Virus record (IMG/VR): IMGVR_UViG_3300037882_001770
Span: 186,001 to 250,000 of that record
Strand: one strand, 5' to 3'
Length of the DNA: 64,000 bases
The notes beneath the pieces are model-generated. The model was not told the DNA's origin and searched no databases. It was given only the letters and a program-made list of their open reading frames with translations. Of the stretch, positions 1 to 64,000 are shown in pieces (positions within the stretch are counted from its first letter, which is position 1; the number at the start of each line of letters is the position of its first letter). A program made the position numbers and the translations under genes.

Positions 1-206
1 GCATACAAACTTATAATGATAGCGATGCCACCCATGATGAACCCAATGAATGCATAGGTAACTTCCAATGTCATCATGCTAGTAATCCCACTACTACGCC
101 GGCTACAAATGCTATCAAGGCAGCCTTGGCCAAATCTATATCGGTCCAGATTGGATGATTATGTCCATATTCAGCAATGCTTTTAGGCAAATTCCCAGGC
201 TTAAAT

Positions 207-395
207 TTATTCATTATTCTTTCCGTCTCTTAAAAATTTTTCTAGTGGATCTACTTTGACCAGCATAGCACGACCGTTGACATTTTTAACTTGGAAGTAG
301 TCGCCGCCCTTCCACCCTAACTTGTCTATATCAAGTTCAGAATCTAATAGAATTCTATTAGGTTCTAAATCCCAGGTATAATCGCAATATAACAT
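207..395 (-). CDS. hypothetical phage protein
   Basis: 62-aa ORF, TAATG-coupled to the upstream ORF in a minus-strand run. Confidence 0.7.
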   Translation of the reverse strand: MLYCDYTWDLEPNRILLDSELDIDKLGWKGGDYFQVKNVNGRAMLVKVDPLEKFLRDGKNNE

Positions 396-655
396 TACTT
401 GGCCTTGTTTATATCACTTAATTGATCAGCACAAGCACGAATGTCTTTGCTTAGTGCGCCTACTCCAATTTTTTGTTCAACTTCTCTAGCAATATCGTGT
501 AAATGTATTACCAAGTATTCGATATCAAAATTCATTATATTTGCTCCTTCTTTGAGAAACTTTTTGAGTTTTCTAGTTCTTATTTCTTCTTCACAGATGG
601 CCATATTTCTTATAATTTGCTCTCGGCGATTTGTTACGTTTTCCCAAGTGGACAT
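395..655 (-). CDS. hypothetical phage protein
   Basis: 86-aa ORF, overlapping stop/start with neighbours. Confidence 0.7.
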   Translation of the reverse strand: MSTWENVTNRREQIIRNMAICEEEIRTRKLKKFLKEGANIMNFDIEYLVIHLHDIAREVEQKIGVGALSKDIRACADQLSDINKAK

Positions 656-936
656 TAATCTCTCCTTGCATCGTTTTTGCCGTCGGCACGAGCAATACGG
701 TCAGTATCGGGCTTTAATCCTAGTGCGTTGCTTACAATTGTATCAATACGGATGACATCGTGATTCATTGTTTTAACACGATTGTCCAAGGCTGTGATAA
801 TTCCGGCCATGCCTTTGATGGCCGACAACACGCCAGCCAATAACAGTTTGATAGTTAGATATACAAAATAGCCACCAGCTAGTGCCGTAGCAATTGGAAA
901 ACCCAGATCCCCAATAATTTTGAAGATTTCATTCAT
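655..936 (-). CDS. small membrane protein, YvrJ-like
   Basis: N-terminal LGFPIA..GYFVY transmembrane segment followed by a coiled coil; AAGGAG RBS and TAAATA late promoter upstream. Confidence 0.6.
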   Translation of the reverse strand: MNEIFKIIGDLGFPIATALAGGYFVYLTIKLLLAGVLSAIKGMAGIITALDNRVKTMNHDVIRIDTIVSNALGLKPDTDRIARADGKNDARRD

Positions 937-1024
937 ACTCAGCTCCTTTTGTTAGAGTCTTTTTGTTGTATGAATATTTATTGAAAAATTAGATTTACAT
1001 CAACTCCGGAATTAACAGGGTATA

Positions 1025-2335
1025 TTATAGATCAACACCGATGTGTTTATACAAGCGGGCTAATTCTTCTGGAGTTCTAACAGAAGTAACTATGGAATCC
1101 ATAGTGGTTTTAAATTCTGGATTTTGTTGTTTTTCTTTGGTGATTTGTTGCAGATATTTTGCAGTTTTGTTTTGATTCATAATTGACATGGCCTGCTGTA
1201 AATTTTGTCTATATTCGTTCACAATACTATTGTGCCAGCGGTCTGAAAAAAACAATTCTTTATTATATTCGGTAATAATTCTAGCCTGAGACATTTTGTT
1301 ATCACGTTGTTCTGGAGTCCAATTTGAAATGTATTTCATAAGCTCAGCAATCTGTAACAACCGTTCAGCTGGATCTTCTACTAGATCATAACTTTCGTCC
1401 CAGATATCACCAAATGTTTTAAATCCGTAGTTACGTAAGTATTCTAAACTACCGTGTGTGCCAGCCAGTATAAAAGGTTGAGCACACGCAATAGGCCTTA
1501 GTGTTTTTTCAGTCAAATGCAATCGACTGTCATCGAATAGTGTTTCAAGCACTACTTCAATGTCGGTAGATTCATAATCTTTAAGATCAAAATCTGCACT
1601 ATAATTGCTGGATGCAAGACTTGGCGGAAAGAAATTTTCTAAAACAGTTTGAGGTCTCCATTGAGTATTTTTAAAGATGTGCAAATCGTAGTGTAGGCCT
1701 AACTCGGGTTCAACGGGATTAACACTGGTTTTACAGTGTTCTTGTAAATTTAGATGTATTAATAATTCAGCAAAACGTAACCGGTATTCTCTTGTGCCAG
1801 ACCAAGCTCTATTGTAAATCAAAAAAGTTTTTTGGACCTGTTTTTTTTGGGCAACCTGTTTGGCATATCTAAACCAGTCCCTGGCAATAACCGCATGGCT
1901 CCACCAATACACACCCAAAAATCCGTTTTGCTCATAGTACTCAAGTTGTTTGCTGTTTTTTTCAGAATGACACAGCAACACCAAATCATAGCAGTGTAGT
2001 GGATAGCGTAGTATTGATCTAAGGTGCATTCCAGAAAACATTTTAGCAATAGAGTCGGACTTGTCGACCCAGGCCCCTAACCGTTGAGTTACATGATTTA
2101 ACGCCAAGCCTGAGATATTATAGGCTTCAAAATCCAGTGGCTCCTGATCGTGGCAAATCATGTTTGGCAAGATCATGTTGTCTATCCACGATTGTGATTG
2201 AGTTTTTAATGGCAATATGTCTTCTATTTTTTTTGAGCCATGGGGGTAAAAGCGATAAATTACTAAGTCTCCATCACAAATGTCAGTTGAAACGTTATCA
2301 ATATGATGATATAATCGATCTAAAGGAATGCTCAT
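1025..2335 (-). CDS. glycosyltransferase-like protein (GT10/GT-B-like)
   Basis: VVLETLF...LTEKTLRPI...PFILAG...LRNYGFKTF..WDESYD resembles the GT10 nucleotide-sugar-binding motif. Confidence 0.6.
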   Translation of the reverse strand: MSIPLDRLYHHIDNVSTDICDGDLVIYRFYPHGSKKIEDILPLKTQSQSWIDNMILPNMICHDQEPLDFEAYNISGLALNHVTQRLGAWVDKSDSIAKMFSGMHLRSILRYPLHCYDLVLLCHSEKNSKQLEYYEQNGFLGVYWWSHAVIARDWFRYAKQVAQKKQVQKTFLIYNRAWSGTREYRLRFAELLIHLNLQEHCKTSVNPVEPELGLHYDLHIFKNTQWRPQTVLENFFPPSLASSNYSADFDLKDYESTDIEVVLETLFDDSRLHLTEKTLRPIACAQPFILAGTHGSLEYLRNYGFKTFGDIWDESYDLVEDPAERLLQIAELMKYISNWTPEQRDNKMSQARIITEYNKELFFSDRWHNSIVNEYRQNLQQAMSIMNQNKTAKYLQQITKEKQQNPEFKTTMDSIVTSVRTPEELARLYKHIGVDL

Positions 2336-2338
2336 AGT

Positions 2339-3586
2339 ATGAAAAAAATAGGATTTATTGGGTTGGGTAAACTTGGCCTAGACTGCGCCGAAGTGTTTGC
2401 CGAACATTATGAAGTGCGCGGCTTTGATATTTACCCAAGAACCAGTGACCTGGTAAAAGTTTGTAGCATAGAAGAAACTGTCAATGAAAGTGAATGGATT
2501 TTTTTAGCAGTACCAACTCCTCACTGTGAAGGATACGATGGATCAGTTCCTAGCAGCCATATGGAACCCAAAGACTTTGGACGCGAAGCAGTATTAGCCG
2601 CAATTGACAGTATAAACAAACATGCAACCTCAAGCAAAAAAGTAGTGCTAATCAGCACAGTGTTGCCAGGTACTACTAGACATTATTTTGCTGGACGTCT
2701 TGATTCTGTACACAATTTTTTGTACAATCCTTACTTGATTGCTATGGGCAGTGTAAAGTGGGACATGGTCAATCCAGAAATGATCATGATCGGCACCGAA
2801 GATGGCAATCCCAATGCGCTTGCACAAGAGTTAATCGATCTATATACACCAATGATGAAAAATAGTCCAAGGTATGAAGTTGGTACTTGGGACGAGTGTG
2901 AAGCAATTAAAATTTTCTATAACACATTTATCAGTGCCAAAGTTGGTCTGGCCAATATGATTCAAGATTTTGCTATGAAGATTGGTAATATCAATGTGGA
3001 TGTGGTCACGGATGCATTGGCTCGTAGCACAATGCGTATTATGGGTCCCAAGTATATGACAGCTGGCATGGGCGATGCAGGTGCTTGCCATCCTAGAGAT
3101 AATATTGCTCTACGTTGGCTGGCACAAGAATATGACTTAGGGTACGACATGTTTGATACAATCATGCATGCTCGAGAAATTCAAGCACGTAATCTAGCTG
3201 AGTTTTTAGTAATACAAGCACAAAAAAATAACTTGCCAATAGTAATTCATGGCAAGGCTTATAAACCAGACGTGCCGTATTGTATTGGTAGTTATAGCAC
3301 CCTAATTGGACATTATGTTGAACAGGCAGGACACCGGGTGTCCTATGTTGATCCATTGGCCGACGACCAAACAAATGTAGTATCAAGTCTTGACACCCCG
3401 GCGGTAGTGTTGTTGGCACATAACCGACATGTAACCTATGGATATACTGGACAACCTCAACAAGACATTTTTTATTACGATATTAAGTCTGGCAGCGTTA
3501 TTGTTGATCCGTGGCGCTCAATTTCACAAGACACGAAAGGCATGACTGTTATACACTATGGAAACACACGTAATAACCAAATATAA
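2339..3586 (+). CDS. ugd: UDP-glucose/GDP-mannose dehydrogenase family protein
   Basis: Rossmann GLGKLG, AVPTP, STVLPGTT, catalytic Lys in EAIKIFYN, catalytic Cys in GACHPRD, AYKPD. Confidence 0.9.
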   Translation: MKKIGFIGLGKLGLDCAEVFAEHYEVRGFDIYPRTSDLVKVCSIEETVNESEWIFLAVPTPHCEGYDGSVPSSHMEPKDFGREAVLAAIDSINKHATSSKKVVLISTVLPGTTRHYFAGRLDSVHNFLYNPYLIAMGSVKWDMVNPEMIMIGTEDGNPNALAQELIDLYTPMMKNSPRYEVGTWDECEAIKIFYNTFISAKVGLANMIQDFAMKIGNINVDVVTDALARSTMRIMGPKYMTAGMGDAGACHPRDNIALRWLAQEYDLGYDMFDTIMHAREIQARNLAEFLVIQAQKNNLPIVIHGKAYKPDVPYCIGSYSTLIGHYVEQAGHRVSYVDPLADDQTNVVSSLDTPAVVLLAHNRHVTYGYTGQPQQDIFYYDIKSGSVIVDPWRSISQDTKGMTVIHYGNTRNNQI

Positions 3587-4076
3587 TCTAGTAAAATTCT
3601 GGGACGATGAATACAAACACCTGGAGTACATCAATGAGCCGTTTAACGATCCGGTAAATCTAGCCTTGTGGACCGGCCAGGGATACACTACACAGTTCAC
3701 CGGCGACATGTGTGACATGCGTAGCCAACAGCCTAGATGGAATGAGCAATTTATATCTATTTTTTCAGCTCTTGGCTGGCAAAATATTGGAACCAGTTAC
3801 TATCGAATGGGCACTGGTACGGTGTTGCCTGTACACGGTGATCTATACACAAAGTACATTGAACTGTATAACCTTCAAGGTCAAGAGAACCGTATACGCA
3901 GAGCCGTGGTATTCTTAGAAGATTGGGCCAGCGGCCATTACTTCGAAGGCATGGGGCAAGCTATGACAAATTGGAAAGCTGGCACTGTGATCGAATGGAC
4001 TTACGATACTCCTCACATGGCAGCCAACATAGGACTTACTCCTAGATATACCTTACAAATTACAGGGCATGTATGA
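3558..4076 (+). CDS. 2OG-Fe(II) oxygenase/cupin-like protein
   Basis: LPVHGD (HxD) ... PHMAANIG..PRYTLQITG double-stranded beta-helix signature. Confidence 0.75.
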   Translation: METHVITKYNLVKFWDDEYKHLEYINEPFNDPVNLALWTGQGYTTQFTGDMCDMRSQQPRWNEQFISIFSALGWQNIGTSYYRMGTGTVLPVHGDLYTKYIELYNLQGQENRIRRAVVFLEDWASGHYFEGMGQAMTNWKAGTVIEWTYDTPHMAANIGLTPRYTLQITGHV

Positions 4077-4996
4077 TATATTCTGTCAATGAGTGGGACC
4101 CATTGGAAAAAATCATAGTAGGCACTGCTAGTCATGCCAACTGGCCCATGACTGACCCAGTTTTTGCCGAAGAAGCAAAGAATTCGTTGTGGAAAGAAAC
4201 ACCAGCACCCAGCGGTCCTGTGCCACAGTTTATCATTGATGAAGCCAATAGAGAACTAGATATTTTGTCAGAGACCCTGTTGCGGTATGGTGCAATAGTG
4301 TATAGGCCTCGCCCCATGGACTTTGTTGAGAACAAAGGCATGTACAATTATTGCCCTAGAGATCGATTATTGGTCGCCGGAGACACCTTGATTGATTGTA
4401 ATATGATGTATCCTTGCCGTAATCAAGAAATCAAAAACTATACTAAATTAATAAGCGAAGCGCGAAACGTATTGACCATGCCAAGAGATCAAGGCATGAT
4501 TTTAGATGCTGCTAATATTTGTCGATTGGGCGACACTTGGTTGTTTTTAGAAAGTGCCAGTGGCAATCGTGCTGCATATGAATGGTTGTGTCATAAGTTT
4601 CCCAACATCACAATTGAACTATGCAATTTTTATGCAGGCGTACATATTGATTCAACTATTACTCCGCTACGTGAAGGCTTGGTAATGCTTAATGCCAGTC
4701 GTGTAACTGAAGAAAACTGTCCCAAGGTATTGCAAGATTGGGAAAAGATCTGGGTAACCGAAGACATGATTGTGGCACAAAACTTTTATCAGTATCCGTA
4801 TGCAAGCAAGTGGATTGCTATGAATCTATTGGTGCTGGACCCAGAAACTGTTATAATTGATGCTGCCCAAACCAAGTTAATTGCTATATTAAAGTCTAAA
4901 GGGATTGATAGTATCCCGTTGACCTTGAGCCACAGCCGCACTTTGGGTGGTGGCTTTCATTGTGTTACTTTAGACACACGGAGAAAACATGCTTGA
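4073..4996 (+). CDS. amidinotransferase (glycine/inosamine-phosphate amidinotransferase family)
   Basis: NEWDPLE.IIVG, CPRD, LDAAN, HIDST, GGGFHCVT (Cys-His-Asp triad). Confidence 0.9.
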   Translation: MIYSVNEWDPLEKIIVGTASHANWPMTDPVFAEEAKNSLWKETPAPSGPVPQFIIDEANRELDILSETLLRYGAIVYRPRPMDFVENKGMYNYCPRDRLLVAGDTLIDCNMMYPCRNQEIKNYTKLISEARNVLTMPRDQGMILDAANICRLGDTWLFLESASGNRAAYEWLCHKFPNITIELCNFYAGVHIDSTITPLREGLVMLNASRVTEENCPKVLQDWEKIWVTEDMIVAQNFYQYPYASKWIAMNLLVLDPETVIIDAAQTKLIAILKSKGIDSIPLTLSHSRTLGGGFHCVTLDTRRKHA

Positions 4997-6266
4997 TACA
5001 AATGCTGTACAACAGCTAATTGAACAACAGATAAACAAAACAGTCAACGAGCAAATCAAGGAAGTGCTGGCAGCCAAAGACTGGATGGAGTCACTCGAAA
5101 ACAAAATTATTAATTATACCAAGGATCGTATTGTAAGCAAATTTGCAAACTCGTCGGCCTTGCCTGAAATTGTTGAAGCAGTTAAAAGCAGTGTGAGTGA
5201 GTTGTTTGCATCGGGCCAAATTCCGGGTATCGAACAATATGTAAATGACACTCAAATTCAATATTCAATTGACCAAGCAGTTGAGCAGTTGATACAAGGT
5301 GCAATTGAGCAGTTAGGACGTGATCCAATCTGGTTGGCAAGAATTGAACACCTGATTAACCAAGCAGTGGTTCAACGAACTGTTGCTGGGCTAGGAGCAA
5401 TTGATATTACCAGTGTTATTCATCAACGTATTGACGAAAATATAAAAAACGCCCGATATAATTTATTGACTAATTTTTCTAGTCTAGGTATTAATGATCA
5501 AGCCACCAGTTGTCAGTTTACTGTAATGGATGACACTACAGTGGTTGAAAATAAACTAACAGCTAGAGAATTAGATGTAGTAGGGTCTGCCCGGATTAAA
5601 GATCTAGCAATCACAGGCTCGATTAACACTGATAACCGAGCCTGGACAGATCTAGCCGATGTTATTTCAGTCAAAACATTGGATAAAATTAATACCGAGT
5701 GGCAAAACTCTCTAGTTGCACAAGTGGTTGAACAAATTGAAATTAATGGAGTCTCGTTTGACCAAGTCAGAGTTGGCGACACCTTATTAGTTGACGGCAA
5801 CATATTATCTTCGAAGATCACCGAATCAGCTATACAAGCACTTGGCACTTTACGCACCTTATCAGTCAAGGGCGAAACACACCTCAATGAAACTGTTAGT
5901 GTGTTGCGTGGACGATTGGGTATCAACACTCAAGAACCAGAATCTGCACTCAGTATCTGGGACGAAGAAGTTTCATTGGTCTTGGGCAAGCACAAGTTAA
6001 AACAGGCTTATATTGGTACTAATAGAGATCAAGGCCTAGTTCTTGGAGTTAATAGATTGGCACAATTAGAAATTAGCACTGATGGACTAACTACAATTAA
6101 AAAGTTGCGAGTAGGACTGCATAAGATAGGGCATGACACACAAGTTCCAGGGTATGTGGGCACACGCGGCGACATTGTGTTTAATTCCAATCCTGGCCCA
6201 GATCGAGTATTTGCTTGGATATGCTTGGGCTCATACAACTGGCAAGTATTAAAGAGCGCAGAATGA
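4989..6266 (+). CDS. putative virion/tail-associated protein
   Basis: helical N-half; GRLGINTQEP and GTRGDIVFNSNP..AWIC motifs of the type seen in fibre/spike proteins. Confidence 0.5.
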   Translation: MLDTNAVQQLIEQQINKTVNEQIKEVLAAKDWMESLENKIINYTKDRIVSKFANSSALPEIVEAVKSSVSELFASGQIPGIEQYVNDTQIQYSIDQAVEQLIQGAIEQLGRDPIWLARIEHLINQAVVQRTVAGLGAIDITSVIHQRIDENIKNARYNLLTNFSSLGINDQATSCQFTVMDDTTVVENKLTARELDVVGSARIKDLAITGSINTDNRAWTDLADVISVKTLDKINTEWQNSLVAQVVEQIEINGVSFDQVRVGDTLLVDGNILSSKITESAIQALGTLRTLSVKGETHLNETVSVLRGRLGINTQEPESALSIWDEEVSLVLGKHKLKQAYIGTNRDQGLVLGVNRLAQLEISTDGLTTIKKLRVGLHKIGHDTQVPGYVGTRGDIVFNSNPGPDRVFAWICLGSYNWQVLKSAE

Positions 6267-6820
6267 ACATCAACTGGGTATTAGCAAATCAAGTAGTGGT
6301 TGACCCACTATACAATATTGATGAGATGAAAAGCATTGGTAGTTTTTGGGGCGGCTGGCAGACCTGGAGATCATGTCAAACCGACAATGTGATTTGCCAT
6401 GATTTACAAAAAGCACAAGACCTGGTCAAAAGAAATTTTCATACCCTGTGTAATCTCCACGTGCCTTCGTCGTCGTTTGTTGCATTGGATCGGCCTGACA
6501 GAGTACGTTTATATGAAGGTGAATTCAAACACGAAGTTTACAACAAAGAAGAATTAGTGGCCATGCATTTGGCTGCAACCACCAGCGATATAATTTTGCT
6601 ATTGGGATTCAATTGGGAAACTCCCAAAGATACCGGCGATCGACTACAAAATCATTATGACCACAACTATTTTGGGCTAACAAAAGAAGTCATAAAAAAT
6701 CACCCACTGGTACAGTGGGTGTTGGTTGATCACATCGCCGACGTAACTGTTGATTTTAAAACTTTGCCCAATTTAACTCGTGAAAGTTTAACTGGTGTTT
6801 TGAGTTTGTTAAAATCTTAA
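6263..6820 (+). CDS. hypothetical protein (possibly degenerate glycosyltransferase/Maf-like)
   Basis: ATGA-coupled start at 6263; VICHD and A...IILLLGF motifs. Confidence 0.55.
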   Translation: MNINWVLANQVVVDPLYNIDEMKSIGSFWGGWQTWRSCQTDNVICHDLQKAQDLVKRNFHTLCNLHVPSSSFVALDRPDRVRLYEGEFKHEVYNKEELVAMHLAATTSDIILLLGFNWETPKDTGDRLQNHYDHNYFGLTKEVIKNHPLVQWVLVDHIADVTVDFKTLPNLTRESLTGVLSLLKS

Positions 6821-6821
6821 A

Positions 6822-7094
6822 TTATTCTGGCGCTGGTTCACCGGCCACTACATTTTCAATAAGCACAGCAGATGGTGGCGTAGCAAGTGCATAAATCCAG
6901 GCTTCCCAAGCTTCAGCATTGGGCACGCTGTCGTACCAGTTGCGATAAATTATCACGTCGTCGCCGACAAATTCGCGGTATGGAACACCGTCGGTTTTGC
7001 CTTCGGCTGTAAGTATATCGATTTGAGCCTTGCATTCGGCTTGCACTGCCTCATAAGCTGTAAGAGTCCAAGTAGTTTTGGTTCTAATAGTCAT
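6822..7094 (-). CDS. hypothetical protein
   Basis: AGGAAGG RBS and TATAAATA late promoter at about 7121-7128 on the minus strand. Confidence 0.65.
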   Translation of the reverse strand: MTIRTKTTWTLTAYEAVQAECKAQIDILTAEGKTDGVPYREFVGDDVIIYRNWYDSVPNAEAWEAWIYALATPPSAVLIENVVAGEPAPE

Positions 7095-7179
7095 TGTAAA
7101 TCCTTCCTGATTTGATAACATTATTTATACCTAGTTTAGAATAGTTGACAATATAAGGACTTGGTTGTATAATACTTGT

Positions 7180-8214
7180 ATGAATACACTCAAACGCATA
7201 GGTTTTTGTTGCAAATGGCTAAATGATCCGTCTGAATGTGGCGGCATGAAGGTCAATGCCAAAGACCGTGATCTAAACGGGCGTAGCACTACCATGCGTT
7301 GGTTGCGTGAGCACCCAGCTGAAGCCGAACAACGCCAATGGGACATCATGAATCATAATACTAGTGCAGCGGTCAAGCTGATTGAGCGGGTGGCTACCCT
7401 GCCAGCTAATCGCAGAATGGTACGCTTGGGTAGTGAGATGTTGCAGGGTTATACCGAAAAAGACTGGATTGTGTGGTGGCAACAGAAGGATGTACAGGCA
7501 CATTTGGAACGTATATTTGCACCCATAGGCGAAACAGCACGTAGACTAGATGTGCGACTCAGTTTTCATCCAGGGCAATTTTGTGTGCTGGCATCAGAGA
7601 ATCCCGGCATTGTTGAACGATCAATACAGGAGTTTGAATATCATGCGGATATGGCCAGATGGATGGGCTATGGCAAATCCTTTCAGGATTTTAAAATCAA
7701 CGTACACATCTCGGGTAAACAAGGTCCCGAAGGCCTCCGACGCACCTACGGTAAACTCTCACCCGAAGCCCGCAGTTGTATTACAATTGAAAACGAAGAA
7801 AATTCATGGGGATTAGATGATTGCCTTACCATTAGCGATATTGTTCCTATTGTGCTTGACGTACACCATTATTGGATACGCGAAGGGGCATACATTGATG
7901 CCGCTAGTGATCGCGTTAAACGAGTGGTGGATAGTTGGCGTGGTGTACGTCCTGCTATGCACTACAGCGTATCTCGCGAAGATATTCTAATAGGACATGA
8001 CAGTCAAGTAGCTCCTGAATATGCTACCTTGCTAGAGGCCGGTCACAAAAAACAAAAGTTACGGGCACACTCAGACTTTTATTGGAACCAAGCCACTACA
8101 GATTGGGCCTTGACGTTCTGGGAACAGTTTGACATACAGTGCGAATCAAAGGGCAAGAACTTAGCTAGCGAGCAAGTGTACAATCGTGCTGTAGAATTGG
8201 GATTAGTAACATAG
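7180..8214 (+). CDS. uvsE: UV-damage endonuclease UvsE/UVDE
   Basis: RIGFCC, RLGSE, RLSFHPGQF.VL.S, NVH, IENEE, LDVHH, HYS, RAHSD, ESKGK; sigma70 promoter TTGACA 7145 / TATAAT 7168. Confidence 0.92.
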   Translation: MNTLKRIGFCCKWLNDPSECGGMKVNAKDRDLNGRSTTMRWLREHPAEAEQRQWDIMNHNTSAAVKLIERVATLPANRRMVRLGSEMLQGYTEKDWIVWWQQKDVQAHLERIFAPIGETARRLDVRLSFHPGQFCVLASENPGIVERSIQEFEYHADMARWMGYGKSFQDFKINVHISGKQGPEGLRRTYGKLSPEARSCITIENEENSWGLDDCLTISDIVPIVLDVHHYWIREGAYIDAASDRVKRVVDSWRGVRPAMHYSVSREDILIGHDSQVAPEYATLLEAGHKKQKLRAHSDFYWNQATTDWALTFWEQFDIQCESKGKNLASEQVYNRAVELGLVT

Positions 8215-8255
8215 AAAAAGTAGATTATCAAGATCCGCACCCTGCATGGACGGAA

Positions 8256-8438
8256 GTGATTATACTGTGGGAAGATATATTAGATGGTCCCAAATATCCT
8301 ATCAGAGACATTTTAAATTGGATAGACTTTGCTCCCGGAAGCAGATATCATCTACATGGATATCAAAATGACCAAGGATTTGTTTTTAGATTCCAAGACC
8401 CTCAAGATGCAACATATTTTAGATTAAGGTGGATGTAA
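8256..8438 (+). CDS. small protein, F-x-F-xxx-D-A-xx-F-x-L-x-W family
   Basis: C-terminus FRFQDPQDATYFRLRW shared with other ORFs in the window. Confidence 0.65.
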   Translation: MIILWEDILDGPKYPIRDILNWIDFAPGSRYHLHGYQNDQGFVFRFQDPQDATYFRLRWM

Positions 8439-8740
8439 TGAATTTTATTTTTGTAGCAAAAGAAAATGTCTGGGCCTATGTGCAACACGACTGGACCAGC
8501 AATCGTGTGCGTTTCTGTGCCGAAGTCATGGCCTGGGCATGCAGTGTGGTAAGTGCCATTATGTTTGCAGCCACCGTGCCCAACATTCCGGTTGTGCCGC
8601 TGTACAGTATCTTTATCACAGGATGCGTGTGCAGTGCCTATGCTTGCTATAACCGCAGAAGTTTTGGCCTGCTGGCCAATTCGGTATTTCTGATTATAAT
8701 TGATGGTATTGGCTTGATCCGATACTTTGTTGTTACTTAG
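8438..8740 (+). CDS. small membrane protein
   Basis: three hydrophobic segments; TAATG coupling. Confidence 0.7.
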   Translation: MNFIFVAKENVWAYVQHDWTSNRVRFCAEVMAWACSVVSAIMFAATVPNIPVVPLYSIFITGCVCSAYACYNRRSFGLLANSVFLIIIDGIGLIRYFVVT

Positions 8741-8934
8741 GCCTTAGGAGCCGATGGCTTGCGTGGTTTGCGGGCACTGGGTTTCTTAGCAACTGGCTTT
8801 TTTTTGGATTCAGAGGTGTTGGCTGTAGGGAACGGAAATTCAGCAACTTTGGACTCCGGTTTTTCTACCTTGTAGGGCGCAGGTACAGGTTCGGTTGGGG
8901 TAGCATTAAAAATCTTCTTCAAAAATGATAGCAT
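8737..8934 (-). CDS. basic Lys/Pro-rich small protein
   Basis: TAAGGAG RBS and TAAATA promoter upstream on the minus strand. Confidence 0.7.
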   Translation of the reverse strand: MLSFLKKIFNATPTEPVPAPYKVEKPESKVAEFPFPTANTSESKKKPVAKKPSARKPRKPSAPKA

Positions 8935-9071
8935 GTTAAATCTCCTTATTGAGTATTTAGTTTGAGTCGATTGAGGTTGCTATTTGTGCAGATGCAGTAT
9001 ATAATGGTAAATACTATTAGTAGAAACCATGAGTTTTTACTATCTTAAAATTTACTCAAAAGGAAAATATC

Positions 9072-9200
9072 ATGAAAATCGTAAAATCAATTTTATCCGC
9101 AGTTTGGACATTCTTATGTGCTTGTGGGCAGGCTAGGTATGCCGCAGAACTGGCACGCAATGGTAAATGGGCCGAAGCACAGGCTGTCTACAAAAACTAA
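9072..9200 (+). CDS. 42-aa hypothetical protein (not in ORF track)
   Basis: AAGGA RBS; MKIVKSILSAVWTFLCACGQARYAAELARNGKWAEAQAVYKN; TAATG-coupled to GNAT gene. Confidence 0.65.
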   Translation: MKIVKSILSAVWTFLCACGQARYAAELARNGKWAEAQAVYKN

Positions 9201-9745
9201 TGATCTCCACAATGTTTCTTCCCCGGGGAGAATACAGCATGTACGGGGATTGGCTGTCACGCCAAGACCCCGAAACCCTAAAAACCTATTTTGGAGTCAC
9301 AACAACACCAGGATTTATTAAATCCTTGGTGGATCGCATTGCTTTTAATCCCGGCAAACACGAATTTTTAATTGCACTAAATGATTGTCGTTGGGTGGGC
9401 ACCCTGCATATGGCTCTGCACTTGAACACAACCATTGAGTTTGGATTGATTGTTGATCAGAGACATCGCGGACAAGGTATTGCAGATCGTCTCATGGATG
9501 AAGCAGTGACCTGGGCACAAAATCGTAGGTACAAACGATTGTATCTACACTGTTTGAGTTGGAATCAGCCGATCAAACACCTGTGCAAAAAATATGGTCT
9601 AGAAATACGTAACCGAGACGGGTCAGGTGAAGTTGATGTAGAATTACCACCGCCTAGCATGATTAGTGTAGGCAAAGAGTTTGCCACCATGAATCGCAAC
9701 ATTTTTACCAAACTATTAGAAACAAGCTGGGATACTGCTAAGTAA
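9200..9745 (+). CDS. GNAT family acetyltransferase
   Basis: EFGLIVDQRHRGQGIADRLM acetyl-CoA motif; N.PIKHLCKKYG. Confidence 0.85.
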   Translation: MISTMFLPRGEYSMYGDWLSRQDPETLKTYFGVTTTPGFIKSLVDRIAFNPGKHEFLIALNDCRWVGTLHMALHLNTTIEFGLIVDQRHRGQGIADRLMDEAVTWAQNRRYKRLYLHCLSWNQPIKHLCKKYGLEIRNRDGSGEVDVELPPPSMISVGKEFATMNRNIFTKLLETSWDTAK

Positions 9746-9748
9746 AGT

Positions 9749-10453
9749 ATGACTGAATTAATCTATACCTTGGTAATGGTTCAAATTACCATAGCATGTG
9801 TTACTTTGTATTTGCATCGTGGTCAAGCGCATCGTGGTGTGACTTTTCATCCTGTGATAGAACATGCTATGCGTTTTTGGCTATGGCTAACCACAGGCAT
9901 GGTTACACGTCAGTGGGTAGCTATACACAGAAAACATCATCAACGTAGCGATCAAGCAGGCGATCCTCACAGCCCGCAGGTCCACGGGATTTGGCGTGTG
10001 CTGTTTGGTGGTGCATTTTTGTATCATGCAGCCAGCAAAGACACAGAAATGGTTGCCCGGCTAAGTCACGGAACCCCGGATGACTGGGTTGAGCGGAACG
10101 TATATGCAGCGCACAGCAGACTGGGTATAATGATCATGCTGTCCATAGATCTTGTGGCGTTTGGCTGGTGGGGGTTCTTGGTTTGGGGCATACAAATGAT
10201 CTGGGTACCTGTTTGGGCAGCCGGAGTCATTAACGGCCTGGCACACTGGTGGGGCTACCGCAACACCAAAACCGCAGATACCAGCACAAATTTGTGGCCC
10301 ATTGCAATTTGGATTGGCGGCGAAGAATTGCACAATAACCACCACGCAGATGGTGCCAACGCAAAATTCAGTCAACGTTGGTGGGAATTTGATATTGGGT
10401 GGTTTTACATAACCGTACTTAAAACTTTTAATTTGGCAAAATTGAGAGTATAA
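9749..10453 (+). CDS. fatty-acid (delta-9 acyl) desaturase
   Basis: His boxes HRGQAH, HRKHH, HNNHH; GDPHSP; WWEFDIGW. Confidence 0.93.
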   Translation: MTELIYTLVMVQITIACVTLYLHRGQAHRGVTFHPVIEHAMRFWLWLTTGMVTRQWVAIHRKHHQRSDQAGDPHSPQVHGIWRVLFGGAFLYHAASKDTEMVARLSHGTPDDWVERNVYAAHSRLGIMIMLSIDLVAFGWWGFLVWGIQMIWVPVWAAGVINGLAHWWGYRNTKTADTSTNLWPIAIWIGGEELHNNHHADGANAKFSQRWWEFDIGWFYITVLKTFNLAKLRV

Positions 10454-10567
10454 AATGTTGCAATGCAAGGTAAATTCTGTTATACTATCATAAATAAGTT
10501 AGAGAAAAGAAGTTAGTGCCGATAGTCGGGCTAACGCAACCCCCTCGCTTAATTAAGGAGATTTACC

Positions 10568-10810
10568 ATGTTTGATTTTAAATCAGTAGTAGACCAAGTA
10601 GCAACAGCAACCAAACAACCGTTGACATACGTTGAGGACAAAGCCATCCGTGCAAATCTAGAAACTCTAGTGGAAGCACAAGCAGAATTTGCAAAGACTG
10701 TTTACGATACAACTTTAGAACTGTCTAAGCAAATTGTAGAAAGCGTAAAATCAACAGATTTTACTAAGTCTTTTGAAAAGGCTACTAAAGGTTTCAAAGT
10801 GGCTGCTTAA
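10568..10810 (+). CDS. helical protein, possibly phasin-like
   Basis: strong RBS, Ala/Lys/Thr-rich amphipathic helices, high-expression codon usage. Confidence 0.55.
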   Translation: MFDFKSVVDQVATATKQPLTYVEDKAIRANLETLVEAQAEFAKTVYDTTLELSKQIVESVKSTDFTKSFEKATKGFKVAA

Positions 10811-10838
10811 TAGCTCAGTTGCGTAAAAACAACACCCT

Positions 10839-10868
10839 AAACCCCCAGTCCGATGGGGGTTTTCTTTT
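10839..10868 (+). terminator. intrinsic terminator
   Basis: AAACCCCCA-gtccga-TGGGGGTTT followed by T-rich tail. Confidence 0.85.
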
Positions 10869-10940
10869 GGCTACAATTTGATTGACCATTAATTGACATT
10901 TTGCTATACTTGCTTTATGAAAACTAAAAGAGGTATCATT

Positions 10941-11612
10941 ATGAACAAGCGTATTTTGGTAGCCGCAATGGCAGTGGCCGGTTTGCATCTGGTAGGTTGT
11001 AGTTCAACCGGTACTAAATTGTCCAGTGGCGAATCTATTCAACCAGGGGCCAATGCTGGAGTGGCAATTGCAGATCAACGACTGGCGTCAAGTGAATTTA
11101 AGAGCCAGGGCGTCAAGGTCATTTATAATTTGTTTGGCAATGTAGAGGCCATTGAAGTTACTGGCTATGCCGCAGTATGGGGCAATAGCACAAATGCTGC
11201 ACGTGAAAGTTATCGTGTGGCCGAACTTGAAGCTAAAAAATCACTAAGTGATTTTATCAACAAAGAGTCTATTACCAGCACCACTAGTGTTCGAATGATC
11301 AGTAACAATCTCGAGCAGGCACAAGACAACAATACCAACAAGTTTGCAAGCAATAAGTCGCCAAGTTTAGAGGCAGTTGACACTGAGGCCAATAATAGCA
11401 CTCAAGAAAACACAGCAGTTCGAAACAATGCTGTTAAGATTGCTAGCCAGCTCAACACAATCATTACCACCCAAAATCGTGGTATTATTGGCGGACTTTA
11501 TCTCAAAGAAGGCACTGTAATTGATGGTGGACGTGCTGTCAAGGTTGTGATGCGTTGGGATAAAAAACACAACGATGCTCGCAAGCAGATTCGTAACTTG
11601 ATGGCACAATAA
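10941..11612 (+). CDS. lipoprotein (LPP20-like)
   Basis: signal peptide with lipobox LVGC; A..VAELEAK..L motif; promoter TTGACC 10882 / TATACT 10905. Confidence 0.7.
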   Translation: MNKRILVAAMAVAGLHLVGCSSTGTKLSSGESIQPGANAGVAIADQRLASSEFKSQGVKVIYNLFGNVEAIEVTGYAAVWGNSTNAARESYRVAELEAKKSLSDFINKESITSTTSVRMISNNLEQAQDNNTNKFASNKSPSLEAVDTEANNSTQENTAVRNNAVKIASQLNTIITTQNRGIIGGLYLKEGTVIDGGRAVKVVMRWDKKHNDARKQIRNLMAQ

Positions 11613-11614
11613 TT

Positions 11615-12703
11615 GTGCGCCGGCTGGTAGTAATTGGCGCATGCCTGTTAGGGCTGACAGCACCCTTGGCTCAAGCACAGATCACTCCTGTGCTTGCAGC
11701 ATCTTTTGCTCCTAGTCCACTGGGCCTAGCATTGACTGTGGGCAAATGGATCTACGATGCCGCAACCAAGCAACAGGTCTACTATGTCGAAGTGGCAGGC
11801 GAGGGCAATGATCCCGCCCAAGCTAGAGATAATGGATTTCGACTAGCAACCGAAATGGCGTTGGGTAGCTTAATCAGTAGTGAAACCGAAGTACAGGCCG
11901 GCCGGATTCAGCGAGATGAAATTATCAGCTATTCTTCAGGTTTTGTAGAAAGATTTGAAATAATTGAAACTCGCCCAGGCAAACAAGGAACCACTGTGGT
12001 TATGAAGGTCTGGATCAAACGCAGTGCATTGGCTGATCGATTATTGAATCGCAGCAAACAAGCAGGCGAAGTGGATGGTGCTAGAGCCAGTGTACAATTG
12101 CAGACTCTAAACAAAGAACGGGCCACCGGTGATCGCTTGTTGCAAACTGTACTAAACGATTTTCCAAAACGAGCCTTTGATATCGCGCTGAACCCAGCCG
12201 ATATTGTCCGCAACGATCGAAGTGCAGGCATTGAAATTTCTTTTGCTATAGCATGGAATCAAGACTATTTGAAAAGTCTATGGACGGCAGTCGAAGCAAC
12301 TGCACAAAAAAATTCAAACCAAGTTGCAATCATTGGTGTAAATTCAGGGGGATTATTTAGAGGCTACGGCGGGCAAGCACATTACGATGATACTAGAAAA
12401 TACGAATTACTGGTAAATCAGATGGTTATGTCGGGACCATCTGTACTAGTAACTATACGCAACGCCCACAGACTCGTTTTGTACTCGGCTTGTTTTAACT
12501 ACCAAGAGCTGGATCATCAGCCCAGTTATGTGGTTACAAATCGACGTTTTGTGGAATTAAGCCCATACCGCCCTACAGCATTTGTAGACGGCTCCTACAA
12601 AATGCGCAGTAAAATACAAATTCCAGTTAATTTGATCACGCTAGAGCAGGCCGGAATTGTAGAAATGGATGTAGTGGTTCGAAAACAGTGCCCAAATCAG
12701 TAG
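11615..12703 (+). CDS. exported protein, probable partner of the lipoprotein
   Basis: signal peptide ending AQA; G.G.D..QARDNGFR.A.E.A.G..I.SET N-domain. Confidence 0.6.
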   Translation: MRRLVVIGACLLGLTAPLAQAQITPVLAASFAPSPLGLALTVGKWIYDAATKQQVYYVEVAGEGNDPAQARDNGFRLATEMALGSLISSETEVQAGRIQRDEIISYSSGFVERFEIIETRPGKQGTTVVMKVWIKRSALADRLLNRSKQAGEVDGARASVQLQTLNKERATGDRLLQTVLNDFPKRAFDIALNPADIVRNDRSAGIEISFAIAWNQDYLKSLWTAVEATAQKNSNQVAIIGVNSGGLFRGYGGQAHYDDTRKYELLVNQMVMSGPSVLVTIRNAHRLVLYSACFNYQELDHQPSYVVTNRRFVELSPYRPTAFVDGSYKMRSKIQIPVNLITLEQAGIVEMDVVVRKQCPNQ

Positions 12704-12795
12704 TAATTTTGTAACAAGATTGGAAATATTTGCCATAAGTAATATGAGCAGTTCCAGGGTAGTTATAATATACGCAGTTAATTACAGTTGAGATC

Positions 12796-13371
12796 ATGGC
12801 CTTACCAACCGATATAGATTCTGAGAAAGATCCGTCTCGCTTGCTTCAAGAAGCAGGCATGTACGTGTTTATGAGCGATGTTTCAGACGAAAGCATCAAG
12901 CCCATCATTGAATGGATTTTGGTGGAAAATCATGTGGTCAAGAAAAAGAAAAAAGAACTGTTGTTAATGATCTGCAGTGAAGGCGGTTCGGTAGAAGATG
13001 CCTTTGCCTTGATTGATGTAATGAAGTCTAGCAGTATTCCAATCAAGACAGTAGGACTCGGGTGTGTGGCCAGTTCAGGCCTGCTGATATTCTTGGCCGG
13101 TATGAAAGGTCGTAGAATGTTGACTCCTAACACTAGTATCCTGAGTCATCAATACTCAAACTATCACGAAGGCAAGCATCACGAGTTATTTGCCATTGCT
13201 AAAGAACACAGCCTGATTCAAGAACGCATGTTGCGTCATTATCAAGCAACCACCGGACTAAGTGAAGAAATTATTTTGAGCAAGTTGCTACCACCAACTG
13301 ATGTTTATCTATCATCTGACGAAGCACTGGCCTTGGGCCTGTGCGATTACGTTACAGACTTAAAAAAATAA
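12796..13371 (+). CDS. clpP: divergent ClpP-like serine protease
   Basis: ICSEGGSV, GCVASSG (Ser), LSHQ (His), PTDVYLS.DEAL.LGL.D. Confidence 0.85.
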   Translation: MALPTDIDSEKDPSRLLQEAGMYVFMSDVSDESIKPIIEWILVENHVVKKKKKELLLMICSEGGSVEDAFALIDVMKSSSIPIKTVGLGCVASSGLLIFLAGMKGRRMLTPNTSILSHQYSNYHEGKHHELFAIAKEHSLIQERMLRHYQATTGLSEEIILSKLLPPTDVYLSSDEALALGLCDYVTDLKK

Positions 13372-14949
13372 TCAACGCTGTTTAGGCCTACCGTAGGCTT
13401 TTTCGTTGTATTTAGGCTCTTTTTTGTTTTTGTCAATTCCGCCGGTTCTGGCAGTGAGCCCTGAATCAGCTGGCATATAATCAACTAATTCGCCAGCTTG
13501 ACTTGCACCAGGTGCATCAGTAGTAGAACTTTGTTCAACGTTGGGTATTACCTTAGGTTCTTTGTTAATGTTGAACACTAACTTACCACTTGAACTTGAT
13601 GTTGAACTATAACTTTTTTGTGCTTCCAGCGTAACTTCCGTAAACAACTTACTTGGCCAAACAGTGGTAAAACCTTGGATAATAAACTCTCCTTTACTTT
13701 TTTTAGCTTCGGTATACATCTGAACAAATGCAGAGTTATTTAAAATATCAGCGGCAGCTTCTGAAAAGTTAGTTTTCATATTAATTTCATTGCATACTTT
13801 ATAAGCAATACTTGATACTAAATGATTGAGTGGGATAACTTTATTTTCATCATCGGCTACACGGTCTTTGTAAATTTGTTTTAAGTTTTTAGTCAAGTTG
13901 GTATTGTCAATATTAAAATTTTTGTCGCCGTCGTATGATTTTAAGGTCATGACTTGTTCTGATTCAGCTGGAGTTATTAGCTTAAGATCTACAGCCAACT
14001 CTAATGGAGCTGAATCGTGAGTTCCTTTGTCGATCACCTCAAGAATTCTAATAGGTTCTGGATACAGTTCACGGAACTGTGTTATGCCAGCCGCTTCTAG
14101 CTCACGCACACTCTTAATAAGATTGGTACTGGATGCCATGGCACCCTTGGCACCTTTACTTGATAGTTTGATTTGTTTACCTTGAGGATTAATCAATAAA
14201 CTATCGTAAAGTTCGCCACTGGTTTTTTCATTGAAACTTATGATACAATCACTATAGGTTCCGCCCATGAATACTTCTGCGGCTTTGCTGGCATTACCTT
14301 TTACTGGTTGACCATTGATCAATATGATAGGCTGTAACATTTCGCAAAAGTAGTCACGAAACCCAGCAAAATCCATGTTGCCCGATGGAACGCTTACTGG
14401 GAAACTAGCGGCACTGGTTATGATCACAGCGGCATTGTACTCATCTGAGTTTGCACCAAATTTAGTTTGAATTTGTGCAAGAATACTTTCAGGCGTTTGA
14501 CTTTTGAATTCTTTTAAAACCTGACTGGGTTTGTAGCCAACCTTTTCTTTTGATCCACGGGCATCGGCTTGACTGAATCCACCCGGAATATCGTCAGTTT
14601 GAAAAAATTTATTTGAATCGTGAACAGGTTTAATATTTTGTGCAAATTTGGCCAAATATCGTGTACCTACAGCAGTGTCAAACGTAGCAATACCAAATGC
14701 CCGATTGCTGTTACTAGGTTGATTGATCTGCTCAATCGGATGACCTAGTTTTTTTTGTACTTGATCAAATGCTGCTTGGGTTTCTTCTTTGCTAGCATAT
14801 TGCCCAACTTGGGGATAAAATGTTAAACTTTGGAAGACAATTTGATCGTCGGGGTTATCACCACGCTTATAAACAGCACCTGGCACACGACCGCTGAGTC
14901 CACGGCTTTCGTTTAGTATAGTATCGAGTAGATTTAGAATGTCACGCAT
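13372..14949 (-). CDS. hypothetical late protein, possible internal virion protein
   Basis: 525-aa ORF; TAAGTA late promoter at about 14976-14981 (minus); leader MRDILNLLDTILNE. Confidence 0.7.
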   Translation of the reverse strand: MRDILNLLDTILNESRGLSGRVPGAVYKRGDNPDDQIVFQSLTFYPQVGQYASKEETQAAFDQVQKKLGHPIEQINQPSNSNRAFGIATFDTAVGTRYLAKFAQNIKPVHDSNKFFQTDDIPGGFSQADARGSKEKVGYKPSQVLKEFKSQTPESILAQIQTKFGANSDEYNAAVIITSAASFPVSVPSGNMDFAGFRDYFCEMLQPIILINGQPVKGNASKAAEVFMGGTYSDCIISFNEKTSGELYDSLLINPQGKQIKLSSKGAKGAMASSTNLIKSVRELEAAGITQFRELYPEPIRILEVIDKGTHDSAPLELAVDLKLITPAESEQVMTLKSYDGDKNFNIDNTNLTKNLKQIYKDRVADDENKVIPLNHLVSSIAYKVCNEINMKTNFSEAAADILNNSAFVQMYTEAKKSKGEFIIQGFTTVWPSKLFTEVTLEAQKSYSSTSSSSGKLVFNINKEPKVIPNVEQSSTTDAPGASQAGELVDYMPADSGLTARTGGIDKNKKEPKYNEKAYGRPKQR

Positions 14950-15000
14950 TTGCTTTTTCTTTAAGTTAATGTTATACTTATCTAATAAACAGGAGAACCC

Positions 15001-15597
15001 ATGCCAAATTTAGTACCCATTGTAGTAGAACAAACCAGCAAAGGCGAACGCAGTTACGATATATATAGTAGACTGCTGCGTGATCGTATTGTAATGCTAG
15101 ATACAGACGTAAACGAGCATACTGCCAGTTTGATAGTGGCTCAGTTGCTGTTTTTAGAAGCAGAAGATCCAGAGCGCGATATTATTTTTTACATCAACAG
15201 CCCAGGTGGCGTAGTCACGGCAGGTATGGCAATTTACGACACTATGAACTTTATTCGCCCGGATGTAAGCACAGTGGTCATGGGCCAGGCATGTAGCATG
15301 GGAAGTTGTTTAGCTCAGGCTGGCGCCGCAGGTAAACGATTTATTTTGCCAAATGCACGTCATATGATTCACCAACCTTCGGGCGGTGCCAGAGGACAAG
15401 CAACAGATATTCAGATTCAAGCACAAGAAATACTCAAAATGAAAAAATACTTAACAGAGATCTATGTCAAGCACAACACTGCTGGCAAAACCTTTGAGCA
15501 GTTGACCGCAGACATGGAACGCGACAACTTTATGAGTGCTGAAGAAGCAGTGGCCTATGGCTTGGCTGATCAGATTATAACTCGACGCGATGCCTAA
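15001..15597 (+). CDS. clpP: ATP-dependent Clp protease proteolytic subunit
   Basis: [46 protein letters not shown]. Confidence 0.97.
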
Positions 15598-16897
15598 TCA
15601 GCAGGTATTTTGCAACACCCCGTGGTATGAATTACATATCTATTGGGACGGTGGCTTTGGTATTTGTTGTCAAGAAAGCCACCGATTGTATAAAGATTCC
15701 ACACAGTACAACATTGCCAACATGAGCATTATGGAATGGTTTAATAGCCAACCTGTGCGAAAATTCAGAACAGACATACTGGGTGACAGTAAAATATCTG
15801 AGTGCCAGCGTTGTTATATTGAAGAACGACACGGCGGCAACAGTCGTAGATTAAAAAGTAATTTAAAAAGCGTTATCTTTACACGTCAGGCCTTTGATGA
15901 AAGTTTTAAACAAAGTCCAGGATATCCGATATTTTCAACCAACGACCAAACTCAAGGCTACACCACGACCCATCCGATTGATCTGCATGTTGACCTAGGA
16001 AACTACTGTAACTTGGCCTGTAAAATGTGCCATGCACAGGCCAGTAGCACAATTGCAAGCCAAGAAGTAAAATGGGGCATTGCCGAAAGCAAACAGTATC
16101 TTGGTACCGACTGGACCAGAAATCCGCAGGTATGGCAATCGTTTAAACAGCAGTTGTTGGAAATACCAAATTTAAAGAATATACACTTCATGGGCGGCGA
16201 AACTCTACTGACCAATCAATTTGAAGATCTAGTGGACTGGTTGACCGAACATCGACGATTTGAAGTGTGTTTTAGTTTTGTGACCAATGGTACAGTGTTT
16301 AAACCAACACTAATCGACAAACTTAAAAAGTTTCAGCGAGTGGGCATAGAAATCAGTATAGAATCTGTAGATGAACACAATGCTTATCAACGTCAGGGCA
16401 CCGATACTGCTCTGGTACTAGCCAACATCAAACAATATCAAACACACTGCAACAACACCAGCATCACCGTGGCATTACGTCCAGCACCTAGCGCATTGAC
16501 CATTGGCTACTATGTGGGATTATTGCAGTTTGCACTAGACAATCAGTTGGTGGTCAAAAGCAATCTGTGTTACGAGCCAAGATTCTTAAATGCAGAAATA
16601 TTACCTGACAAAACAAAATTGCTTTACCAGTCATATTATCAAGAATTTTTAACACAATTTGCCGATGTACAGGCCAATATCGATTACAATGCCAGCGACT
16701 TGAATAACTATCGATTAATCATCAAAGAACATGCAGAAATGTGCCTGGCCATATTGCAAACCCCGGAGCCCAACGATTATCAACATCAAATTGAATGTCT
16801 GGTCAATCACTGTAGAAAATGGGATGATATTTACGGATACGATGCACGAGTATTATATCCTGAATTAACTGAAATATTGGATCTTTATGGCTATTGA
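15590..16897 (+). CDS. radical SAM protein with N-terminal SPASM/Twitch-like domain
   Basis: [16 protein letters not shown]; N-terminal C..PW...CC...C..C. Confidence 0.9.
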
Positions 16898-17339
16898 TTA
16901 TTCTGTAGTAATAGATATTCATTTACGATCAATATGGCATGATAATCCGCCCGAGATTAATATTGGTATTAATGATGACATCAATAGAATAATATTAACT
17001 GACAATCGAGTATTCCATTATGATTTTACTGCTTCTGAAACTTCAGTATTAACTGTGGAATTATTAAACAAAACCGACACCGATACTGTCGATGGATTAG
17101 ATAAGGCAGTTGTAATAGAATCGGTTGATTTTTTTGGAATATCCGATCCAAAATTTTCCTGGGCCGGAATATACAAGCCCGATTACCCCGAACCCTGGGC
17201 AAGTCAACAAACAGACTTAAAACCGTTGTTAAAAAGCCACACTTATTTGGGCTGGAATGGTAAGTGGACACTGACATTTGATGTGCCTGTGTTTACATGG
17301 GTACACAGGGTGCAAAATCTGGGTTGGATTTACGGTTGA
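16887..17339 (+). CDS. hypothetical protein
   Basis: 150-aa ORF overlapping the radical SAM gene end. Confidence 0.75.
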   Translation: MAIDYSVVIDIHLRSIWHDNPPEINIGINDDINRIILTDNRVFHYDFTASETSVLTVELLNKTDTDTVDGLDKAVVIESVDFFGISDPKFSWAGIYKPDYPEPWASQQTDLKPLLKSHTYLGWNGKWTLTFDVPVFTWVHRVQNLGWIYG

Positions 17340-17364
17340 CCAGAAATGTCCGATTTGTTATACT
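17336..17364 (+). promoter_or_regulatory. sigma70-type early promoter
   Basis: TTGACC-N17-TATACT then AAGGAG; the -35 contains the upstream TGA stop. Confidence 0.85.
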
Positions 17365-17393
17365 AGTTCTATAGTAAACAAAAAGGAGCCGAA

Positions 17394-17801
17394 ATGAAAG
17401 ACGCAATTATATACGCAGGTTACAGTCGTGACAAAGCAGGCAAGATGCGTTTCCGTACTGCCACAACCCAAAAGCGTGTTGAACAATTAGAAGCACTAGG
17501 TGAAGAAGTTCACATGCGTATCATCAACGATGTTTACAGCAAGTCAGCGGCTGCCAAGGAATTACTCCGTTTGGATCATGCCAATGGTGCCAAAGAGCTT
17601 GAAGCATTTTATGCCGCACAAGTTCGTGACGAGAATCCGTTTAAAAAGACCACTAGTTTAGTCAAAGTAAAGGTTCCTACTAAGTTTATGGCACAAATGA
17701 CAGGTGCCCGCGTTGAAGTAGAAAAAATGAGTGTAAAAGAAGCGGCCCGGATCCGTGCCGAGTTCAATGCAAAGGTCAAAGCGGCTTACGAGGCCAACTA
17801 A
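17394..17801 (+). CDS. hypothetical early protein, probable paralog of 45776..46105
   Basis: AG....G..K/R.R.A...R...L...G N-terminal pattern. Confidence 0.75.
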   Translation: MKDAIIYAGYSRDKAGKMRFRTATTQKRVEQLEALGEEVHMRIINDVYSKSAAAKELLRLDHANGAKELEAFYAAQVRDENPFKKTTSLVKVKVPTKFMAQMTGARVEVEKMSVKEAARIRAEFNAKVKAAYEAN

Positions 17802-17802
17802 T

Positions 17803-17946
17803 ATGTACGAACTAAGATCATACGGTAATCGTGAGACAGGTGAAGCACACTATCTAGTGGATGGTGTAGAAGTTACCAAGTCTGAATACGATCGTTGCAT
17901 GGCAGAGTATCAACTGGCCAAATCCAAGGAGGTAGTACAATCATGA
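17803..17946 (+). CDS. hypothetical protein
   Basis: MYELRSYG...; ATGA coupling to next gene. Confidence 0.6.
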   Translation: MYELRSYGNRETGEAHYLVDGVEVTKSEYDRCMAEYQLAKSKEVVQS

Positions 17947-18215
17947 ATCTAACGCAAATCAAAGCAGAAATTTTAACCGGCGGGTTTGACAATGCCGAAC
18001 TTCGAGAACTAATCGAAACTGTGCAGTATGCTCGAGCTCAACTTGGTAAAGACATCAAGCGACAATTGGCACCCGGTGCAAGTGTCAGTTTTGTTAGTAA
18101 TCGTTCAGGACAACGGGTGTTAGGCACTGTGGAACGGGTGGCCATCAAGAATATTGTGGTGCGCACTCACTTGGGCCTGTATCGTGTGCCGGCCAACATG
18201 ATTGAGGTGGTATAA
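17943..18215 (+). CDS. hypothetical protein (SH3-like C-terminus)
   Basis: GGAGG RBS; G..VSF....G...GTV..VAIKNIVV......YRVPANMI. Confidence 0.75.
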   Translation: MNLTQIKAEILTGGFDNAELRELIETVQYARAQLGKDIKRQLAPGASVSFVSNRSGQRVLGTVERVAIKNIVVRTHLGLYRVPANMIEVV

Positions 18216-18394
18216 TGACAAATCCGATCCCAACTAGCGGTCTTTGGATGACACCAGCAGACATGGATCACTTGACCAGACTCCTAAACGAGTCGGGCAC
18301 CAAAGAGGAACAGCGAATGGCCTGGTATGGTGCCATGTTGGCCCTAAATCTAGCCCATATGCTACACGAAAAAAGCCTAGCAGATGTGGCATAA
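18215..18394 (+). CDS. 59-aa hypothetical protein (not in ORF track)
   Basis: GAGG RBS, TAATG coupling; MTNPIPTSGLWMTP...ADVA. Confidence 0.65.
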   Translation: MTNPIPTSGLWMTPADMDHLTRLLNESGTKEEQRMAWYGAMLALNLAHMLHEKSLADVA

Positions 18395-18501
18395 AAACAA
18401 CACTCTAAACCCCGTTTTAGCGGGGTTTTTTGTGGGTTGTCCAAACGGTTGACCCAAAATGATACCTGCGCTATAATGTATGTATAGTGAAAATAAAGGA
18501 G
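18385..18501 (+). promoter_or_regulatory. palindrome + terminator + early promoter + RBS module
   Basis: TGTGG-N8-CAACA, hairpin AAACCCCG/CGGGGTTT, TTGACC 18449-N17-TATAAT 18472, AAGGAG. Confidence 0.85.
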
Positions 18502-18507
18502 CAGAAA

Positions 18508-18789
18508 ATGGTTGGATTAACAGTAGTGGATGGTGACGTGATCCGTGCATACGACTTCAAGCCCATGGTAGGTCGTGACGACTGCTTTATTGAAGGTCGT
18601 GTGATTGATGCTCACAGCACCGAACAAGGGTATCAGGCCTACAAGATCCTGGTTACTAAAGATCATTTTGGTAACGATCGTGTTTCAACCCAAGCCGGTC
18701 CGGACAACCGTGTTGGTATCGAAATGTTTGTTCCGTGGAGAACCAGCTTTATGGAATTCCAAGGCCGCGTAATCAACTTGTCAAGATAA
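18508..18789 (+). CDS. hypothetical early protein
   Basis: RBS AAGGAG; GDVIRAYDF...DCFIEGRV. Confidence 0.75.
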   Translation: MVGLTVVDGDVIRAYDFKPMVGRDDCFIEGRVIDAHSTEQGYQAYKILVTKDHFGNDRVSTQAGPDNRVGIEMFVPWRTSFMEFQGRVINLSR

Positions 18790-18798
18790 GGAGCAGGT

Positions 18799-18975
18799 AT
18801 GAAGACCACAGTAGACTTGATTCGAATTGCCGACAGGATTGCTGACTTGACCGCAGACGAGCGAGTTAGGTTAGGTCGTATTCTAGTAGATCAATACAGC
18901 CAAGACGCTTGTGATTTAAAAGATGGCATCGAAGACGGATTTATTCAGTTAGAAAAAGAACTGGGGTTAGTATGA
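18799..18975 (+). CDS. 58-aa hypothetical protein (not in ORF track)
   Basis: TAAGGAG RBS; ATGA coupling. Confidence 0.65.
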   Translation: MKTTVDLIRIADRIADLTADERVRLGRILVDQYSQDACDLKDGIEDGFIQLEKELGLV

Positions 18976-19304
18976 AATTTACAAATACCGCCAACGCCAA
19001 TATGACCAGTCTCAAAGGTGAGTTTCCGATTACCTACGCAGAACTTGTTGAGATCTTTGGTCGGCCTAAATATGGACCAAATGCTGACCTGGACAAGACC
19101 ACTTGTGAATGGGCACTCACTTTTGAAGATGGTATTATTGCTACCATTTACGATTATAAAACCGACCGAACACCAATGGGTTTATACGAGTGGCACATCG
19201 GTGGGCACGATGCACTAGCCTATACTCATGTAGTGGATACCATTGTCCTACACCGCGATCGCTTGGTTAGAATGATTCGTAACTACTTGCCGGATGCAGT
19301 ATGA
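18972..19304 (+). CDS. conserved hypothetical phage protein
   Basis: TSL.G....TY.ELV..FG.P...DKT..EW...F....ATIYDYK...WHIGG. Confidence 0.8.
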   Translation: MKFTNTANANMTSLKGEFPITYAELVEIFGRPKYGPNADLDKTTCEWALTFEDGIIATIYDYKTDRTPMGLYEWHIGGHDALAYTHVVDTIVLHRDRLVRMIRNYLPDAV

Positions 19305-19678
19305 AAGCATTTCAAGAGACAACCGAATGGGACACAGATTTTGTGATGCCTAACCATGTTTATTTTTTAAGCGACTCAAAAGATAAAATGTATGGCTATG
19401 TACAGGCTGGTACCGGTCTTGTACAGGCCATAAGCAAGCCGTATCGGTTCAAAGCTGGCGGCCGCAAGTTTAAAGAAGTAGAAAATCGTTGGAACTTTAG
19501 AATTGCTGAAGATGAAACTGAAGCGGAAGCTACAGGTAAACAGTATCAGGTTCCGGGTAGCAAGGGTGCAGTCTATATAGTGACCGATGATTTGGGTACT
19601 TGGTCATGTACCTGTCCGGCATCAAAGTGGCAAAAAGGCGAGTGTAAGCATATCAAGAGCTTAAACACCAAATCTTGA
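19301..19678 (+). CDS. SWIM zinc-finger protein
   Basis: V.GSKG..Y.V......WSCTCP.......CKHI. Confidence 0.8.
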   Translation: MKAFQETTEWDTDFVMPNHVYFLSDSKDKMYGYVQAGTGLVQAISKPYRFKAGGRKFKEVENRWNFRIAEDETEAEATGKQYQVPGSKGAVYIVTDDLGTWSCTCPASKWQKGECKHIKSLNTKS

Positions 19679-20347
19679 TCTCAAAAAGTAATAATTTCTC
19701 TGTATCTGTTCTTGATTAAGCTGATCAGTATATAAAAGCATGTTGGCCACGTAGCCGAATGGTTGTCCTGGAATTTGACCTGTATAGTCGTGAGCATTAC
19801 CAGCCACTGTTCGAACTGTGGTTCCTACCTGTTCACCGTTGATGTAAAATGTTTGTCCTGAGCTGTTGCCGGTTACTGCCCACTGAACCCAGACGTTGGC
19901 TAGAGCACTTACATCGTTGTATCCTGAGGGATAAAATGCACTTGTACCATTGTCATACATGCCCAGGCGATTAGAACCAATTTCAATTATGATAGCGTGG
20001 TCATCTGGATTGGATCTAAACAAGGTTCTCCAACTGGTAGTACTAGCGATCATTCTTGCCCACACAATATAAGTAAATCCTGTTGTAGGAAGAGTAGGAG
20101 TGGCACTAGCGGCTCGAATGTTATAGGTGTTGGTACAATCCCAACACTTAACTCCCGACAATACTGTATAGGCAGCAGCATTGGATAAATTTTGTGTGCG
20201 ACCGTTCCCTGACAGATCTGTAATTGTAGTGCCTGATCCGGGATAACTGGCAACATTGTCGGCGTCAATCCATATGGCCATATTGTCGGCTGTAATACCA
20301 GCATCGAATATTTGTGTTCCGCGGAGTGTTACACCTGATATGATCAT
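19661..20347 (-). CDS. LamG/concanavalin A-like lectin domain protein (fibre-associated)
   Basis: DA.N..SYPGSGTT..DLSGNG; YINGEQV; L...QIQRNY....RFGV; ATGA-coupled to fibre gene. Confidence 0.8.
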   Translation of the reverse strand: MIISGVTLRGTQIFDAGITADNMAIWIDADNVASYPGSGTTITDLSGNGRTQNLSNAAAYTVLSGVKCWDCTNTYNIRAASATPTLPTTGFTYIVWARMIASTTSWRTLFRSNPDDHAIIIEIGSNRLGMYDNGTSAFYPSGYNDVSALANVWVQWAVTGNSSGQTFYINGEQVGTTVRTVAGNAHDYTGQIPGQPFGYVANMLLYTDQLNQEQIQRNYYFLRSRFGV

Positions 20348-23300
20348 ACCAATCTTTCGATAGTGATCATATTGTTGTTGTAGTCGGTACCAACGATCAA
20401 CGATATTCTCCAAGAAATAGCATTGGCTGTGTCCATGATTACCCAGGTGTCTGTGGCTCCTGCTGTAGCAAAATTGATGTTAGCGTCTAGATACGTAGGA
20501 GTCGTAGTAATGCTCACCGGTGTTTGCCCGGTGATAGTTGTGCTACTGACACTGTTTTCAACCCGAGTGTCGCTGCCAAACACGCTGTATGTTCCTGTTA
20601 CAGTTGACAGTTGTAAGCTCACGTTACCGGTGGCTGGTATTCTGGCTTTTAGATTGTCCAAGGTGACATCAACTCCACGATTGACCAAACCGCTGGCTTT
20701 GAACTGTAGTTCACCGCCTACACCCGCAGGTGCTTTGGACAAATCGATGTACACGCCTCTAGTATTACCACCGCTTTCAAAAAATCTAAGTTTATCAACA
20801 TATTGATCAACAACAACAGTGTTACCCGACAATGTGCTGTTGGCTGCTTGAGTAAAAGAAATTTCTCCGCCTTCATTACCGCTACTGCCTGTTGGCAATG
20901 TTAGCATACCGGTGTTGTCAAACACATAAGAATAACTACCAGCAACCAATGTGACATTTGGTTGTGTGCCTATCACATTGCCAGTGATATTGATGTTGCC
21001 AACAAAGTTAGCGGCTGTAATGTTACCAGTGGCAGTGATAGAATTGCCCACTGCGATGTTTTCTACAGTGAGTCGATTCTGTGCAGGATTGTAGGTGATA
21101 TTGGCTGTGCCATCAGCAGCCTTGATGCCAAGATTGCCGGTGTTGGCCACCAGCAGGGCTGGCACATATTCTTGATTTAACAACACGCTCGACACTGTAA
21201 CAGTGTTGGCCAAGGTAGCTTCGGACACAGCACCTGTGACATTGGCACCGATGATGGAAGTCAATGTGGAACCATTACCGACGAAGTAGTTGCCGGTGAT
21301 GTTGCCAAGCACGCTGAAGGGAACGTTTTGTACCTTTACGAGCACGTTACTCACTAGAAGATTGTTGTTGCCACCGGCACCAATGTTTACAGTATTGCCA
21401 GGACTCGGTGCAAAGATATTTGTAACCGTTAGGTTTGTAGTGTCAACATTGAGTATATCTCCTGTTGTTCCTTGAATGTTACCGACAAAATTAGCGGCTG
21501 TGATGTTGCCAGAGAATGTAGCACCTGCTCCATTAATGTTGCCTGACGCTGTGATATTGCCTGTGGCGCCCACAGTCGAAATTGAGCTAAATCCTGACAG
21601 ACTCGGAGCAGGACTTGCACCTGATCCTACCAAACTACCAGTAAGAACAATATTGCCTGTGGCAATCAAGTTGCTAGCAGTGACATTGCCAATAGCACTG
21701 ATATCGCCGGGAGCAGAAAGATCTCCGCTGGTGTCAAACGTCCAGCTCTCTGTGTTGGCAGTTATGACCGCATTAGATTGTGTGAATATCAATCCAAAGT
21801 CCGGATTCAAAGAAATGTTTCCATAGTCAGCATTGATATTTCTAGCTGTTACAGCCAAGCCTTCAATGGACTGGGTTGTGGTAATGTTGCCCGGAGCAGT
21901 CAAGTTGCCAGTGGTGTCAAATGTCCAGCCTGTGTTTCCAGCATCAGTGTATACGGATACATTGGAGTTAGCATAGATCTCAGCATCACCAGTGTTGTTC
22001 AAAAACAAGCCAGTAGCATCACTGGCACCAGCACTGAATCTCACTCCAGTGTTGCCCGCGGGCAGTATTTGGCTATTGCCCGGCAATGTAAGGGTGCCAT
22101 TGTTATCAAACAACCATGACTGAGTGTTGGCAGTGATAGCAACGTTGCCGGCTGATGGTCCTACAATATCATTGGTATAGACATTGCCTGATACGTTGAG
22201 ATTGATAGGAACTGAAAGATCTCCAAACTGACTGAAAGTAAAAGTATACGTGGCAGTGCCAGTGTTGGAAGTATTGATAGTGAAGTCGTTGTCTAGGCCG
22301 CCGTATATGGATGCTTGACTTCTAGGGAAAATCAAGGTACCGGTGTTGTCAAACACCCATTCATAAGTAGGAGCACCGATGGATAATGACCCGGCACCGA
22401 TCTCCACGTTGCCGGCATCGTTGTGCAGGCGTGTGTCGGTAACGTTGGCTGTGTCATTGGTAGGCAGTTGCAAGAATGCCCAACCTTCTGGGTCAGGGCT
22501 GATGTTGATCAGTGTGTCTGTGGCCCCATTGGCTATACTTATTTCTGTACCATAGATTGCAAGGTTACCAATGTTGGCTTCGCCGGTGTTGCTGGTTACA
22601 ACAACATCATCACCGTTGACTGTGAGTATATTGCCAGCAGTTAAACTTATTGGTACATTGTTCATGTAAATGGTAGCGTTTGATATGTACAAATCGTTCC
22701 ATTGATTCGTACTATTACCCAAACTATATGTGTTTGAAGTAGCCGGAATAATGTTTCCGGCCCAACCCACTTGTCCATATGCTACTGCATTGGCATTGGC
22801 ATAGTTTGAAACCCCAGTAAGTTGACTACCATCACCAATGAAATATCCGCCTGGACTTGCTACAATATTGGCAAAACTAGTGATTTCACCAACAGCATTT
22901 ATTTCTCCACTTATTCCAATATTTCCGCCAGCAATATTTCCAGAATATGTTGGCAAATATACAGCAACATTGCTATTACCGTACATACCAGTGAGCTGAC
23001 TACCATTACCTATAAAGTATGCGGCTGTAATATTTCCCGACGCACCGACAGTTTCGGACAAGATATCACCGTGGACCTCTAGGCCATCTTCGATGTTTAC
23101 AAAAGTAGAATCATCTGAACTGATATTGTTAACTATGAGATTGTTGACTGCAATATCTGGAGTTTCTAGGCCAATGTTCATTGTCCATGTGTTTGAACTT
23201 GCACTGTACAGCATTATGGCTATGTTATCATTGGCGCCCACTGTGATACCTGACCCATTGGCCGCATTAGCGGTGCTGGCTGTGTTGGCCAGCTGTATAG

Positions 23301-23724
23301 TTTTGGCATCGGTGATCAAGTTACCAATTTGTATGGTATTACCGGTCACTGTTAGGTTGCCGCTGACACTCAGATCAGCTACACTAAATGTTCCTGCGAG
23401 ATCTAAGTTTCCAGAAATGTTAGCATATTGTATGTACAACGAACTCCAGCGTTGTGTGCCGGATCCCAAGTTACGAATATTTGATGTGTTCGGAACAATG
23501 CTGACATTTGATTGTACTACTCCAATACCGTTGGGAGCCAAGACCAAGTTTCCATTGGTGTTAGTGGTCAAGATGGTATTGTTGGCAATTTGCACGTTGC
23601 TCAATACTGGACCAGCAGCGAAAATCTGATTGAAATTCAGGTTAGTTTCGTTAAACGCGGTTCTTAAAGGGTCGCCAGTACCATCATTTGGTAGTGCGCC
23701 GATGTTGATTACATACTGTGTCAT
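20344..23724 (-). CDS. tail fibre / baseplate-attached fibre protein
   Basis: N-terminal INIGALPNDGTGDPLRTAF..TN.NF attachment motif; GN-rich repeats and W.FD.TG.L..P repeats; TAAATA promoter upstream. Confidence 0.85.
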   Translation of the reverse strand: MTQYVINIGALPNDGTGDPLRTAFNETNLNFNQIFAAGPVLSNVQIANNTILTTNTNGNLVLAPNGIGVVQSNVSIVPNTSNIRNLGSGTQRWSSLYIQYANISGNLDLAGTFSVADLSVSGNLTVTGNTIQIGNLITDAKTIQLANTASTANAANGSGITVGANDNIAIMLYSASSNTWTMNIGLETPDIAVNNLIVNNISSDDSTFVNIEDGLEVHGDILSETVGASGNITAAYFIGNGSQLTGMYGNSNVAVYLPTYSGNIAGGNIGISGEINAVGEITSFANIVASPGGYFIGDGSQLTGVSNYANANAVAYGQVGWAGNIIPATSNTYSLGNSTNQWNDLYISNATIYMNNVPISLTAGNILTVNGDDVVVTSNTGEANIGNLAIYGTEISIANGATDTLINISPDPEGWAFLQLPTNDTANVTDTRLHNDAGNVEIGAGSLSIGAPTYEWVFDNTGTLIFPRSQASIYGGLDNDFTINTSNTGTATYTFTFSQFGDLSVPINLNVSGNVYTNDIVGPSAGNVAITANTQSWLFDNNGTLTLPGNSQILPAGNTGVRFSAGASDATGLFLNNTGDAEIYANSNVSVYTDAGNTGWTFDTTGNLTAPGNITTTQSIEGLAVTARNINADYGNISLNPDFGLIFTQSNAVITANTESWTFDTSGDLSAPGDISAIGNVTASNLIATGNIVLTGSLVGSGASPAPSLSGFSSISTVGATGNITASGNINGAGATFSGNITAANFVGNIQGTTGDILNVDTTNLTVTNIFAPSPGNTVNIGAGGNNNLLVSNVLVKVQNVPFSVLGNITGNYFVGNGSTLTSIIGANVTGAVSEATLANTVTVSSVLLNQEYVPALLVANTGNLGIKAADGTANITYNPAQNRLTVENIAVGNSITATGNITAANFVGNINITGNVIGTQPNVTLVAGSYSYVFDNTGMLTLPTGSSGNEGGEISFTQAANSTLSGNTVVVDQYVDKLRFFESGGNTRGVYIDLSKAPAGVGGELQFKASGLVNRGVDVTLDNLKARIPATGNVSLQLSTVTGTYSVFGSDTRVENSVSSTTITGQTPVSITTTPTYLDANINFATAGATDTWVIMDTANAISWRISLIVGTDYNNNMITIERLV

Positions 23725-23858
23725 GGGTGGAGTTAGCCTTTTTTATTATTTATGGTTAAATGCTTAACCTAAAGGCGTTGCGCATCGTGCAACTTAGTGC
23801 TATACTAGTCCTATGCTGTTGTTAAACAGCGTTTAACAAAGAAAGGTAATTTTTACAA

Positions 23859-24122
23859 ATGAAACATTTTAATCCAGAAACCAAGACGTTTAAAGTATTT
23901 ACTGCATTGCAGTCCGGCAAAGCATTGACAGCTAGCCAAGCATCCAAGATGGGTGTTAAGAACTTGTCAGCAGAAGTAAGCCGTATCCGTTCAAACGGTT
24001 TTGCAGTTTACACCAACAGCCGCAAAGCTGGCAACGGTGTTCAAGTAACCGAATACGTGTTGGGTAAACCAAGCCGTAAATTGGTAGCCGCTGGCTATCG
24101 CGCTCTTGCATTAGGTATCTAA
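23859..24122 (+). CDS. winged helix-turn-helix DNA-binding protein
   Basis: L.SG..LTA.QA...GVKNLSAEVSRIR..G..VYTN; promoter TTGCGC-N17-TATACT. Confidence 0.7.
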   Translation: MKHFNPETKTFKVFTALQSGKALTASQASKMGVKNLSAEVSRIRSNGFAVYTNSRKAGNGVQVTEYVLGKPSRKLVAAGYRALALGI

Positions 24123-24161
24123 TACCTCAACGCTGTCCGATTCAGACCGGACACTGAGCCC

Positions 24162-24187
24162 AAACCCCGTGCAATGCGGGGTTTTTT
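24162..24187 (+). terminator. intrinsic terminator
   Basis: AAACCCCG-tgcaatg-CGGGGTTTTTT. Confidence 0.85.
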
Positions 24188-24262
24188 CTTGACTAAAATA
24201 CCGTTTGACCAATAAATCCATTTCAAGTATAATAATAGTATATTAATAAGTAAGGATGTGCC

Positions 24263-24775
24263 ATGCCAAATTGGTGTTCAAATCGTGCTACTATCGCCGG
24301 TCCTGCTCCGATAATTGCCGAAATTACAGAAATCCTAAATCGAGACGACACTCCACTACTAAACTGGATGATGCCAGAACCCAAACACAACGAAGGTTGG
24401 TATGACTGGCGTGTAAACAATTGGGGTACCAAGTGGGATATCTGTGATGTTTACTTTGAAAACCAACCCGAAGAAGATTCAATAGAATTTTCGTTTTGTA
24501 GTGCATGGGCTCCGCCCACAGAAGCATTTCGAGTATGGGCAGAATCAGATGGACGAGTTGAGTTTAAACTGGAATATTGGGAACCTGGAATTGGATTTGT
24601 AGGATCGGCCGTCTATGATGGCGACTGCTACTTTGAAGATTATGTAGACTGCAATCAAGATGAAAAAGAGTACAAGCGTATTGCCAGTGATGTTTGGGGG
24701 TATGAAGAATACGAAGAACCCGAGCCACTTACCGAGTGGTACAAAGACGGCATCAAAGAAAAAGGACTAAAGTAA
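24263..24775 (+). CDS. DUF1281/YubB ferredoxin-like domain protein
   Basis: MPNWCSN, WYDWRVNNWGTKWD, F.SAWAPP, Y.EPG..F.G; promoter TTGACC 24205 / TATAAT 24228. Confidence 0.8.
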   Translation: MPNWCSNRATIAGPAPIIAEITEILNRDDTPLLNWMMPEPKHNEGWYDWRVNNWGTKWDICDVYFENQPEEDSIEFSFCSAWAPPTEAFRVWAESDGRVEFKLEYWEPGIGFVGSAVYDGDCYFEDYVDCNQDEKEYKRIASDVWGYEEYEEPEPLTEWYKDGIKEKGLK

Positions 24776-25152
24776 TGGAACTTTCAGATATTGTTGTAAA
24801 CATTTTAATTGGTATCGGCATTGGATTTGGTATGATTGTTGCGTATGCCTGGTATCTGTATCGAGGTCTAAAGGCCCGTGTGGATCAAATGATTGCAGAA
24901 GTCATTGCCGAAGCCGAAGCCAGCATGGTTGGCCTCGACATCGAAGTTGACAATGGTGTGTATTTTTGCTATAATAGCAAAGATAAACAGTTTGTTTGTC
25001 AAGGATCCACAGTAGAAGAAATTCGCGAAGGATTCCGTCGACAATTTCCGAACAAGACAGCATACTTGGCTGGAGGAGATCCGGCAGTGATGGAACAAAT
25101 TAAAATAGAATTATTAAAGATAGCACCCAATGAAAATAGCCCTAGCGTCTGA
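24775..25152 (+). CDS. membrane-anchored hypothetical protein
   Basis: N-terminal TM helix; YFCY...KQFVCQG.T.EE. Confidence 0.7.
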   Translation: MELSDIVVNILIGIGIGFGMIVAYAWYLYRGLKARVDQMIAEVIAEAEASMVGLDIEVDNGVYFCYNSKDKQFVCQGSTVEEIREGFRRQFPNKTAYLAGGDPAVMEQIKIELLKIAPNENSPSV

Positions 25153-26053
25153 CATACATTTAGAATTTGGACCCATTGTCTTAGACAATACCCAATCGGC
25201 TGAAGTGTTGATCTTGGCTGGCGACATCTGTGTGGCACAGCATTTTGCTGATCGTAATCCCACCTATGTCAAACACCTGGCCGGTGAGTATCGAGATTTC
25301 TTTGATCATGTGACCCAGCAATTTCCGCATGTGATCTATATCTTGGGCAATCACGAACACTACTCGGGTGATGTGGCTCACAGCTACAATATTCTTAAAC
25401 ACCACTTAAATTATCCCAATCTGCACATTCTTGAAAAAGAAACCTGGGTACATCAAGGCTATACCTTCGTCGGCGGAACTCTTTGGACTGACATGGACAG
25501 TGAAAACGCTGTGGCCATGAGCTATGCACGCTCGGCCATGACCGACTTTCGCGAAATACTCAACAGCAACAGAATGGTGGTGCGTAATGTGCCCATTTAT
25601 GAACGCAACCCGCTCTGGACCGAAGACGGCAAAAATGGTGGGCAGTATGTTAAAAATGAAGACGGATCATTGATTCGTACCGGTTATAAAAGCCGTGAGG
25701 AGCCAGCTAGATGGACACCAGAAGATTCAGTTGCGGATCACAAACGGATGCTGGACTACATTGACTTGGTTACTCGTGCGCCCGGACAATATGTTGTGGT
25801 AGGTCACCACTGCCCGAGTGAGTCGAGTGTAGCTGAGTGTTATAAGGGTAATCTGCTGAATGCGGCATTTCGTAGTCGCCTGGATGACTTTATTGAGCAA
25901 CGCCCACAGATTCAACTTTGGTTGCATGGACACACCCATTTTAATTTCAATTATTGGATTGGTGAAACTCGGGTGGTGTGCAATCCCAGAGGCTATGTGG
26001 GTCATGAATCAATTGCCAACTTTTTCCAATTGCAGTATATAGATCTAGCTTGA
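25130..26053 (+). CDS. calcineurin-like metallophosphoesterase
   Basis: SDIHLE, LAGDI, GNHEHY, TLWTD, HHCP, HGHTH, CNPRGY. Confidence 0.92.
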   Translation: MKIALASDIHLEFGPIVLDNTQSAEVLILAGDICVAQHFADRNPTYVKHLAGEYRDFFDHVTQQFPHVIYILGNHEHYSGDVAHSYNILKHHLNYPNLHILEKETWVHQGYTFVGGTLWTDMDSENAVAMSYARSAMTDFREILNSNRMVVRNVPIYERNPLWTEDGKNGGQYVKNEDGSLIRTGYKSREEPARWTPEDSVADHKRMLDYIDLVTRAPGQYVVVGHHCPSESSVAECYKGNLLNAAFRSRLDDFIEQRPQIQLWLHGHTHFNFNYWIGETRVVCNPRGYVGHESIANFFQLQYIDLA

Positions 26054-26084
26054 CCTGTAATGGGCAATCCTGTATAATGTTACT

Positions 26085-26282
26085 ATGACTACAGAACAAG
26101 AATTCCGCGCCATTGCCGATCAACTGGTCACCAGCTTAGTTGGAAAGAACATGGTTGATGCCTGGTGGGCCAGCCCCAATCGGGCCTTTGATGACCGCAC
26201 ACCCGAAGCACAGTGGGCCCAAGGGTCGGATCAGGTAGTCAATTATCTAATGCATTATGCATTCGCCGGGGGAGGCAGTTAA
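26085..26282 (+). CDS. stand-alone Xre/MbcA/ParS antitoxin C-terminal-like protein
   Basis: G.....AWW.SPN.AFD..TP.......G...V..YL; own promoter TTGACC 26050 / TATAAT 26073. Confidence 0.6.
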   Translation: MTTEQEFRAIADQLVTSLVGKNMVDAWWASPNRAFDDRTPEAQWAQGSDQVVNYLMHYAFAGGGS

Positions 26283-26506
26283 TGAACGAGCGGATTCGAC
26301 AACTTGCTGAACAGGCTACCACTTACATTGAGCTAGTACCGGGACATAGTGGTGAAGGGTGGATCTTTGACAAAGAAAAGTTCGCCCAGTTGATTGTGGA
26401 AGAATGTGCTCGTGCTTGCTTGGCTGCTACTGAACCAGGTTCCTCTGTGCATCTAGTATCAGTGGCCTATGCTGACGCAGTCCGAGGACATTTTGGAGTT
26501 GAATGA
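26282..26506 (+). CDS. MNERI-family small protein, copy 1
   Basis: MNERIRQLAEQ..EKFAQLIVEECA..HFGVE. Confidence 0.8.
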   Translation: MNERIRQLAEQATTYIELVPGHSGEGWIFDKEKFAQLIVEECARACLAATEPGSSVHLVSVAYADAVRGHFGVE

Positions 26507-26931
26507 TGAGAGCAAGTAATCCAATCGAAACCTTGTCCCATTGTATGGCGCATGCTGTATATGAAGGGTTTCCTGAATTTGAGTACCAAGACCGTGATTG
26601 GTCGCAAGGTTATCAACCAGGAGTTGAACCAACATATATCACGAAGAAACGCAAACACATTGCGTATGATGTGACTGTATATGCCATGTTTCCACAAACG
26701 TGGGGTTCTACCGCATTGGGCTTTGGTGGTCTTGGTGGACAAGCAATCACTGATGCATACACTGTGGTATTAGAATCTCACCAAGGTGGAGGATATTGCG
26801 TATACTTTGGTGGTCGTTTTGCATATAGAATTAAACGACCATATGGCAAATTTTGGGATGATATTCAGACACAAAGTTTGAATGGTGTTGCTGGTGCCAA
26901 GAAAATGTATGAAAGTGCAGTTGAAGAATGA
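26503..26931 (+). CDS. conserved hypothetical phage protein
   Basis: FPQTWGSTALGFGG.GGQA.T.AYT...VYFGGRFAY. Confidence 0.8.
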   Translation: MMRASNPIETLSHCMAHAVYEGFPEFEYQDRDWSQGYQPGVEPTYITKKRKHIAYDVTVYAMFPQTWGSTALGFGGLGGQAITDAYTVVLESHQGGGYCVYFGGRFAYRIKRPYGKFWDDIQTQSLNGVAGAKKMYESAVEE

Positions 26932-27134
26932 AAAAATCTTACACTCTTGTCTCTAACTCTAAGGCAAAGAAGCCTTATGTTATTGGGCATTATGCCACGA
27001 TGAAGGATGCTGAAAACGCACTTGAACTCTATGAGCGTAAACGTGCCAACTCACTGGAACTACAGCGTAAGTATCCAGGACAGGGTATAGAAGAGTTATA
27101 CTGTGATTTGAAAATTATCGGAGTTGAAGAATGA
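26928..27134 (+). CDS. hypothetical protein
   Basis: ATGA-coupled, ends GVEE. Confidence 0.7.
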   Translation: MKKSYTLVSNSKAKKPYVIGHYATMKDAENALELYERKRANSLELQRKYPGQGIEELYCDLKIIGVEE

Positions 27135-27310
27135 ACTTTGGCTACATAATCGACCGGTTGCCCATCACCGTTGTGACTCTGATGTTGCTATCCGTTCCAT
27201 TTTTTGTTTACGATTTTTTACAAGCAGACAAAGCGTGTACTCAAGCAGGCGGGGTGTTGGTTAAATCCGCAGGCGGATGGATTTGTATTCGAGCGGAGGC
27301 AAAACAATGA
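27131..27310 (+). CDS. 59-aa membrane protein with Cys pair (not in ORF track)
   Basis: MNFGYIIDRLP-TM-...CTQAGGVLVK..GGWICI; ATGA coupling at both ends. Confidence 0.7.
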   Translation: MNFGYIIDRLPITVVTLMLLSVPFFVYDFLQADKACTQAGGVLVKSAGGWICIRAEAKQ

Positions 27311-27519
27311 ACGAGCGGATTCGACAACTTGCTGAACAATGTCGTTGGCAAGAAACTGTCACGGAAGATGGTGAAGAATGGATCCACGCACACTTTGATG
27401 AAGCCAAGTTCGCCCAGTTGATTGTTCAGGAATGTGCTGGCCTTGTAGATCATGTGCGTATGGAAGATGGAACAAACAGAGGCGATTTTATTCGCAAACA
27501 TTTTGGAGTTGAACAATGA
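27307..27519 (+). CDS. MNERI-family small protein, copy 2
   Basis: MNERIRQLAEQ..AKFAQLIVQECA..KHFGVEQ. Confidence 0.8.
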   Translation: MNERIRQLAEQCRWQETVTEDGEEWIHAHFDEAKFAQLIVQECAGLVDHVRMEDGTNRGDFIRKHFGVEQ

Positions 27520-27887
27520 GTGAATACACACCAGACCGTTGGCTTGTTATACGAATTACCACACCCACGGAACAACTTTATAAAGTGTTTGCGGCCTGGT
27601 CCGGCGGCTACACAGGATCAGATTCATGGAAGATGAATTCGGGCATTGTGCGTGCTACCTGGGCGGATCCTTACTGGGAGTTTGATGGGTCATCTGGATC
27701 AGTATATCAGTGTCACTGGGATGGGTATGGCACCAATGGCTATGGTGGAGCGGTCTTGGACAACCTGATCAGTCAGGCTCAAGCTCAAGGCATTCAGATT
27801 GAAGTCATGGATGGAGAAACTGACTGGGCACAACTACAGTATGATCCCTTGGCACAGTGGGTAGAGTCAGGAGCAAACAATGCTTAA
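27516..27887 (+). CDS. conserved hypothetical phage protein
   Basis: YTPDRW...YKVFA.W.GGY.GSDSWK.NSGI...F.GSSGSVY.C. Confidence 0.8.
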   Translation: MSEYTPDRWLVIRITTPTEQLYKVFAAWSGGYTGSDSWKMNSGIVRATWADPYWEFDGSSGSVYQCHWDGYGTNGYGGAVLDNLISQAQAQGIQIEVMDGETDWAQLQYDPLAQWVESGANNA

Positions 27888-28065
27888 ATGGTTGCGTTAT
27901 AGTGGTGCCAGTCTGGTAATAACAGTTAATCCACTACACTGGCGTTGGGTTCCACAAGCAGGACAGGTATTTACAACCGAGTGGGCCACGCCCAATGAAC
28001 AGACCTGGCAGGCAAGTTGGTTATTTTTGACTGTGAGAATTTGGATCGATGACGGGAGTTGGTAA
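27880..28065 (+). CDS. hypothetical protein
   Basis: AGGAG RBS; Trp-rich 61 aa. Confidence 0.7.
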   Translation: MLKWLRYSGASLVITVNPLHWRWVPQAGQVFTTEWATPNEQTWQASWLFLTVRIWIDDGSW

Positions 28066-28268
28066 TGGCAGAAATAGCACTGAATCGCAGACAGTTGGAA
28101 AAACTGTTTGAAATAACCCGGCACTTTCACGAGGTGGAATGGTTTACTGTGGAGACTGATGACACCAGCGGCATTGGCACCGGAATTGTGGTCAAGTTCA
28201 ACGCATTTGGCGACACGGATAAAGACACCGACACTACTGTGAACATAACTGATGTGAGTACTTGGTAA
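28065..28268 (+). CDS. hypothetical protein
   Basis: SGIG...ITDVSTW; TAATG coupling. Confidence 0.7.
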   Translation: MAEIALNRRQLEKLFEITRHFHEVEWFTVETDDTSGIGTGIVVKFNAFGDTDKDTDTTVNITDVSTW

Positions 28269-28492
28269 TGAAGATTGAATCTGCAGACGGACAAGAAGGC
28301 ATACTAATCTGGTGTGGCGGCGACCGCTATGTGTTTAGAGTCTACACTGCACCACCAGAAGAATTTGTGGATTATGACATCTGCCACACAGACATGCGTG
28401 TGGTAATTCGAGATTTTGATGCATATTTTTACACAGATGACAATGGAGCCCGTGTGGATCATAGTCCTGTTACCTTAGGGATTAATCTGTAA
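28268..28492 (+). CDS. hypothetical protein
   Basis: YVFRVY...F.DYDI.H.D...DHSP.TLG. Confidence 0.7.
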   Translation: MKIESADGQEGILIWCGGDRYVFRVYTAPPEEFVDYDICHTDMRVVIRDFDAYFYTDDNGARVDHSPVTLGINL

Positions 28493-28869
28493 TGGGCATG
28501 TTTGATCATGTTCTCTACCAAGGTCGTGAGTATCAGACCAAGGATACACCTGAGCAGATGTTGGACAATTATAAAATTGAACAGGATGCAGAATCGGGTG
28601 AGTGGCATCTGTGGCATGAAGAATACGACGCTGAATGGATTCAGGATGATGGCCAACTGTTTGGTGGCAGCATCAAGCAGAGCAATCATCGTTGGGTGCT
28701 CTGTACAGACTTTGATGGTGAAATACGTTTTTACTATTATCGTAGCCATGAGGATCAGGAAGAATACCGAGCCCTGTTTATGGACGGACGCATGTTAAAA
28801 ATACGTTTGACCAGTGAACCACTCACTGACTGGTTGGTCAAGGGCATGGAAGAACGAGGAATTAAATGA
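28492..28869 (+). CDS. hypothetical protein
   Basis: MGMFD...YQTKD...F.GEIRFY...EY.A.F.DG. Confidence 0.75.
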   Translation: MGMFDHVLYQGREYQTKDTPEQMLDNYKIEQDAESGEWHLWHEEYDAEWIQDDGQLFGGSIKQSNHRWVLCTDFDGEIRFYYYRSHEDQEEYRALFMDGRMLKIRLTSEPLTDWLVKGMEERGIK

Positions 28870-29063
28870 AACAGTGGATTGGTCGTGTGGTCAGCGAAGT
28901 GCTATTTTATCTAGGACATTGGATACATTTTCCAATGATTTGGTTTGATTGGGCTTGGATGCATCGCCCCTACAGTTATTTAATGACCTGGAGTCATGAC
29001 GTGCAAGTCTGGGCCGGAACCGACGGCCCCTGGGGTCCTGATACAACAAAGGATGTAGAATGA
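28866..29063 (+). CDS. hypothetical protein
   Basis: ATGA coupling. Confidence 0.65.
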   Translation: MKQWIGRVVSEVLFYLGHWIHFPMIWFDWAWMHRPYSYLMTWSHDVQVWAGTDGPWGPDTTKDVE

Positions 29064-29272
29064 AGTGGTTACACGTGCGACGCCAAGAAGGCGAATGGTT
29101 AAACTATGGATTAACCTTTTATCCGCTATCCGACAAGCATAGCATTGGGTTTATGTTTAGAACCGAAGAGCGATATTTTAGACTACGCTACAGCAAAAAG
29201 GTTAGGAAATGGTTTTGGCAATATGTGCGTCTAGAACCAAAAGCATGGCGTATATTGAAAGGTGAAGAATGA
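29060..29272 (+). CDS. hypothetical protein
   Basis: ATGA coupling, ends GEE. Confidence 0.65.
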   Translation: MKWLHVRRQEGEWLNYGLTFYPLSDKHSIGFMFRTEERYFRLRYSKKVRKWFWQYVRLEPKAWRILKGEE

Positions 29273-29499
29273 ACACTCGAATACAAAAACTAATGGATCG
29301 AAGCTTTACCGACGAACAGGGTGAACGATTCGATCCCGAACGATTTGCCAAATTGATTGTGCAGGAATGTGCTATTTTTGGTATGGTCATAACCGATGAT
29401 CACTTTGATGTCGATGCTTTATACAAGCATTTTGGCATGGACAACAATCCGTTACCAGGTCGGTCTACCTATCCTGGCCCACAATGTTCGCCCCCATAA
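29269..29499 (+). CDS. MNERI-family small protein, copy 3 (diverged)
   Basis: MNTRIQKL..ERFAKLIVQECA..KHFG. Confidence 0.75.
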   Translation: MNTRIQKLMDRSFTDEQGERFDPERFAKLIVQECAIFGMVITDDHFDVDALYKHFGMDNNPLPGRSTYPGPQCSPP

Positions 29500-29514
29500 T
29501 CCAAGGAAAATAAA

Positions 29515-29619
29515 ATGGAAATTACTCAACTCACTCTAGGCATTGTAACCTTCACTGTAGCTATTGTTACTCTGCTTGTTATTATTATTTTTAGCCGTTG
29601 GCCCAACCGAAAGGACTGA
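29515..29619 (+). CDS. 34-aa single-pass membrane peptide (not in ORF track)
   Basis: AAGGA RBS; MEITQLTLGIVTFTVAIVTLLVIIIFSRWPNRKD. Confidence 0.55.
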   Translation: MEITQLTLGIVTFTVAIVTLLVIIIFSRWPNRKD

Positions 29620-29620
29620 C

Positions 29621-30007
29621 ATGTTTACTATATTCAAATTCTTCTGGTCATTGTCCCAGTCATCATGGGATATCATGAATCCTAATCATAATCCTCTGCG
29701 TCTTGCTCCGCCACACATCAAATACTTTGCCTCAATCTTGTTAGGTTGTTTTTGGAGTCTGGCATTTGGTATCTATGCTGGTGAACTCTACTATATCGGC
29801 TACAACATGTTTGGACACATTGCTGTCATCAGCATGGTGTTTGTGACCTGGCTAGTGTTCGCTCAGTTTAAGAAAACATATGGATCTGGTTCATATCCAC
29901 TTATGCGTGCTCCAGATCGCTCCAGTCGCTGTGATGAACTCACTGACGAACAGCGACAACAAGCTGTTGCTCGTGCTGATCAACTGCTGTTGACAAATAA
30001 AAATTAA
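29621..30007 (+). CDS. membrane protein
   Basis: AAGGA RBS before ATG 29621; MNP..NPL..P and two TM helices. Confidence 0.7.
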   Translation: MFTIFKFFWSLSQSSWDIMNPNHNPLRLAPPHIKYFASILLGCFWSLAFGIYAGELYYIGYNMFGHIAVISMVFVTWLVFAQFKKTYGSGSYPLMRAPDRSSRCDELTDEQRQQAVARADQLLLTNKN

Positions 30008-30024
30008 TTCTTAAGGAAAACAAA

Positions 30025-30498
30025 ATGTTTAGAAAATTTAACAACATGCGTAATTATTGGAACAGCCTGCCAGATCTGGCTTTGGCTCACTTCTTACTGA
30101 GAATCCCCCTGGCCGTGGTGTTCATCACACAAGGCATCAGCAAGTTGCCGTTTGATCCAACAGGTGGTGAAGCATTTGGACTCATACCCCTGGTCTGGTG
30201 GGTGGTAGTCTACGGTGAAATTGCAGCCGGTATTGGTTTGTTAGTAGGCGGCCTGGCCACCCTGCCCAGAATACAGGACATACCCCTGGTGGCCGAACTG
30301 GGCGACATGCTTACTCGATTCTGCGGTATCACCATGTGCTGTGTGGTCACAGGTGTGATCTGGGTAGTGAGCAAGCCCGAAAGTCTTTGGGCATTTGTGC
30401 TGTATGATAACCTGCACTTGTTTTTATGGGTAGGTGGTCTTTATTTTGCTCTAAGAGGCAACTGGGCTGTGGCTGTGAAAAAGACACTGGGCAGTTGA
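30025..30498 (+). CDS. DoxX family membrane protein
   Basis: LLRIPLA.VFI.QG.SK; V.YGEI.AGIGLL.G; LTR. Confidence 0.75.
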   Translation: MFRKFNNMRNYWNSLPDLALAHFLLRIPLAVVFITQGISKLPFDPTGGEAFGLIPLVWWVVVYGEIAAGIGLLVGGLATLPRIQDIPLVAELGDMLTRFCGITMCCVVTGVIWVVSKPESLWAFVLYDNLHLFLWVGGLYFALRGNWAVAVKKTLGS

Positions 30499-30550
30499 CC
30501 ACTATATTGTAAAGTGTTATAATGTTGCATAATCAAAGGATCCGCCCTAC

Positions 30551-31276
30551 ATGAAAATCTATAAATCTTGCTACAGAAATCATTGGATTTCTCCCTACAC
30601 CATCATTGACTATGTGTTCTTTTGGACTGACTGGAGCCGGTGTAGTCGTAACAGCACTTTACAAACAGCTATCGACGAGGCCGAAGGCAAATACAAGTAC
30701 ATAGAACATCCTGAGTGGGTGGACCGCTGGGCTGATCGATTGAGTCCCATCAGCCGTGCCCTACAGTGGTTTTTAGATCTTGTTCACCCGCAGATCAAGT
30801 ATGTGAAAATTGATCCATGGGATACCTGGAGCATGGATCATACCTTAGCCGACATTATCCTGCCCATGCTGAAACAGTTGCAGGCAACCAAGCATGGTAG
30901 CCCCAACACCGATGACGAGGACGTGCCCGAATACCTACGCAGTCACATGGCACAGCCCAAAGAAAACGAGTGGGATACCGACAGCCTACACCATATGCGT
31001 TGGGACTGGATCTTGGCCGAAATGATCTTTGCCTTTGAGAAAAAAGCACAGGATGACTGGCAAGCTGAGTTCCACTCGGGCAAGATTGACTGGGTCCATG
31101 TGCCGGTAGATGCCAAAGGTAACGAAGTACCCAAAGGCGAACACCGTTTTTACCAAATGAAAGACGGTCCCAACCATACTCATGTGTATGATGCCGAAGG
31201 TGCCCAACGGGTGCAAGAACGCATCTCAAACGGCTTCCGCCTGTTTGGCAAATACTATGAAAATCTCTGGGACTAA
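30551..31276 (+). CDS. conserved hypothetical phage protein
   Basis: D.WDTWSMD.TLA.II.PML.QL...KHG.P; RWDW.L.EMI.AF; GF.LFGKYY..LWD; promoter 30495/30518. Confidence 0.85.
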   Translation: MKIYKSCYRNHWISPYTIIDYVFFWTDWSRCSRNSTLQTAIDEAEGKYKYIEHPEWVDRWADRLSPISRALQWFLDLVHPQIKYVKIDPWDTWSMDHTLADIILPMLKQLQATKHGSPNTDDEDVPEYLRSHMAQPKENEWDTDSLHHMRWDWILAEMIFAFEKKAQDDWQAEFHSGKIDWVHVPVDAKGNEVPKGEHRFYQMKDGPNHTHVYDAEGAQRVQERISNGFRLFGKYYENLWD

Positions 31277-31277
31277 C

Positions 31278-31457
31278 ATGGATATCATAGTGGTTCCAGG
31301 CAACAACAAGAGTCATGATAGATTCAATGATCAATTTGCCTGGTGTGAAAAAACCTTTGGCCAGTTTAGAGATCAGTGGAACTACGATATTGTAAAAGAT
31401 GTCTACGGGTTTCGTTACGAATCAGATGCAGTTTTGTTCAAGTTAAAATGGGAGTAA
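31278..31457 (+). CDS. small protein, F-x-F-xxx-D-A-xx-F-x-L-x-W family
   Basis: WC..TFG.....W...YGFRYESDAVLFKLKW. Confidence 0.7.
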   Translation: MDIIVVPGNNKSHDRFNDQFAWCEKTFGQFRDQWNYDIVKDVYGFRYESDAVLFKLKWE

Positions 31458-31460
31458 AAT

Positions 31461-32213
31461 ATGTCTAGCACATTAATACCTACAAGAATTTATAACACCA
31501 ACACTGTTTTTGAGGTCGATGATGATTTTGATATATTACTAGAAGAAAAAACAGACCGAGCATTAAAAAAAGAAATACCTGACGCTGTTTTTAAAGATGA
31601 TCCGGTGGCTCTCAGCATTACCAGCTACCTGATCTGGATTAAAAATCCGCATCGTCGTTGGGTCACTATAGATGAAGTAGGCCAGGTTGTGCCCGAAGCT
31701 AGGGCAATGGCACACGAGTTACGCCAATATTTTCTACATCGCGGCACAATGAAAGTGCTACAAGGCCAGACTCCTACTGAATTTCAGTACAAGATGAATG
31801 CTTTCTTGAGTGATATTCGCCCACTCAAAACAGATGAACTGGGTTTGTTGTATCGCTTGCCTTACTTCTGGCAAGAGGACATGGCTCTGGATCGGGTATT
31901 TGAAGGAGCTACCGACATTACAGTTGATCACGAACCTCAGTTGCGTCACATCACAATGATAGCTCCGTTGACACCTATTCGTGAAGTGTTGAAGAGTCGT
32001 CGTAGTGGCGACATGGTTCAGTTTTGGTTTGCTAATACTGAAGGTCAACGATGTGTGTACACAGTTCGCAGTGACAACAGTCTAATCTCTGTGTTTAGAA
32101 GCCTGTACAAGCAGGAGAAACTACAGATAAAAGCTCAGGCATCGTGGCACCAATTGCCTGGCAGTCATATTAGAACTCGATTCTGGAAACTGTCAGCTTT
32201 AGAACTAGCATAA
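31461..32213 (+). CDS. hypothetical protein
   Basis: 250-aa ORF with GGAG RBS. Confidence 0.75.
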   Translation: MSSTLIPTRIYNTNTVFEVDDDFDILLEEKTDRALKKEIPDAVFKDDPVALSITSYLIWIKNPHRRWVTIDEVGQVVPEARAMAHELRQYFLHRGTMKVLQGQTPTEFQYKMNAFLSDIRPLKTDELGLLYRLPYFWQEDMALDRVFEGATDITVDHEPQLRHITMIAPLTPIREVLKSRRSGDMVQFWFANTEGQRCVYTVRSDNSLISVFRSLYKQEKLQIKAQASWHQLPGSHIRTRFWKLSALELA

Positions 32214-32743
32214 TGGGACTAACCTTGCCACCAGACGATCCTCGCAACCCCAAGAAGAAAAAATCAAATCTTGCGGATGGTCGAACCAGTGCCGACATGG
32301 ATGTAGGCGGCAATCTAGTTGAATTTATCAACCGCAATGTCACACCATATCCCACCGAAGTTGGTGGTCCTGCGTTTGATCTGATTCCGGTTGAGAAGCA
32401 AAAAGACATCATGGTCAATGTTGCCCGTATGCACGGCCATCAAGAATATCGTCGTATCATGGAACTGGTTAGTGTACTGCAGCGACAAGCTGACGAAGTT
32501 CGTCAGCGTCTGGAAATTACCGATCTGGTACACGCAGCCAAGTACAGCTTTCAAATTTACCATGGTCAGTGCTATTGGTTAGCACGTGATCTAGCCCGTG
32601 GCGGAACCTTGTTGACCCAAACCGGTCCGACCGAATGGACCACCACTCCACCTGACTACTACGAATACATCTGCAGAGTAAAATGGCTGGGTGATTATAC
32701 CTGGATTGAAGTTGACCTAAATGGAGAAAGTGTGTTAAAATAG
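32213..32743 (+). CDS. DUF2452-like protein
   Basis: PYPTEVGGP.F; LQ.QA.....R......V..A.Y.F....GQ.Y.L; P.EW; D.TW. Confidence 0.7.
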   Translation: MGLTLPPDDPRNPKKKKSNLADGRTSADMDVGGNLVEFINRNVTPYPTEVGGPAFDLIPVEKQKDIMVNVARMHGHQEYRRIMELVSVLQRQADEVRQRLEITDLVHAAKYSFQIYHGQCYWLARDLARGGTLLTQTGPTEWTTTPPDYYEYICRVKWLGDYTWIEVDLNGESVLK

Positions 32744-32746
32744 TAT

Positions 32747-32992
32747 ATGGATAAAGTATTTGAAGATATTGTAGCTTGGGCTGACAGAAGTGGACAGATT
32801 CGCACACCCATCGGTCTTGAAGAATTTGATCTATGGCGACACGATTATATCTGGGAAGCCTTGCATGGTCAACGCTATGGCCAGAGTTTTTGCAACAGGT
32901 TTGGCATAACCGACAACCTACTATATTATACAACCTGGCCTGCTGAACAGGTTGATGATTACATACGGAAACACTACATTGAGAGAACCTAA
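32747..32992 (+). CDS. hypothetical protein
   Basis: GQRYGQSFCN.F.I.D.LLYY. Confidence 0.7.
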   Translation: MDKVFEDIVAWADRSGQIRTPIGLEEFDLWRHDYIWEALHGQRYGQSFCNRFGITDNLLYYTTWPAEQVDDYIRKHYIERT

Positions 32993-33200
32993 GTTTCTAT
33001 ATCATTGCACAATACCCTGGATTGATCAAACCAATCCTATGTATTATTGGGACACATTGTGTGCCAATGCTATAGAATTATTTGGACTTCCGGGAGATAG
33101 GTACATAACCGATATAAGCGAGCACTCAATGACCTGGAGTTTTTGCAACCAACATGACGCATTACTTTTTAAATTAAAATTTGGGGAAACATGTCAGTAA
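32952..33200 (+). CDS. small protein, F-x-F-xxx-D-A-xx-F-x-L-x-W family (start may be TTG 32979)
   Basis: W...CA.AIE.FGLPG.RY...WSFCNQHDALLFKLKF. Confidence 0.65.
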   Translation: MMITYGNTTLREPKFLYHCTIPWIDQTNPMYYWDTLCANAIELFGLPGDRYITDISEHSMTWSFCNQHDALLFKLKFGETCQ

Positions 33201-33823
33201 ACGACGAAATCATTCGTGTAACTCCAATACCAGAATATTTCAACATCACATGGATGCTAGGATCTAGATGCAACTACGATTGTATGTATTGTCCGGCCGA
33301 ATTGCACGATGCTACAAGTCGGCCACACGATTTAGAAACCATGCAAAAGGCGTGGATAAACATACACTCTAAAACAACTAATAAAAACTTGCCTTACAAA
33401 ATTAGTTTCACTGGCGGTGAAGTAACTGCCAATAAAAACTTTTTATCATTGGTTGGGTGGTTAAAATCCAACTACTCTGAAATTGGAATGATATTAACGA
33501 CCACTAACGGCAGCGCCAGTAAACGTTATTACGAACAGTTGAGTCAATCAATTGATTCGATCAGCTTTAGCACTCACAGTGAGTTTATGAACGAAGCAGA
33601 ATTTTTTGACAAGGTGTTGGCAACAGATCGGTTGATGCTACGTCCAGAAAAAAGTGTTCATGTTAACATCATGGACGAATATTGGAATCAGTCACGCATA
33701 CAAATATACAAAGAATTCTTAGAAAAACACAGTATCAGTTATAGCATAAACACAATCGATTACACTAGTAAAATTAGAGAAAACATTTTGAATAACGGAG
33801 TACAAAATCTTGTCGTCACTTGA
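33191..33823 (+). CDS. radical SAM protein (core domain only)
   Basis: CNYDCMYC, FTGGEVT, TNGS, SFSTHSE. Confidence 0.9.
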   Translation: MSVNDEIIRVTPIPEYFNITWMLGSRCNYDCMYCPAELHDATSRPHDLETMQKAWINIHSKTTNKNLPYKISFTGGEVTANKNFLSLVGWLKSNYSEIGMILTTTNGSASKRYYEQLSQSIDSISFSTHSEFMNEAEFFDKVLATDRLMLRPEKSVHVNIMDEYWNQSRIQIYKEFLEKHSISYSINTIDYTSKIRENILNNGVQNLVVT

Positions 33824-34115
33824 AAATCATATCAACTACAACTGCGAGGTCGAAACCGTTCAGGGAAAAACATATCAAATATATGCCAACTGGCTACACA
33901 ACCATGGCCTTGACCACTGGCAGGGCTGGCACTGTTCGGCCGGCAACACACGCTTATATATTGATAAAGATCTAGTGGTGCACAGTGGAATGTGTCTGAA
34001 CGATACCCTTGGCTCTGCGCTAGACGGGTTTGATCTATTAGAACACGCTATATGTCGGCAATCTACTTGTACTGGATGTACCGATGATCTGGTCATTTCT
34101 AAACATAAATTATGA
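33810..34115 (+). CDS. stand-alone SPASM/Twitch-like Fe-S domain
   Basis: GWHCSAG...L.I..D.......C..D.LG....C....C..C.DD; GGAG RBS 33797. Confidence 0.7.
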   Translation: MSSLENHINYNCEVETVQGKTYQIYANWLHNHGLDHWQGWHCSAGNTRLYIDKDLVVHSGMCLNDTLGSALDGFDLLEHAICRQSTCTGCTDDLVISKHKL

Positions 34116-34519
34116 ATACTAATTTTTATTTTGCTTACGGTGCCAATATGCATCCAGGACATATGCAATTTCGTTGCCCAGCGGCTCAAGCGGTAGGCGC
34201 ATTCACATTGAGAAAGTGGGAACTTAAATTTTATAGTCATGCTACAATTGAACCTAATCCTCAAGCTACGGTTGCTGGGGTTTTATGGAAAATCACCAAC
34301 GACTGCGAGTCAAGCCTTGATATGTTTGAGGGATACCCCAGTTATTATACCAAACGTACTTGGATACAAGACGAAACTCAGTTTTTCTTTTATGAGATGA
34401 CCGCACCTAAGTCGGGTAGGCCCAGTGAAGGTTATGTGCTAGACATTGCAGAAAGTTATAAGTTCTGGCAATTACCTCAAAATTTATTAATTGAATCTTT
34501 GCATGACACTATTGCGTAG
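34112..34519 (+). CDS. gamma-glutamylcyclotransferase (AIG2-like)
   Basis: YFAYGANM....M..RCP.A; V.GVLW; LD.FEG.P..Y; PS..Y. Confidence 0.85.
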   Translation: MNTNFYFAYGANMHPGHMQFRCPAAQAVGAFTLRKWELKFYSHATIEPNPQATVAGVLWKITNDCESSLDMFEGYPSYYTKRTWIQDETQFFFYEMTAPKSGRPSEGYVLDIAESYKFWQLPQNLLIESLHDTIA

Positions 34520-34766
34520 AGAAACAGGACCATTATTAAAAAGTCCCATGGACTACATGCGTGATAAGGACAGTTTTCGTCATGCACAAGAAATTGCCAA
34601 ACCGTTTGGTGTGCTAGAACAGGTATTAGATTGGTGCAAAGAAGAACTAGTTGGCGAATGGCGCTGGCAGTTAATTGAAGTTAGTAGCGATCGTAAACCA
34701 GGCCGTTATTGTTTTTTCTTTGATTCGGAACGCGATTGCCTGGCATTTACAATGAAATGGTCTTAG
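34503..34766 (+). CDS. small protein, F-x-F-xxx-D-A-xx-F-x-L-x-W family
   Basis: WCKEEL.GEWRW...YCFFFDSERDCLAFTMKW. Confidence 0.7.
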   Translation: MTLLRRETGPLLKSPMDYMRDKDSFRHAQEIAKPFGVLEQVLDWCKEELVGEWRWQLIEVSSDRKPGRYCFFFDSERDCLAFTMKWS

Positions 34767-34826
34767 GTTGACCAACAATATTCTTTTTAGTATAATAGCA
34801 GTATAGTAATTAATTGTGAGATTCTG

Positions 34827-35180
34827 ATGAAAAACTATCGTTTTTTTGGTGACGAAGCAGAGGTGCTTGGTAATCGTTTAGATCAAGCCCGTGAGCGTTT
34901 AGCCAACTCAAAAACTGCTTGGTCAAAAAATTATTGGTTACAGACTCTAGAACGATTGCTGTTACAATGGCGGCACCTTCCTATACTACATGATAGTGAC
35001 GCCCTGGTAACTATTATTCCGCGGTGGACCGTGAGTTATGATTTTTATGAAAAAGGCAACGACGTTGGATACAATGGCATTACTGATCGAGCTTACAACA
35101 AGGTATTCAGAGACAATGTGGATCTAGATGCCAGTTGGGAAAATCATCGAGCACAACGACTGGCCCGGGCACAATTCTAA
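34827..35180 (+). CDS. hypothetical early protein
   Basis: promoter TTGACC 34768 / TATAAT 34791. Confidence 0.7.
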   Translation: MKNYRFFGDEAEVLGNRLDQARERLANSKTAWSKNYWLQTLERLLLQWRHLPILHDSDALVTIIPRWTVSYDFYEKGNDVGYNGITDRAYNKVFRDNVDLDASWENHRAQRLARAQF

Positions 35181-35347
35181 TGGCAATAGTTTATACAGAC
35201 GGCCGTTCCAGATTCTTTTATGTAGTAGAACGCTATAAGATTGATCAAACAGACTGGATACGTTATACTAATTCTGTTGGTGAAGAATTTGCTTGCCTAG
35301 AAGAAGCATTTAATTTTAGATTTCAACCAGTGGAGAATGAATCATGA
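35180..35347 (+). CDS. hypothetical protein
   Basis: TAATG coupling; W..Y.N..G.EF.CLEEAF..RF. Confidence 0.65.
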   Translation: MAIVYTDGRSRFFYVVERYKIDQTDWIRYTNSVGEEFACLEEAFNFRFQPVENES

Positions 35348-35538
35348 TGAGCGAAGATCGTTTGATGGTAGCAGAAGCAGTGTTGGCAGGCCAGATTCCG
35401 GAGTATCATTTGACCCAAGATGAAATTGACGAACTGTTTGAAATTGCATGCGATGCTGCAACTGACAAATTGATGTACGAAGCCGAACAGCGTGGTTGTT
35501 CAGTATTCGACGGAGTTGAAGGCGATACAGTGCAATGA
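35344..35538 (+). CDS. hypothetical acidic protein
   Basis: GGAG RBS; ATGA coupling. Confidence 0.65.
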   Translation: MMSEDRLMVAEAVLAGQIPEYHLTQDEIDELFEIACDAATDKLMYEAEQRGCSVFDGVEGDTVQ

Positions 35539-35864
35539 CACATCAGTTTGTGGTCATGTGGGATTGCAATGGTCTTGAGTATGTGGGCGATATCACCGAG
35601 GAACAGGGCCGAAAAACCTGGGCCACACTCAAAGGTGAGGAATATCGCGGCATGCCCAATCTGTTACATCTACGACTCAGAGCACAAGCAAACTATCAAA
35701 GAAATTATGAGATTTATTTTGTGGATGCAGTCGAAGGAATTACCACGGAAGATATCTGTAGCATGTTTGAGGCTGATCCTCAAACCGCCGCCGAAACTGT
35801 TAGACGTTTGGGACAGGTGTTTTACAGTAACCGGATCGACATATCAGATCGGGTTATAGTATAA
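35535..35864 (+). CDS. conserved hypothetical phage protein
   Basis: MWDC.GLE; LRA.AN.QR.YEIY; F...PQ..A..VR..G. Confidence 0.75.
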   Translation: MTHQFVVMWDCNGLEYVGDITEEQGRKTWATLKGEEYRGMPNLLHLRLRAQANYQRNYEIYFVDAVEGITTEDICSMFEADPQTAAETVRRLGQVFYSNRIDISDRVIV

Positions 35865-35873
35865 GTTTTTCGA

Positions 35874-36095
35874 AGCTGAGTGATATCGGCTAGTGTGACC
35901 CGCACGATAAGTGAAATAATCAATCACGGGTGGTCCCAGTCTAACCTAACTGGCGCTGGCAATGCGTAACGGGCCCTGTAGTGAGCGGGTGAGGACTAGC
36001 TTGTTTCTCTGCTGAATCCGATGGGATAACCAGAGGCAACATAAACCGAATGTTGCAAAGTATAGGGTATAATTGACCGCCTGGGGCTGCAGAGC
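35874..36095 (+). ncRNA. candidate structured non-coding RNA, family unassigned
   Basis: GC-richer intergenic stretch with nested stems GCTAGT/ACTAGC, ACCCGC/GCGGGT, CCAGT/ACTGG, CTCTG/CAGAG, GCAACAT/ATGTTGC. Confidence 0.6.
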
Positions 36096-36112
36096 ATTGT
36101 GGTATGTAGAGG

Positions 36113-36141
36113 TTGACATTTCTTAAAGATTCCAGTATAAT
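36113..36141 (+). promoter_or_regulatory. consensus sigma70 promoter
   Basis: TTGACA-N17-TATAAT. Confidence 0.9.
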
Positions 36142-36227
36142 TGTCAAATGCTAGCCGATTTAAACTAAAGAAGTCGGCGGCTAGTTATTAACTGACAGTC
36201 TCAGGACTGCTATGAAAGGATGTAAAC

Positions 36228-37292
36228 ATGGTACAGCGTCTTACACGTAAACTTACCGATGTGGCCTCGGAAGTTGAAAAGCAAATCAAGGCCCACTACA
36301 ATATCACGCAAAAAATACTAGATAGTTTTCGTGAGCAAGCTCAAGCAAAACACACTCTAGGATATAACTTTCCTGAATCAAAAATGGTTGCCATTGATGA
36401 TCTCTGGATTGATTACGAAGTTCAACGAGATGTGCTACACAAACATATTATCAGTATTATGAAAAATTGGGATCCAAGAATTTGTAGCCCAGTTTCAGCT
36501 TGCAAACTAACAGACCGCGAGCGGTGCGATACATACGACGGCCAGCATCGAACCATCTCTGCGGCAATCCTAGGCTATACAGAAATCCCAGGTGCAGTAG
36601 TTCATACCAACGACCCAAACTTTGCCAGTCTAGCATTTGAACAACTCAACGACACAGGTGTCAAACGTTTGGGTCCAGGCGACTTGCATCGCAATGCCTT
36701 GGTGCGTTATAAAAATGGTAGTCACGAACTTCGCAATGTTCGTGCTCGCATCTTGCAAGATCAGTTTGATAACTTGCAAATTGACCTGCAAGACAAAGGT
36801 GCTAGGTCCAGCGATAACCTACGCGGCGATCACGACTACTTTTTTAGTCATTTTAAATATGCCTACAAGGCTATTGATATTGACGAATCCGGCAAGGTGT
36901 TGTGTGCTGTGTTGGATGCTATAAAAACAGTATTTCCTTTGCAGGAAGAAGTTGATCAAGGTGTGTTTATTGGCCTAGTTGAATTGCAACGATTAACCAA
37001 TACTAATCCACGTAATCAACTACCCACGGATTGGATGAAAACCTTGTTGGAATCTGTTAAATCTACTTTTAAAAGCAGTCATTTGATTCATGCCAAAGCA
37101 AAGATTCAATGGGAACACAGCCATCCAGGTGCAGGTTGGGTCGCTCCTACTGCTATGAGTAACTTCATGCGTGAGATTCATCTACGCAATGGTGGCAAAT
37201 TGAATCTTCCTTATCACGGTGAGGGTGCCAAGGTTGGTATTGTGGATGGTAATGTCGCTCCGGGACTATTTCCACAGGGAGCCGAACAATGA
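36228..37292 (+). CDS. ParB/Srx-like (DGQHR) domain protein
   Basis: L.IDYEVQRD, WDP....P, DGQHR..A..LG, A..F..LN...K.L. Confidence 0.8.
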   Translation: MVQRLTRKLTDVASEVEKQIKAHYNITQKILDSFREQAQAKHTLGYNFPESKMVAIDDLWIDYEVQRDVLHKHIISIMKNWDPRICSPVSACKLTDRERCDTYDGQHRTISAAILGYTEIPGAVVHTNDPNFASLAFEQLNDTGVKRLGPGDLHRNALVRYKNGSHELRNVRARILQDQFDNLQIDLQDKGARSSDNLRGDHDYFFSHFKYAYKAIDIDESGKVLCAVLDAIKTVFPLQEEVDQGVFIGLVELQRLTNTNPRNQLPTDWMKTLLESVKSTFKSSHLIHAKAKIQWEHSHPGAGWVAPTAMSNFMREIHLRNGGKLNLPYHGEGAKVGIVDGNVAPGLFPQGAEQ

Positions 37293-37771
37293 ATCCTACC
37301 ATCACAATCAACCTGGCAGATATTTGGGACTATACAGAAATTCCACACATCATGCGAAATCACATGATTGCTGAGTATGGCTATGCTTTTAGACGTGGTA
37401 ACATGATTCTCAAGTACGGATTAAGTGCCGACAACTCTAGAATTTACGGCGAACGTATCTATCGTCAATCCGGCAATTTACCAGGATGGAGAAAACTGCT
37501 GGGCGGCCCCAGTGGTAGCGACATGGCAGATATTGCTCGTGAGTTTGAACAAATATACGGTCTGGAGTTGAATAGAAAAGATGTGTCTATTGATGTTTAC
37601 CAGATGCCCAATGCCTCTGCTTGTGCTGAGTTCGAACGCAAACTGATCACCGATTATATATGGACTCACGAAGGATCAGCACCACTGGGTAACAAAGATT
37701 TTGAGACCTTGCTGGAAGAGCGCAAGTATCGTAATACCCGTATGTTGTCTACTATCATAGAGTTTATCTAA
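37289..37771 (+). CDS. GIY-YIG-like nuclease
   Basis: YGYAF....ILKYGLS......GERI.R; E..LI..Y....G..PLGNK. Confidence 0.6.
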   Translation: MNPTITINLADIWDYTEIPHIMRNHMIAEYGYAFRRGNMILKYGLSADNSRIYGERIYRQSGNLPGWRKLLGGPSGSDMADIAREFEQIYGLELNRKDVSIDVYQMPNASACAEFERKLITDYIWTHEGSAPLGNKDFETLLEERKYRNTRMLSTIIEFI

Positions 37772-37773
37772 CC

Positions 37774-38331
37774 ATGCTTAAAGAATCTCTAGATACGTTT
37801 GTTGCACCCAACTACGGTAAGACTCAGCGCAGTCCCGAAACTTATCAAGCGGTAGCTCAACATTGTCGCCAGCACTTGATTCACTTGGTTACCGAATATC
37901 ATCTTGTAAATAATAATCAACAATTATTACGAGAAATTCGTAACGATATGGATTATTACCTACGACGATATCACGAATACTGTATCCAACAACGTGATGG
38001 TATGAAAGCGCACTACTATGAAATTGGCGCCGACGATGACTGTGACTTTGAACACTTGATACCAGCAGCTCGAATTCGTGATCTGCTGTTATTTGGGATC
38101 ATCACTGTAGAGCAAGCTCTTAATGCTCCTACTGTAAGATTGAGTCGCGCTAAACACATGGCGCTCAAAGATGCTGGTTGGGCCAGTAAAACTCCCGACA
38201 TGTGGTTACCGTTCCGTCGATACACTCAGGTATTTGCCGCAAACTTTCAAACGCATGACGGGGTAGCAATAGATACAGAAACATGGACATTAGAAAAACA
38301 TTTTGATTATTTTAAACATTTGGTGTTATAA
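37774..38331 (+). CDS. hypothetical protein with EHxxP (HNH-like) motif
   Basis: DFEHLIPA...P.V.L....H..L...G....P....PF.RY. Confidence 0.55.
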   Translation: MLKESLDTFVAPNYGKTQRSPETYQAVAQHCRQHLIHLVTEYHLVNNNQQLLREIRNDMDYYLRRYHEYCIQQRDGMKAHYYEIGADDDCDFEHLIPAARIRDLLLFGIITVEQALNAPTVRLSRAKHMALKDAGWASKTPDMWLPFRRYTQVFAANFQTHDGVAIDTETWTLEKHFDYFKHLVL

Positions 38332-38777
38332 TGAGTGAAATTACTTTTAAACGATTTCCTGAAAGCAAGCAAGAACAGATCAGACAGTTTGTGGCCTATG
38401 CACAGATGTGTGGCTTGTCGGGCAAGGACATTCGCAGCATCGGTGACAAGCTGGATCGGCAACGCAAGGTCAGCGAGCGGCAGGCCAACATGGAAATCGT
38501 TAAAGGCTTTGAGTGTTTAAGCATTGGGGATGATGCCAAGAAATACGATAAAAAATATCAACTCAACCAACGTTTCAAACTCAAAACTGCTAACGGCGCT
38601 TACAACTTTGTTTACAACTGGGGTGGTTATACGGTCACCAGTTTAAAAACTAAAAAAACTGTAAGCCACAAGACTGACATCCATGCTTATGAACTTCCGG
38701 TTAGAAACTATGATGAAGTCGCTCGTTATGCAACCTTGTTGGATATTGCATTTGGTAAATTGAAACTGAATTTTTAA
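38331..38777 (+). CDS. hypothetical basic protein
   Basis: TAATG coupling at both ends. Confidence 0.7.
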   Translation: MSEITFKRFPESKQEQIRQFVAYAQMCGLSGKDIRSIGDKLDRQRKVSERQANMEIVKGFECLSIGDDAKKYDKKYQLNQRFKLKTANGAYNFVYNWGGYTVTSLKTKKTVSHKTDIHAYELPVRNYDEVARYATLLDIAFGKLKLNF

Positions 38778-39925
38778 TGATTGAACAATACTATCAACAG
38801 CTATGTCAGGAGTGGGGATATACGCCCACCGCCGATGTATGCACAGGTTACGAATCGGTTATGCCTAGATTGCGAGCACTTGGCAAAGAAGCATGGAACC
38901 GAGCCGACGAAGCGGGGAAGCAATCGATTCAGGATGAAGTATTTAATATCTATCGCAGTGTGGGCGTAGTTCCTATTACCTACTACAATCTGGACGGGTG
39001 TCGTGCTCAAGTCAATGAACTAGTAACCAAGACAAAGTCAGTTAAGAATCATCAGTTAGGAGTGGGCAACAACGAAGGCTTGGCATTTGGTCGGTTTTGG
39101 TTTCCTAACATGCAAGATGCCAAATGGAACGACAACGCCACAGTGAGTATTCGGGCTAGATTTAATCACGACAGCAAACTCAAACGAGCAATCAAGTTGG
39201 CCTATGTACATCGCGACGAAGGTGAGGACACAGTAATACCCAAAAATATTCGCCGTGCATTGGAGCTGGTCAATGGTGGGACCATACAAAACTTCAAACC
39301 TATGAATGCTCGTGCTGTTTGGGAACATATCTGCCCAGTATTTCGTGGCAACGTATTAGACTTTAGTTCGGGATATGGTGGTCGTATGTTTGGAGCAATG
39401 ACTAGTAATCTACGATATCATTACACAGGATTAGATCCAAATACCAGGACATTTCAAGGACTCAATGCACTGGGTGAATTACTTACAGATCAAAATTTAG
39501 GGGCAGGTTATTCTATGCACTGTATTCCCAGTGAGGAATTTGATCCAGACCCTGGCTTCTACGATGCGGCATTCTCTAGTCCACCTTATTTTAATTTAGA
39601 AACCTACACCGATGAACCAACACAATGTATGAATCGTTATACTACATTAGACGAATGGTTTGATGGATATGTAGTTGAAACTATACACATGACTCACAAG
39701 GCATTATGTCAGGGCGGTATGTATGCTGTAAACATTGCTGACTACAAGAACGGAAAGCAAGATTTTAAGATTGTAAACCACTGGATTGAACTAGCCGAAG
39801 CGACTGGATTCAGGCACGTCGAAACAATAGATATGATACTAAATGTTCGCCCAGGAGTTGGCAACAACAAGTTGGAAAAAGCCTACAAAAGCGAAGGCAT
39901 CTATATTTTCCAAAAAAAATCATAA
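38777..39925 (+). CDS. SAM-dependent DNA amino-methyltransferase (N4-C/N6-A)
   Basis: NFKP..A; motif I VLDFSSGYGGR; Y.G.DPN; motif IV FSSPPYFNLE.Y. Confidence 0.88.
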   Translation: MIEQYYQQLCQEWGYTPTADVCTGYESVMPRLRALGKEAWNRADEAGKQSIQDEVFNIYRSVGVVPITYYNLDGCRAQVNELVTKTKSVKNHQLGVGNNEGLAFGRFWFPNMQDAKWNDNATVSIRARFNHDSKLKRAIKLAYVHRDEGEDTVIPKNIRRALELVNGGTIQNFKPMNARAVWEHICPVFRGNVLDFSSGYGGRMFGAMTSNLRYHYTGLDPNTRTFQGLNALGELLTDQNLGAGYSMHCIPSEEFDPDPGFYDAAFSSPPYFNLETYTDEPTQCMNRYTTLDEWFDGYVVETIHMTHKALCQGGMYAVNIADYKNGKQDFKIVNHWIELAEATGFRHVETIDMILNVRPGVGNNKLEKAYKSEGIYIFQKKS

Positions 39926-39943
39926 AAATATATTCGCAAGCCC

Positions 39944-39996
39944 ATAGGCACAATCTATTAAAAACTGTTGACAATAGTATTAAATAAACATATACT
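39944..39996 (+). promoter_or_regulatory. LysR/OxyR-like box plus sigma70 promoter
   Basis: ATAG-N7-CTAT 39944-39958; TTGACA 39968-N17-TATACT 39991. Confidence 0.6.
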
Positions 39997-40036
39997 ATTA
40001 ATCAGTAGTTGTAACAATATTCAAAAGGAAATCTAA

Positions 40037-40180
40037 ATGGAACAATATGTATGTGGAGTATGTGGCCACGTTCACAATGAGGCCGTCGAAGGTGTGTTTG
40101 CAGAACTTAGCGACAACTTTCTTTGCCCTGAGTGCGGGTGCTACAAAGATGAGTACGCAGTACAAGAACTAGCAGTATAA
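40037..40180 (+). CDS. rubredoxin (not in ORF track)
   Basis: MEQYVCGVCGHVHNE...F.EL.D.F.CPECG..K..Y, two CxxC motifs; AAGGA RBS. Confidence 0.9.
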   Translation: MEQYVCGVCGHVHNEAVEGVFAELSDNFLCPECGCYKDEYAVQELAV

Positions 40181-40237
40181 GGTCGACACAGTGAGTAAAT
40201 CACTGTATAATTGTTTTTTTATAAAGGAGAAGTAAAG

Positions 40238-40678
40238 ATGGCAAAATCAGTAAAAGGTACCAAAACAGAACACGCATTGAAAGATGCGTTTGCAGGTGAA
40301 AGCAAAGCCAACCGCCGTTATTTGTATTTCGCAAACATGGCTGACGTAGCAGGCGCACCAGATGTTGCGGCAGTATTCCGTTCCACCGCTGAAGGCGAAA
40401 CAGGTCATGCACACGGCCATATGGAGTACTTGATCACAGGTGGTGCAGGCGATCCTGAAACAGGTCTTCCAGCTGGTTCAGTCAAAGAAGCTTTAGAAAG
40501 TGCTATCGCAGGCGAGACACACGAGTACACCGACATGTACCCAGGCATGGCTAAGACAGCCCGCGACGAAGGCTTTGACGAAATCGCTGACTGGTTTGAG
40601 ACTTTGGCTAAGGCTGAGCGTAGCCACGCAAACAAGTTCACCAAGACTTTGGCGGCTCACTTAGAAGACATCAAGTAA
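40238..40678 (+). CDS. rbr: rubrerythrin (di-iron domain only)
   Basis: [38 protein letters not shown]. Confidence 0.93.
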
Positions 40679-40879
40679 TTGGAAACCAGAACAAGAACTC
40701 TTGTCAAGACAATGATCTACAGGTGCTGGGTCTTGCTCAGCACCTATGTGATGCTGTTGGTCACTGGTCAAAGTTTTGCTGAGGCTATTGTTCCTACTAT
40801 CATTATCAACTGTGTCTGGATGACGTCCTACTACCTGTATGACCGACTCTGGGCACACATTGCCTGGGGACGTGAATGA
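40679..40879 (+). CDS. DUF2061-like membrane protein
   Basis: ET..RTL.KT..YR; YY..DR.W..I.WG. Confidence 0.7.
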   Translation: METRTRTLVKTMIYRCWVLLSTYVMLLVTGQSFAEAIVPTIIINCVWMTSYYLYDRLWAHIAWGRE

Positions 40880-41185
40880 ATGCAAGTTGTCACCTGGTCT
40901 GATTGGCTTGAACGCCATATTCCCTACTACCAACAGCAGCAACAGCAAGACCAGTATGGCAATTATCCACCGGAAGCTGTGTTGATAATTGACCCCACAG
41001 ATCGCTATCAACGCTCAGTTCGTCATGGTTATATTGGCAGCACCTGGGAAGCTATGGACAATCTGATTGCGGCGTTAAACTATCGGTCCAAACCAATATT
41101 CTTGGATACTGACACACACCAACGCTGGTATTGGGGTTTTTGGTCACAAAACGATGCCCTGGCAGCTGTAATACGATTGTCATAA
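40880..41185 (+). CDS. hypothetical protein, related to the F..DA..L family
   Basis: C-terminus WGFWSQNDALAAVIRL. Confidence 0.6.
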   Translation: MQVVTWSDWLERHIPYYQQQQQQDQYGNYPPEAVLIIDPTDRYQRSVRHGYIGSTWEAMDNLIAALNYRSKPIFLDTDTHQRWYWGFWSQNDALAAVIRLS

Positions 41186-41200
41186 AATAACCAGTAAATA

Positions 41201-41272
41201 ACTTAACCGGACACAAGATAAGGTGATCGCTGGAGTCCGTAACCAGCACTAAAGAGCCCAGGCTCTTTTTTT
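41201..41272 (+). ncRNA. candidate small pseudoknotted RNA with terminator
   Basis: TAAATA promoter 41195; hairpin GCTGG/CCAGC whose loop GTCCG pairs with upstream CGGAC; terminator AAAGAGC/GCTCTTT+T. Confidence 0.5.
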
Positions 41273-41345
41273 ATTGTCACAATTTTCTCCTTGATTTTTC
41301 ATATATACTTGTGTTACAGTTTTATTACTGAAGGAGGACAAGACT

Positions 41346-41504
41346 ATGAAACAAAGTAAATTGGTTCGTAAAGTGTATCAGGCCTGTATCGACCATGACG
41401 CTGAGAAACAGCAGGAACTTCGCAAGAAGGAATTTGCCAAGATCTTTAAGCACAAGTCCGCAGGCAAATCATTTGACACCAAGTGGACACTAGTAACGGT
41501 GTAA
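41346..41504 (+). CDS. 52-aa basic hypothetical protein (not in ORF track)
   Basis: AAGGAGG RBS; MKQSKLVRKVYQACIDHDAEKQ... Confidence 0.7.
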   Translation: MKQSKLVRKVYQACIDHDAEKQQELRKKEFAKIFKHKSAGKSFDTKWTLVTV

Positions 41505-41549
41505 CAAAAGTGTAATACTTTTTTCTCTGGCATTGCAGTAAATAAGCAC

Positions 41550-42374
41550 ATGCCAGAAAAAACCTACAGATCAATTTTTATTTCGGATGTACATCTCGGT
41601 ACCCGTGACTGCAAGGCCGAAGCTCTCAACAACTTTCTCAAACACAACACCTGCGAAACCCTGTATCTTGTAGGAGACATAATTGACGCATGGAAAATAC
41701 AACAGAACAAGTGGCGATGGAAACAAAGCCACACCAATGTGATACGCAGAGTAATGGGTCATGCCAAACGTGGCACTCGAGTAATTTATGTGGCCGGCAA
41801 CCACGATGAATTTCTAAGACCCTTGATACCTTTGGGCATTGGCTTTGGCCTGATCGAAGTGGTAAATCAAGCAGAACACATAGGCGTGGATGGCCGACAC
41901 TATCTGGTCACACATGGTGATCTGTTCGACGGTATTACTAGACTGGCACCGTGGCTAGCATTTCTGGGTGACAAACTTTATGATTTTGTATTAAACTTAA
42001 ATTCACAGTTCAATGCTGTTCGTCGTAGGTTGCGCTTGGGTTATTGGAGTCTAAGCCGGTATCTCAAATACAAAGTCAAAAAAGCCGCCGATTTTTTGTT
42101 TCAGTTTGAACGTAATCTTGCTACCTACTGCAAGAAGCGTGGCTACGATGGTGTTATTTGTGGGCACATACATCATGCAGAAATCAAAGAGATAGATGGA
42201 ATCATGTACATGAATGACGGAGACTGGGTTGAGAGTATGACCGCCTTGGTTGAACATCATTCAGGAACATGGGAAATCATAACCTGGACCAAGGAGCACG
42301 ACGATGTGGATACTGATACTGTTGGCCGTGAACATAAACAATCCAAACGACGTACCCGGAAGAGTAAGCATTGA
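41550..42374 (+). CDS. LpxH/PlcP-like metallophosphoesterase
   Basis: FISDVHLG, YLVGDIID.W, GNHDE, HGD.FD, ICGHIH, Y.NDGDWVES.TALVE. Confidence 0.9.
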   Translation: MPEKTYRSIFISDVHLGTRDCKAEALNNFLKHNTCETLYLVGDIIDAWKIQQNKWRWKQSHTNVIRRVMGHAKRGTRVIYVAGNHDEFLRPLIPLGIGFGLIEVVNQAEHIGVDGRHYLVTHGDLFDGITRLAPWLAFLGDKLYDFVLNLNSQFNAVRRRLRLGYWSLSRYLKYKVKKAADFLFQFERNLATYCKKRGYDGVICGHIHHAEIKEIDGIMYMNDGDWVESMTALVEHHSGTWEIITWTKEHDDVDTDTVGREHKQSKRRTRKSKH

Positions 42375-42477
42375 GTTTGCCACCGAATCTGAATGTGTGC
42401 GGGCTCAGTCCACTGTGCAGTCGTGGTTGAAATTTGATTCTTTTCGAGTGATTACCAAATGTCAAAAACAATCTTAG
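42304..42477 (+). CDS. 57-aa exported protein with Cys pair (not in ORF track)
   Basis: AAGGAG RBS at about 42291; MWILILLAV...F.TE.EC..A......C. Confidence 0.6.
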   Translation: MWILILLAVNINNPNDVPGRVSIEFATESECVRAQSTVQSWLKFDSFRVITKCQKQS

Positions 42478-43466
42478 TAATAACCGACAATGTTCCAGAT
42501 CAAATCAACGGTGTGGTCACAACTTTCAAAAACCTGGAAAGTCACGCTGTTGACGCTGGGCATTGTGTTGTTTATCTTGATCCCTCTCAGTTTCCTCATT
42601 GTGCTTGCCCTGGGTATCCTGAAGTTCAACTCTGCTGGCCACACGGCATTAGCACGAAGATTAAGGCGATACAGCCGTCGTATATTCACATTGCCACCGA
42701 AGGCCCAGTAGGCCTATTTGCTCGCTGGTGGTGTGAGCGAAATCACATTCCCTACAATACCAGTTATCACACCGACTTTGCCAAGTTTCTAAAGAAAATG
42801 TATCGTGTGCCTGAGTCCGTGACCTGGTGGTATCTGCGTTGGTTTCACAAGAACAGTCACAGGGTGCTGGTTACAACAGAAAGCATACGGCAAGACTTGT
42901 TGACTCGTGGATTCGCCAATCTGCGTGTGTGGACTCGAGGAGTAGACCGAACCATATTTAACAGCACTCATCGTGGTGAAACTGTGGCAGGCGGTCCGGT
43001 ACTGTTAAGTGTTGGTCGGGTAAGTGTTGAAAAAGGCCTAGATGATTTTTGCCGATTAGACATTCCAGGCGCCACCAAAATTGTAGTTGGGGACGGTCCA
43101 TATAGACAAGAATTACAACGCCGGTATCCTGATATCGTTTTTGTGGGAAGTAAACAAGGAACCGACTTGGCTCGGTATTATGCTCAAGCCGATGTGTTTG
43201 TTTTTGCCAGTCGTGCTGACACTTTTGGTGTGGTCAACATTGAAGCATTGGCCTGCGGAACCCCGGTTGCGGCCTATCCTGTTGCAGGACCCAAGGATAT
43301 TGTTGAGCCTGGACTTACCGGATTCTTAAACAACAATTTACAATTAGCAGTGCAACAGTGCTTGACTCTGGATCGTGCGGCGGTAGAAACAGCCAGCCTA
43401 CAATGGACCTGGGCAGAATGTTGGCGTATATTTGAGGACAATCTAGTAGACTGTTCTGTTGCCTAA
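42459..43466 (+). CDS. GT4 glycosyltransferase (Agt/MgtA-like lipid glycosyltransferase)
   Basis: TD...QINGVV.T, HIATEGP.G, SYHT.F, W.RGVD, VGRVS.EK, DTFG.V..EALACGTPVAAYP. Confidence 0.92.
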   Translation: MSKTILVITDNVPDQINGVVTTFKNLESHAVDAGHCVVYLDPSQFPHCACPGYPEVQLCWPHGISTKIKAIQPSYIHIATEGPVGLFARWWCERNHIPYNTSYHTDFAKFLKKMYRVPESVTWWYLRWFHKNSHRVLVTTESIRQDLLTRGFANLRVWTRGVDRTIFNSTHRGETVAGGPVLLSVGRVSVEKGLDDFCRLDIPGATKIVVGDGPYRQELQRRYPDIVFVGSKQGTDLARYYAQADVFVFASRADTFGVVNIEALACGTPVAAYPVAGPKDIVEPGLTGFLNNNLQLAVQQCLTLDRAAVETASLQWTWAECWRIFEDNLVDCSVA

Positions 43467-43574
43467 AAACAACACATTTAAAGCCCGATAAAACGGGCTT
43501 TTTTCTGGGTTTACCAAAAGGTTGACCAAAAATACCAGATCGGCTATAATAGTTGTATAGTTAATAAAAAGGAG
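43457..43574 (+). promoter_or_regulatory. palindrome + terminator + early promoter + RBS module
   Basis: TGTTG-N8-CAACA; AAAGCCCG/CGGGCTTT hairpin; TTGACC 43522-N17-TATAAT 43545; AGGAG. Confidence 0.88.
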
Positions 43575-43911
43575 CCGAAGATGAGCAAACTTACAGCATA
43601 TACTTTAGAGATTTACAAAAAAGACCGCAGAATCAAAGCAGGCCAACGCCTGGTTGAAAAGAAGGACTTCTGCCCAGTTACCCTGGATTACATTCAAACC
43701 GTGGTATCGGACAAGATTGCACAGGGATTTCTAGTGCAGGTTCACGAAACCTTTGTTACCAAGACTAACCTAATGGGTGGTAAGGAGTTTACCGAGCGTT
43801 ATGATACTCCACATTTTTGCTCGCCTGCTAGCGAATCATATTGGAGCATGTAAAACGGTTGACCAAAATTTACCGATTTGCTATAATAGTTGTATAGTTA
43901 ATAAAAAGGAG
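43543..43911 (+). repeat. 32-bp direct repeat covering -10 box to RBS, flanking one gene
   Basis: GCTATAATAGTTGTATAGTTAATAAAAAGGAG at 43543-43574 and 43880-43911. Confidence 0.9.
43581..43853 (+). CDS. hypothetical early protein
   Basis: YK.DRR.K.G.R; NLM.G.EF.E..DTP..CSP.SE.YWSM. Confidence 0.8.
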   Translation: MSKLTAYTLEIYKKDRRIKAGQRLVEKKDFCPVTLDYIQTVVSDKIAQGFLVQVHETFVTKTNLMGGKEFTERYDTPHFCSPASESYWSM

Positions 43912-43917
43912 TAGATA

Positions 43918-44115
43918 ATGACCACATTACAAGATAAATTAGGCCGTACCTTGACAGTAGGCGATCGTGTAGCATACGCTTCTTTTAAAAACCTGGGCAT
44001 GACATTTGGTACAGTTACCAAACTGGGTCGTGTGCGAGCCACGATAACTCCAGAAGCCCCTGCATTTAACCCCGATTCAGAGTCGTTTCGAACTACTGAA
44101 TTGGTAAAGATCTGA
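43918..44115 (+). CDS. hypothetical early protein (SH3-like)
   Basis: D.LGR.L.VGD.VAY; own promoter 43859/43882. Confidence 0.75.
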   Translation: MTTLQDKLGRTLTVGDRVAYASFKNLGMTFGTVTKLGRVRATITPEAPAFNPDSESFRTTELVKI

Positions 44116-44179
44116 AACGGTTGACCAAAAAAGGCATTTAGGGTATAATAGTATATACAGTCAAAAAACGGAGCAGGAA

Positions 44180-44335
44180 ATGACAAAAAAACATTTTATC
44201 GCAATGGCAAAAGAAATCGCCCAAATGCCTAACATGGCAGATCGTTTAAAGGTTGCAATCGCTTTCTGTAAGGTAGCGGCAACGACCAATCCAAGATTTG
44301 ACCAAGCAAAATTTTTAGACGCATGTGGAGTTTAA
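44180..44335 (+). CDS. 51-aa hypothetical early protein (not in ORF track)
   Basis: MTKKHFIA.A.......NPRFD..KF..AC; promoter 44121/44144. Confidence 0.75.
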   Translation: MTKKHFIAMAKEIAQMPNMADRLKVAIAFCKVAATTNPRFDQAKFLDACGV

Positions 44336-44336
44336 T

Positions 44337-44684
44337 ATGACTGACATCAACAATATCATTCAAGTTAATACAATCGTGAACGAGGCCAAACAAGCCGCAC
44401 GTGAAGCCGCAGAAAAGTACTTCCAAGAAAAGCTGGGCGGTGTGGATCGATACTCGTGCGGATTTGCATGGGTTGACATCTACGGTATCAAGGGCAATAC
44501 CCGATTGGGCAAGGCATTCAAGGCCGCGGGCGTTCGCAAGAGTTACACTGGATCGTATCAGATTTGGAATCCAGCTGAAATGGGTGTACAGAACATTGAT
44601 ACTCTCGAAGCAGGTGCAGAAGCGGCCGCAAAGGTCTTTGAGAAGTATGGTTTCCGGGCCTATGCAGGATCGAGGTTAGACTAA
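44337..44684 (+). CDS. conserved hypothetical phage protein
   Basis: CGFAWV; Q.ID..EAGA.A.A.V...G..AYA.SRLD. Confidence 0.8.
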   Translation: MTDINNIIQVNTIVNEAKQAAREAAEKYFQEKLGGVDRYSCGFAWVDIYGIKGNTRLGKAFKAAGVRKSYTGSYQIWNPAEMGVQNIDTLEAGAEAAAKVFEKYGFRAYAGSRLD

Positions 44685-44848
44685 TGACCCTAGACCAAGC
44701 CCTGGAGGCAATTGAGAAGTACAGTATTAACCAAGGGGTAGACAGTCTTACAGCCATTGAACAGATGGTTCGATGCGTAAAAACTCTAACTCCAGAACAG
44801 TTGGAGGCATTGGATGTATTCATGGCCGAAGTAAAGGAACCAGTGTGA
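44684..44848 (+). CDS. 54-aa hypothetical protein (not in ORF track)
   Basis: GAGG RBS; TAATG and GTGA coupling. Confidence 0.6.
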   Translation: MTLDQALEAIEKYSINQGVDSLTAIEQMVRCVKTLTPEQLEALDVFMAEVKEPV

Positions 44849-45513
44849 GAGTAACCAAGCAGAAACATGATGCCATTGACCTAATACCAGCTGACCTAGC
44901 TTGGTCTGCGGCTCAAGCGGCCTATCGTATCAATGGTGGTTATCTTAAACAACCGCTGGTCAAAGGCGATAAAATTGTCAAGCCTACCAACCGTGAGATT
45001 GTCAAGATTGCTCTGCACGATTTGTCATTAATCACTGATGCAGACCGTGAACTGGCTCAACAGATGCGTAAATTTATGGCCTCGACTGTGACCATGCAGG
45101 CACTCAAAACCGAACTCGGTGAGTGGGAACGGATTACTGCTCAGATATGTGGCCTAGATGTGGTTGATAGTTTATACGCTTTATCAGTGATCACAGCCAT
45201 GCCGCACAGTTATGCCAAGACCTTAAAGAAAGAATCTGTGGATGCCAGACTGGCTCGCACTCAAGAAGGCGGACTTCAAGCCAAAGTAGGCGACAAGGTT
45301 GATTTGACTGTGGAAATTGTTCGCAACAACTACAGTGCCAAGTTCAACACCTGGTTCATATCTGCCATTACCAATGACAACTATGCGGTGTTCTTTGCAT
45401 ACCGCGAAGCCATGCAACCAGACACTTGTATAAAAATCCGTGGCACGGTCAAACGACACACTGACCGTAGCACTCAACTCAATCGTGTCAAACTTGTAGG
45501 AGATAAAGAATGA
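44845..45513 (+). CDS. protein with C-terminal OB-fold
   Basis: A.RINGGY.K; VGDKV...V.......IRGTVK.H.....TQLNRVK. Confidence 0.7.
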   Translation: MRVTKQKHDAIDLIPADLAWSAAQAAYRINGGYLKQPLVKGDKIVKPTNREIVKIALHDLSLITDADRELAQQMRKFMASTVTMQALKTELGEWERITAQICGLDVVDSLYALSVITAMPHSYAKTLKKESVDARLARTQEGGLQAKVGDKVDLTVEIVRNNYSAKFNTWFISAITNDNYAVFFAYREAMQPDTCIKIRGTVKRHTDRSTQLNRVKLVGDKE

Positions 45514-45638
45514 AAGCATTCGTGCTAGGAACCGTTTTTGGTATTTTGATCTGCACCGTTGGTTTATCTGGAATCGCTAAGATTTTGGACAACGGTGTAG
45601 CCAAAGTGCAAGAAGTATCCAAAGAAGCGGCCAAATAA
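45510..45638 (+). CDS. 42-aa membrane peptide (not in ORF track)
   Basis: AGGAG RBS; MKAFVLGTVFGILICTVGLSGIAKILDNGV... Confidence 0.6.
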   Translation: MKAFVLGTVFGILICTVGLSGIAKILDNGVAKVQEVSKEAAK

Positions 45639-45775
45639 GGCATTTTGGATAACCAAAGATACACATTATGGTTGACAACAAATACTCAATCAGCTATAAT
45701 ATGTATATGCTAAGAAATTGGCATAGTAGTTCAGTAGTTTAAATCAACTTAATAGGCAACTTAGAAAGGCAACAC

Positions 45776-46105
45776 ATGTCACAAGAAAAATTATTTACAG
45801 TAGCAGGTACAGCAACTAATCCTAACGGCACAGTGAAAGCTCGTTTCGCTAACGATTTGGTAGCTCGTATCAAGATTTTAAACAAAGCAGGTTGCACTGC
45901 AATCAATTTAATTGAGCTCCCAAGCCCAATGACCAAATTGCAAGCTCTCCAGCATTTGCAGAGCGTTGGTATCACTGAAGGTGATGCTGGTTACGCAGTA
46001 GCAAACAAGTTGGCAGAAAAGACCAAGCTCGCCAAGAAAGGCGAAGTAAAGGTCAAGGCAACCGCAGTTAAGGCACCTGCTAAGGCAGAGAAAGTAACAG
46101 CCTAA
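45776..46105 (+). CDS. hypothetical protein with Lys/Ala-rich tail
   Basis: VAG.....G..K.RFAND..RIK.L.K.G...I.L.ELP.PMTK; promoter 45672/45695. Confidence 0.8.
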   Translation: MSQEKLFTVAGTATNPNGTVKARFANDLVARIKILNKAGCTAINLIELPSPMTKLQALQHLQSVGITEGDAGYAVANKLAEKTKLAKKGEVKVKATAVKAPAKAEKVTA

Positions 46106-46137
46106 TCTTCAGGGGCCAGGCAACTGTAAGTCCCCTG

Positions 46138-46260
46138 ATATTAGTTTTGTTGTTTGTAAGCTCAGAAGCACGATCAAGCCTTATGTAACCAAAACAATAA
46201 ACAGTAAACTCGAGTAAAGCTGTTGAGTTAGGCATATAGTGCAAACAACAAAACTAATAT
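46138..46260. repeat. perfect 19-bp inverted repeat enclosing 85 nt
   Basis: ATATTAGTTTTGTTGTTTG 46138-46156 / CAAACAACAAAACTAATAT 46242-46260. Confidence 0.9.
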
Positions 46261-46264
46261 TACG

Positions 46265-46287
46265 AGCTCACTTCGGTGAGCTTTTTT
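46265..46287 (+). terminator. intrinsic terminator with UUCG loop
   Basis: AGCTCAC-TTCG-GTGAGCT-TTTTT. Confidence 0.9.
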
Positions 46288-46317
46288 ACGGCCAACATTT
46301 CTATGCTAAGTATCTTT

Positions 46318-46554
46318 ATGCTGGACGATATCAAACTCGAAGAAAGTATTCGCTTAACTATCCTTAATCTTATGGTGGTGTTGCATGATTGCGGAATTAA
46401 AGAAATACACCTAGGCGGGCTCATGCGAATACTTGGAATTGCCAATGACAAAGCAAGTATGCATGACAATGAGCTGGTTCAAATAGATGATAATTTTGTT
46501 AAATATGTAGAGGAAATAAATGCTCCAAGACCCGCAAATCAATCTTTACATTAA
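46318..46554 (+). CDS. hypothetical protein
   Basis: TAAGTA late-type promoter just upstream; VL...GI..IH.G.LMR.LG. Confidence 0.7.
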   Translation: MLDDIKLEESIRLTILNLMVVLHDCGIKEIHLGGLMRILGIANDKASMHDNELVQIDDNFVKYVEEINAPRPANQSLH

Positions 46555-46796
46555 TGACTTTACCTACGTTTAAAAATGGGGATGCCCTTTATACAGTAAT
46601 CATACGAGACCCAGACGCCAAAAATCATTTAACCAAATGGTCCACATCGAGTCGTAGCATTCAGGCCCGGGTTGAGGACAATCGTATGCATATCTATGAC
46701 CATAATACTCTAAGTCTTTTTATAGTAACTTGGACACACAGTTGGGACAACATGGTCATTTGGGATCCTTGGACCAAACGGCATATTACTTTTTAA
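46554..46796 (+). CDS. hypothetical protein
   Basis: TAATG coupling. Confidence 0.7.
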   Translation: MTLPTFKNGDALYTVIIRDPDAKNHLTKWSTSSRSIQARVEDNRMHIYDHNTLSLFIVTWTHSWDNMVIWDPWTKRHITF

Positions 46797-46868
46797 AATA
46801 CTTGACATACCGCCTTTATAGTGTATAATTAACTAGTGCATCAAGCACTTTATATAAAGGAAATAACA

Positions 46869-47054
46869 ATGTCACAACATGACGCAATCGTAACAGCATT
46901 TAACAACTATATCTCTGAAAACGAGAAATTTACAACCAAAGGTGTAAAAGCATCAGCTGCTCGTGCTCGCAAAGCTCTCCAAGAAATGAGTAAAGGCATC
47001 AAAGAGCGTCGCAAAGAAATTACTGCTGAAAAAGAAGCCTTGGCCGCCAAGTAA
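46869..47054 (+). CDS. histone H1-like (Hc1-type) small basic protein
   Basis: EKF..KG.KA.A.RARKAL.E..K..KE.RKEI. Confidence 0.7.
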   Translation: MSQHDAIVTAFNNYISENEKFTTKGVKASAARARKALQEMSKGIKERRKEITAEKEALAAK

Positions 47055-47055
47055 C

Positions 47056-47505
47056 ATGTCAAGTCCGCTTTGGAAATCTGGACAAACACTAACTGATACA
47101 TTAACAGCATCAGTTAGTGCAACTACAGCCAGTCAAAATTATACCATTGGAAATCTTGGAAGTGGGTTGACTTATTCCAACACAGCTATTACCGGTCTGG
47201 CATATCCTAATGTGACTATCAGTGCCGGGACCAATGCTCAACCGTGGTTTAATACTAATGCAAGCCCTAAGATCAAACTGGACGGTGAAGGTGCTGACAT
47301 AGTGGTCAATGGACACAGTCTAGTTGATGCTATCAATGACATCCGAGATCGTCTCAATTGCCTGCAGATCAATCCGGCGTTGGAAAAGGAATGGGACGAA
47401 CTTAGAGCGTTAGGCGATCAGTACCGCGAACTGGAAAAACAGATCCTAGCCAAACAGGCCACGTGGGATCGGTTAAAGGCCATGCTGCCGCCTGAGATTG
47501 ACTAA
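47056..47505 (+). CDS. hypothetical protein
   Basis: ADI..NG.SL...I..RL..L..NP.LE.EW.EL coiled-coil C-terminus. Confidence 0.75.
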   Translation: MSSPLWKSGQTLTDTLTASVSATTASQNYTIGNLGSGLTYSNTAITGLAYPNVTISAGTNAQPWFNTNASPKIKLDGEGADIVVNGHSLVDAINDIRDRLNCLQINPALEKEWDELRALGDQYRELEKQILAKQATWDRLKAMLPPEID

Positions 47506-47594
47506 ATTAGTAAACTTTGCTATAATGTATGTATATTATGGTAAAAACGCATCAAAATTTGCAGTTATTGGCCCGTGTTGTTGTGCATGAGCTA

Positions 47595-47880
47595 AGTATT
47601 CTAGAGAGTAGAAAACACAACCAGGCTGTCGTTTGTTCGATCAGCGGAGGATTACAGTCTAAATCTACTCCACAACGGATCGACCAGTGCCGCAAAGCTG
47701 GTCTTTTTACAAGAGGACTTCGGAAATCCTCTTCATTGACAAATGGTATAGGCCCGGGGAGAAACAAAACCGCGCTTAAAGAGTATGGCACTGAGGCCCG
47801 AGGTCTTTATCTGTCCTGCGACTTTGTCTATGCGTCCATCCTGGGCACTCCGGTGAACGGTTCACTATAACCGAAAGGAG
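47595..47880 (+). ncRNA. candidate structured leader/ncRNA upstream of cell-wall hydrolase
   Basis: stems GAGTAGA/TCTACTC, AGGCTGT/ACAGTCT, GACCAGT/GCTGGTC, AAGAGGA/TCCTCTT, TAAAGA/TCTTTA, CGGTT/AACCG. Confidence 0.5.
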
Positions 47881-47886
47881 AAGACA

Positions 47887-48447
47887 TTGAAACTTATCTC
47901 AATATCGAACTTAGGTAGTTTTGCATTCAAGTTGGTGGGCTTTACCGCAGTGATGTTTGCTGTGGTCTCAGCGGTCAATTATAAATTGGATGCGTTGGCA
48001 GCAGAAAATCAAGTGGCACGTCAGGGATTTATCAGCGTGGCAGAACGTAGTAAGCAGTTGGATTGCCTGACCCGCAACATCTACTGGGAAGCCGGATCTG
48101 AGCCGTTTGAAGGCAAGGTGGCTGTGGCCCAGGTCACTTTAAACCGCGTGGAGTCGGGACGATTTGCTCGAGACATTTGCGGTGTAGTTTATCAAAAAAA
48201 TGTAGTGTACGATCGAGTAATCTGCCAGTTCAGCTGGTACTGTGACGGATCCAGTGTACGCAAGACCATTTACCCAGCACACTGGAAAGAGTCGGAAGAA
48301 GTGGCCAAAAAGGTCTTACTGGAAGGCTTTAGGCTGCCCAGCGTAAAAAACGCCATGTATTTTCATGCGGACTATGTAAATCCGCGGTGGGGTAAACCAC
48401 AAGTAGCAAAATTTGGAAGGCACATCTTTTATGCGGAAAAAATATGA
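47887..48447 (+). CDS. cell wall hydrolase (SleB/Hydrolase_2) with N-terminal TM anchor
   Basis: CL..NIY.EA.SE...GK.AVAQV..NR; IC.VVYQ; CQFSW; FHA.YV.P.W; G.HIFY. Confidence 0.92.
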   Translation: MKLISISNLGSFAFKLVGFTAVMFAVVSAVNYKLDALAAENQVARQGFISVAERSKQLDCLTRNIYWEAGSEPFEGKVAVAQVTLNRVESGRFARDICGVVYQKNVVYDRVICQFSWYCDGSSVRKTIYPAHWKESEEVAKKVLLEGFRLPSVKNAMYFHADYVNPRWGKPQVAKFGRHIFYAEKI

Positions 48448-48758
48448 TCAAAAACTTAGACACTTTTGTAACGTCATCAAGAACCTGGTTAGAACAACAC
48501 TTGCCCAAAGTAAGTGCTGACACGCTGGGTTGGTTGGCCATAATATTAATTCATTGTGCAACCATTCCTACCCTGTTGGCCTTGCTGACCGGACTCAGCG
48601 ACAATGTGCCCAACCTGGATATTGTGTTGTTCATGTGGTCCGGCCTGGCACTCTTGTTCTTTAGGGCAGTGGTCATGCGTGATCTACTGAACATTATCAC
48701 AATTGGCCTGGGTTTTATTACCCAAGCTGTGATTATGGCCATGATCCTATTCAAATAG
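48444..48758 (+). CDS. membrane protein (three TM helices)
   Basis: hydrophobic 104 aa, ATGA-coupled to the hydrolase. Confidence 0.7.
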   Translation: MIKNLDTFVTSSRTWLEQHLPKVSADTLGWLAIILIHCATIPTLLALLTGLSDNVPNLDIVLFMWSGLALLFFRAVVMRDLLNIITIGLGFITQAVIMAMILFK

Positions 48759-48805
48759 GTTGACCAAAAACTCGTAATTTGTTACAATAGTAGTATGAAT
48801 AACAA

Positions 48806-49216
48806 ATGCGAGTTTCTCCTATGACAATGCATCTTGAAGGCCCGTGGCTTAGTACCACAGGCAAGAAACGTGGTCCACGTAAATGGGCAAGTTCGGAACA
48901 AAAACGCCAATCCGAAAAGCGCCAGGCTGAATGGGATCGCAAGTTGGTAGAATTTGAACGAATGGCTCCCAAGTTCAGTACAGGTCCTTACAATGCACCC
49001 AAGAAGACTCTGTCAGACTACATGCCCAAGACTCCTCCTGGACGTGAAACGGCTCGTATTGAATCTCGTGACACCGGCTGGGTGCCGTGTGTCAAGGTGC
49101 ATGATCAACAGTACACAGGCACCAAAATTAAAGGTATTGGCACCATGCACAAGAGCAATGCAGTTCCGGTATTTTCCGATGAAGAGGCCAAAGATATTAG
49201 TAAAATGCGCCGTTAA
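48806..49216 (+). CDS. conserved basic phage protein
   Basis: YTGTKIKGIGTMHKSNAVPVF...A.DI..MRR; start may be slightly downstream. Confidence 0.8.
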   Translation: MRVSPMTMHLEGPWLSTTGKKRGPRKWASSEQKRQSEKRQAEWDRKLVEFERMAPKFSTGPYNAPKKTLSDYMPKTPPGRETARIESRDTGWVPCVKVHDQQYTGTKIKGIGTMHKSNAVPVFSDEEAKDISKMRR

Positions 49217-49251
49217 TGCATAAGTACTTGTCAAGGAGATAATAAACACAA

Positions 49252-49470
49252 TTGAGTAAAGAAGACGTCATTAAGATGGAAGGTATTATATCAGAAGTTC
49301 TGCGCAATACCACATACCGAGTTCAAATCGAAAACTTTGAAAAAACTGTACTTGCTACGTTAAATGGCCGTATGCGACAGAACAATATCAAAGTACTAGC
49401 CGGAGACGTAGTCGAGCTAGAATTTAGCCCGTACGATTTAACTCGCGGCAGAATTACAAGAAGGCGCTAA
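49252..49470 (+). CDS. infA: translation initiation factor IF-1
   Basis: KEDVI.MEG.I.E.L.N...RV; G.MR.N.I.VL.GD.V..E.SPYDLTRGRI..R. Confidence 0.95.
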   Translation: MSKEDVIKMEGIISEVLRNTTYRVQIENFEKTVLATLNGRMRQNNIKVLAGDVVELEFSPYDLTRGRITRRR

Positions 49471-50604
49471 ATGAGTTCTTGGTATTGTGCTTTACCTTTT
49501 AAACATGTGTTTGTGGACAGTACAGGACTTAGTCCTTGTTGCAATACCGTCGGACAATTTGGGCTTGACGTCAGTATAGACGAATACAAATCACATCCTA
49601 AGTTACTAGAATTACAAAAACAATTTCTTGATGGGCGCACTCCTGCTGCATGCTCTGTTTGCTTGCACCAAGAAAAAATTCAAAACAAAAGTATGAGAAT
49701 AGACAGTAATATTGACTACAATCATCGGGTGTTTGATTCTACCGAGTTTGATTTTATACACCTTAGTCAAAGTAACTTGTGTAATTTCAAATGCCGCAGT
49801 TGTAGTCCAAGATACAGCCACGGAATAGTTCAAGAACACAAAAAATATCCCGAATTGTTTGCGGACGCACCTCAACAAAAATTCGTCGAAGTCAATCCTG
49901 ACAATTATAAATGGATTATTAAAAATTTATCAAGTATTAAAAGACTTTTAATAACCGGCGGAGAGCCCACAGTAATGCCAGAAATAAGACATTTGTTTGA
50001 ATTTTTGTTGCAAACACCGCGGCCGCAACCACAACCGTATATTATGATGACAACCAATTGTAGCTGGACTGATAATTTTTGGTATCAAGCAATTGACGGT
50101 ATGTCTAATTTGCATATCACAGCTAGTGTAGATGCAGTAGGAGATGCTGCGCAACTAATAAGACACGGTACTGTTTGGAATCAGGTAGAGCGCAACGTGA
50201 AGTGGTTAGCCCAGCATGCCTCGAGTTTTGATATCAATACGGTAATTAGCAATTTAAATATAAACCATCTTTATGATTTACTTCAATTCTGCAGACAAGA
50301 ACAAATAGCCTCCAAAGTAGAAAATGGAGGGAAACAGGGAGATTTGGGACTACGGCATCAATTTACTATAGCTAACGGTGTCAATGAGATTACCTGTTTT
50401 CCGGATGATCTAAAAACAAAAACACTAAAACATTTGGATCAGTGCCTTGCATTGGATCTAGATCCAGACCAACTGAAATTGATCAAGGGGTTAATTGTAA
50501 CTGTTCAAAATAGTACATACAATCATCAAAAATGGCAAAGTATTGTAGAATATCAAACCAAACTTGATCAAATTCGTGGTGAAAACCATTTGAAACTACT
50601 CTAA
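49471..50604 (+). CDS. radical SAM protein with N-terminal Twitch-like domain
   Basis: C.LPF..PCC..C..C; CNFKCRSC; TGGEP; TN. Confidence 0.9.
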   Translation: MSSWYCALPFKHVFVDSTGLSPCCNTVGQFGLDVSIDEYKSHPKLLELQKQFLDGRTPAACSVCLHQEKIQNKSMRIDSNIDYNHRVFDSTEFDFIHLSQSNLCNFKCRSCSPRYSHGIVQEHKKYPELFADAPQQKFVEVNPDNYKWIIKNLSSIKRLLITGGEPTVMPEIRHLFEFLLQTPRPQPQPYIMMTTNCSWTDNFWYQAIDGMSNLHITASVDAVGDAAQLIRHGTVWNQVERNVKWLAQHASSFDINTVISNLNINHLYDLLQFCRQEQIASKVENGGKQGDLGLRHQFTIANGVNEITCFPDDLKTKTLKHLDQCLALDLDPDQLKLIKGLIVTVQNSTYNHQKWQSIVEYQTKLDQIRGENHLKLL

Positions 50605-50615
50605 TAAATATTATC

Positions 50616-51158
50616 ATGCGCAAACATATCGATCTTGTAGAAGCAACTACCCGCCCGGCTAAGTTGGAAACTACTCCGTTGCCGTATGGTGAACAGGACC
50701 TAGAACCAGTGATGAGCCAAGCAACCATTGGCTATCACTACGAGCACCTGGCTAAGGGCTATGCCAAACGCTACAATGCCGGTGAAGGCAATGCTGATTT
50801 TAACCGTGCTGGATCATTTTTACATAATAAATTTTTTCCGCAACTAAAAGAACCCAAAGGTGCAAACCGCCCAAAAGGTGCTGTATTAGAACTTATAGAA
50901 ACAAACTTCAAAACGTACGAAGACTTTAAAGCAGAATTTAAAAAGGTGGCCATGTCTGTGCAAGGGTCCGGATGGGTATATCTCTCTACATCGGGCACTA
51001 TCAAAACCATCCCAAATCATCAGGTTAGAACGGATATCTGTGTTCTTGTTGACTGGTGGGAACACGCTTGGGCACTAGATTATCAATGGGACAAAGAGAA
51101 ATATCTAGATAATATTTGGAAAATAATCAACTGGGACGTGTGTAACGAAAGAATATGA
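50616..51158 (+). CDS. sod: Fe/Mn superoxide dismutase
   Basis: LPY....LEP; YHY; FLHN; GSGWVYL; DWWEHA; INW. Confidence 0.88.
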
Positions 51159-51481
51159 TAACTATAAGCGAAACTGCAATAGCAAAACTGCAAGATATTT
51201 TAATCGAGGAAAACAATCCCGATCTTAAATTACGTGTATTTGTTCAAGGTGGTGGCTGTAGCGGAATGAGCTATGGTTTTACCCTGGACGAAGTTCAAAA
51301 TGAAGACGATTGGGATCTGGAAATTTCCGGTGTAAAAGTCCTAGTAGATTCAATGAGTGGTGGCTATTTACAGGGTGCCGAAGTGGATTACAAAGAGGAC
51401 AATTACGGCAGTAGCTTTACCATCAAAAATCCAAACGCACAAACAACCTGCGGTTGCGGCAGCAGTTTTAGTCCCACCTAG
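51155..51481 (+). CDS. erpA: A-type Fe-S carrier ErpA/IscA
   Basis: [16 protein letters not shown]; VDSMS..YL.GA.VDY; [12 protein letters not shown]. Confidence 0.93.
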
Positions 51482-51545
51482 CAGTAAATCTCTCAAATTG
51501 CCAAGCTAAAGAAATCTGGTAAATACTACCAGAGGACTTAAATCT

Positions 51546-54296
51546 ATGGCTCAACAATTTATTAATGTAGGCGCATCACCCAATGATGGGCAAGGCGATC
51601 CTATACGAACAAGTTTTATCAAATGTAACAACAACTTTGACCAACTGTATAGTCGAGCTCAAACAGCACCTCCTGCTACCCTAGTAGGAACTCCGGGCGA
51701 TGAAGCCGGAATGTACGCATACGACGTAGACTTTTTCTACTATTGTTTTCAAAATTACGACGGTAGTTCAGTTATTTGGAATCAAGTGCAACAGGCCGGT
51801 AATGTCAATGCTTCAACATTGACAAACGGCGACAGTAATGTAAGAATTGCCCTGCCAGATGGTCCTGTCACTGTTTCTGTAAATGCTGTCAGCAACATAG
51901 CAGTGTTTACCACTACAGATTTAACCTTAACTGTTGATGTGAGTGCCACGGGCAATATTACCGGTGGAAATCTATTAGGCGATACTGATATTGTTGCAGT
52001 GGGTAATGTATATGGTGGCAACTTGCTGGCAAATGCCAACATTGTTGCCACTGCAAATGTTTCGGCCAACAATTTGATAGCATTGGCCAATGTATCGGCT
52101 GTGGGCATCAGTGCCTCTGGTAATGTAACAGGTGGCAACATTCTTACTGTTGGACGCATAAGCGCTACCGGCAACGTCAACGGAAATTATATTTTAGGCA
52201 ATGGTGCCTTGTTGACTGGCATTGTGACCACTGTTGACAATGTTACAAACGGAACCAGTAATGTTCGAATCAGTTCAGCCAATGCCAATGTCACAGTTGG
52301 AGTAAATGGCACAGCTAACGTAGCAGTATTTTCTACTTCAGGATTAACAGTTACGGGCATTTCATCATCCACCGGAAATGTAATCGGTGGCAACATTACC
52401 ACAGCAGGTCAAGTTGTTGCCACAGGCAACATCACTGGCGGAAACATATCAACTGCTGGCGGAATAAGTTCGACTGGAAATATTTTAACAGCCGGCAACA
52501 TTTCTGCTACTGGCAATATTACCACAAGCGGAGTGTTTGTTGGAACATTCTTTGGCAACGTAACCGGTAACTTTGTGGTACCCGGTGCCAATACTCAAAT
52601 TATTTTCAACACCAATGGTAATGCTGATGCAGTTGCAGGCCTGACATACAATGCAATATCAAATGTGTTGACTGTGCTAGGAGTAGTAAGCGCCACTGGC
52701 AACGTGTTGGGTGGCAATTTACTAACCACAGGATTAATCAGTGCCACTGGTAACATACAAGCCGGCAATTTAAGAACCACTGGCGTGATGACTGCCACAG
52801 GAAACATTGTGGGTGGAAATCTTTTAACCACCTTGGTTGAAGCCACTACAGTCAGTGCCACTGGTAACATACAAGCCGCCAATTTAAGAACAACCGGATC
52901 AGTCAGTGCCACCGGCAACGTAGCTGGCGGAAATTTAATTGCTGCAGGCATTACTACAGCAGTAGGCAACATCAATTCAGGCGCCAATATTATAGCGGCA
53001 GCCAATGTAATTGGTGGTAATATCTCCACAGCCGGACAATTATCGGCCGCAGGAAATATTACTGGCGCAAACGTTACTACCGGTGGTAGAGTACTAGCAA
53101 CCGGTAACGTAACAGGTGGCAACATTACTACCGGCGGAGATGTTGACGCATTGGGTGATGTTAGCGGACTAACAGTTACAGCTTCGGCAAATATTACTGG
53201 TGGTAATTTACGAACAGCAGGTGTTGCCAATATAGCCACCTTATTAGTAACAGGAAATACCACATTCACAGGCAATGTGGCCAACATCAATGTCACTGGC
53301 AACGTAACAGGTGGCAATTTTGTTACTCCGGGATTAGGATCATTTGGCACTGTGGTAACTGCAACTGGCAACGTGATCGGCGGCAACGTTACCACAGCTG
53401 GCCAGGTCGTTGCCACAGCCAATATAACAGGTGGTAACATCACCACTGCTGGTAGAGTACTAGCCACAGGCAACGTAACAGGTGGTAACATCACCACTGG
53501 TGGCCTAGTTGTAGCCCTTGGCGACATTACCGGCGGTAACTTAAGAACCACCGGATTAGTTAGCGCCACCGGCAATATCACCGGTAACAACGCAACCATT
53601 ACCAACACACTTACAACAGCTGCCCTCAGTGTAACTGGCAACGTTGCCAATAATCTAGCAGTAACTGGTAACGTGTCCGGAGGCAATCTTAGAACAGCTG
53701 GTCAAGTAAGTGCCACTGGCAATATTACTACAAATGGATTGTTTGTTGGAAACTTTACAGGAAATATTACTACTACTAGTATTATAATTCCAGGAACTCT
53801 TACACTCAACAGTGGAAATTCAGCCACGGCAATTATCAATGGTGGCGGCAATGCTGTGGGCAATATTGGTTCAAGTTCAAACTATTTCAACACTGTATTT
53901 GCCAAAGCAACTTCGGCACAGTACGCCGACTTGGCAGAACTTTACCTAGCCGACACAGAGTATGCGCCTGGAACAGTGGTGTCGTTCGGCGGCGCCCAAG
54001 AAATTACGCTCAGCACAGCAGATCACGACGTGACAGTAGCTGGTATTGTGAGTACCAATCCTAGCTACCTAATGAATTCTGGACTGTCGGGAGAACACGT
54101 GGTTGCAGTAGCATTAACTGGTCGCGTTCCCTGTCAGGTACAGGGGCCAGTACGCCCGGGTGCAATGATGGTCAGTGCCGGAAACGGCCGTGCCAGGGCC
54201 GAAGTTAACCCCGCAATGGGCACTGTAATAGGTAAGGCCTTGCAATCATTCGATGGCGAGGTTGGAATAATTGAAATTGTAGTTGGAAGACTTTAA
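51546..54296 (+). CDS. tail fibre protein with GN repeats and C-terminal chaperone/peptidase-like domain
   Basis: INVGASPNDGQGDPIRTSF.K.N.NF; many VSATGN(I/V)TGGN(L/I) repeats; AQYADLAE.Y...G.VST.P..LMN...AL.GRVP. Confidence 0.88.
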   Translation: MAQQFINVGASPNDGQGDPIRTSFIKCNNNFDQLYSRAQTAPPATLVGTPGDEAGMYAYDVDFFYYCFQNYDGSSVIWNQVQQAGNVNASTLTNGDSNVRIALPDGPVTVSVNAVSNIAVFTTTDLTLTVDVSATGNITGGNLLGDTDIVAVGNVYGGNLLANANIVATANVSANNLIALANVSAVGISASGNVTGGNILTVGRISATGNVNGNYILGNGALLTGIVTTVDNVTNGTSNVRISSANANVTVGVNGTANVAVFSTSGLTVTGISSSTGNVIGGNITTAGQVVATGNITGGNISTAGGISSTGNILTAGNISATGNITTSGVFVGTFFGNVTGNFVVPGANTQIIFNTNGNADAVAGLTYNAISNVLTVLGVVSATGNVLGGNLLTTGLISATGNIQAGNLRTTGVMTATGNIVGGNLLTTLVEATTVSATGNIQAANLRTTGSVSATGNVAGGNLIAAGITTAVGNINSGANIIAAANVIGGNISTAGQLSAAGNITGANVTTGGRVLATGNVTGGNITTGGDVDALGDVSGLTVTASANITGGNLRTAGVANIATLLVTGNTTFTGNVANINVTGNVTGGNFVTPGLGSFGTVVTATGNVIGGNVTTAGQVVATANITGGNITTAGRVLATGNVTGGNITTGGLVVALGDITGGNLRTTGLVSATGNITGNNATITNTLTTAALSVTGNVANNLAVTGNVSGGNLRTAGQVSATGNITTNGLFVGNFTGNITTTSIIIPGTLTLNSGNSATAIINGGGNAVGNIGSSSNYFNTVFAKATSAQYADLAELYLADTEYAPGTVVSFGGAQEITLSTADHDVTVAGIVSTNPSYLMNSGLSGEHVVAVALTGRVPCQVQGPVRPGAMMVSAGNGRARAEVNPAMGTVIGKALQSFDGEVGIIEIVVGRL

Positions 54297-54299
54297 AAT

Positions 54300-57089
54300 A
54301 TGGCACAACCTGTTTGGGTAACTCCGGCTGGTAGCTTAGGCACTATTCCCGAAGGGGTCTTTTATCAAATACCCTTAGAGGCCTATGAACCAGAATTAAT
54401 TCTAACAGTTACCTCTCTGGTGGCCACTGGATCTAGTGTTACTTTAAACTTTGCAACACAAGCAACAATTCCGTTTTTGGTAGGCACAACTATAACAGTA
54501 GCCGGATTTATACCCAACACTTACAACTCGATCTACACAGTAACAGGCGCAACTACCAGCTCGGTTACCTTTGCAAGTACTGTAACTGATTCAGTTACCA
54601 ATTATGGCACAGTGCGTGTGGGAGTACAATTTCAAATTATTGCTGGGTCCTTGCCGCCCGGAATACAAGTTGAAGCCACCGGAGTGATTGAAGGCATTCC
54701 GTCGGCGACAATTGAGATACAAGGTGTTCCGGCCAACGTAAGCAGAGATGTCACTAGCAAATTTGCCATACGAGCCTACACAGAAACCATAGTTAACGGC
54801 ATACGAGTTATTAACCGGCTAGCGGATCGAACATTTACACTAACAGTCACTGGTCAAGACGCTCCTGAATTTATTACACCCCCCGGAAACATTGGAATCT
54901 TTTATGATGGCGCCCAAATTGAGCCAATACAGATAGAATATACTGACACAGATCCAACGGACATAGTTGTTATTAGACTGTCAGCTGGACAATTGCCACC
55001 TGGATTAACGCTAAGTGCGTCTGGACTTATCTCGGGCTACACCATTCCTAATTCGCCTATTGATGCCACGGCCGGATACAGTAGAGACGGGCAAGGATTT
55101 GATGAATACCCGTTTGATTTTTCAACTCAAAGTATCGACACAACATATGAGTTTGTGTTAGAAGTAACCGACGGAAAAAACAGTGACCTGCGGGCCTTTA
55201 CAATCCAGGTGTATTCTCGAGATTCGTTAGACGCTTCAACCACAGATATAACTGCTGACAATACCTTTATCACAGCCGATGCTAGCCCAACTCGTGTGCC
55301 GTTTATTACTACTCCACAGGGCAGTATTGGCACTGTAAGAAATGACAACTTCTTTGCTTTCCAATTCCAAGGACTAGACTTTGACGGCGATCGATTCGAC
55401 TTTGCTGCATTGACTACCTTGCCACCTGGGCTAACCTTAGACCCTGTATCGGGTTGGTTATACGGATACATACCCGACTTGGGCCAGACCGAAAATGTAT
55501 ATAATTTTTCACTACGTGTATTCAAGGTAGACAATCCATTGGTGTTCAGTGAAAACTACAACTATTCATTATCTATAATTGGCACAGTTGATACCACAGT
55601 TACTTGGTTGGTCCCAGGTGACCTGGGATCAATCAACAACGGTGATACTAGTACCTTGTATGTCGCAGCTGAAAATGCCGCTGGCATACCATTATTGTAT
55701 CGACTACAATCAGGTAGCGACAGTAGCTTGCCACAAGGACTGACCTTATTGCCCAGTGGCGATATTGCTGGACGAGTAAGTTTTAACACTTTTGCGTTGG
55801 ACAAAGGAGCGACCACATTTGATGTGGCGTCGCGCACCGGCGCAACAACATTTGACCTTACCTACATCTTTGTGGTCAATGCCTACAGTACCAATGGATT
55901 GGTCAGTGTATTTAAAACCTTTACTATACATCTGGTTCGTGAATATAACGAGCCCTATGAAAATCTGTATATCCAAGCCATGCCACCGCTCAATGATCGA
56001 GCAATAATTAACTCGTTGTTGTCAAACTCTAACATATTCCCAGAAGACCTGTTGTATAGACCAACTGATCCAAATTTTGGATTGGCTGACAGTGTGATTT
56101 ATCAACATGCTTTTGGTCTAACCAGTGCAACTATTGCCGACTATGTGTCAAGTTTGTATCTCAACCACTATTGGAAAAATTTAATACTGGGAAATATTCA
56201 AACAGCGCAGGCGTTAGATGATGATGGAAATGTTTTATATGAAGTGGTGTACAGCAAAATCATCGATAATTTAGTTAATGCGCAAGATCAAAGTGTCAGC
56301 AAAGAAGTCACCTTACCTTACCCTATAGCGTTTCCGGACTCGGCTGAATTGTCTACAGTGTATCCAAACAGTCTAGACAACATGCGAGACCAAGTGATTG
56401 ATACTGTAGGACAAATTAGCAATATTTTACCACGTTGGATGTTGAGCAAACAAGCCAACGGACAAGTGTTGGGATTTACGCCTGCTTGGGTAATTGCCTA
56501 CACCAATCCTGGAAAGAGCGGGCAGATTGCCTACAATATAGAAACACAGTTTACACAACCGTTAAATTTGATAGATTTTAAAGTGGATCGTTACGAGTTA
56601 GATCGTGCTCTAAGTATCAATTGGGATCCGTTGGCTGACAGCAGCCAAGGAGCATGGGAGCCATATCCAACCCTGACTACATTTGACATTAATCCGCATT
56701 ATCAATTGATGTCACAACCAACTGTTGGTGGAACTGGATATGCTGTTGGAGACATAATTGCAATATCCGGCGGTGACCTGTTAGGCGTTCCTGGAGCAAA
56801 TGATGCGTTTTTTACTGTGTCGCAGGTTAGTGATGTTGGTGCAATTGAAATAGTGTTTTGTTCGGGCACAGCCGAGCTGTTCACTGAAGGTGCAGTGTTT
56901 ATTGATTATTTTGGAACAAATATCATTGGATCTGGCAGTGGCGCAACATTCAGCATTGAAACAGTAGCCGGAGTACAAACCGAGTTTGATGGTGGCAGCC
57001 TACGATTTATTAGTCCTGTAGATATGTACACTACCGGTAACGAATACGATAAATATCTCGTATTCCCCAAACGGAACATTTTAGAATAA
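54300..57089 (+). CDS. baseplate wedge-like protein with Ig-like (LPPGL) domains
   Basis: repeated W.TP.GSLG and G.LPPGL.L...G.I.G; LPRWM...Q; F..DRY; DKY..FP. Confidence 0.75.
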   Translation: MAQPVWVTPAGSLGTIPEGVFYQIPLEAYEPELILTVTSLVATGSSVTLNFATQATIPFLVGTTITVAGFIPNTYNSIYTVTGATTSSVTFASTVTDSVTNYGTVRVGVQFQIIAGSLPPGIQVEATGVIEGIPSATIEIQGVPANVSRDVTSKFAIRAYTETIVNGIRVINRLADRTFTLTVTGQDAPEFITPPGNIGIFYDGAQIEPIQIEYTDTDPTDIVVIRLSAGQLPPGLTLSASGLISGYTIPNSPIDATAGYSRDGQGFDEYPFDFSTQSIDTTYEFVLEVTDGKNSDLRAFTIQVYSRDSLDASTTDITADNTFITADASPTRVPFITTPQGSIGTVRNDNFFAFQFQGLDFDGDRFDFAALTTLPPGLTLDPVSGWLYGYIPDLGQTENVYNFSLRVFKVDNPLVFSENYNYSLSIIGTVDTTVTWLVPGDLGSINNGDTSTLYVAAENAAGIPLLYRLQSGSDSSLPQGLTLLPSGDIAGRVSFNTFALDKGATTFDVASRTGATTFDLTYIFVVNAYSTNGLVSVFKTFTIHLVREYNEPYENLYIQAMPPLNDRAIINSLLSNSNIFPEDLLYRPTDPNFGLADSVIYQHAFGLTSATIADYVSSLYLNHYWKNLILGNIQTAQALDDDGNVLYEVVYSKIIDNLVNAQDQSVSKEVTLPYPIAFPDSAELSTVYPNSLDNMRDQVIDTVGQISNILPRWMLSKQANGQVLGFTPAWVIAYTNPGKSGQIAYNIETQFTQPLNLIDFKVDRYELDRALSINWDPLADSSQGAWEPYPTLTTFDINPHYQLMSQPTVGGTGYAVGDIIAISGGDLLGVPGANDAFFTVSQVSDVGAIEIVFCSGTAELFTEGAVFIDYFGTNIIGSGSGATFSIETVAGVQTEFDGGSLRFISPVDMYTTGNEYDKYLVFPKRNILE

Positions 57090-57102
57090 ATTAGGATAAA
57101 CT

Positions 57103-57987
57103 ATGACTAGCTTGATTAACCCAAACAACATTGACGGCGCTTACCCAGTTGCCGGCCAAGACAATAATTCACAAGGATTTCGTGATAATTTTACCAACAC
57201 AAAAACCAACTTTCAGTATGCGTCTAACGAAATCACAGACCTGCAAAATAAAGCAGTTCTCAAAAGCGCATTAACCGGAACCACGCTAAACAACGATATG
57301 TTGGGCAGTTTATTAAGCAATGCAACCATACAGGATTTTGGGTTGACCGCAGTTGCATTAGGCACATTGAGCTCAACTGTAACTATTAACTATGCCGCTG
57401 GACACTACCAAACAGTCACAACTGGAGGCAGTATCAGTTTGAGCTTTACCAATGTTCCGGCGGCTGGTACCGCAGGTGTTTTTGCTGTTCAAATTACAGT
57501 GGCTAGCACTGCGCATACTGTCACATTGCCAGCAGCAGTTAGCGTGAACAGTCGTGGTGTCTGTGGATTGAATACTTCAACTAACGTTATTACTTTTTCC
57601 AGCACCGGCGTGTTTACATTCCAATTTATCACATCAGACGGCGGTTCTTCATATACTGTTAATGAAGTTAACAAGCAACTCCAACCATTCAATAACAGCA
57701 GTGAAGATTTAGCAGCCAGTGGTGCCGCTAATTTGGCACTTGCTACCAGTTACTTTTCGACATCTGCAGCCGAAACAGCAACATTGGCAGCCGGGGTAAA
57801 TGGGCAGATTAAAACTTTTGCTATGTTTGCCGATTCTGGCGATATGGTTATTACTGTAACTAATGCTGGTTGGAAAACTTCAGGCACAGGTACAATTACA
57901 TTTGATACCATTGGTGATGCATGTACACTACAATATATCAATGCCAAATGGTTCTGTATTGGCAACAACGGTTGCGTATTTGCCTAA
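57103..57987 (+). CDS. virion structural protein
   Basis: ID..YPVAGQDN.SQGFRDNF.......EI.DLQ N-terminus; Thr/Ser/Gly-rich. Confidence 0.75.
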   Translation: MTSLINPNNIDGAYPVAGQDNNSQGFRDNFTNTKTNFQYASNEITDLQNKAVLKSALTGTTLNNDMLGSLLSNATIQDFGLTAVALGTLSSTVTINYAAGHYQTVTTGGSISLSFTNVPAAGTAGVFAVQITVASTAHTVTLPAAVSVNSRGVCGLNTSTNVITFSSTGVFTFQFITSDGGSSYTVNEVNKQLQPFNNSSEDLAASGAANLALATSYFSTSAAETATLAAGVNGQIKTFAMFADSGDMVITVTNAGWKTSGTGTITFDTIGDACTLQYINAKWFCIGNNGCVFA

Positions 57988-58031
57988 CCAAACTTATTGA
58001 CAATTGACAATTATTCATATACAATTAGTAT

Positions 58032-58253
58032 ATGGAACATCCGTTAATCACAGGTCTGGACTTGCTAACTCCAGACCAACTGTTAGAAAAAATATCCGAA
58101 CTTAATCGAAAGTTAGCATTTGCCTATCGATCTGGCAATGTAAATTTATGCAATCAGATTCGTATGGCCATCGATAGCCACCAATCCATCTACCAAGAAA
58201 AAACTCGTCGCAATCCCGGAACAGCATTTGACGATGTTATTGACATATCATGA
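58032..58253 (+). CDS. hypothetical protein
   Basis: promoter TTGACA 57997 / TACAAT 58020. Confidence 0.7.
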   Translation: MEHPLITGLDLLTPDQLLEKISELNRKLAFAYRSGNVNLCNQIRMAIDSHQSIYQEKTRRNPGTAFDDVIDIS

Positions 58254-58858
58254 ACGTTAGAATACACCACACTTTGCCATTTACAGCCGGAGTTTACTAC
58301 AATGGCCGGATGCAGATGAACACCTATAGTTTAAAACTATGGATGCTGACCAACAGCATGGATGCCAATGATCATAATATAAGTTTTGAGCGCATCAAAC
58401 ATTTTATCTACTCTGAAATCGAAAGCACAATTTTTATCAATAGTGAACACCGCGAACAGTGCCAACTGTATGCCAATGCAGGTCTTAATATTACAACTAT
58501 TCCAGGAGAACCAGTCGACCAATTGATTGGAATCATGCTATACTGTAAACTAAATGCTATTACTGAAACTCGCATGATAATCGTGGAAACAGAACTCAGC
58601 AGTCACCTTGGCGATGGCATGGTGTATATACATAGCGACGATGAAAATATACAAGGCGTTGAGGTACCAGACTGGTGGCTCACCCCCGATCTTGTTCATT
58701 GTGACAGTGCGTTGATTGACGTTGATAATGTGGTTCCTATGCACTTGACCAGTGCCTGGCGAGATTTTGATTTAAACTGGGTTGAAACCTCTGACAAGAA
58801 AACAAAAAACGATAACACTGTAGTATTTGCAGACTTTGGTAGAGATGATACAAAATAA
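58250..58858 (+). CDS. hypothetical protein
   Basis: 202-aa ORF coupled to the DnaE fragment. Confidence 0.75.
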   Translation: MNVRIHHTLPFTAGVYYNGRMQMNTYSLKLWMLTNSMDANDHNISFERIKHFIYSEIESTIFINSEHREQCQLYANAGLNITTIPGEPVDQLIGIMLYCKLNAITETRMIIVETELSSHLGDGMVYIHSDDENIQGVEVPDWWLTPDLVHCDSALIDVDNVVPMHLTSAWRDFDLNWVETSDKKTKNDNTVVFADFGRDDTK

Positions 58859-59366
58859 ATTTGGTGAACTAGTATTTTCAGAAAACGACATATGCGATTT
58901 GCTCATGCAAGGACGCACGGTTAATTCATTAAAAAATGTTGTTGTTGATGAAACTGTAAATATCGAGGCACTGGCCAAGTTGGTTGACCGTCCAGAAAGT
59001 CTACTGACTTGGTCGTTTCCGTACGATGCAGAAACTTCTGTTCCGGAGTTTCATTTGACACAGCAGATGTCCTGGCACATGCCCGATGAATATAAGCAAA
59101 TAGACATAGCAGCTTACATATTAGGGCTGTGCAATAACGAAGCAGAATTGCAAAGGTGCGGCGCAGAGTTATTGTTGTTTCAAGAAAAAGATCTATTCAA
59201 CCTGTTGCGTTACTTGAAATATCTAGTGGATGTCATGACCACCAACCATATTATATGGGGTGTAGGACGTGGGTCAAGTGTAGCCAGCTATGTATTGTAC
59301 AAATTGGGTGTGCACCAAATTGACAGCATGTTCTACGAATTAGACCCCACTGAATTTCTGCGTTAA
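58845..59366 (+). CDS. dnaE: DNA polymerase III alpha subunit fragment (split DnaE)
   Basis: R...EL......L..L.YLVD......I.WGVGRGSSVASYVLY.LGVH.ID...YEL...EFL. Confidence 0.85.
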   Translation: MIQNKFGELVFSENDICDLLMQGRTVNSLKNVVVDETVNIEALAKLVDRPESLLTWSFPYDAETSVPEFHLTQQMSWHMPDEYKQIDIAAYILGLCNNEAELQRCGAELLLFQEKDLFNLLRYLKYLVDVMTTNHIIWGVGRGSSVASYVLYKLGVHQIDSMFYELDPTEFLR

Positions 59367-59393
59367 ATACACCCATATTATTAAGGAAATATT

Positions 59394-59867
59394 ATGACCA
59401 AAAAGATATACAAAACAGCAATGGGCAAAACTGTTGATCTTGGCTCACTGCTACTGCAAAACGAAACAGTGCGAGCCGTGGGCAACATGAATGTCAATGC
59501 CCGAGGCGATCTATTGGATAGCAACAATCGTGTGATTGATCAAAAAAGTCGTCAAGTTCAACGACAATATCGACGCCAAACCAACGTTTCTAATATTCCT
59601 GTGGCTACCAGCACTCGGACTGCCAAGGAAAAACAATTTATTAATACTGTAAACTCAGATGTTTTGGAGCCTGCGCTCGGTAATGAGTTTACAGAGTCTC
59701 CTGAGAATATTGTAGTTGCTCCTGGTGTAGTGAATTCTGAAATTGATGCCACAGTGGAGCCACAAGGCGGTCTTGCAGCTGCTATTGCTCGTGCCAAAAC
59801 TGTCAAGCAAGAACTAGAAAAAACTGCAAAACAACAAGCTCAGTCACAACCACTAAAACGTATCTAA
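59394..59867 (+). CDS. hypothetical late protein
   Basis: TAAATA promoter at about 59364; GK.VD...L...NE...AVGNM.VNARGD. Confidence 0.75.
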   Translation: MTKKIYKTAMGKTVDLGSLLLQNETVRAVGNMNVNARGDLLDSNNRVIDQKSRQVQRQYRRQTNVSNIPVATSTRTAKEKQFINTVNSDVLEPALGNEFTESPENIVVAPGVVNSEIDATVEPQGGLAAAIARAKTVKQELEKTAKQQAQSQPLKRI

Positions 59868-59875
59868 GAGGAATT

Positions 59876-60277
59876 ATGATTAAACCAGCATTTGCTCCAC
59901 ATAAAATTCAGCAGAAACAATTACAAGCTATTAAAAAAGATATCATTGTTACCGATATGGAATTTGCTGAACGATTTACCGCCAACGGATTGATACTGCC
60001 ATCTGACAATGGCACTAGCCTGGGCATTAGACCGCGCTGGGGTAAAGTGTATGCAGTCGGTTCAGACCAGCAAGATGTATCAGTAGGACAATGGGTATGT
60101 GTGGCACACGGCCGCTGGACTCGCGGCCTGGACATTGAGGATGAAACTGGCAAGCGTACTATTCGCAAAATTGACCCAAACGATCTACTGTTGGTGTCTG
60201 ACGAAAAGCCCATGGATATGACCATGAGCAGTGCTATACACGTAGGAAAGAAACCCGCTGATCAACTGCATGATTAA
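59876..60277 (+). CDS. groES: GroES-like co-chaperonin
   Basis: T..GLILP.D; G.V.AVG....V.VG.WV.V; D.LLV. Confidence 0.75.
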   Translation: MIKPAFAPHKIQQKQLQAIKKDIIVTDMEFAERFTANGLILPSDNGTSLGIRPRWGKVYAVGSDQQDVSVGQWVCVAHGRWTRGLDIEDETGKRTIRKIDPNDLLLVSDEKPMDMTMSSAIHVGKKPADQLHD

Positions 60278-60280
60278 ACC

Positions 60281-60502
60281 ATGGGTTTCAAAAAACCAAA
60301 TCTAAATGAAGCCAACTGGGCTATACGTACAGCACTGACCGAAATTCACAGTCCGTTAAATGATGGATTTATTCAAAGTAGTTGCAAACACGAGTTATAC
60401 ATGTTAAAATGTTGGCTAAACGACGAATATGACAAACTTCCAATATTTGTTGGGGAAGAACTATGGGAACAAGAACGAATAGTACAGATACTGAAAAAGT
60501 AA
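60281..60502 (+). CDS. hypothetical protein
   Basis: SP.NDGF....CK..LY.LK....P.F.GEE.W. Confidence 0.7.
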   Translation: MGFKKPNLNEANWAIRTALTEIHSPLNDGFIQSSCKHELYMLKCWLNDEYDKLPIFVGEELWEQERIVQILKK

Positions 60503-60663
60503 AACCTTCAAAATGTAGTTTGTGTAATCAAGAGTATACCCCTGTGTGTGATTATCGGCAAGGACGATGTCCACATCATTCCAGCTGGTTAGATAATATT
60601 TTATCTGATCCATACAAGTCAAGATTTTACAATTTACTTAAATTTTTAAAAGGCAACAAATGA
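60463..60663 (+). CDS. small Cys/His (zinc-binding?) protein
   Basis: C..C......CDY.QGRCPH; ATGA coupling to clamp loader. Confidence 0.55.
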   Translation: MGTRTNSTDTEKVKPSKCSLCNQEYTPVCDYRQGRCPHHSSWLDNILSDPYKSRFYNLLKFLKGNK

Positions 60664-61580
60664 AAGAACTTTGGGTAGAAAAATATAGACCTAATACTAT
60701 AGACGGTTACGTATTTCGCGACACCGCTCAGCGGGAACAAATTGAAAGCTGGATCAAGGATCGAGCAATTCCACATTTGATATTCAGTGGCAATGCTGGC
60801 ATTGGAAAAACAACACTGGCTAAGATTTTGATCAATCAGCTCGAAATAAACGAATATGATCTATTGGAAATCAATGCCAGTCGAACCAACAGTGTTGACG
60901 ATGTTAGAGTAAAGATTCAGACCTTTGTAGAAACAATGCCCTTTGGCGACTTCAAAATTGTGTTGTTAGACGAAGCAGATTATCTAAGCCCTAATGCTCA
61001 AGCCGCACTTCGAGGAGTTATGGAAACCTATGCGCATACAGCCAGATTTATTTTAACCTGTAACTACCCAACCAAGATTATTCCGGCACTACACAGTCGC
61101 TGTCAGGGCTTTCACATTGAACGTGTTGACATGACTGAATTTACTGCTCGAGCAGCTACAGTGCTGGTTGAAGAATCAATTGAATTTGACCTAGATACCC
61201 TAGATACCTATGTCAAGGCTGCTTATCCAGACCTGCGCAAATGTTTAAATACCTTGCAAATGAATAGTTCGTCGGGTAAACTGTTGGTCCCCAGTGGCGA
61301 TGCCGGCAGTACAGGCGACTGGAAACTGTCGGCAGTTGAATTGTTTAAAGAAGGGCGGATCAATGACGCTCGCAAACTGATGTGTAGTCAAGCTCGGCCC
61401 GAGGAAATGGAAGATGTATTCCGTTGGATGTACGACAACTTGTCGTTATGGAGCAAGGACACCGAAAAGCAAGATCAAGCAATTATTATCATTCGTAACG
61501 GCTTGGTGAATGTGCCAATGGTGGCGGATCAGGAGATCAATCTATCAGCAACTATCACGGAACTTTGCCAGTTGCAATGA
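60660..61580 (+). CDS. sliding clamp loader subunit (RFC/gp44-like AAA+)
   Basis: LWVEKYRP, GNAGIGKTT, INAS, LLDEAD, SRC, DLRK. Confidence 0.95.
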   Translation: MKELWVEKYRPNTIDGYVFRDTAQREQIESWIKDRAIPHLIFSGNAGIGKTTLAKILINQLEINEYDLLEINASRTNSVDDVRVKIQTFVETMPFGDFKIVLLDEADYLSPNAQAALRGVMETYAHTARFILTCNYPTKIIPALHSRCQGFHIERVDMTEFTARAATVLVEESIEFDLDTLDTYVKAAYPDLRKCLNTLQMNSSSGKLLVPSGDAGSTGDWKLSAVELFKEGRINDARKLMCSQARPEEMEDVFRWMYDNLSLWSKDTEKQDQAIIIIRNGLVNVPMVADQEINLSATITELCQLQ

Positions 61581-62773
61581 AAAAGGTAATACCGATACAG
61601 ACAGATCGTGATTATTATTGTTCAAATAAATTTACTTTTTTAAAAATTGATTTTGAAAAACAAACCACGTATAATTGTCATGCAGCCACACCCCATCCAA
61701 TTGATTTTGTCTGGTTAGAAAATAATCCTGGGCAATTGTTTAATACGCCAATCAACATGTCTGAACGTGAGTTGATGTTGGATAATCAACGTAACCCTAG
61801 TTGTGAACAAAACTGCTATCCAGCCGAAGATCGTGGCCAGGTCAGTACTCGAATGTTACAGTCTACTCCGGATCGTCAATACACTGATGTTCTAACTCAC
61901 CCCAAGCTGGTGGACTTTACACTGTTTAGTGAATGCAACCTTACCTGTAGTTATTGTTGCAAAGAATACAGCAGTGCCTGGCGCAATGACTTGTTAAAAA
62001 ACGGATCGTATGATCTGCCAAATTACGCCAATCAAAATCGCATGAAATTGTTGCCTATAGATATTGTGTCTGGTAAGGTAAGTCAAAAAGAAAAAGCAAA
62101 TTTGCCTAAGATAAAATTGCTATTGGAGCAAGTTTACAACAGTCGAGAACATCTTGAAATTTTAACCATCACCGGCGGGGAGCCATTTCTAAACAATCTG
62201 CTACCAGAGATATTAGAAAAATTTAAAACAGTTCCTAGAATTGATTTGTTTACTGGTCTTGGAGTTAACACCGAACGATTTAAAAAAATATTATCTGTGG
62301 TATCACAATACAAAAATATCAACTTGTGCATCAGTGCCGAATCTACAGAAAAAAATTACGAGTTTAACCGCTACGGCATGACTTGGCAAAATTTTCAAGA
62401 ACGATTAAAAATTATTCAAGATCTTGGAATCAAATTTGAATTCCACTGCACTATCTCTAATCTTACAGTGTTAGGGTTCAAGGACTTTTATAAACTCTAC
62501 AAAGATGTCAAACTACATATAGACTTTGTGCATCACCCCGATTTTATGTCAGCCAGCAACTTAGATCCTGCATCCAAACAACAAGTCATAGATGATTTAT
62601 TGCCATATCAAGACGATGTAAAAATCCAACAGATATTACAAACCGTAATCAGCGATCATGTAAATAACGATCATAGGGTAACTATGGCCACGTGGCTAGA
62701 GCAGTTTGCTAGTCGTCGACAACTTGATTTAAATTTATACCCAAAAACTTTTTTAGATTGGCTAAAACAATGA
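61577..62773 (+). CDS. radical SAM protein with N-terminal Cys cluster
   Basis: C..KF...CH...SCEQNC; CNLTCSYC; TGGEP. Confidence 0.9.
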   Translation: MKKVIPIQTDRDYYCSNKFTFLKIDFEKQTTYNCHAATPHPIDFVWLENNPGQLFNTPINMSERELMLDNQRNPSCEQNCYPAEDRGQVSTRMLQSTPDRQYTDVLTHPKLVDFTLFSECNLTCSYCCKEYSSAWRNDLLKNGSYDLPNYANQNRMKLLPIDIVSGKVSQKEKANLPKIKLLLEQVYNSREHLEILTITGGEPFLNNLLPEILEKFKTVPRIDLFTGLGVNTERFKKILSVVSQYKNINLCISAESTEKNYEFNRYGMTWQNFQERLKIIQDLGIKFEFHCTISNLTVLGFKDFYKLYKDVKLHIDFVHHPDFMSASNLDPASKQQVIDDLLPYQDDVKIQQILQTVISDHVNNDHRVTMATWLEQFASRRQLDLNLYPKTFLDWLKQ

Positions 62774-63069
62774 GATATCTATTACTAACTTATTATACCA
62801 AACCCAATGGTCAAATCGATGAGGTTATGACAGTTGCTAACAAATTAAAAACCAGAGACTGGCAGACCTGTAACATTATTCTGGACTTCAAGGATCAAAA
62901 AGTATTGTTGTCCAGTGTCAAAGGTATGACCTCCACTAAAGACTGGGACACTGTTGTTGCTTATTATTACAAGCATTATACTCGCACAATCGAACGCATG
63001 TTTGAAGAAAACGGGCACCCTTTAAGTATTTTAGTGGACCAACGCAAAACAACAGAGGTTGACCAATAA
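62770..63069 (+). CDS. hypothetical protein
   Basis: MRYLLLTY..KPNGQIDE...ILDFK..KV; ATGA coupling. Confidence 0.75.
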   Translation: MRYLLLTYYTKPNGQIDEVMTVANKLKTRDWQTCNIILDFKDQKVLLSSVKGMTSTKDWDTVVAYYYKHYTRTIERMFEENGHPLSILVDQRKTTEVDQ

Positions 63070-63093
63070 TCCGATTTCATGTATAATAATACT

Positions 63094-63705
63094 ATGAAAT
63101 CGAAATTTAAGAACTTAGATCGTTTAATCCTAACTGATTGTGACGGTGTATGCCTTGACTGGGAGTGGGCCTTTAATGTTTGGATGCAGGAGCATGGATT
63201 TACCGAAGTTGATGGTAGCAAGTTCAGCTACGACATGAGTATCAGGTATAACATACCTAGGGAACAAGTAACCAAGCTGATACGCATTTTTAATGAAAGT
63301 GCCGCAATTGGTTTTCTACCAGCTATGCGTGATTCGGTGTATTACATCAAACGATTGCATGAAGAACACGGATTCCGTTTCCATGCTATCACTAGTCTGA
63401 GTTTAGATCCTAATGCTCAAAAACTACGTGAAATGAATATTCACAAGTTATTCGGTCCGACTGCATTTGAAAGAATTGTATGTTTGGATACCGGTGCACA
63501 CAAAGACGAAGCACTTGAGGAATATGAAGGCACTGGATGCTTCTGGGTAGAAGACAAAATTGAAAATGCCGAAGTTGGATACCGAGCAGGATTAAAAAGT
63601 TTGTTGCTCGAACATGGGCACAACATGAACCATGAGTGCCCATACCCGATTGTGAAGAACTGGAAACAGATCTATCACATTGTTACTGACTACTCCGAAG
63701 CGTAA
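63094..63705 (+). CDS. HAD-superfamily (T4 gp30.2-like) protein
   Basis: LTDCDGV.LDW; ITS; WVEDK; H.HN; promoter 63059/63082. Confidence 0.85.
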   Translation: MKSKFKNLDRLILTDCDGVCLDWEWAFNVWMQEHGFTEVDGSKFSYDMSIRYNIPREQVTKLIRIFNESAAIGFLPAMRDSVYYIKRLHEEHGFRFHAITSLSLDPNAQKLREMNIHKLFGPTAFERIVCLDTGAHKDEALEEYEGTGCFWVEDKIENAEVGYRAGLKSLLLEHGHNMNHECPYPIVKNWKQIYHIVTDYSEA

Positions 63706-64000
63706 AGTTTTAGCACAGAATCAATAATTCTGTGTCGCTGTATGTCCTTGTTGTCCAAATGACAAACTGCGATTCCTTTTACACCCCCTTCCTCTAATCG
63801 TGAACAAAGGTCCATTAAACCATTGTTGCCGCGATTACGATCGGCCTGTTCTACGTCGCCCGTGATTACAATTTTTGAGCCTTCGCCGATACGGGTCATC
63901 AGCATTTTTACCTGATTAGGTGTTGCATTTTGCATTTCATCTGCAATAATAAAACTATTTTTGAATGTGCGGCCACGCATAAAAGCCAATGGTGCAATTT
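63690..64000 (-). CDS. phoH: PhoH-like ATPase (C-terminal part, truncated by window edge)
   Basis: APLAFMRGRTF.N.FIIADEMQN; LMTRIG.GSK.V.TGD..Q.D; DIQRH. Confidence 0.93.
   Translation of the reverse strand, partial: IAPLAFMRGRTFKNSFIIADEMQNATPNQVKMLMTRIGEGSKIVITGDVEQADRNRGNNGLMDLCSRLEEGGVKGIAVCHLDNKDIQRHRIIDSVLKLYASE

What the first reader, a model, noticed from the sequence alone, without database searches (positions are those of the whole stretch)
1025..6820. Sugar-modification cluster with an amidinotransferase next to a putative virion gene
Seen: a GT10-like gene divergent from an operon of nucleotide-sugar dehydrogenase, 2OG-Fe(II) oxygenase, amidinotransferase with intact Cys/His/Asp, a fibre-like protein and a possible degenerate GT, with overlapping starts and stops. 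Known: this amidinotransferase family guanidinylates amines (glycine in creatine synthesis, inosamine-phosphate in streptomycin synthesis). Inference: the phage may make a guanidino/uronate-containing glycan for the virion, the host surface or DNA.
Basis: partly seen in the sequence, partly recalled or inferred. Interest (0 to 1): 0.65.

Follow-up and report, generated by a model that had tools for sequence, protein, structure and literature searches.

The report
Phage amidinotransferase–oxygenase–glycosyltransferase sugar-tailoring cassette
A large aquatic T4-like phage carries a conserved gene set (an arginine-dependent amidinotransferase, a small oxygenase-like protein and two glycosyltransferase-like proteins) that most likely builds a sugar carrying a guanidino group, a chemistry not yet shown for any virus.

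Summary
ORF4 is a StrB1-type amidinotransferase (E 4.8e-63 to PDB 1bwd) with the Asp/His/Cys triad aligned. ORF2 is an NDP-sugar 6-dehydrogenase. ORF3 carries a 2OG/Fe(II) oxygenase motif. ORF1 folds as a GT-B glycosyltransferase. ORF6 has a Maf/sialyltransferase-like fold.

Co-conservation is partial. In about 36 related phage contigs, ORF3 (35/36, always adjacent to ORF4), ORF1 (33/36) and ORF6 (32/35) travel with the amidinotransferase. The dehydrogenase (13/36) and the 'fibre-like' ORF5 (21/35) are optional.

New here: in other lineages the ORF3 domain is fused to ORF1-like transferases, again next to an amidinotransferase. The same genome also has a paralogous transferase–transferase–amidinotransferase set beside a sugar 4,6-dehydratase and 4-aminotransferase.

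Best reading: a sugar-tailoring cassette that guanidinylates an amino sugar or aminocyclitol and transfers it to an unknown acceptor.

- DNA is disfavoured: no hydroxymethylase, DpdA or QueC was found.
- The virion link is weak: ORF5 is optional, unannotated and over 100 kb from the structural genes.
- Chemistry and acceptor are untested.

The parts
1025..2335 (-). ORF1, 436 aa: GT-B fold glycosyltransferase, transcribed away from the operon
   Evidence: AF2 model pLDDT 81.5. All top 50 Foldseek PDB hits are GT-B glycosyltransferases. VIA-align: T4 beta-glucosyltransferase 1c3j Z 12.0 (277 aligned), POGLUT2/1 Z 10.7/10.3, alpha-1,3-fucosyltransferase 5zoi Z 9.8. Invariant E264, T275-E276-K277. 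No Pfam hit. Present in 33/36 related loci. Two paralogs in the same genome sit next to a second amidinotransferase.
2339..3586 (+). ORF2, 415 aa: NDP-sugar 6-dehydrogenase (UDP-glucose/GDP-mannose dehydrogenase family); accessory, not core
   Evidence: PF00984 6e-15, PF03721 6e-14, phrog_9148 5e-87. TIGR03026 133.5 bits, below its 189.8 cut-off. PDB UDP-glucose dehydrogenases 6e-16, with GACHPRD aligned to the catalytic GSCFPKD. Present in 13/36 related loci.
3558..4076 (+). ORF3, 172 aa: small 2OG/Fe(II) oxygenase-like protein, the constant upstream partner of the amidinotransferase
   Evidence: Invariant H93-x-D95, H153, R163-x-T165 in 13 homologues. Sub-threshold PF05118 hits; an Atlas cluster at 0.98 has PF05118 in 21% of members. 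30% identical to S-SCSM2R_308, annotated as a 2OG-Fe(II) oxygenase. Adjacent to ORF4 in 35/36 loci. Fused to ORF1-like transferases in other lineages.
4073..4996 (+). ORF4, 307 aa: L-arginine-dependent amidinotransferase of the StrB1 type
   Evidence: PDB 1bwd StrB1 E 4.8e-63; AGAT about 3e-29; HsvA 2e-25; SxtG 5e-25. D145/H191/C297 align with StrB1 D179/H227/C332. R96-D97, D145, H191, D193, H296-C297 are invariant across 13 phage homologues, including CP220. Monophyletic phage clade; nearest cellular relatives are Streptomyces StrB1-type proteins at about 40% identity.
4989..6266 (+). ORF5, 425 aa: optional protein of unknown function with a fibre-type sequence motif
   Evidence: No Pfam, PHROG or PDB family hit. 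1268 metagenomic homologues, all hypothetical. Long (about 425 aa) and short (about 347 aa) forms exist; invariant R309-x-G311-x-N313-T314-x-x-P317-x-x-A320-L321. The motif weakly matches the region before the MYRF chaperone domain (E 0.46) and a 352-aa ORF in this phage's structural region. Present in 21/35 loci.
6263..6820 (+).
   Evidence: AF2 pLDDT 91.9. VIA-align: Maf flagellin glycosyltransferase 5mu5 Z 10.7 (166 of 185 aligned), SteA Z 9.2, Cst-I sialyltransferase 2p56 Z 8.1, archaeal HPPK (MptE) Z 7.9. Foldseek gave nothing significant. No Pfam hit. Present in 32/35 loci of the window lineage, absent from other lineages.
2287..2315 (+). Sigma-70-like promoter match (TTGAAA-17-TATAAT, with TG extension) 24 nt upstream of ORF2, inside the ORF1 coding sequence
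   Evidence: 11 of 12 consensus positions. It lies in conserved ORF1 coding sequence, so its conservation says nothing. This is a consensus match only.

Best explanation
The locus is a phage accessory cassette for tailoring and transferring a sugar.

Its conserved core has three enzymes: a StrB1-type amidinotransferase (ORF4), a small 2OG/Fe(II) oxygenase-like protein (ORF3) and a GT-B glycosyltransferase (ORF1). This lineage adds a Maf/sialyltransferase-like protein (ORF6). Some members also carry an NDP-sugar 6-dehydrogenase (ORF2) and ORF5.

Proposed mechanism:
1. ORF4 takes the amidino group of L-arginine onto Cys297, releasing ornithine.
2. ORF4 passes the amidino group to a primary amine on a sugar-like acceptor. 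The most plausible acceptor is an NDP-4-amino-4,6-dideoxyhexose or an aminocyclitol phosphate. The phage can make such an amine itself with its 4,6-dehydratase and DegT aminotransferase. The product carries a guanidino group.
3. ORF3 hydroxylates the same intermediate or the acceptor.
4. ORF1, and ORF6 where present, transfer sugars onto a cytoplasmic acceptor: a lipid-linked envelope glycan, or a phage or host protein.

Shown: the gene identities or folds, the catalytic residues of ORF4, the co-conservation, the gene fusions and the paralogous module. Inferred: the acceptor, the product, the order of steps and the biological target.
For: - ORF4 matches StrB1 at E 4.8e-63, about 30 orders of magnitude better than glycine amidinotransferase, and the triad is aligned. 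The catalytic and arginine-binding residues are invariant in 13 phage homologues.
- ORF3 is immediately upstream of ORF4 in 35/36 loci of the lineage. ORF1 is present in 33/36 and ORF6 in 32/35.
- The ORF3-like and amidinotransferase pairing also occurs in the L044-46 lineage and in cyanophage S-SCSM2R.
- Fusion evidence: eight representative proteins of about 520-595 aa join an ORF3-like domain to the conserved C-terminal domain of ORF1. One 1018-aa protein is GT-ORF3-GT (hhalign 99.3%).
- In the contigs of two such fusions, an amidinotransferase gene sits directly upstream.
- The same genome holds a second set at C1:10-18 kb: an NDP-hexose 4,6-dehydratase-like SDR, a DegT 4-aminotransferase, two ORF1 paralogs and an amidinotransferase paralog.
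- Short DegT-like genes, GT17, a methyltransferase or a carbamoyltransferase flank the module in other lineages. Glycosyltransferases flank it in S-SCSM2R and CP220.
- ORF1 has a GT-B fold. The Atlas holds ORF1-like folds fused to a GDP-mannose-dehydratase/epimerase domain.
- ORF6 has a Maf/sialyltransferase-like fold.
Against: - No enzyme activity, product or acceptor has been observed. No natural guanidino-hexose glycan is known to me.
- The ORF3 fold was not tested and its Pfam hits are below threshold.
- ORF1 and ORF6 match known transferases by predicted fold only, with middling Z-scores (12.0 and 10.7) and no sequence-family hit.
- The window's cassette has no aminotransferase next to it. 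The nearest are about 175 kb and 97 kb away in the genome.
- The paralogous amidinotransferase appears to have Asn where the catalytic Asp should be, in a gapped alignment.
- StrB1's natural acceptor is a cyclitol phosphate, not a nucleotide sugar.
- No CMP-sugar synthetase or NeuB was found to feed a sialyltransferase-like ORF6.
Confidence: 0.5

Rival explanations
1. Protein-directed modification. ORF3 hydroxylates a residue of a phage or host protein, and ORF1 and ORF6 O-glycosylate it, as lysyl hydroxylase-glycosyltransferase enzymes do for collagen. The amidinotransferase then modifies the attached amino sugar or a lysine side chain. ORF5, where present, could be a fibre-like substrate or virion component.
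For: - Oxygenase-glycosyltransferase fusions mirror the bifunctional hydroxylase/glycosyltransferase L230 of mimivirus (PMC9546862, PMC5802723, listed; domain organisation from my own knowledge).
- The only Pfam family that ORF3 relatives touch is PF05118, a family that includes protein Asp/Asn hydroxylases.
- Protein O-glucosyltransferases are among ORF1's best fold matches (Z 10.7 and 10.3).
- ORF6's best match, Maf, glycosylates flagellin.
- In cyanophage S-SCSM2R a second amidinotransferase (ORF266) and a nearby 2OG oxygenase (ORF269) were detected in purified virions (PMC12801897; locus).
- ORF5 carries a fibre-type motif.
Against: - No acceptor protein has been identified.
- ORF5 is absent from 14 of 35 loci.
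- The cassette is more than 100 kb from the structural genes and has no T4 late promoter upstream.
- The authors of the S-SCSM2R paper regard the virion detection as probable carry-over.
- Amidino transfer to protein lysine has no precedent known to me.
Confidence: 0.2
2. Small-molecule biosynthesis. The cassette makes a diffusible guanidino glycoside or aminocyclitol (aminoglycoside-like), or another arginine-derived guanidino metabolite. It would serve as an auxiliary metabolic function or an antimicrobial, rather than decorating a macromolecule.
For: - The nearest cellular relatives of ORF4 are the StrB1-type enzymes of streptomycin-family clusters in Streptomyces, at about 40% identity.
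- Recurrent neighbours are DegT/StrS-family aminotransferase-like genes, a dehydrogenase, glycosyltransferases and in one lineage a carbamoyltransferase. These echo aminoglycoside pathways (comparison from my own knowledge).
- The S-SCSM2R authors list their homologue as an 'antibiotic synthesis gene' (PMC12801897).
Against: - No inositol-phosphate synthase, cyclitol kinase, exporter or resistance gene was seen in the cassette.
- None of the cellular homologues has ORF1-, ORF3- or ORF6-like neighbours.
- Two transferase-like proteins with rapidly diverging sequences (45-60% identity against 85-90% for ORF4) fit variable macromolecular acceptors better.
Confidence: 0.15
3. DNA hypermodification. 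ORF1 glycosylates modified bases in phage DNA, as the T4 glucosyltransferases do, and the amidinotransferase further decorates the adduct to block restriction.
For: - ORF1's best structural match is T4 beta-glucosyltransferase (Z 12.0), and T4 alpha-glucosyltransferase also scores (Z 9.5).
- The phage is T4-like.
- Campylobacter phage CP220 carries a distant homologue of the amidinotransferase. I recall from my own knowledge that CP220 has modified DNA; I did not check this here.
Against: - No thymidylate-synthase-like dCMP/dUMP hydroxymethylase (PF00303), TGT/DpdA (PF01702) or QueC (PF06508) was found in the 89%-complete genome.
- The Z of 12.0 is only about 1.3 above protein O-glucosyltransferases.
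- A Maf-like protein and a sugar dehydrogenase are not parts of known DNA glycosylation systems.
Confidence: 0.07

Closest known systems
StrB1, L-arginine:inosamine-phosphate amidinotransferase of streptomycin biosynthesis (PDB 1bwd)
   Same: Clear sequence homology over the full length (E 4.8e-63). The aligned Asp-His-Cys triad, the CPRD and H-x-D motifs and the C-terminal GGGFHC motif are all present. The predicted chemistry is the same: arginine as amidino donor to a primary amine.
   Different: About 40% identity only. The window lineage lacks a roughly 25-35-residue segment that StrB1 and other phage homologues have just before the catalytic Asp. The gene context is entirely different: there are no ORF1-, ORF3- or ORF6-like neighbours in Streptomyces loci. 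The acceptor is unknown.
Amidinotransferase genes noted in Campylobacter phages CP220/CPt10 and cyanophage S-SCSM2R
   Same: Homologous pentein amidinotransferases in large myoviruses, embedded among glycosyltransferases and radical SAM or 2OG enzymes. They were noted in print but never characterised (PMC2853527, PMC12801897).
   Different: 23% (CP220) and 35% (S-SCSM2R) identity. CP220 has no ORF3 homologue. No earlier description of the conserved amidinotransferase/ORF3/GT-B triad or of the fusions turned up in my searches.
Virus-encoded glycan machineries (giant-virus fibril glycosylation; mycobacteriophage virion glycosylation; mimivirus L230 hydroxylase-glycosyltransferase)
   Same: A viral genome encodes its own sugar-nucleotide enzymes (4,6-dehydratase, DegT aminotransferase, GalE, C-methyltransferase) plus glycosyltransferases. 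An oxygenase is linked or fused to a glycosyltransferase.
   Different: No amidinotransferase is part of those systems, to my knowledge. The acceptor here is unknown. No homology to L230 was tested.
T4 alpha- and beta-glucosyltransferases (DNA hydroxymethylcytosine glucosylation)
   Same: Best structural neighbour of ORF1 (Z 12.0 and 9.5), in a T4-like phage.
   Different: The pathway that makes the hydroxymethylated base was not found. About 6-8% sequence identity.
Maf flagellin glycosyltransferases and bacterial sialyltransferases (DUF115 / GT42-type fold)
   Same: ORF6's predicted fold aligns over 166 of 185 residues with the Maf central domain (Z 10.7) and with Cst-I (Z 8.1).
   Different: ORF6 is a bare 185-aa domain with no Pfam hit. 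No CMP-sugar synthesis genes are in the genome. An archaeal pterin pyrophosphokinase of the same fold also matches (Z 7.9).

Membership tests
Amidinotransferase (pentein superfamily, StrB1/AGAT type) - ORF4 | Significant full-length sequence similarity to solved amidinotransferases | tested here: met
   1bwd E 4.8e-63; AGAT 3e-29; HsvA 2e-25; SxtG 5e-25. Pfam gave no hit at E <= 0.01.
Amidinotransferase (pentein superfamily, StrB1/AGAT type) - ORF4 | Catalytic Cys-His-Asp triad | tested here: met
   C297, H191 and D145 align with StrB1 C332, H227 and D179 (the StrB1 residue roles are from my own knowledge). They are invariant in 13 phage homologues.
Amidinotransferase (pentein superfamily, StrB1/AGAT type) - ORF4 | Transfer, rather than hydrolysis, of the amidino group from arginine to an amine | not testable with these tools
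   Needs an enzyme assay. The weak NCBIfam hit to dimethylargininase (E 0.0013) reflects only the shared C-terminal motif.
UDP-glucose/GDP-mannose dehydrogenase family - ORF2 | NAD-binding and central domains with the catalytic Cys | tested here: met
   PF03721 and PF00984 above their cut-offs. GLGKLG is at the N-terminus. The Cys in GACHPRD aligns with GSCFPKD of 2y0d.
UDP-glucose/GDP-mannose dehydrogenase family - ORF2 | Assignment to a specific substrate (equivalog level) | tested here: not met
   TIGR03026 scores 133.5 against a 189.8 cut-off, and all equivalog models score far below their cut-offs.
2OG/Fe(II)-dependent oxygenase - ORF3 | H-x-D/E...H iron-binding triad and a basic residue that binds 2OG | tested here: met
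   H93-G-D95, H153 and R163-Y-T165 are invariant in 13 sequences down to 34% identity. The reading of the spacing is from my own knowledge of the family.
2OG/Fe(II)-dependent oxygenase - ORF3 | Family-level sequence match | tested here: inconclusive
   The window protein has no hit. PF05118 appears below threshold in 2/13 homologues (E 0.009), in 21% of one Atlas cluster, and in one distant representative (E 0.0027). A PDB profile search found nothing.
2OG/Fe(II)-dependent oxygenase - ORF3 | Double-stranded beta-helix fold | not tested
The Atlas holds no model.
Glycosyltransferase family 10 (fucosyltransferase) - ORF1 | Sequence match to PF00852 | tested here: not met
   No Pfam hit at E <= 0.01. 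The Atlas feature scores of 0.77-0.78 to GT10 clusters are in the chance range.
Glycosyltransferase family 10 (fucosyltransferase) - ORF1 | GT-B fold with a donor-binding E...TEK-type motif | tested here: met
   GT-B fold; GT10 structures score Z 8.6-9.8. Invariant E264 and T275-E276-K277. The likeness to the GT10 motif is recalled from memory and is only a lead.
T4-type DNA glucosyltransferase system - ORF1 | A phage pathway that makes hydroxymethylated pyrimidine as the acceptor | tested here: not met
   No PF00303 match in the 317 kb genome, which is estimated 89% complete.
Maf / sialyltransferase-like (DUF115) - ORF6 | Fold similarity across the domain | tested here: met
   5mu5 Z 10.7, rmsd 4.0, 166 of 185 aligned; 2p56 Z 8.1. 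Foldseek found nothing significant.
Maf / sialyltransferase-like (DUF115) - ORF6 | Sequence-family match, and a source of CMP-activated sugar | tested here: not met
   No Pfam hit. No PF02348 or PF03102 gene in the genome.
Phage tail fibre / virion protein - ORF5 | Homology to known structural proteins, or a position in the structural module | tested here: not met
   No Pfam, PHROG, PDB or isolate-phage match. It lies more than 100 kb from gp20 and gp23. Only a short motif is shared with a 352-aa ORF in the structural region (hhalign probability 14%).

The most novel reading that the evidence does not exclude
Aquatic jumbo phages use an arginine-dependent amidinotransferase, working with a dedicated oxygenase-glycosyltransferase pair, to make a guanidino sugar. 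Such a cationic sugar has not been described in natural glycans. The phages would install it on a virion protein or on the infected cell's envelope, for example to change surface charge, adsorption or resistance to superinfection. This would be a new class of viral glycan chemistry, spread across several phage lineages.
Probability: 0.3. Interest if true: 0.8.

Novelty: new variant of a known kind. Interest (0 to 1): 0.58.

Why it matters
Virus-encoded glycosylation is known, and phage amidinotransferase genes have been listed in annotations since 2010. None has been characterised, and they are usually filed as creatine or antibiotic genes.

This analysis shows the gene belongs to a recurrent three-part module: amidinotransferase, small oxygenase-like protein and GT-B transferase. 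The module is conserved, duplicated within one genome and fused in other lineages. It is abundant in aquatic metagenomes: 7,772 amidinotransferase homologues at E <= 1e-5 among the 8,000 candidates scored.

That gives a concrete target that can be expressed to look for a new sugar modification, a guanidino sugar. It would also correct the metabolic annotation of these genes in viral gene catalogues.

Tried and rejected
- Megablast of the locus, and tblastn of ORF1 and ORF5, against isolate phages found nothing.
- Pfam, PHROG, NCBIfam and PDB sequence searches of ORF1, ORF3, ORF5 and ORF6 gave no usable hits.
- The word search with the ORF3 profile returned only close unannotated relatives.
- PF05118 searched directly in the genome found nothing.
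- CP220's gene upstream of its amidinotransferase is not an ORF3 homologue.
- The GT beside S-SCSM2R's amidinotransferase is not ORF1-like.
- The two annotated 2OG oxygenases beside S-SCSM2R ORF266 are not detectably ORF3-like.
- The genes that follow the ORF3-GT fusions are not ORF6-like.
- The T4 late-promoter motif TATAAATA occurs once in the window, no more than chance, and not upstream of the operon.
- 7-Deazaguanine and hydroxymethyl-pyrimidine routes were not found.
- CMP-sugar genes were not found.
- The close 'bacterial' hits in MAGs (Haliscomenobacter, Terrimicrobiaceae, Bacteroidetes, Legionella bins) are syntenic phage contigs, not cellular homologues.

Full report
**Context.** The window is bases 186,001-250,000 of a single 317,493-bp viral contig, estimated 89% complete. 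The contig encodes a T4-type major capsid protein (PF07068, E 9e-99, at about 79.5 kb) and portal (PF07230, E 1e-104, at about 74.8 kb). It is therefore a jumbo T4-like myovirus. The finding lies more than 100 kb from the structural genes. No isolate phage matches it at the DNA level. Close relatives are on metagenomic contigs of 340-356 kb.

**Check of the observation.** The six ORFs are present as described.
- The start/stop overlaps are real: ATGA at 4073-4076, an 8-nt overlap at 4989-4996, ATGA at 6263-6266 and a 29-nt overlap between ORF2 and ORF3.
- ORF6 most likely starts at ATG 6263 rather than TTG 6215, as its homologues do.
- ORF1 (minus strand) and ORF2 (plus strand) begin 3 nt apart.
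- A sigma-70-like match (11 of 12 positions, TG-extended) sits 24 nt upstream of ORF2. The T4 late motif TATAAATA is not upstream of the operon.

**ORF4, the amidinotransferase.**
- It matches the solved inosamine-phosphate amidinotransferase StrB1 at E 4.8e-63. This is much better than glycine amidinotransferase (about 3e-29), HsvA or SxtG.
- In that alignment D145, H191 and C297 fall on StrB1 D179, H227 and C332. I know these as the catalytic triad from my own knowledge.
- These residues, with R96-D97, D193 and H296, are invariant in 13 phage homologues, down to the 23%-identical CP220 protein.
- The window lineage lacks a 25-35-residue segment before the catalytic Asp that StrB1 and the other phage lineages keep.
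- In a tree of 80 sequences the window lineage is one clade (support 100). The nearest cellular proteins are the StrB1-type enzymes of Streptomyces, at about 40% identity.

**ORF2.** It is a member of the UDP-glucose/GDP-mannose dehydrogenase family, with the Rossmann motif and the catalytic Cys. It scores below every substrate-specific model.

**ORF3.**
- No family hit for the window protein itself.
- H93-x-D95, H153 and R163-x-T165 are invariant across homologues down to 34% identity. This is the iron triad and 2OG-binding arginine pattern of 2OG oxygenases (my own knowledge).
- Sub-threshold hits to PF05118 (Asp/Asn beta-hydroxylase) recur in relatives.
- Its S-SCSM2R homologue is deposited as a 2OG-Fe(II) oxygenase.
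- I did not test its fold.

**ORF1.**
- It models with pLDDT 81.5.
- All top 50 Foldseek PDB hits are GT-B glycosyltransferases, though with weak E-values.
- The independent aligner ranks T4 beta-glucosyltransferase first (Z 12.0, 277 residues aligned). Protein O-glucosyltransferases (Z 10.7 and 10.3) and an alpha-1,3-fucosyltransferase (Z 9.8) follow.
- The invariant E264...T275-E276-K277 block resembles the GT10 donor motif as I recall it. PF00852 does not hit, so 'GT10-like' stays a resemblance, not a membership.

**ORF6.** It models with pLDDT 91.9. Its best match is the central domain of the Maf flagellin glycosyltransferase (Z 10.7, 166 of 185 residues). SteA, a Campylobacter sialyltransferase and an archaeal pterin pyrophosphokinase of the same fold come next.

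**ORF5.**
- It has 1268 metagenomic relatives, all unannotated, and no family or PDB match.
- Its invariant motif R-x-G-I-N-T-x-x-P-x-x-A-L weakly matches the region before the chaperone domain of MYRF (E 0.46).
- In this genome the motif recurs only in a 352-aa ORF inside the structural region.

**Co-conservation.** I fetched 43 IMG/VR contigs encoding relatives of ORF4, plus one from the assembly index. I mapped the window's proteins onto them. Among loci of the window lineage with at least 2 kb of flank:

| Gene | Present | Identity to the window protein |
|---|---|---|
| ORF4 | reference | 66-91%, with three loci (L040-L042) at 57% |
| ORF3 | 35/36, always directly upstream of ORF4 | 57-73% |
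| ORF1 | 33/36, divergent on the other strand | 26-61% (46-61% in most loci) |
| ORF6 | 32/35 | 33-54% |
| ORF2 (dehydrogenase) | 13/36 | not tabulated |
| ORF5 | 21/35 | not tabulated |

- ORF1 and ORF6 diverge much faster than ORF4 and ORF3.
- The dehydrogenase and ORF5 are therefore accessories.
- In a related 341 kb genome a SAM synthetase sits between ORF6 and UvdE instead.
- Five 'bacterial' MAG contigs with 57-87% identical ORF4 have the same gene order, so they are phage DNA.
- None of the true cellular homologues has ORF1-, ORF3- or ORF6-like neighbours.

**Evidence beyond the lineage.**
1. A more distant phage lineage (L044-46, ORF4 36-37% identical) has an ORF3-like gene, an ORF1-like gene, the amidinotransferase and the dehydrogenase together. 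A short DegT-like gene, a GT17 and a methyltransferase sit beside them.
2. Cyanophage S-SCSM2R has the ORF3-like/amidinotransferase pair inside a block of glycosyltransferases, a short DegT-like gene and a radical SAM gene. It also has a second amidinotransferase (hhalign 98.3%), which follows KdsB/KdsA and precedes two annotated 2OG oxygenases. That second enzyme and one of the oxygenases were detected in purified virions (PMC12801897).
3. An exhaustive profile search with ORF3 found 873 representatives. Eight proteins of 520-595 aa join an N-terminal ORF3-like domain to the conserved C-terminal domain of ORF1, and one 1018-aa protein has the order GT-ORF3-GT. In the contigs of two of these fusions an amidinotransferase gene lies immediately upstream. 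One of them also has a short DegT-like gene and a carbamoyltransferase nearby.
4. The window's own genome has, at 10-18 kb, an NDP-hexose 4,6-dehydratase-like SDR, a DegT aminotransferase nearest to 4-amino-4,6-dideoxyhexose transaminases, two ORF1 paralogs (about 30% identity) and an amidinotransferase paralog (25% identity; StrB1 2e-12).
5. A third sugar region at 278-296 kb has GalE, a short DegT-like gene, a sugar C-methyltransferase and an SDR.

**Interpretation.**
- The amidinotransferase, the ORF3-type oxygenase-like protein and the ORF1-type GT-B transferase form a functional module. This is shown by conserved adjacency in several lineages, by a paralogous set in one genome and by gene fusion.
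- Their company is nucleotide-sugar dehydratases, aminotransferases, dehydrogenases and other transferases. That places the module in sugar tailoring, not in creatine-type metabolism.
- The simplest chemistry is amidino transfer from arginine to the amine of an amino sugar or aminocyclitol, by analogy with StrB1, followed by glycosyl transfer. ORF3 would hydroxylate the intermediate or the acceptor.
- I give this about 0.5. Activity, product and acceptor are all inferred.

**Rivals.**
- Protein-directed (0.2): hydroxylation followed by O-glycosylation, supported by the fusion architecture, the PF05118 lead, the POGLUT and Maf fold matches, and the S-SCSM2R virion proteome.
- Soluble guanidino glycoside (0.15).
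- DNA hypermodification (0.07): favoured only by the T4 glucosyltransferase fold match. No thymidylate-synthase-like, DpdA or QueC gene was found.

**Comparison with what is known.**
- Phage amidinotransferase genes were noted for CP220/CPt10 in 2010 within interchangeable radical-SAM clusters (PMC2853527).
- S-SCSM2R's was noted in 2025 as an 'antibiotic synthesis gene' (PMC12801897).
- Ocean viral gene catalogues discuss the creatine pathway (PMC11360552).
- None reports a function, and I found no description of the conserved triad or of the fusions.
- I rate this a new variant of a known kind: virus-encoded glycan machinery with an unprecedented amidinotransferase arm.

**Limits.**
- The two structure jobs went to ORF1 and ORF6, so ORF3 and ORF5 have no fold test.
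- Complex prediction, sequencing-run search and the Atlas fold library were unavailable.
- The fold Z-scores for ORF1 and ORF6 are middling and show fold, not function.
- The genome is incomplete, so the absences are provisional.

Noticed in passing
outside the window: G000:C1:10434-17885 (locus L048:7434-14885): A second, paralogous cassette in the same genome. It holds an NDP-hexose 4,6-dehydratase-like SDR, a DegT 4-aminotransferase, a 734-aa unknown gene on the opposite strand, two ORF1-like transferases and a divergent amidinotransferase. A radical SAM/SPASM gene follows.
   Followed up: partly
outside the window: G000:C1:285739-295728 (locus L047:7739-17728): A third sugar region: GalE (above the NCBIfam cut-off), a 196-aa truncated-looking DegT-like protein, GTP cyclohydrolase I, a sugar C-methyltransferase (PF08484) and an SDR. 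Similar 195-200-aa DegT-like genes accompany the amidinotransferase in L044, L096 and S-SCSM2R. What such half-length DegT proteins do is unclear.
   Followed up: partly
window 15590-16897, 49471-50604, 61565-62773 (+): Three radical SAM proteins lie in the window. The first has its SPASM domain N-terminal to the radical SAM core, which is an unusual order. The Campylobacter phage amidinotransferase also sits among radical SAM genes.
   Followed up: no
window 19661-23724 (-): A 1126-aa protein with a weak beta-solenoid match (FapA) overlaps the end of a 250-aa protein with a concanavalin-A-like lectin domain. These are possible fibre or adhesin genes far from the structural module.
   Followed up: no
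window 7145-8214 (+): A UvdE UV-damage endonuclease (PF03851, 3e-31) is conserved directly downstream of the cassette in nearly all related loci. A perfect 12/12 sigma-70 consensus lies at 7145-7173, overlapping the listed TTG start at 7165, so the true start is probably later.
   Followed up: no
window 9167-10453 (+): A GNAT acetyltransferase and a fatty-acid-desaturase-like protein lie just beyond UvdE. Both are conserved in many related loci.
   Followed up: no
loci L003-L037, between ORF1 and ORF3 (about 40 nt): In relatives without the dehydrogenase, the short ORF1-ORF3 spacer holds a conserved TATTTA(C/A). On ORF1's strand this reads (G/T)TAAATA, 10-12 nt before its ATG. It may be a late-promoter-like element for ORF1. 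The window, where ORF2 fills the spacer, lacks it.
   Followed up: no
locus L003:1-4966 (related 341 kb genome): Immediately upstream of the cassette the relative encodes ClpX, ribosomal protein S21, GroES, GroEL, HSP20 and ClpS. This is an unusually rich chaperone/protease set for a phage. A 2025 paper describes aquatic jumbo 'moraphages' that all carry heat-shock genes and have predicted Bacteroidota hosts (PMC12619734). Whether this lineage is related was not tested.
   Followed up: no
loci L049-L053 (GTDB MAG contigs): Contigs binned into Legionella, Haliscomenobacter (two contigs), Terrimicrobiaceae and Bacteroidetes MAGs carry the phage cassette in phage gene order. They are probably mis-binned phage DNA, or at best a weak host hint toward Bacteroidota.
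   Followed up: partly
window 6822-7129 (-): A 99-aa ORF with no homologue in the related loci has the window's only TATAAATA directly against its start codon at 7122-7129.
   Followed up: no

What the first reader, a model, noticed from the sequence alone, without database searches (positions are those of the whole stretch)
10817..43574. Repeated palindrome-terminator-promoter-RBS module (three copies)
Seen: at 10817, 18385 and 43457 the same order recurs: (T/A)GT(T/G)G-CnTAAAAA-CAACAC (a TGTTG-N8-CAACA dyad), a GC hairpin with T tail, then TTGACC-N17-TATAAT/TATACT and an RBS. Hairpin stems differ in sequence but keep pairing. In two copies the dyad supplies the last codons and TAA of the upstream gene, and both genes end in VA. 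Known: promoter-stem-loop cassettes (PeSLs) mediate modular shuffling in T4-like phages. Inference: a PeSL-like module with an extra operator for a dimeric regulator.
Basis: partly seen in the sequence, partly recalled or inferred. Interest (0 to 1): 0.7.

Follow-up and report, generated by a model that had tools for sequence, protein, structure and literature searches.

The report
Early-promoter cassettes with a conserved dyad
Three intergenic cassettes in an uncultured freshwater jumbo phage each combine a terminator hairpin, a host-type promoter and a ribosome-binding site, and begin with an 18-bp inverted repeat (TGTnG-N8-CnACA) that many related phages keep just upstream of such promoters, so it is probably a binding site for an unidentified dimeric regulator.

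Summary
At 10817, 18385 and 43457 the same order recurs: dyad/box (TAAAAACAACAC, found only three times in the 317-kb genome), GC hairpin with T-run, TTGACC-N17-TATAAT/TATACT, conserved leader and RBS.

The window comes from a PA5oct-like freshwater jumbo phage. "Three copies" applies only to the box. The promoter and leader belong to a family of roughly 25-40 copies, and there are terminator-promoter modules without the box.

The box is not a private repeat. In 305 kb of related phage DNA chosen by protein homology, GTTG-N8-CAAC occurs 118 times, against 10-24 for other spacings. 43 instances lie within 110 nt upstream of a strong sigma70-type promoter, against 0-2 for controls. The usual position is 9-10 nt (dyad centre about -54) or 46-47 nt (with a terminator between, as in the window).

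The arms are conserved and the spacer varies. The degenerate positions are symmetric and do not covary. This argues for a protein-bound DNA operator rather than an RNA hairpin. The binding protein is unknown, and the nearby wHTH gene carries a different palindrome.

Cassette exchange at the modules is shown by examples (a G002 recombinant; the "CSVA*" end grafted onto a glycosyltransferase gene), but a genome-wide test showed no enrichment.

Verdict: a PeSL-like regulatory cassette with an added, widely conserved TGT-N12-ACA-type dyad.

The parts
10817..10835 (+). Site 1 dyad/box: AGTTG-CGTAAAAA-CAACA(C). It is intergenic, 7 nt after the stop of ORF 10568-10810.
10839..10868 (+). Site 1 intrinsic-terminator-like hairpin (AAACCCCC...GGGGGTTT) with T-run
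10882..10910 (+). Site 1 sigma70-type promoter, TTGACC-N17-TATACT
10926..10943 (+). Site 1 RBS (AAAAGAGG) and ATG of a lipoprotein-like ORF (10941-11612)
18385..18403 (+). Site 2 dyad/box: TGTGG-CATAAAAA-CAACA(C). It holds the last codons (GTG GCA) and the TAA of ORF 18215-18394.
18407..18431 (+). Site 2 terminator-like hairpin (CCCCG-TTTTAG-CGGGG, extended by AAA/TTT) with T6
18449..18477 (+). Site 2 promoter, TTGACC-N17-TATAAT
18478..18510 (+). Site 2 conserved leader (GTATGTATAGTGAAAATAAAGGAGC), RBS and ATG of ORF 18508-18789
43457..43475 (+). Site 3 dyad/box: TGTTG-CCTAAAAA-CAACA(C). It holds the last codons (GTT GCC) and the TAA of the glycosyltransferase ORF 42459-43466.
43480..43504 (+). 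Site 3 terminator-like hairpin (GCCCG-ATAAAA-CGGGC, extended by AAA/TTT) with T6
43522..43550 (+). Site 3 promoter, TTGACC-N17-TATAAT
43551..43583 (+). Site 3 conserved leader, RBS (AAGGAG 43569-43574) and ATG of ORF 43581-43853. Positions 43545-43576 are identical to 43880-43911, the next promoter module, so the 90-aa ORF is flanked by direct repeats.
43859..43917 (+). Next promoter-leader module of the same family, without dyad or hairpin. It is the direct-repeat partner of the site 3 module.
24134..24233 (+). Fourth terminator-promoter module in the window, without the CAACAC box. It has a different dyad TGTCCG-N8-CGGACA (24134-24153), a hairpin at 24162-24184 and TTGACC-N17-TATAAT at 24205-24233.

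Best explanation
Each site is an early-gene regulatory cassette of a PA5oct-like freshwater jumbo phage.

Inferred from sequence:
- A rho-independent terminator insulates the upstream transcript.
- A near-consensus host sigma70-type promoter restarts transcription.
- A conserved leader and Shine-Dalgarno sequence drive the next small gene.

Shown by comparison: the cassette's 5' edge is an 18-bp inverted repeat, TGTnGY-N6-RCnACA, with an A/T-rich centre. It is conserved across many diverged phages upstream of such promoters.

Inferred, most likely reading: the dyad is a DNA operator for a dimeric DNA-binding protein, phage- or host-encoded and not identified. This protein would modulate a subset (about 15-40%) of the early promoters. 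In the simplest copies the dyad is centred near -54. In the three window copies a terminator lies between dyad and promoter, putting the centre at about -91.

Why the genes end in V-A: the left arm plus the spacer reads NNT-GTN-GCN-TAA in one frame. Genes that abut the cassette therefore often end in V-A-stop inside the dyad.

The repeated cassettes also act as points of recombination that move small ORFs between phages, in the manner of PeSLs. This is shown by examples, not by statistics.
For: Anatomy at the three sites.

Uniqueness: the 12-mer occurs exactly three times in the genome.

Promoter family.

Hairpins: 46 distinct hairpin sequences keep their pairing at -11 to -17 kcal/mol across module copies.

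Orthologous boxes are retained in G001-G005 while the 2-3 nt linker and the hairpin change.

Unbiased enrichment in 305 kb of protein-anchored loci:
- GTTG-N8-CAAC: 118 strand-instances, against 10-24 for N6, N7, N9 and N10.
- 43 of these are followed by TTGACn-N16-18-TAnAnT, against 0-2 for controls.

In 74 promoter-associated dyads:
- The arms T-G-T-n-G / C-n-A-C-A are fixed except at the mirror-image positions.
- Of the 29 copies that depart from T/A at those positions, only 3 remain complementary.
- The first spacer base is always Y and the last is R in 72 of 74.
- Gaps to the -35 peak at 9-10 nt and at 46-47 nt.
- The A-rich spacer occurs in both orientations (63:11).

RNA folding: the dyad folds at only -1.3 to -2.9 kcal/mol, and at site 2 the pairing shifts.

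Modules anchored on terminator plus promoter, not on the dyad: 18 of 29 carry the box, against 6% of random 90-nt windows with a dyad of at most one mismatch.

Recombination examples.

Nearest cultured relative: PA5oct. That phage is reported to use TTGAC/TATAATA promoters and stem-loop terminators (PMC7318152).
Against: - No transcript data exist for this phage. Only DNA metagenomes hold it, so promoter and terminator function is inferred from consensus.
- The binding protein is unknown.
- The promoters have near-perfect -35 and -10 elements and may not need an activator.
- The dyad-to-promoter distance falls into several classes (-54, -64, -81, -91, -104, -112) that do not share a helical face. 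This is awkward for a face-dependent activator.
- Half of the canonical copies have a mismatch in the left arm, at a position that doubles as the wobble base of a valine codon.
- The spacer orientation bias (85% A-rich on the sense strand) hints at an additional strand-specific constraint.
- Synteny breaks are not statistically enriched at promoter-bearing junctions.
- The dyad is not promoter-associated in PA5oct, nor enriched in five candidate host genomes.
Confidence: 0.6

Rival explanations
1. The box acts in RNA. It would be a 3'-UTR element of the upstream transcript: an A-rich (AAN)n tract or a small stem-loop directly before the terminator. It would be bound by an RNA-binding protein (Hfq-like, an antiterminator of the nut/boxB kind, or a processing nuclease).
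For: - In the window copies the box lies on the transcribed strand, starts at the stop codon and sits a fixed 6-7 nt before the terminator hairpin.
- AAAAACAACAC is invariant in more than 20 copies of this clade while the neighbouring bases change.
- 85% of spacers are A-rich on the sense strand.
Against: - No covariation: only 3 of the 29 copies departing from T/A stay complementary.
- The stem is worth only -1.3 to -2.9 kcal/mol and is not kept at site 2.
- Many copies have no terminator and sit 9-10 nt from the -35.
- Some copies have the spacer inverted (T-rich).
- The A-run itself is replaced in diverged copies (TAGTAATA, TATTAATA, CGTTATTA, TATAAAGG) while the arms stay.
Confidence: 0.15
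2. The dyad has no regulatory role of its own. It would be the conserved 5' edge of a mobile promoter cassette, kept because recombination (homologous, or by a site-specific enzyme or endonuclease) uses it. Or it would be an A-tract UP element with arms that merely travel with it.
For: - The dyad marks where homology between orthologous genes ends.
- It lies at junctions whose flanks differ between phages.
- The spacer A-tract falls at about -51 to -55 in direct copies, where UP-element distal subsites lie (established knowledge of E. coli and T4 early promoters).
- PeSLs also begin with the stop codon in an AT-rich stretch.
Against: - The arms, not the A-tract, are the most conserved part across lineages that share only 37-40% protein identity in the neighbouring gene.
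- The crossover in the one resolved recombinant lies between the hairpin and the -10, not in the dyad.
- Most promoter cassettes of the family lack the dyad yet are equally mosaic.
- No recombinase is tied to it.
Confidence: 0.15
3. The three copies are a recent intragenomic duplication or a chance resemblance of ordinary intergenic regions, with nothing under selection beyond the terminator and promoter.
For: All three share generic features of phage intergenic regions. Promoters of this family are very alike throughout the genome.
Against: - Between the three copies only the box and the promoter consensus match. The hairpins and flanks differ.
- The box is kept at orthologous sites in at least five related genomes, and the dyad in dozens of diverged contigs.
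Confidence: 0.03

Closest known systems
PeSLs (promoter-early stem-loop cassettes) of T4-type phages (Arbiol et al. 2010, PMC2839356; Comeau et al. 2014, PMC4122927)
   Same: - Intergenic composite that starts at the upstream stop codon in an A/T-rich stretch.
- Contains a G/C stem-loop terminator and a consensus sigma70-type early promoter.
- Repeated among small ORFans.
- Related phages differ by insertion, loss or replacement of ORFs at these cassettes.
- Direct repeats flank single ORFs (43545-43576 and 43880-43911).
   Different: - The host phage is PA5oct-like, not T4-like.
- Here the hairpin always lies upstream of the -35, whereas in PeSLs its position varies.
- Only a minority of the promoter cassettes carry a hairpin.
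- A conserved 18-bp dyad at the 5' edge is not part of the PeSL description.
- Mini-circles are untested.
- No statistical excess of breakpoints was found.
P2/P4/186 late promoters with the Ogr/Delta/B activator site TGT-N12-ACA centred near -55 (as summarised in PMC3931495)
   Same: - Phage promoters with a hyphenated dyad of the form TGT-N12-ACA.
- In the hairpin-less copies the centre lies at -52 to -57 from the inferred start.
   Different: - No Ogr_Delta (PF04606) domain in G000, G001, G002 or three further related jumbo-phage records.
- The promoters here have consensus -35 elements, whereas P2 late promoters depend on the activator.
- Extra conserved bases are present (G at position 5, Y/R at 6).
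- In the window copies the dyad is at about -91.
Other TGT-N12-ACA-type operators of cellular regulators (PpsR/CrtJ; TyrR boxes TGTAAA-N6-TTTACA, from my own knowledge)
   Same: An 18-bp palindrome with outer TGT/ACA and an N12 interior. These operators are bound by dimeric or oligomeric HTH proteins.
   Different: - The inner conserved bases differ.
- No such regulator is identified in the phage or in a host.
- No enrichment of the dyad in five candidate freshwater host genomes.
PA5oct early promoters and terminators (Lood et al. 2020, PMC7318152)
   Same: Nearest cultured relative (clamp loader 55% identical). It is reported to have 32 TTGAC/TATAATA promoters and 36 stem-loop terminators and to rely on the host RNA polymerase.
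   Different: PA5oct has only 7 GTTG-N8-CAAC sites. None is A/T-rich or promoter-associated.

Membership tests
PeSL (promoter-early stem-loop cassette) | Consensus sigma70-like early promoter in an intergenic repeat | tested here: met
   TTGACC-N17-TATAAT/TATACT at all three sites, scoring 10-11 of 12. The family has about 25-40 copies. This rests on sequence only, with no transcript data.
PeSL (promoter-early stem-loop cassette) | Adjacent G/C-rich stem-loop able to terminate upstream transcription | tested here: met
   Hairpins of -12 to -14 kcal/mol followed by T-runs. Stems differ between copies but still pair (46 distinct sequences). Function is not assayed.
PeSL (promoter-early stem-loop cassette) | Begins at the upstream gene's stop codon in an A/T-rich stretch | tested here: met
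   At sites 2 and 3 the TAA of the upstream ORF lies in the dyad spacer. At site 1 the stop is 14 nt upstream.
PeSL (promoter-early stem-loop cassette) | Indel or replacement boundaries between related phages coincide with the cassettes | tested here: inconclusive
   Clear examples exist. A crude genome-wide test gave an odds ratio of 1.4 with p = 0.44 against G001, and no effect once restricted to junctions of at least 60 nt.
PeSL (promoter-early stem-loop cassette) | Recombination between flanking cassettes yields mini-circles | not testable with these tools
   This needs inverse PCR on infected cells. The public runs hold only distant DNA contigs.
P2-type Ogr/Delta-activated promoter | TGT-N12-ACA dyad centred near -55 | tested here: inconclusive
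   Met in the hairpin-less copies of relatives (centre -52 to -57). Not met in the three window copies (about -91).
P2-type Ogr/Delta-activated promoter | Phage encodes an Ogr/Delta zinc-finger activator | tested here: not met
   PF04606 gave no match at E <= 1 in G000 or G001, and only a 9-bit fragment in G002. There was nothing in G006-G008.
RNA stem-loop element (boxB/nut-like or processing hairpin) | Base pairing maintained by compensatory changes | tested here: not met
   Only 3 of the 29 dyads departing from T/A at the variable mirror positions stay complementary. The stem is worth -1.3 to -2.9 kcal/mol.

The most novel reading that the evidence does not exclude
The dyad TGTnGY-N6-RCnACA is the operator of a still unidentified regulator. 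This regulator would control a defined subset of host-polymerase early promoters across a large clade of uncultured freshwater phages, many of them jumbo. It would be a lytic-phage counterpart of the P2 Ogr-type TGT-N12-ACA system, built into mobile promoter cassettes so that shuffled ORFs arrive already wired into the regulon.
Probability: 0.35. Interest if true: 0.6.

Novelty: new variant of a known kind. Interest (0 to 1): 0.45.

Why it matters
Terminator-promoter cassettes are the known currency of gene shuffling in T4-type phages. Finding the same design in a PA5oct-like freshwater jumbo-phage lineage extends that picture.

The added value is the dyad. It is a short motif that is easy to search for. 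It marks a subset of early promoters in dozens of uncultured phages and probably reports a shared regulator.

If the binding protein were found, it would give a handle on temporal gene control in a large group of phages that have no cultured member. It would also explain why unrelated genes in these phages end in the same Val-Ala-stop.

Tried and rejected
- Megablast and blastn of the region and of the module against cultured phages found nothing useful.
- A search for RNA runs found only low-share DNA metagenomes, so no transcript ends could be read.
- Complex prediction with two copies of the wHTH protein plus the dyad DNA was not folded by the tool. It counts as no evidence either way.
- A genome-contig scan for dyad plus TTGAC gave 98 hits, mostly chance coding matches in unrelated taxa. 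A few were small, probably phage-derived contigs in freshwater MAGs. No host was identified.
- Five candidate freshwater genomes showed no excess of the dyad.
- The Ogr_Delta domain search was negative.
- PA5oct lacks a promoter-associated dyad.
- The Fisher test of synteny breaks against promoter-bearing junctions was not significant. It rests on a crude ORF caller.
- Ideas considered and dropped, each for mismatched spacing, mismatched bases or lack of a conserved frame: programmed frameshift or readthrough at TAA-AAA-C, a sigma54 promoter, a T4-type late promoter in the spacer, IHF, Fis, LexA or Pho boxes, and an integron attC-like site.
- The atlas search on the 90-aa ORF 43581-43853 returned only hypothetical viral clusters.

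Full report
**What is in the sequence.**

Each has, in order:
- an 18-bp hyphenated dyad whose right part is the exact 12-mer TAAAAACAACAC;
- 2-3 variable bases;
- TAAA;
- a GC-rich hairpin with a T-run;
- about 20 nt;
- TTGACC-N17-TATAAT (TATACT at site 1);
- a conserved leader and a Shine-Dalgarno sequence;
- an ATG.

The 12-mer occurs exactly three times in the window and nowhere else in the genome, always on the + strand. The promoter scanner ranks the three promoters at 10-11 of 12 matches. The hairpins fold at about -12 to -14 kcal/mol.

ORF 18215-18394 and the glycosyltransferase ORF 42459-43466 end in V-A-TAA inside the dyad. At site 1 the upstream ORF stops 14 nt earlier, and the box keeps an out-of-frame GTT-GCG-TAA.

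Only site 3 is a perfect TGTTG/CAACA dyad. Sites 1 and 2 each have one mismatch in the left arm.

**Context.**

The window is positions 186001-250000 of a 317,493-bp IMG/VR virus record. Its clamp loader is 55% identical to that of Pseudomonas jumbo phage PA5oct. Public runs that hold fragments of it are freshwater and lake DNA metagenomes. PA5oct is reported to use TTGAC/TATAATA promoters and stem-loop terminators (PMC7318152).

"Three copies" describes only the box.
- The promoter and leader (TTGACC...GCTATAATAGTTGTATAGTTAATAAAAAGGAG) form a family of roughly 25-40 members in this genome, most without a hairpin or box.
- Terminator-promoter modules without the box also exist, for example at 24162-24233 and at genome positions 133.3 kb and 134.8 kb.

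**The box in relatives.**

A pattern scan of IMG/VR found about 15 related contigs with the complete module. I fetched five of these records whole or in large part: G001 (344 kb, complete) and G002-G005.

At orthologous sites the 12-mer is kept, while the linker, the hairpin sequence and the flanks change. Several variants were informative.
- Hairpin-less copies put the box 7-10 nt from the -35. Examples are G001:302765, G002:71598 and, in this genome, 288816 (TGTTG-TATAAAGG-CAACAT).
- In some copies the A-run is replaced but the arms are kept (G002:60387, TGTTG-TAGTAATA-CAACA).
- In some copies the right arm is CCACA or CTACA.

**An unbiased sample.**

To avoid selecting on the box, I collected loci by protein homology to the two downstream ORFs, 18508-18789 and 43581-43853. 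This gave 101 loci and 305 kb.

In this sample:
- GTTG-N8-CAAC occurs 118 times counting both strands, against 10-24 for spacers of 6, 7, 9 or 10 and 2-20 for other arm sequences.
- 43 instances are followed within 110 nt by TTGACn-N16-18-TAnAnT, against 0-2 for every control.

Nearly all instances outside the 200 nt upstream of the query gene sit in front of another promoter. The dyad persists in lineages whose copy of the 90-aa protein is only 37-40% identical. Their spacers include TAAAAATA, TATTAATA, CGTTATTA and the inverted TTTTTAGA.

About 15-40% of strong promoters carry the dyad, against 6% of random 90-nt windows. Of 29 modules anchored only on terminator plus promoter, 18 carry it. 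Many of those are orthologs of sites 2 and 3, so the number of independent positions is nearer 5 of 13.

**DNA site or RNA structure.**

Over 74 unique promoter-associated dyads of the form TGTnG-N8-CnACA:
- The only variable arm positions are the two mirror-image ones (left position 4, right position 2).
- They do not covary: T/A 45, A/A 9, G/A 8, T/C 7, G/C 3, G/G 1 and T/T 1. Only 3 of the 29 departures remain complementary.
- The first spacer base is always a pyrimidine, and the last is a purine in 72 of 74. This is again a mirror-symmetric preference without strict pairing.

The RNA stem is worth only -1.3 to -2.9 kcal/mol, and at site 2 it is not the predicted pairing.

Symmetric "don't-care" positions, a variable A/T-rich centre, occurrence in both spacer orientations (63:11) and a preferred position next to promoters are what a dimeric DNA-binding protein would produce. 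An RNA hairpin would not produce them.

The left-arm variable base is also the wobble base of the valine codon where the arm is coding. This explains why that base drifts most in the canonical copies.

**Position.**

The gap from the dyad to the -35 peaks at 9-10 nt, which puts the dyad centre at about -53.5 to -54.5 from the inferred start. A second peak at 46-47 nt is the terminator class, with the centre at about -91; all three window copies belong to it. Smaller classes lie at 20, 37, 60 and 67-68 nt.

The form TGT-N12-ACA centred near -55 is the published description of P2-family late promoters activated by Ogr/Delta. The resemblance is formal only:
- No Ogr_Delta domain is detectable in six related genomes.
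- The promoters here have consensus -35 elements.
- The several distance classes do not share a helical face.

I therefore cannot say whether the factor activates, represses, or acts as a roadblock or insulator at gene ends.

**The wHTH candidate.**

The wHTH gene at 23859-24122 (PF14090) has its own promoter. That promoter carries a different palindrome, GTTGCGCATCGTGCAAC, overlapping the -35. Orthologs keep it with symmetric outer changes. It looks like an autoregulatory operator, but its spacing (TTG-N9-CAA) and GC-rich centre differ from the box. The complex prediction was not executed. Nothing links this protein to the dyad.

**Cassette exchange.**

A gene-by-gene comparison shows that the flanks of all three modules differ among relatives.
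- In G002 the homolog of the site-1 upstream gene is joined to the homolog of the site-3 downstream gene. The module between them has a hairpin region that matches site 1 and a -10/leader that matches site 3, which places a crossover inside the module.
- The glycosyltransferase orthologs of G002 and G004 end AVINT* and ADKY* with no module. In G000 and G003 homology stops four codons before the stop and the gene ends CSVA* inside the dyad. The cassette edge was therefore grafted onto the gene.
- The 90-aa ORF 43581-43853 is flanked by 32-nt identical direct repeats. It is absent from G001 and G004 and lies elsewhere in G002.

Against a general claim, a crude test of synteny breaks at promoter-bearing junctions versus other junctions was not significant. 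The whole region is mosaic and my ORF caller is rough.

**Conclusion.**

The modules are PeSL-like early-gene cassettes in a non-T4 jumbo-phage lineage. The terminator, promoter and RBS are ordinary. The conserved TGT-N12-ACA-type dyad at their 5' edge is real, widespread and most probably a protein operator. Its binding protein and its mode of action remain unknown.

Noticed in passing
window 23777-23828: The promoter of the wHTH gene carries a palindrome, GTTGCGCATCGTGCAAC (23777-23793), overlapping its -35 (TATACT at 23801-23806). Orthologs keep it with symmetric outer changes (G001 ATTGCGCATAGTGCAAT, G003 ATTGCGCATTGTGCAAC). The 5'UTR also has a conserved hairpin, GCTGTT-GTTA-AACAGC. This is a likely autoregulatory operator, distinct from the CAACAC box.
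   Followed up: partly
window 24134-24233: There is a fourth terminator-promoter module without the box. It is preceded by a different dyad, TGTCCG-N8-CGGACA (24134-24153), which is identical in G003.
   Followed up: partly
window 43545-43576 and 43880-43911; family throughout genome: The promoter family keeps a conserved stretch after the -10: TATAAT-N4-GTATAGT-nAATAAAAGGAGC, which amounts to two -10-like hexamers 5 nt apart. Two copies are identical over 32 nt and flank a single 90-aa ORF.
   Followed up: partly
L145, L148, L149, L152, L153, L155 (upstream of homologs of ORF 18508-18789): Relatives carry a second conserved upstream box, AAATCAATGACTTAC, followed by CTAAAA. It is sometimes present in two tandem copies in front of the -35, in place of the CAACAC box.
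   Followed up: no
window 43581-43853: This 90-aa ORF of unknown function has homologs in at least 106 IMG/VR loci, down to 37% identity. Many of them lie behind a dyad-bearing promoter. Pfam and PHROG give no match.
   Followed up: partly
L011, L024, L047; L016, L029, L035, L042, L045: Contigs outside the PA5oct-like group also carry GTTGCATAAAAACAACAC upstream of TTGACA promoters, so the dyad may reach beyond this clade.
   Followed up: no
window 15590-16897, 49471-50604, 61565-62773: Three ORFs match radical-SAM PHROG families. This is an unusual number for 64 kb of phage DNA.
   Followed up: no
window 10941-11612; genome 288910: Two of the dyad-bearing promoters drive ORFs with lipoprotein-like signal peptides (MNKRILVAAMAVAGLHLVGCSS...; MKRKLLYTLMFGSVIVLTAC...).
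   Followed up: no
genome 166027 (outside window), G005 36315, G003 40393: A perfect TGTTG-CGGAAAAA-CAACA dyad lies inside a small coding sequence (reading FVAEKQQ), about 65 nt before that gene's stop and the next promoter. It is conserved in two relatives.
   Followed up: no

What the first reader, a model, noticed from the sequence alone, without database searches (positions are those of the whole stretch)
15590..62773. Four scattered radical SAM/SPASM-Twitch enzymes plus an Fe-S carrier
Seen: CxxxCxxC enzymes at 15590, 33191, 49471 and 61577; three carry an auxiliary Cys cluster N-terminal to the core instead of C-terminal, and three sit directly behind conserved genes (clpP, infA, clamp loader). 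ErpA is also encoded. Known: SPASM/Twitch enzymes modify peptides, proteins and sugars. Inference: an unknown multi-enzyme modification programme (virion glycan/protein or DNA) with phage-supported Fe-S supply.
Basis: partly seen in the sequence, partly recalled or inferred. Interest (0 to 1): 0.6.

Follow-up and report, generated by a model that had tools for sequence, protein, structure and literature searches.

The report
Radical SAM enzyme expansion in jumbo phage
An uncultured 317-kb phage carries 14 radical SAM enzymes, 11 of them from one uncharacterised family with its extra iron-sulfur domain at the front, plus its own iron-sulfur carriers and oxidative-stress enzymes; they most likely tailor a phage-made sugar polymer, but no substrate is shown.

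Summary
All four ORFs carry CxxxCxxC and match radical SAM models. Three (15590, 49471, 61577) match NCBIfam NF033640, the N-terminal-twitch radical SAM family; the third scores just under its cutoff. The fourth (33191) is a 210-aa core-only enzyme. The window lies in a 317-kb uncultured phage with 11 NF033640 paralogs, six of them in one island, and three other radical SAM genes. A relative at about 50% identity has 12 copies and the same island.

The paralogs are old and distinct, at 16-25% identity, each with closer kin elsewhere.

ErpA is real. It lies in a conserved run of IF-1, radical SAM, superoxide dismutase and ErpA. An IscA-like carrier and a rubrerythrin are also encoded.

The island also holds GT10-like glycosyltransferase candidates, a carbamoyltransferase and a sugar epimerase/dehydratase. 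Elsewhere the family is interleaved with, and once fused to, GT2 transferases. Glycan tailoring is therefore the best-supported role at about 45%, and it is inferred.

Radical-SAM-rich phages with Fe-S carriers were reported in 2010 and 2017, so this is a new variant of a known kind.

The parts
15590..16897 (+). N-terminal-twitch radical SAM enzyme (P0001, 435 aa). Its start overlaps the clpP stop by 8 nt.
   Evidence: NF033640 236 bits against cutoff 170. Pfam SPASM matches residues 8-76 and Radical_SAM 136-288. AF2 model pLDDT 91.5. More than 1,800 homologs, the best 120 at 66-90% identity, some on contigs up to 352 kb. Same synteny in three relatives examined.
33191..33823 (+). Small core-only radical SAM enzyme (P0002, 210 aa) with no auxiliary Cys domain.
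   Evidence: CNYDCMYC motif. No family reaches its cutoff; best is viperin-like at 45 bits against 180. 1,256 homologs at 62-94% identity. The run 93 aa, rSAM, 101 aa, GGACT is conserved in a relative. The nearest cultured-phage hit is a CP220 radical SAM gene at 28% identity.
49471..50604 (+). N-terminal-twitch radical SAM enzyme (P0003, 377 aa), second gene of the IF-1, rSAM, SOD, ErpA run.
   Evidence: NF033640 223 bits. The four-gene run is conserved in relatives whose rSAM is 66% and 36% identical.
61577..62773 (+). Divergent N-terminal-twitch-like radical SAM enzyme (P0004). The ORF opens at TTG 61565; ATG 61577 overlaps the clamp-loader stop by 4 nt.
   Evidence: NF033640 164-165 bits, just under 170. 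The N-terminal pair is CxxxC instead of CxxC.
49249..49470 (+). Translation initiation factor IF-1 homolog (infA). Its stop codon abuts the P0003 start.
   Evidence: TIGR00008 90.9 bits against cutoff 61. PF01176 68 bits. Junction read.
50616..51158 (+). Divergent Fe/Mn superoxide dismutase (180 aa).
   Evidence: Sod_Fe_C 80.8 bits. The DWWEHAW ligand motif is present. It scores only 72 bits against the Fe-SOD equivalog.
51155..51481 (+). ErpA, an A-type Fe-S cluster carrier, overlapping the SOD stop by 4 nt.
   Evidence: NF010147 ErpA 150.8 bits against cutoff 117. Cys35, Cys99 and Cys101 are present. PF01521 73.6 bits.
15001..15597 (+). ClpP proteolytic subunit, directly upstream of P0001.
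   Evidence: PF00574 269 bits. NF001368 316 bits against cutoff 249.
12796..13371 (+). Second, divergent ClpP-like subunit.
   Evidence: PF00574 97.8 bits. Both ClpP genes are kept in relatives.
60660..61580 (+). AAA+ clamp-loader subunit (gp44-like), directly upstream of P0004.
   Evidence: AAA, DNA_pol3_delta2 and Gp44_lid hits.
40211..40678 (+). Rubrerythrin-like protein, a possible peroxide defence.
   Evidence: PF02915 89.7 bits. Also present in a relative.
1025..2335 (-). 'Family X' member, a candidate GT10-like GT-B glycosyltransferase. It is a paralog of three genes in the radical SAM island.
   Evidence: Alignment A2 shows a conserved ET...TEKTFKPI...GFKTFG...FDESYD block. Best fold matches are GT10 FUT11 (Z 7.1) and FUT9 (Z 6.5), and nearly all others are GT-B transferases, but the model is poor at pLDDT 47. 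Language-model look-alikes are GT10 at 0.78. No Pfam or PDB sequence hit.
2339..3586 (+). UDP-glucose/GDP-mannose dehydrogenase family enzyme.
   Evidence: PF00984 and PF03721. A paralog lies at genome 295725-296498.
4073..4996 (+). Unknown 307-aa protein, paralog of an island gene (genome 16866-17885).
   Evidence: Self-BLAST clustering. No Pfam hit.
42459..43466 (+). GT4 glycosyltransferase.
   Evidence: Glyco_trans_1_4, Glycos_transf_1 and Glyco_transf_4.
33810..34519 (+). Unknown 101-aa protein followed by a GGACT/AIG2-like cyclotransferase, directly downstream of P0002.
   Evidence: PF06094 41.8 bits. Same order in a relative.
16887..17339 (+). Unknown 150-aa protein overlapping the P0001 stop, conserved in relatives.
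   Evidence: No Pfam or PHROG hit. A 147-150-aa gene sits at the same place in relatives.

Best explanation
Shown:
- The four ORFs are genuine radical SAM enzymes.
- Three belong to NF033640. In this family a four-Cys Twitch domain, homologous to the C-terminal twitch of BtrN, sits before the SAM-cleaving core, so each enzyme should hold two [4Fe-4S] clusters.
- They are three of 11 ancient, mutually distant paralogs in a 317-kb uncultured jumbo phage. Six of the 11 form an island at genome 18-31 kb.
- The copy number and the island architecture are conserved in a relative at about 50% protein identity.

Inferred:
- The paralogs are tailoring enzymes of a phage-encoded glycan or glycoconjugate pathway.
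- Each performs a distinct radical step on a sugar or nucleotide-sugar, such as oxidation, epimerisation, deoxygenation or decarboxylation. BtrN, DesII and BlsE do such chemistry.
- They act alongside GT10-like transferases, a carbamoyltransferase, SDR epimerase/dehydratases, UDP-sugar dehydrogenases and a GT4.
- The product would decorate the virion or remodel the infected cell's envelope.
- ErpA, an IscA-like carrier, a superoxide dismutase and a rubrerythrin load and protect the roughly 25 oxygen-sensitive clusters in an aerobic host. Sulfur mobilisation and reductant come from the host.
- The 210-aa enzyme works in a separate small operon with a GGACT-like cyclotransferase. Its substrate is unknown.
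For: Identity and family.

Expansion.

Conservation:
- More than 1,800 homologs of P0001 and 1,256 of P0002.
- Relative G002 (316 kb, 91% complete) has 12 copies over the cutoff.
- Its island holds six rSAM genes, six family-X genes and the carbamoyltransferase.

Ancient, distinct paralogs:
- They are 16-25% identical to each other, but 40-51% identical to proteins on unrelated contigs.
- They are dispersed on the family tree: 9 label changes, at least 7 forced by well-supported branches.

Glycan context in this phage:
- carbamoyltransferase;
- SDR at genome 10443-11168 beside the island, and three more elsewhere;
- two UDP-sugar dehydrogenases;
- GT4;
- five family-X genes with GT10/GT-B fold leads.

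Glycan context elsewhere:
- an 18-kb contig with nine rSAM genes, four GT2 genes and one rSAM-GT2 fusion;
- rSAM next to a sugar isomerase;
- rSAM in an operon ending in a UDP-sugar dehydrogenase;
- family X beside rSAM arrays.

Fe-S support: and the same reading in PMC5332604.
Against: - No substrate is shown.
- Solved-structure neighbours tie between sugar or nucleotide enzymes (BlsE, viperin, DesII, MoaA) and peptide maturases (anSME, CteB, SkfB, SuiB) at Z 12-14.
- The three window copies are not adjacent to recognisable sugar genes. They sit behind clpP, infA and a clamp loader.
- A bacterial island with seven rSAM genes shows no Pfam glycosyltransferase within 21 kb.
- The GT10 assignment of family X rests on a low-confidence model, middling Z scores and a sub-threshold language-model score. 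The Pfam GT10 model finds nothing.
- No base rate for sugar genes near random phage genes was computed.
Confidence: 0.45

Rival explanations
1. The enzymes are peptide or protein maturases. Either they modify a ribosomal peptide, as in RiPP pathways, or they modify phage or host proteins, possibly the products of the genes they follow (ClpP, IF-1, clamp loader, primase, helicase).
For: - SPASM/Twitch enzymes are often peptide maturases.
- CteB, SuiB, SkfB and anSME are among the best structural matches.
- Five rSAM genes start within or abutting the stop codon of a conserved gene.
- These arrangements persist in distant relatives.
- Some family members carry TPR fusions.
Against: - No precursor-like small ORF lies in or beside the island.
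- No PqqD-type recognition domain was detected.
- Overlapping starts are common in the stretches examined, and the whole neighbourhood is collinear in relatives, so adjacency carries little weight.
- The island partners are sugar-type enzymes.
Confidence: 0.2
2. The enzymes modify nucleic acids or nucleotides: DNA hypermodification, tRNA modification, or nucleotide-derived small molecules in the manner of viperin or MoaA.
For: - The weak best equivalog hits are viperin and MoaA.
- Viperin ties for the top structural match.
- Two rSAM genes flank the replicative helicase, next to the primase.
- Nearest cultured-phage hit to P0002 is a radical SAM gene of CP220.
Against: - All nucleotide-enzyme scores are 4-10 times under cutoff.
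- No TGT/DpdA or QueC is present.
- None of the neighbours examined is a recognisable base-modification gene.
- The CP220 radical SAM genes belong to another family, scoring at most 31 bits against NF033640.
Confidence: 0.1
3. The enzymes are auxiliary metabolic genes acting on lipids, cofactors or other small molecules to boost host metabolism during infection, as was proposed for CP220.
For: - A fatty-acid desaturase and a GNAT lie near P0001.
- Lipid-acting radical SAM enzymes (GDGT-MAS) appear among the structural matches.
- PMC2853527 suggests this role.
Against: - None of the 14 reference genomes has a member over the family cutoff, so no known core pathway uses this family.
- Eleven divergent paralogs conserved as a set argue for a dedicated multi-step pathway.
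Confidence: 0.1

Closest known systems
NCBIfam NF033640, 'twitch domain-containing radical SAM protein' (N_Twi_rSAM)
   Same: Two window proteins and eight more in the genome score over the curated cutoff across the full model length. They share the same N-terminal four-Cys domain, CxxxCxxC core and GGE motif.
   Different: The family has no known substrate and no solved member. P0004 falls just under the cutoff with a CxxxC variant. P0002 is not a member.
BtrN, the archetypal Twitch radical SAM dehydrogenase of butirosin biosynthesis (PDB 4M7T)
   Same: Its twitch domain aligns by sequence profile to the N-terminal domain here (E 7e-6). It acts on a sugar-like aminocyclitol.
   Different: The BtrN twitch is C-terminal; here the domain precedes the core. 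The cores are only distantly related, and shared chemistry is untested.
Marine environmental viral genomes with A-type carrier and many radical SAM genes (Nishimura et al. 2017, PMC5332604)
   Same: A phage-encoded A-type Fe-S carrier together with up to 12 radical SAM genes and ClpP, read there as virus-side Fe-S metabolism.
   Different: That example is a 183-kb T4-like genome. This one is a 317-kb lineage. The earlier work did not assign the enzymes to a family, describe the SOD/ErpA operon, or link them to glycan genes. Whether its enzymes are NF033640 members could not be tested here.
Campylobacter phages CP220 and CPt10 (Timms et al. 2010, PMC2853527)
   Same: These phages carry 11-12 radical SAM genes of unknown role, partly clustered. 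P0002's nearest cultured-phage hit is in CP220.
   Different: Their enzymes are not N-terminal-twitch type, scoring at most 31 bits against NF033640. The hosts are microaerophilic gut bacteria.
Vibrio phage K566 and K567 (cultured, about 255 kb)
   Same: K566 carries five N_Twi-like genes, four of them in one cluster with unknown partners. Two are over the cutoff and three score 133-155 bits. K567 was seen only as a matching tblastn hit with four places.
   Different: Only about 23% identical. K566 has fewer copies and none of its cluster neighbours examined matches a protein of this phage. It is useful as an experimental stand-in.

Membership tests
Radical SAM superfamily (PF04055) | CxxxCxxC motif binding the SAM-cleaving [4Fe-4S] cluster | tested here: met
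   Present in all four proteins. Invariant across 99 family members.
Radical SAM superfamily (PF04055) | Score over the Pfam gathering cutoff of 29.5 bits | tested here: met
   40.6, 41.8 and 33.9 bits for the three long proteins. P0002 scores 27.0, just under, but its 1,256 homologs carry PF04055 in the precomputed annotation.
Radical SAM superfamily (PF04055) | Partial TIM-barrel core fold | tested here: met
   The AF2 model of P0001 (pLDDT 91.5) aligns to BlsE, viperin and anSME at Z 13.6-13.8 over 200-228 residues. Not modelled for the other three.
NF033640 N_Twi_rSAM | Whole-protein score of at least 170 bits | tested here: met
   P0001 scores 236.1 and P0003 223.0. P0004 scores 164-165, just under. 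P0002 scores 18.7 and is not a member.
NF033640 N_Twi_rSAM | Cys-rich Twitch domain located N-terminal to the radical SAM core | tested here: met
   Pfam SPASM matches residues 8-76. Cys72 and Cys75 are invariant, Cys8 and Cys27 nearly so. Profile positions 8-79 match the BtrN twitch. P0004 has CxxxC in place of CxxC.
SPASM subfamily (two auxiliary clusters) | Seven-Cys motif including CX2CX5CX3C | tested here: not met
   Only four Cys are conserved in the auxiliary domain, so the domain is Twitch rather than SPASM.
   The best scores are 45 against 180 for viperin, 44 against 284 for MoaA, 39 against 131 for NrdG and 25 against 206 for QueE.
ErpA, A-type Fe-S carrier (NF010147) | Equivalog score of at least 117 bits and the three Cys ligands (C...CGC) | tested here: met
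   150.8 bits. Cys35, Cys99 and Cys101 are present.
Any two-cluster radical SAM enzyme | Two [4Fe-4S] clusters bound and reductive SAM cleavage | not testable with these tools
   Needs anaerobic purification, iron and sulfide analysis, EPR or Moessbauer spectroscopy, and 5'-deoxyadenosine assays.
GT10 fucosyltransferase-like GT-B (for family X) | Pfam PF00852 match or a confident GT-B fold | tested here: inconclusive
   PF00852 finds nothing in the genome. The AF2 model is poor at pLDDT 47. The top fold matches are nonetheless GT10 FUT11 (Z 7.1) and FUT9 (Z 6.5), followed by a list that is almost all GT-B. Language-model look-alikes are GT10 at 0.78.

The most novel reading that the evidence does not exclude
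NF033640 is a large unrecognised class of radical SAM glycan-tailoring enzymes. Arrays of them, paired with GT10-like or GT2 transferases, would build sugars with radical-installed modifications on virions or on the envelope of infected cells. A dedicated ErpA, IscA-like carrier and SOD module would keep them working in oxic seawater. The family spans about 8,500 clusters at 50% identity, many of them from marine metagenomes, so this would be widespread new carbohydrate chemistry.
Probability: 0.3. Interest if true: 0.8.

Novelty: new variant of a known kind. Interest (0 to 1): 0.55.

Why it matters
Phages with a dozen radical SAM genes have been known since 2010, and no function has been assigned. 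This work gives the puzzle a sharper form.

- In one widely sampled jumbo-phage lineage the genes belong to a single curated but uncharacterised family.
- They are old, distinct paralogs conserved as a set.
- They sit with sugar-pathway genes.
- They are linked in an operon to an Fe-S carrier and a superoxide dismutase.

The family is very large: 8,499 clusters at E <= 1e-30. It has no solved structure and no known substrate, so one characterised member would annotate thousands of proteins.

A cultured Vibrio phage with five related genes makes the question testable. If the glycan reading is right, it points to new radical carbohydrate chemistry and to a viral strategy for running oxygen-sensitive enzymes in aerobic hosts.

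Tried and rejected
- Megablast of the clpP-rSAM region against GenBank phages found nothing. tblastn found only hits at 26% identity or less.
- The search for related loci with the 11-paralog alignment failed because no stretch was conserved enough. With P0001 alone it gave two short contigs, and with P0004 none.
- Whole-record searches of the JGI and NCBI relatives were not possible because those records are not held.
- Literature searches for N_Twi_rSAM, NF033640 and 'N-terminal twitch/SPASM' found nothing. A search for the NCBIfam product name returned only general SPASM/twitch papers, whose titles did not concern this family.
- Family X has no Pfam, PHROG or PDB sequence hit, and Pfam GT10 is absent from the genome. 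Its AF2 model was poor, so the GT10 reading stays a lead.
- The other island proteins (187, 193, 308, 339 and 362 aa) stayed unannotated.
- The full maximum-likelihood tree did not finish in time. FastTree was used instead, and long-branch warnings apply.
- Rejected: the 7-deazaguanine pathway, since no TGT or QueC is present.
- Rejected: a complete phage Fe-S assembly system, since there is no cysteine desulfurase, Fer2 ferredoxin or flavodoxin.
- Rejected: recent in-genome amplification, since the paralogs are 16-25% identical and dispersed on the tree.
- Rejected: kinship of this expansion with the CP220 one.
- Complex prediction was not used, because no stable binding claim is made.
- No alternative genetic code was needed.

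Full report
**Observation.** The window has four ORFs with the radical SAM motif:
- 15590-16897, 435 aa, CNLACKMC;
- 33191-33823, 210 aa, CNYDCMYC;
- 49471-50604, 377 aa, CNFKCRSC;
- 61565/61577-62773, about 400 aa, CNLTCSYC.

Pfam Radical_SAM is over its cutoff for the three long proteins. The short one scores just under, at 27.0 against 29.5. The first protein also matches the Pfam SPASM domain across its full length at residues 8-76, ahead of the core.

NCBIfam places the three long proteins in NF033640, 'twitch domain-containing radical SAM protein'. Their scores are 236, 223 and 164 bits against a cutoff of 170. The short protein reaches no family cutoff. Its best hits are viperin-like at 45 against 180 and MoaA at 39 against 284. 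None of the four approaches the MoaA, QueE, NrdG or viperin equivalog cutoffs.

**The auxiliary domain is Twitch, not SPASM.** I aligned the 11 paralogs of this genome, and then 99 family members. Only four N-terminal Cys are conserved: Cys72 and Cys75 invariant, Cys8 and Cys27 nearly so. The core also keeps CxxxCxxC, GGE, one Ser and one Arg. A profile of the family matches the C-terminal twitch domain of BtrN with its positions 8-79 (PDB 4M7T residues 183-257, E 7e-6). No solved structure is a full-length member.

An AlphaFold model of the first protein is confident (pLDDT 91.5). Its core aligns equally well to BlsE, viperin, anSME, CteB, MoaA and DesII, at Z 12-14. The fold confirms the superfamily but does not pick a substrate class. 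The fourth window protein has CxxxC in place of the N-terminal CxxC, which fits its borderline score.

**Neighbours in the window.**
- clpP (15001-15597) precedes the first enzyme with an 8-nt overlap.
- An IF-1 homolog (49249-49470, TIGR00008 91 bits against 61) abuts the third enzyme.
- A gp44-like clamp loader (60660-61580) overlaps ATG 61577 by 4 nt.

infA belongs to 49471, not to 33191.

Downstream of 49471 lies a divergent Fe/Mn superoxide dismutase (50616-51158) that keeps the DWWEHAW ligand motif. ErpA follows at 51155-51481, scoring 150.8 against 117 on the ErpA equivalog and carrying its three Cys.

**The genome.** The window is bases 186001-250000 of a 317,493-bp IMG/VR virus record estimated at 89% complete.
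- NF033640 matches 11 full-length genes, ten of them over the cutoff.
- Six lie on the minus strand at 17.9-30.7 kb.
- Five are scattered, and three of those are in the window.
- A motif scan and a Pfam search add three other radical SAM genes, for 14 in all. A fragment at the contig end may be a 15th.
- Self-BLAST shows this is the largest paralog family in the phage.
- One scattered copy lies between the primase and the DnaB-type helicase. A non-twitch radical SAM gene follows the helicase.

**Conservation.**
- The first enzyme has more than 1,800 homologs. The best 120 are 66-90% identical, and some lie on contigs of 312-352 kb.
- clpP, clpP, rSAM and a 150-aa gene keep the same order in three relatives examined.
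- The 210-aa enzyme has 1,256 homologs at 62-94% identity. The run 93 aa, rSAM, 101 aa, GGACT is conserved in a relative.
- The IF-1, rSAM, SOD, A-type-carrier run is kept in relatives whose rSAM is 66% and only 36% identical.
- An IMG/VR relative of 315,778 bp (91% complete; its 210-aa ortholog is 51% identical) has 12 NF033640 genes over the cutoff. They are arranged the same way, with one island of six and the rest scattered.

**The paralogs are old.** They are 16-25% identical to one another. Individual paralogs are 40-51% identical to proteins on unrelated metagenome contigs. On a FastTree of 99 members the 11 are dispersed: 9 label changes against a shuffled mean of 10.6, with at least 7 forced by well-supported branches. 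Long-branch warnings apply to that tree. This is a conserved set of distinct enzymes, not a recent amplification.

**The family at large.** A profile of the 11 paralogs finds 8,499 clusters at 50% identity with E <= 1e-30. Many are two-domain tandem fusions. One carries a GT2 glycosyltransferase fusion, and some carry TPR repeats. Many members come from Tara Oceans and other metagenomes. None of 14 reference genomes has a member over the cutoff. A Bacteriovoracaceae MAG has nine.

**Context, and why glycan is the leading reading.**

In this phage:
- The island holds a NodU/CmcH-type carbamoyltransferase and a DUF6071 protein.
- An SDR sugar epimerase/dehydratase lies just upstream, at genome 10443-11168.
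- Three island genes belong to an unannotated 'family X'. The genome has five in all, one of them in the window at 1025-2335.

The evidence on family X:
- It has a conserved ET...TEKTFKPI...GFKTFG...FDESYD block. From memory this resembles the GT10 motif; that is a lead only.
- The Pfam GT10 model and PDB sequence searches find nothing.
- Its AlphaFold model is poor (pLDDT 47).
- Even so, the best structural matches are the GT10 enzymes FUT11 (Z 7.1) and FUT9 (Z 6.5), followed almost entirely by GT-B glycosyltransferases.
- A language-model search gives GT10 clusters at 0.78. It also gives structural neighbours fused to a GDP-mannose-dehydratase-type domain.

The relative G002 keeps six family-X genes and the carbamoyltransferase in its island. 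The phage also encodes two UDP-sugar dehydrogenases, three more SDR enzymes and a GT4.

Elsewhere, family members occur:
- in an 18-kb array of nine rSAM genes with four GT2 genes;
- beside a sugar isomerase;
- in an operon ending in a UDP-sugar dehydrogenase;
- beside family-X genes.

Against this reading:
- A bacterial island of seven rSAM genes shows no Pfam glycosyltransferase.
- The three window copies are not next to sugar genes.
- No background rate was computed.

I put the glycan-tailoring reading at about 0.45.

**Fe-S support.** The phage encodes ErpA, an IscA-like second carrier (140 bits against 150.6), a superoxide dismutase and a rubrerythrin. It has no cysteine desulfurase, Fer2 ferredoxin or flavodoxin. 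The phage side therefore covers cluster delivery and protection, and the host must supply sulfur and electrons. The conserved operon link between an rSAM gene, the SOD and ErpA is the strongest evidence for this.

**Rivals.**
- Protein or peptide maturation (0.2) is suggested by the SPASM/Twitch tradition, by the peptide maturases among the fold matches, and by the position behind conserved genes. Tight packing and general collinearity weaken that last point, and no precursor-like ORF or recognition domain was seen.
- Nucleic-acid or nucleotide chemistry (0.1) lacks partner genes; no TGT or QueC is present.
- General metabolic boosting (0.1) does not explain a conserved set of 11-12 distinct enzymes absent from model genomes.

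**Known work.**
- Timms et al. 2010 reported 11-12 radical SAM genes in Campylobacter phages CP220 and CPt10. Those genes are not NF033640 members, scoring at most 31 bits.
- Nishimura et al. 2017 described marine viral genomes with an A-type carrier, up to 12 radical SAM genes and ClpP, and proposed virus-side Fe-S metabolism.
- The cultured Vibrio phage K566 has five N_Twi-like genes and could serve as a model.

Not found in the literature I searched:
- the family assignment;
- the ancient conserved paralog set;
- the island shared with GT10-like and carbamoyltransferase genes;
- the IF-1, rSAM, SOD, ErpA operon.

**Limits.** The standard bacterial code was used throughout.

Noticed in passing
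window 12796-15597: Two ClpP paralogs, one canonical and one divergent, flank an antisense gene at 13372-14949 (-). That gene varies among relatives: 525, 496 or 60 aa. This may be a phage-encoded heteromeric ClpP. PMC5332604 lists ClpP among Fe-S-related viral genes.
   Followed up: partly
window 49249-49470: A phage-encoded translation initiation factor IF-1, over the equivalog cutoff and conserved in distant relatives directly upstream of a radical SAM gene.
   Followed up: partly
genome 143375-146910 (locus L004 3375-6910): An N-terminal-twitch rSAM gene lies between the Toprim primase and the DnaB-type helicase. A second, non-twitch rSAM gene of 334 aa, with a partial C-terminal SPASM hit, overlaps the helicase stop.
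   Followed up: partly
genome 316741-317469 (-): A 242-aa ORF cut by the contig end is 26% identical to a non-twitch rSAM on contig L016 and clusters with the 334-aa rSAM at genome 145906-146910. It may be a 15th radical SAM gene.
   Followed up: no
window 20344-23724 (-) and 51546-54296 (+); genome 84716-94516: A seven-member paralog family of large proteins (up to about 1,880 aa) has two members in the window. No informative Pfam hit; they may be fibre or structural proteins.
   Followed up: no
window 7165-10453: A UvdE UV-damage endonuclease, a GNAT acetyltransferase and a fatty-acid desaturase lie in a row and are conserved in relatives.
   Followed up: no
window 33810-34519: An unknown 101-aa protein and a GGACT/AIG2-like gamma-glutamyl cyclotransferase form a conserved operon with the 210-aa radical SAM enzyme. 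The role is unknown.
   Followed up: partly
proteins P0124-P0157: Many top family hits are 800-1,400-aa proteins holding two complete N-twitch rSAM units in tandem. This suggests the enzymes act in pairs or in succession.
   Followed up: partly
locus L011/L025 and genome G001: A Bacteriovoracaceae MAG carries nine NF033640 genes over the cutoff. One island sits next to 2-oxoacid dehydrogenase genes and holds seven rSAM genes, including a B12-binding one.
   Followed up: partly
locus L023 184-2155: A distant relative of this phage encodes TctC and DctP family substrate-binding proteins, which are unusual auxiliary genes and may hint at the host.
   Followed up: no
genome rSAM genes: The scattered rSAM genes have a lower G+C content (0.36-0.40) than the genome mean of 0.427. 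The island copies are at 0.39-0.42.
   Followed up: no
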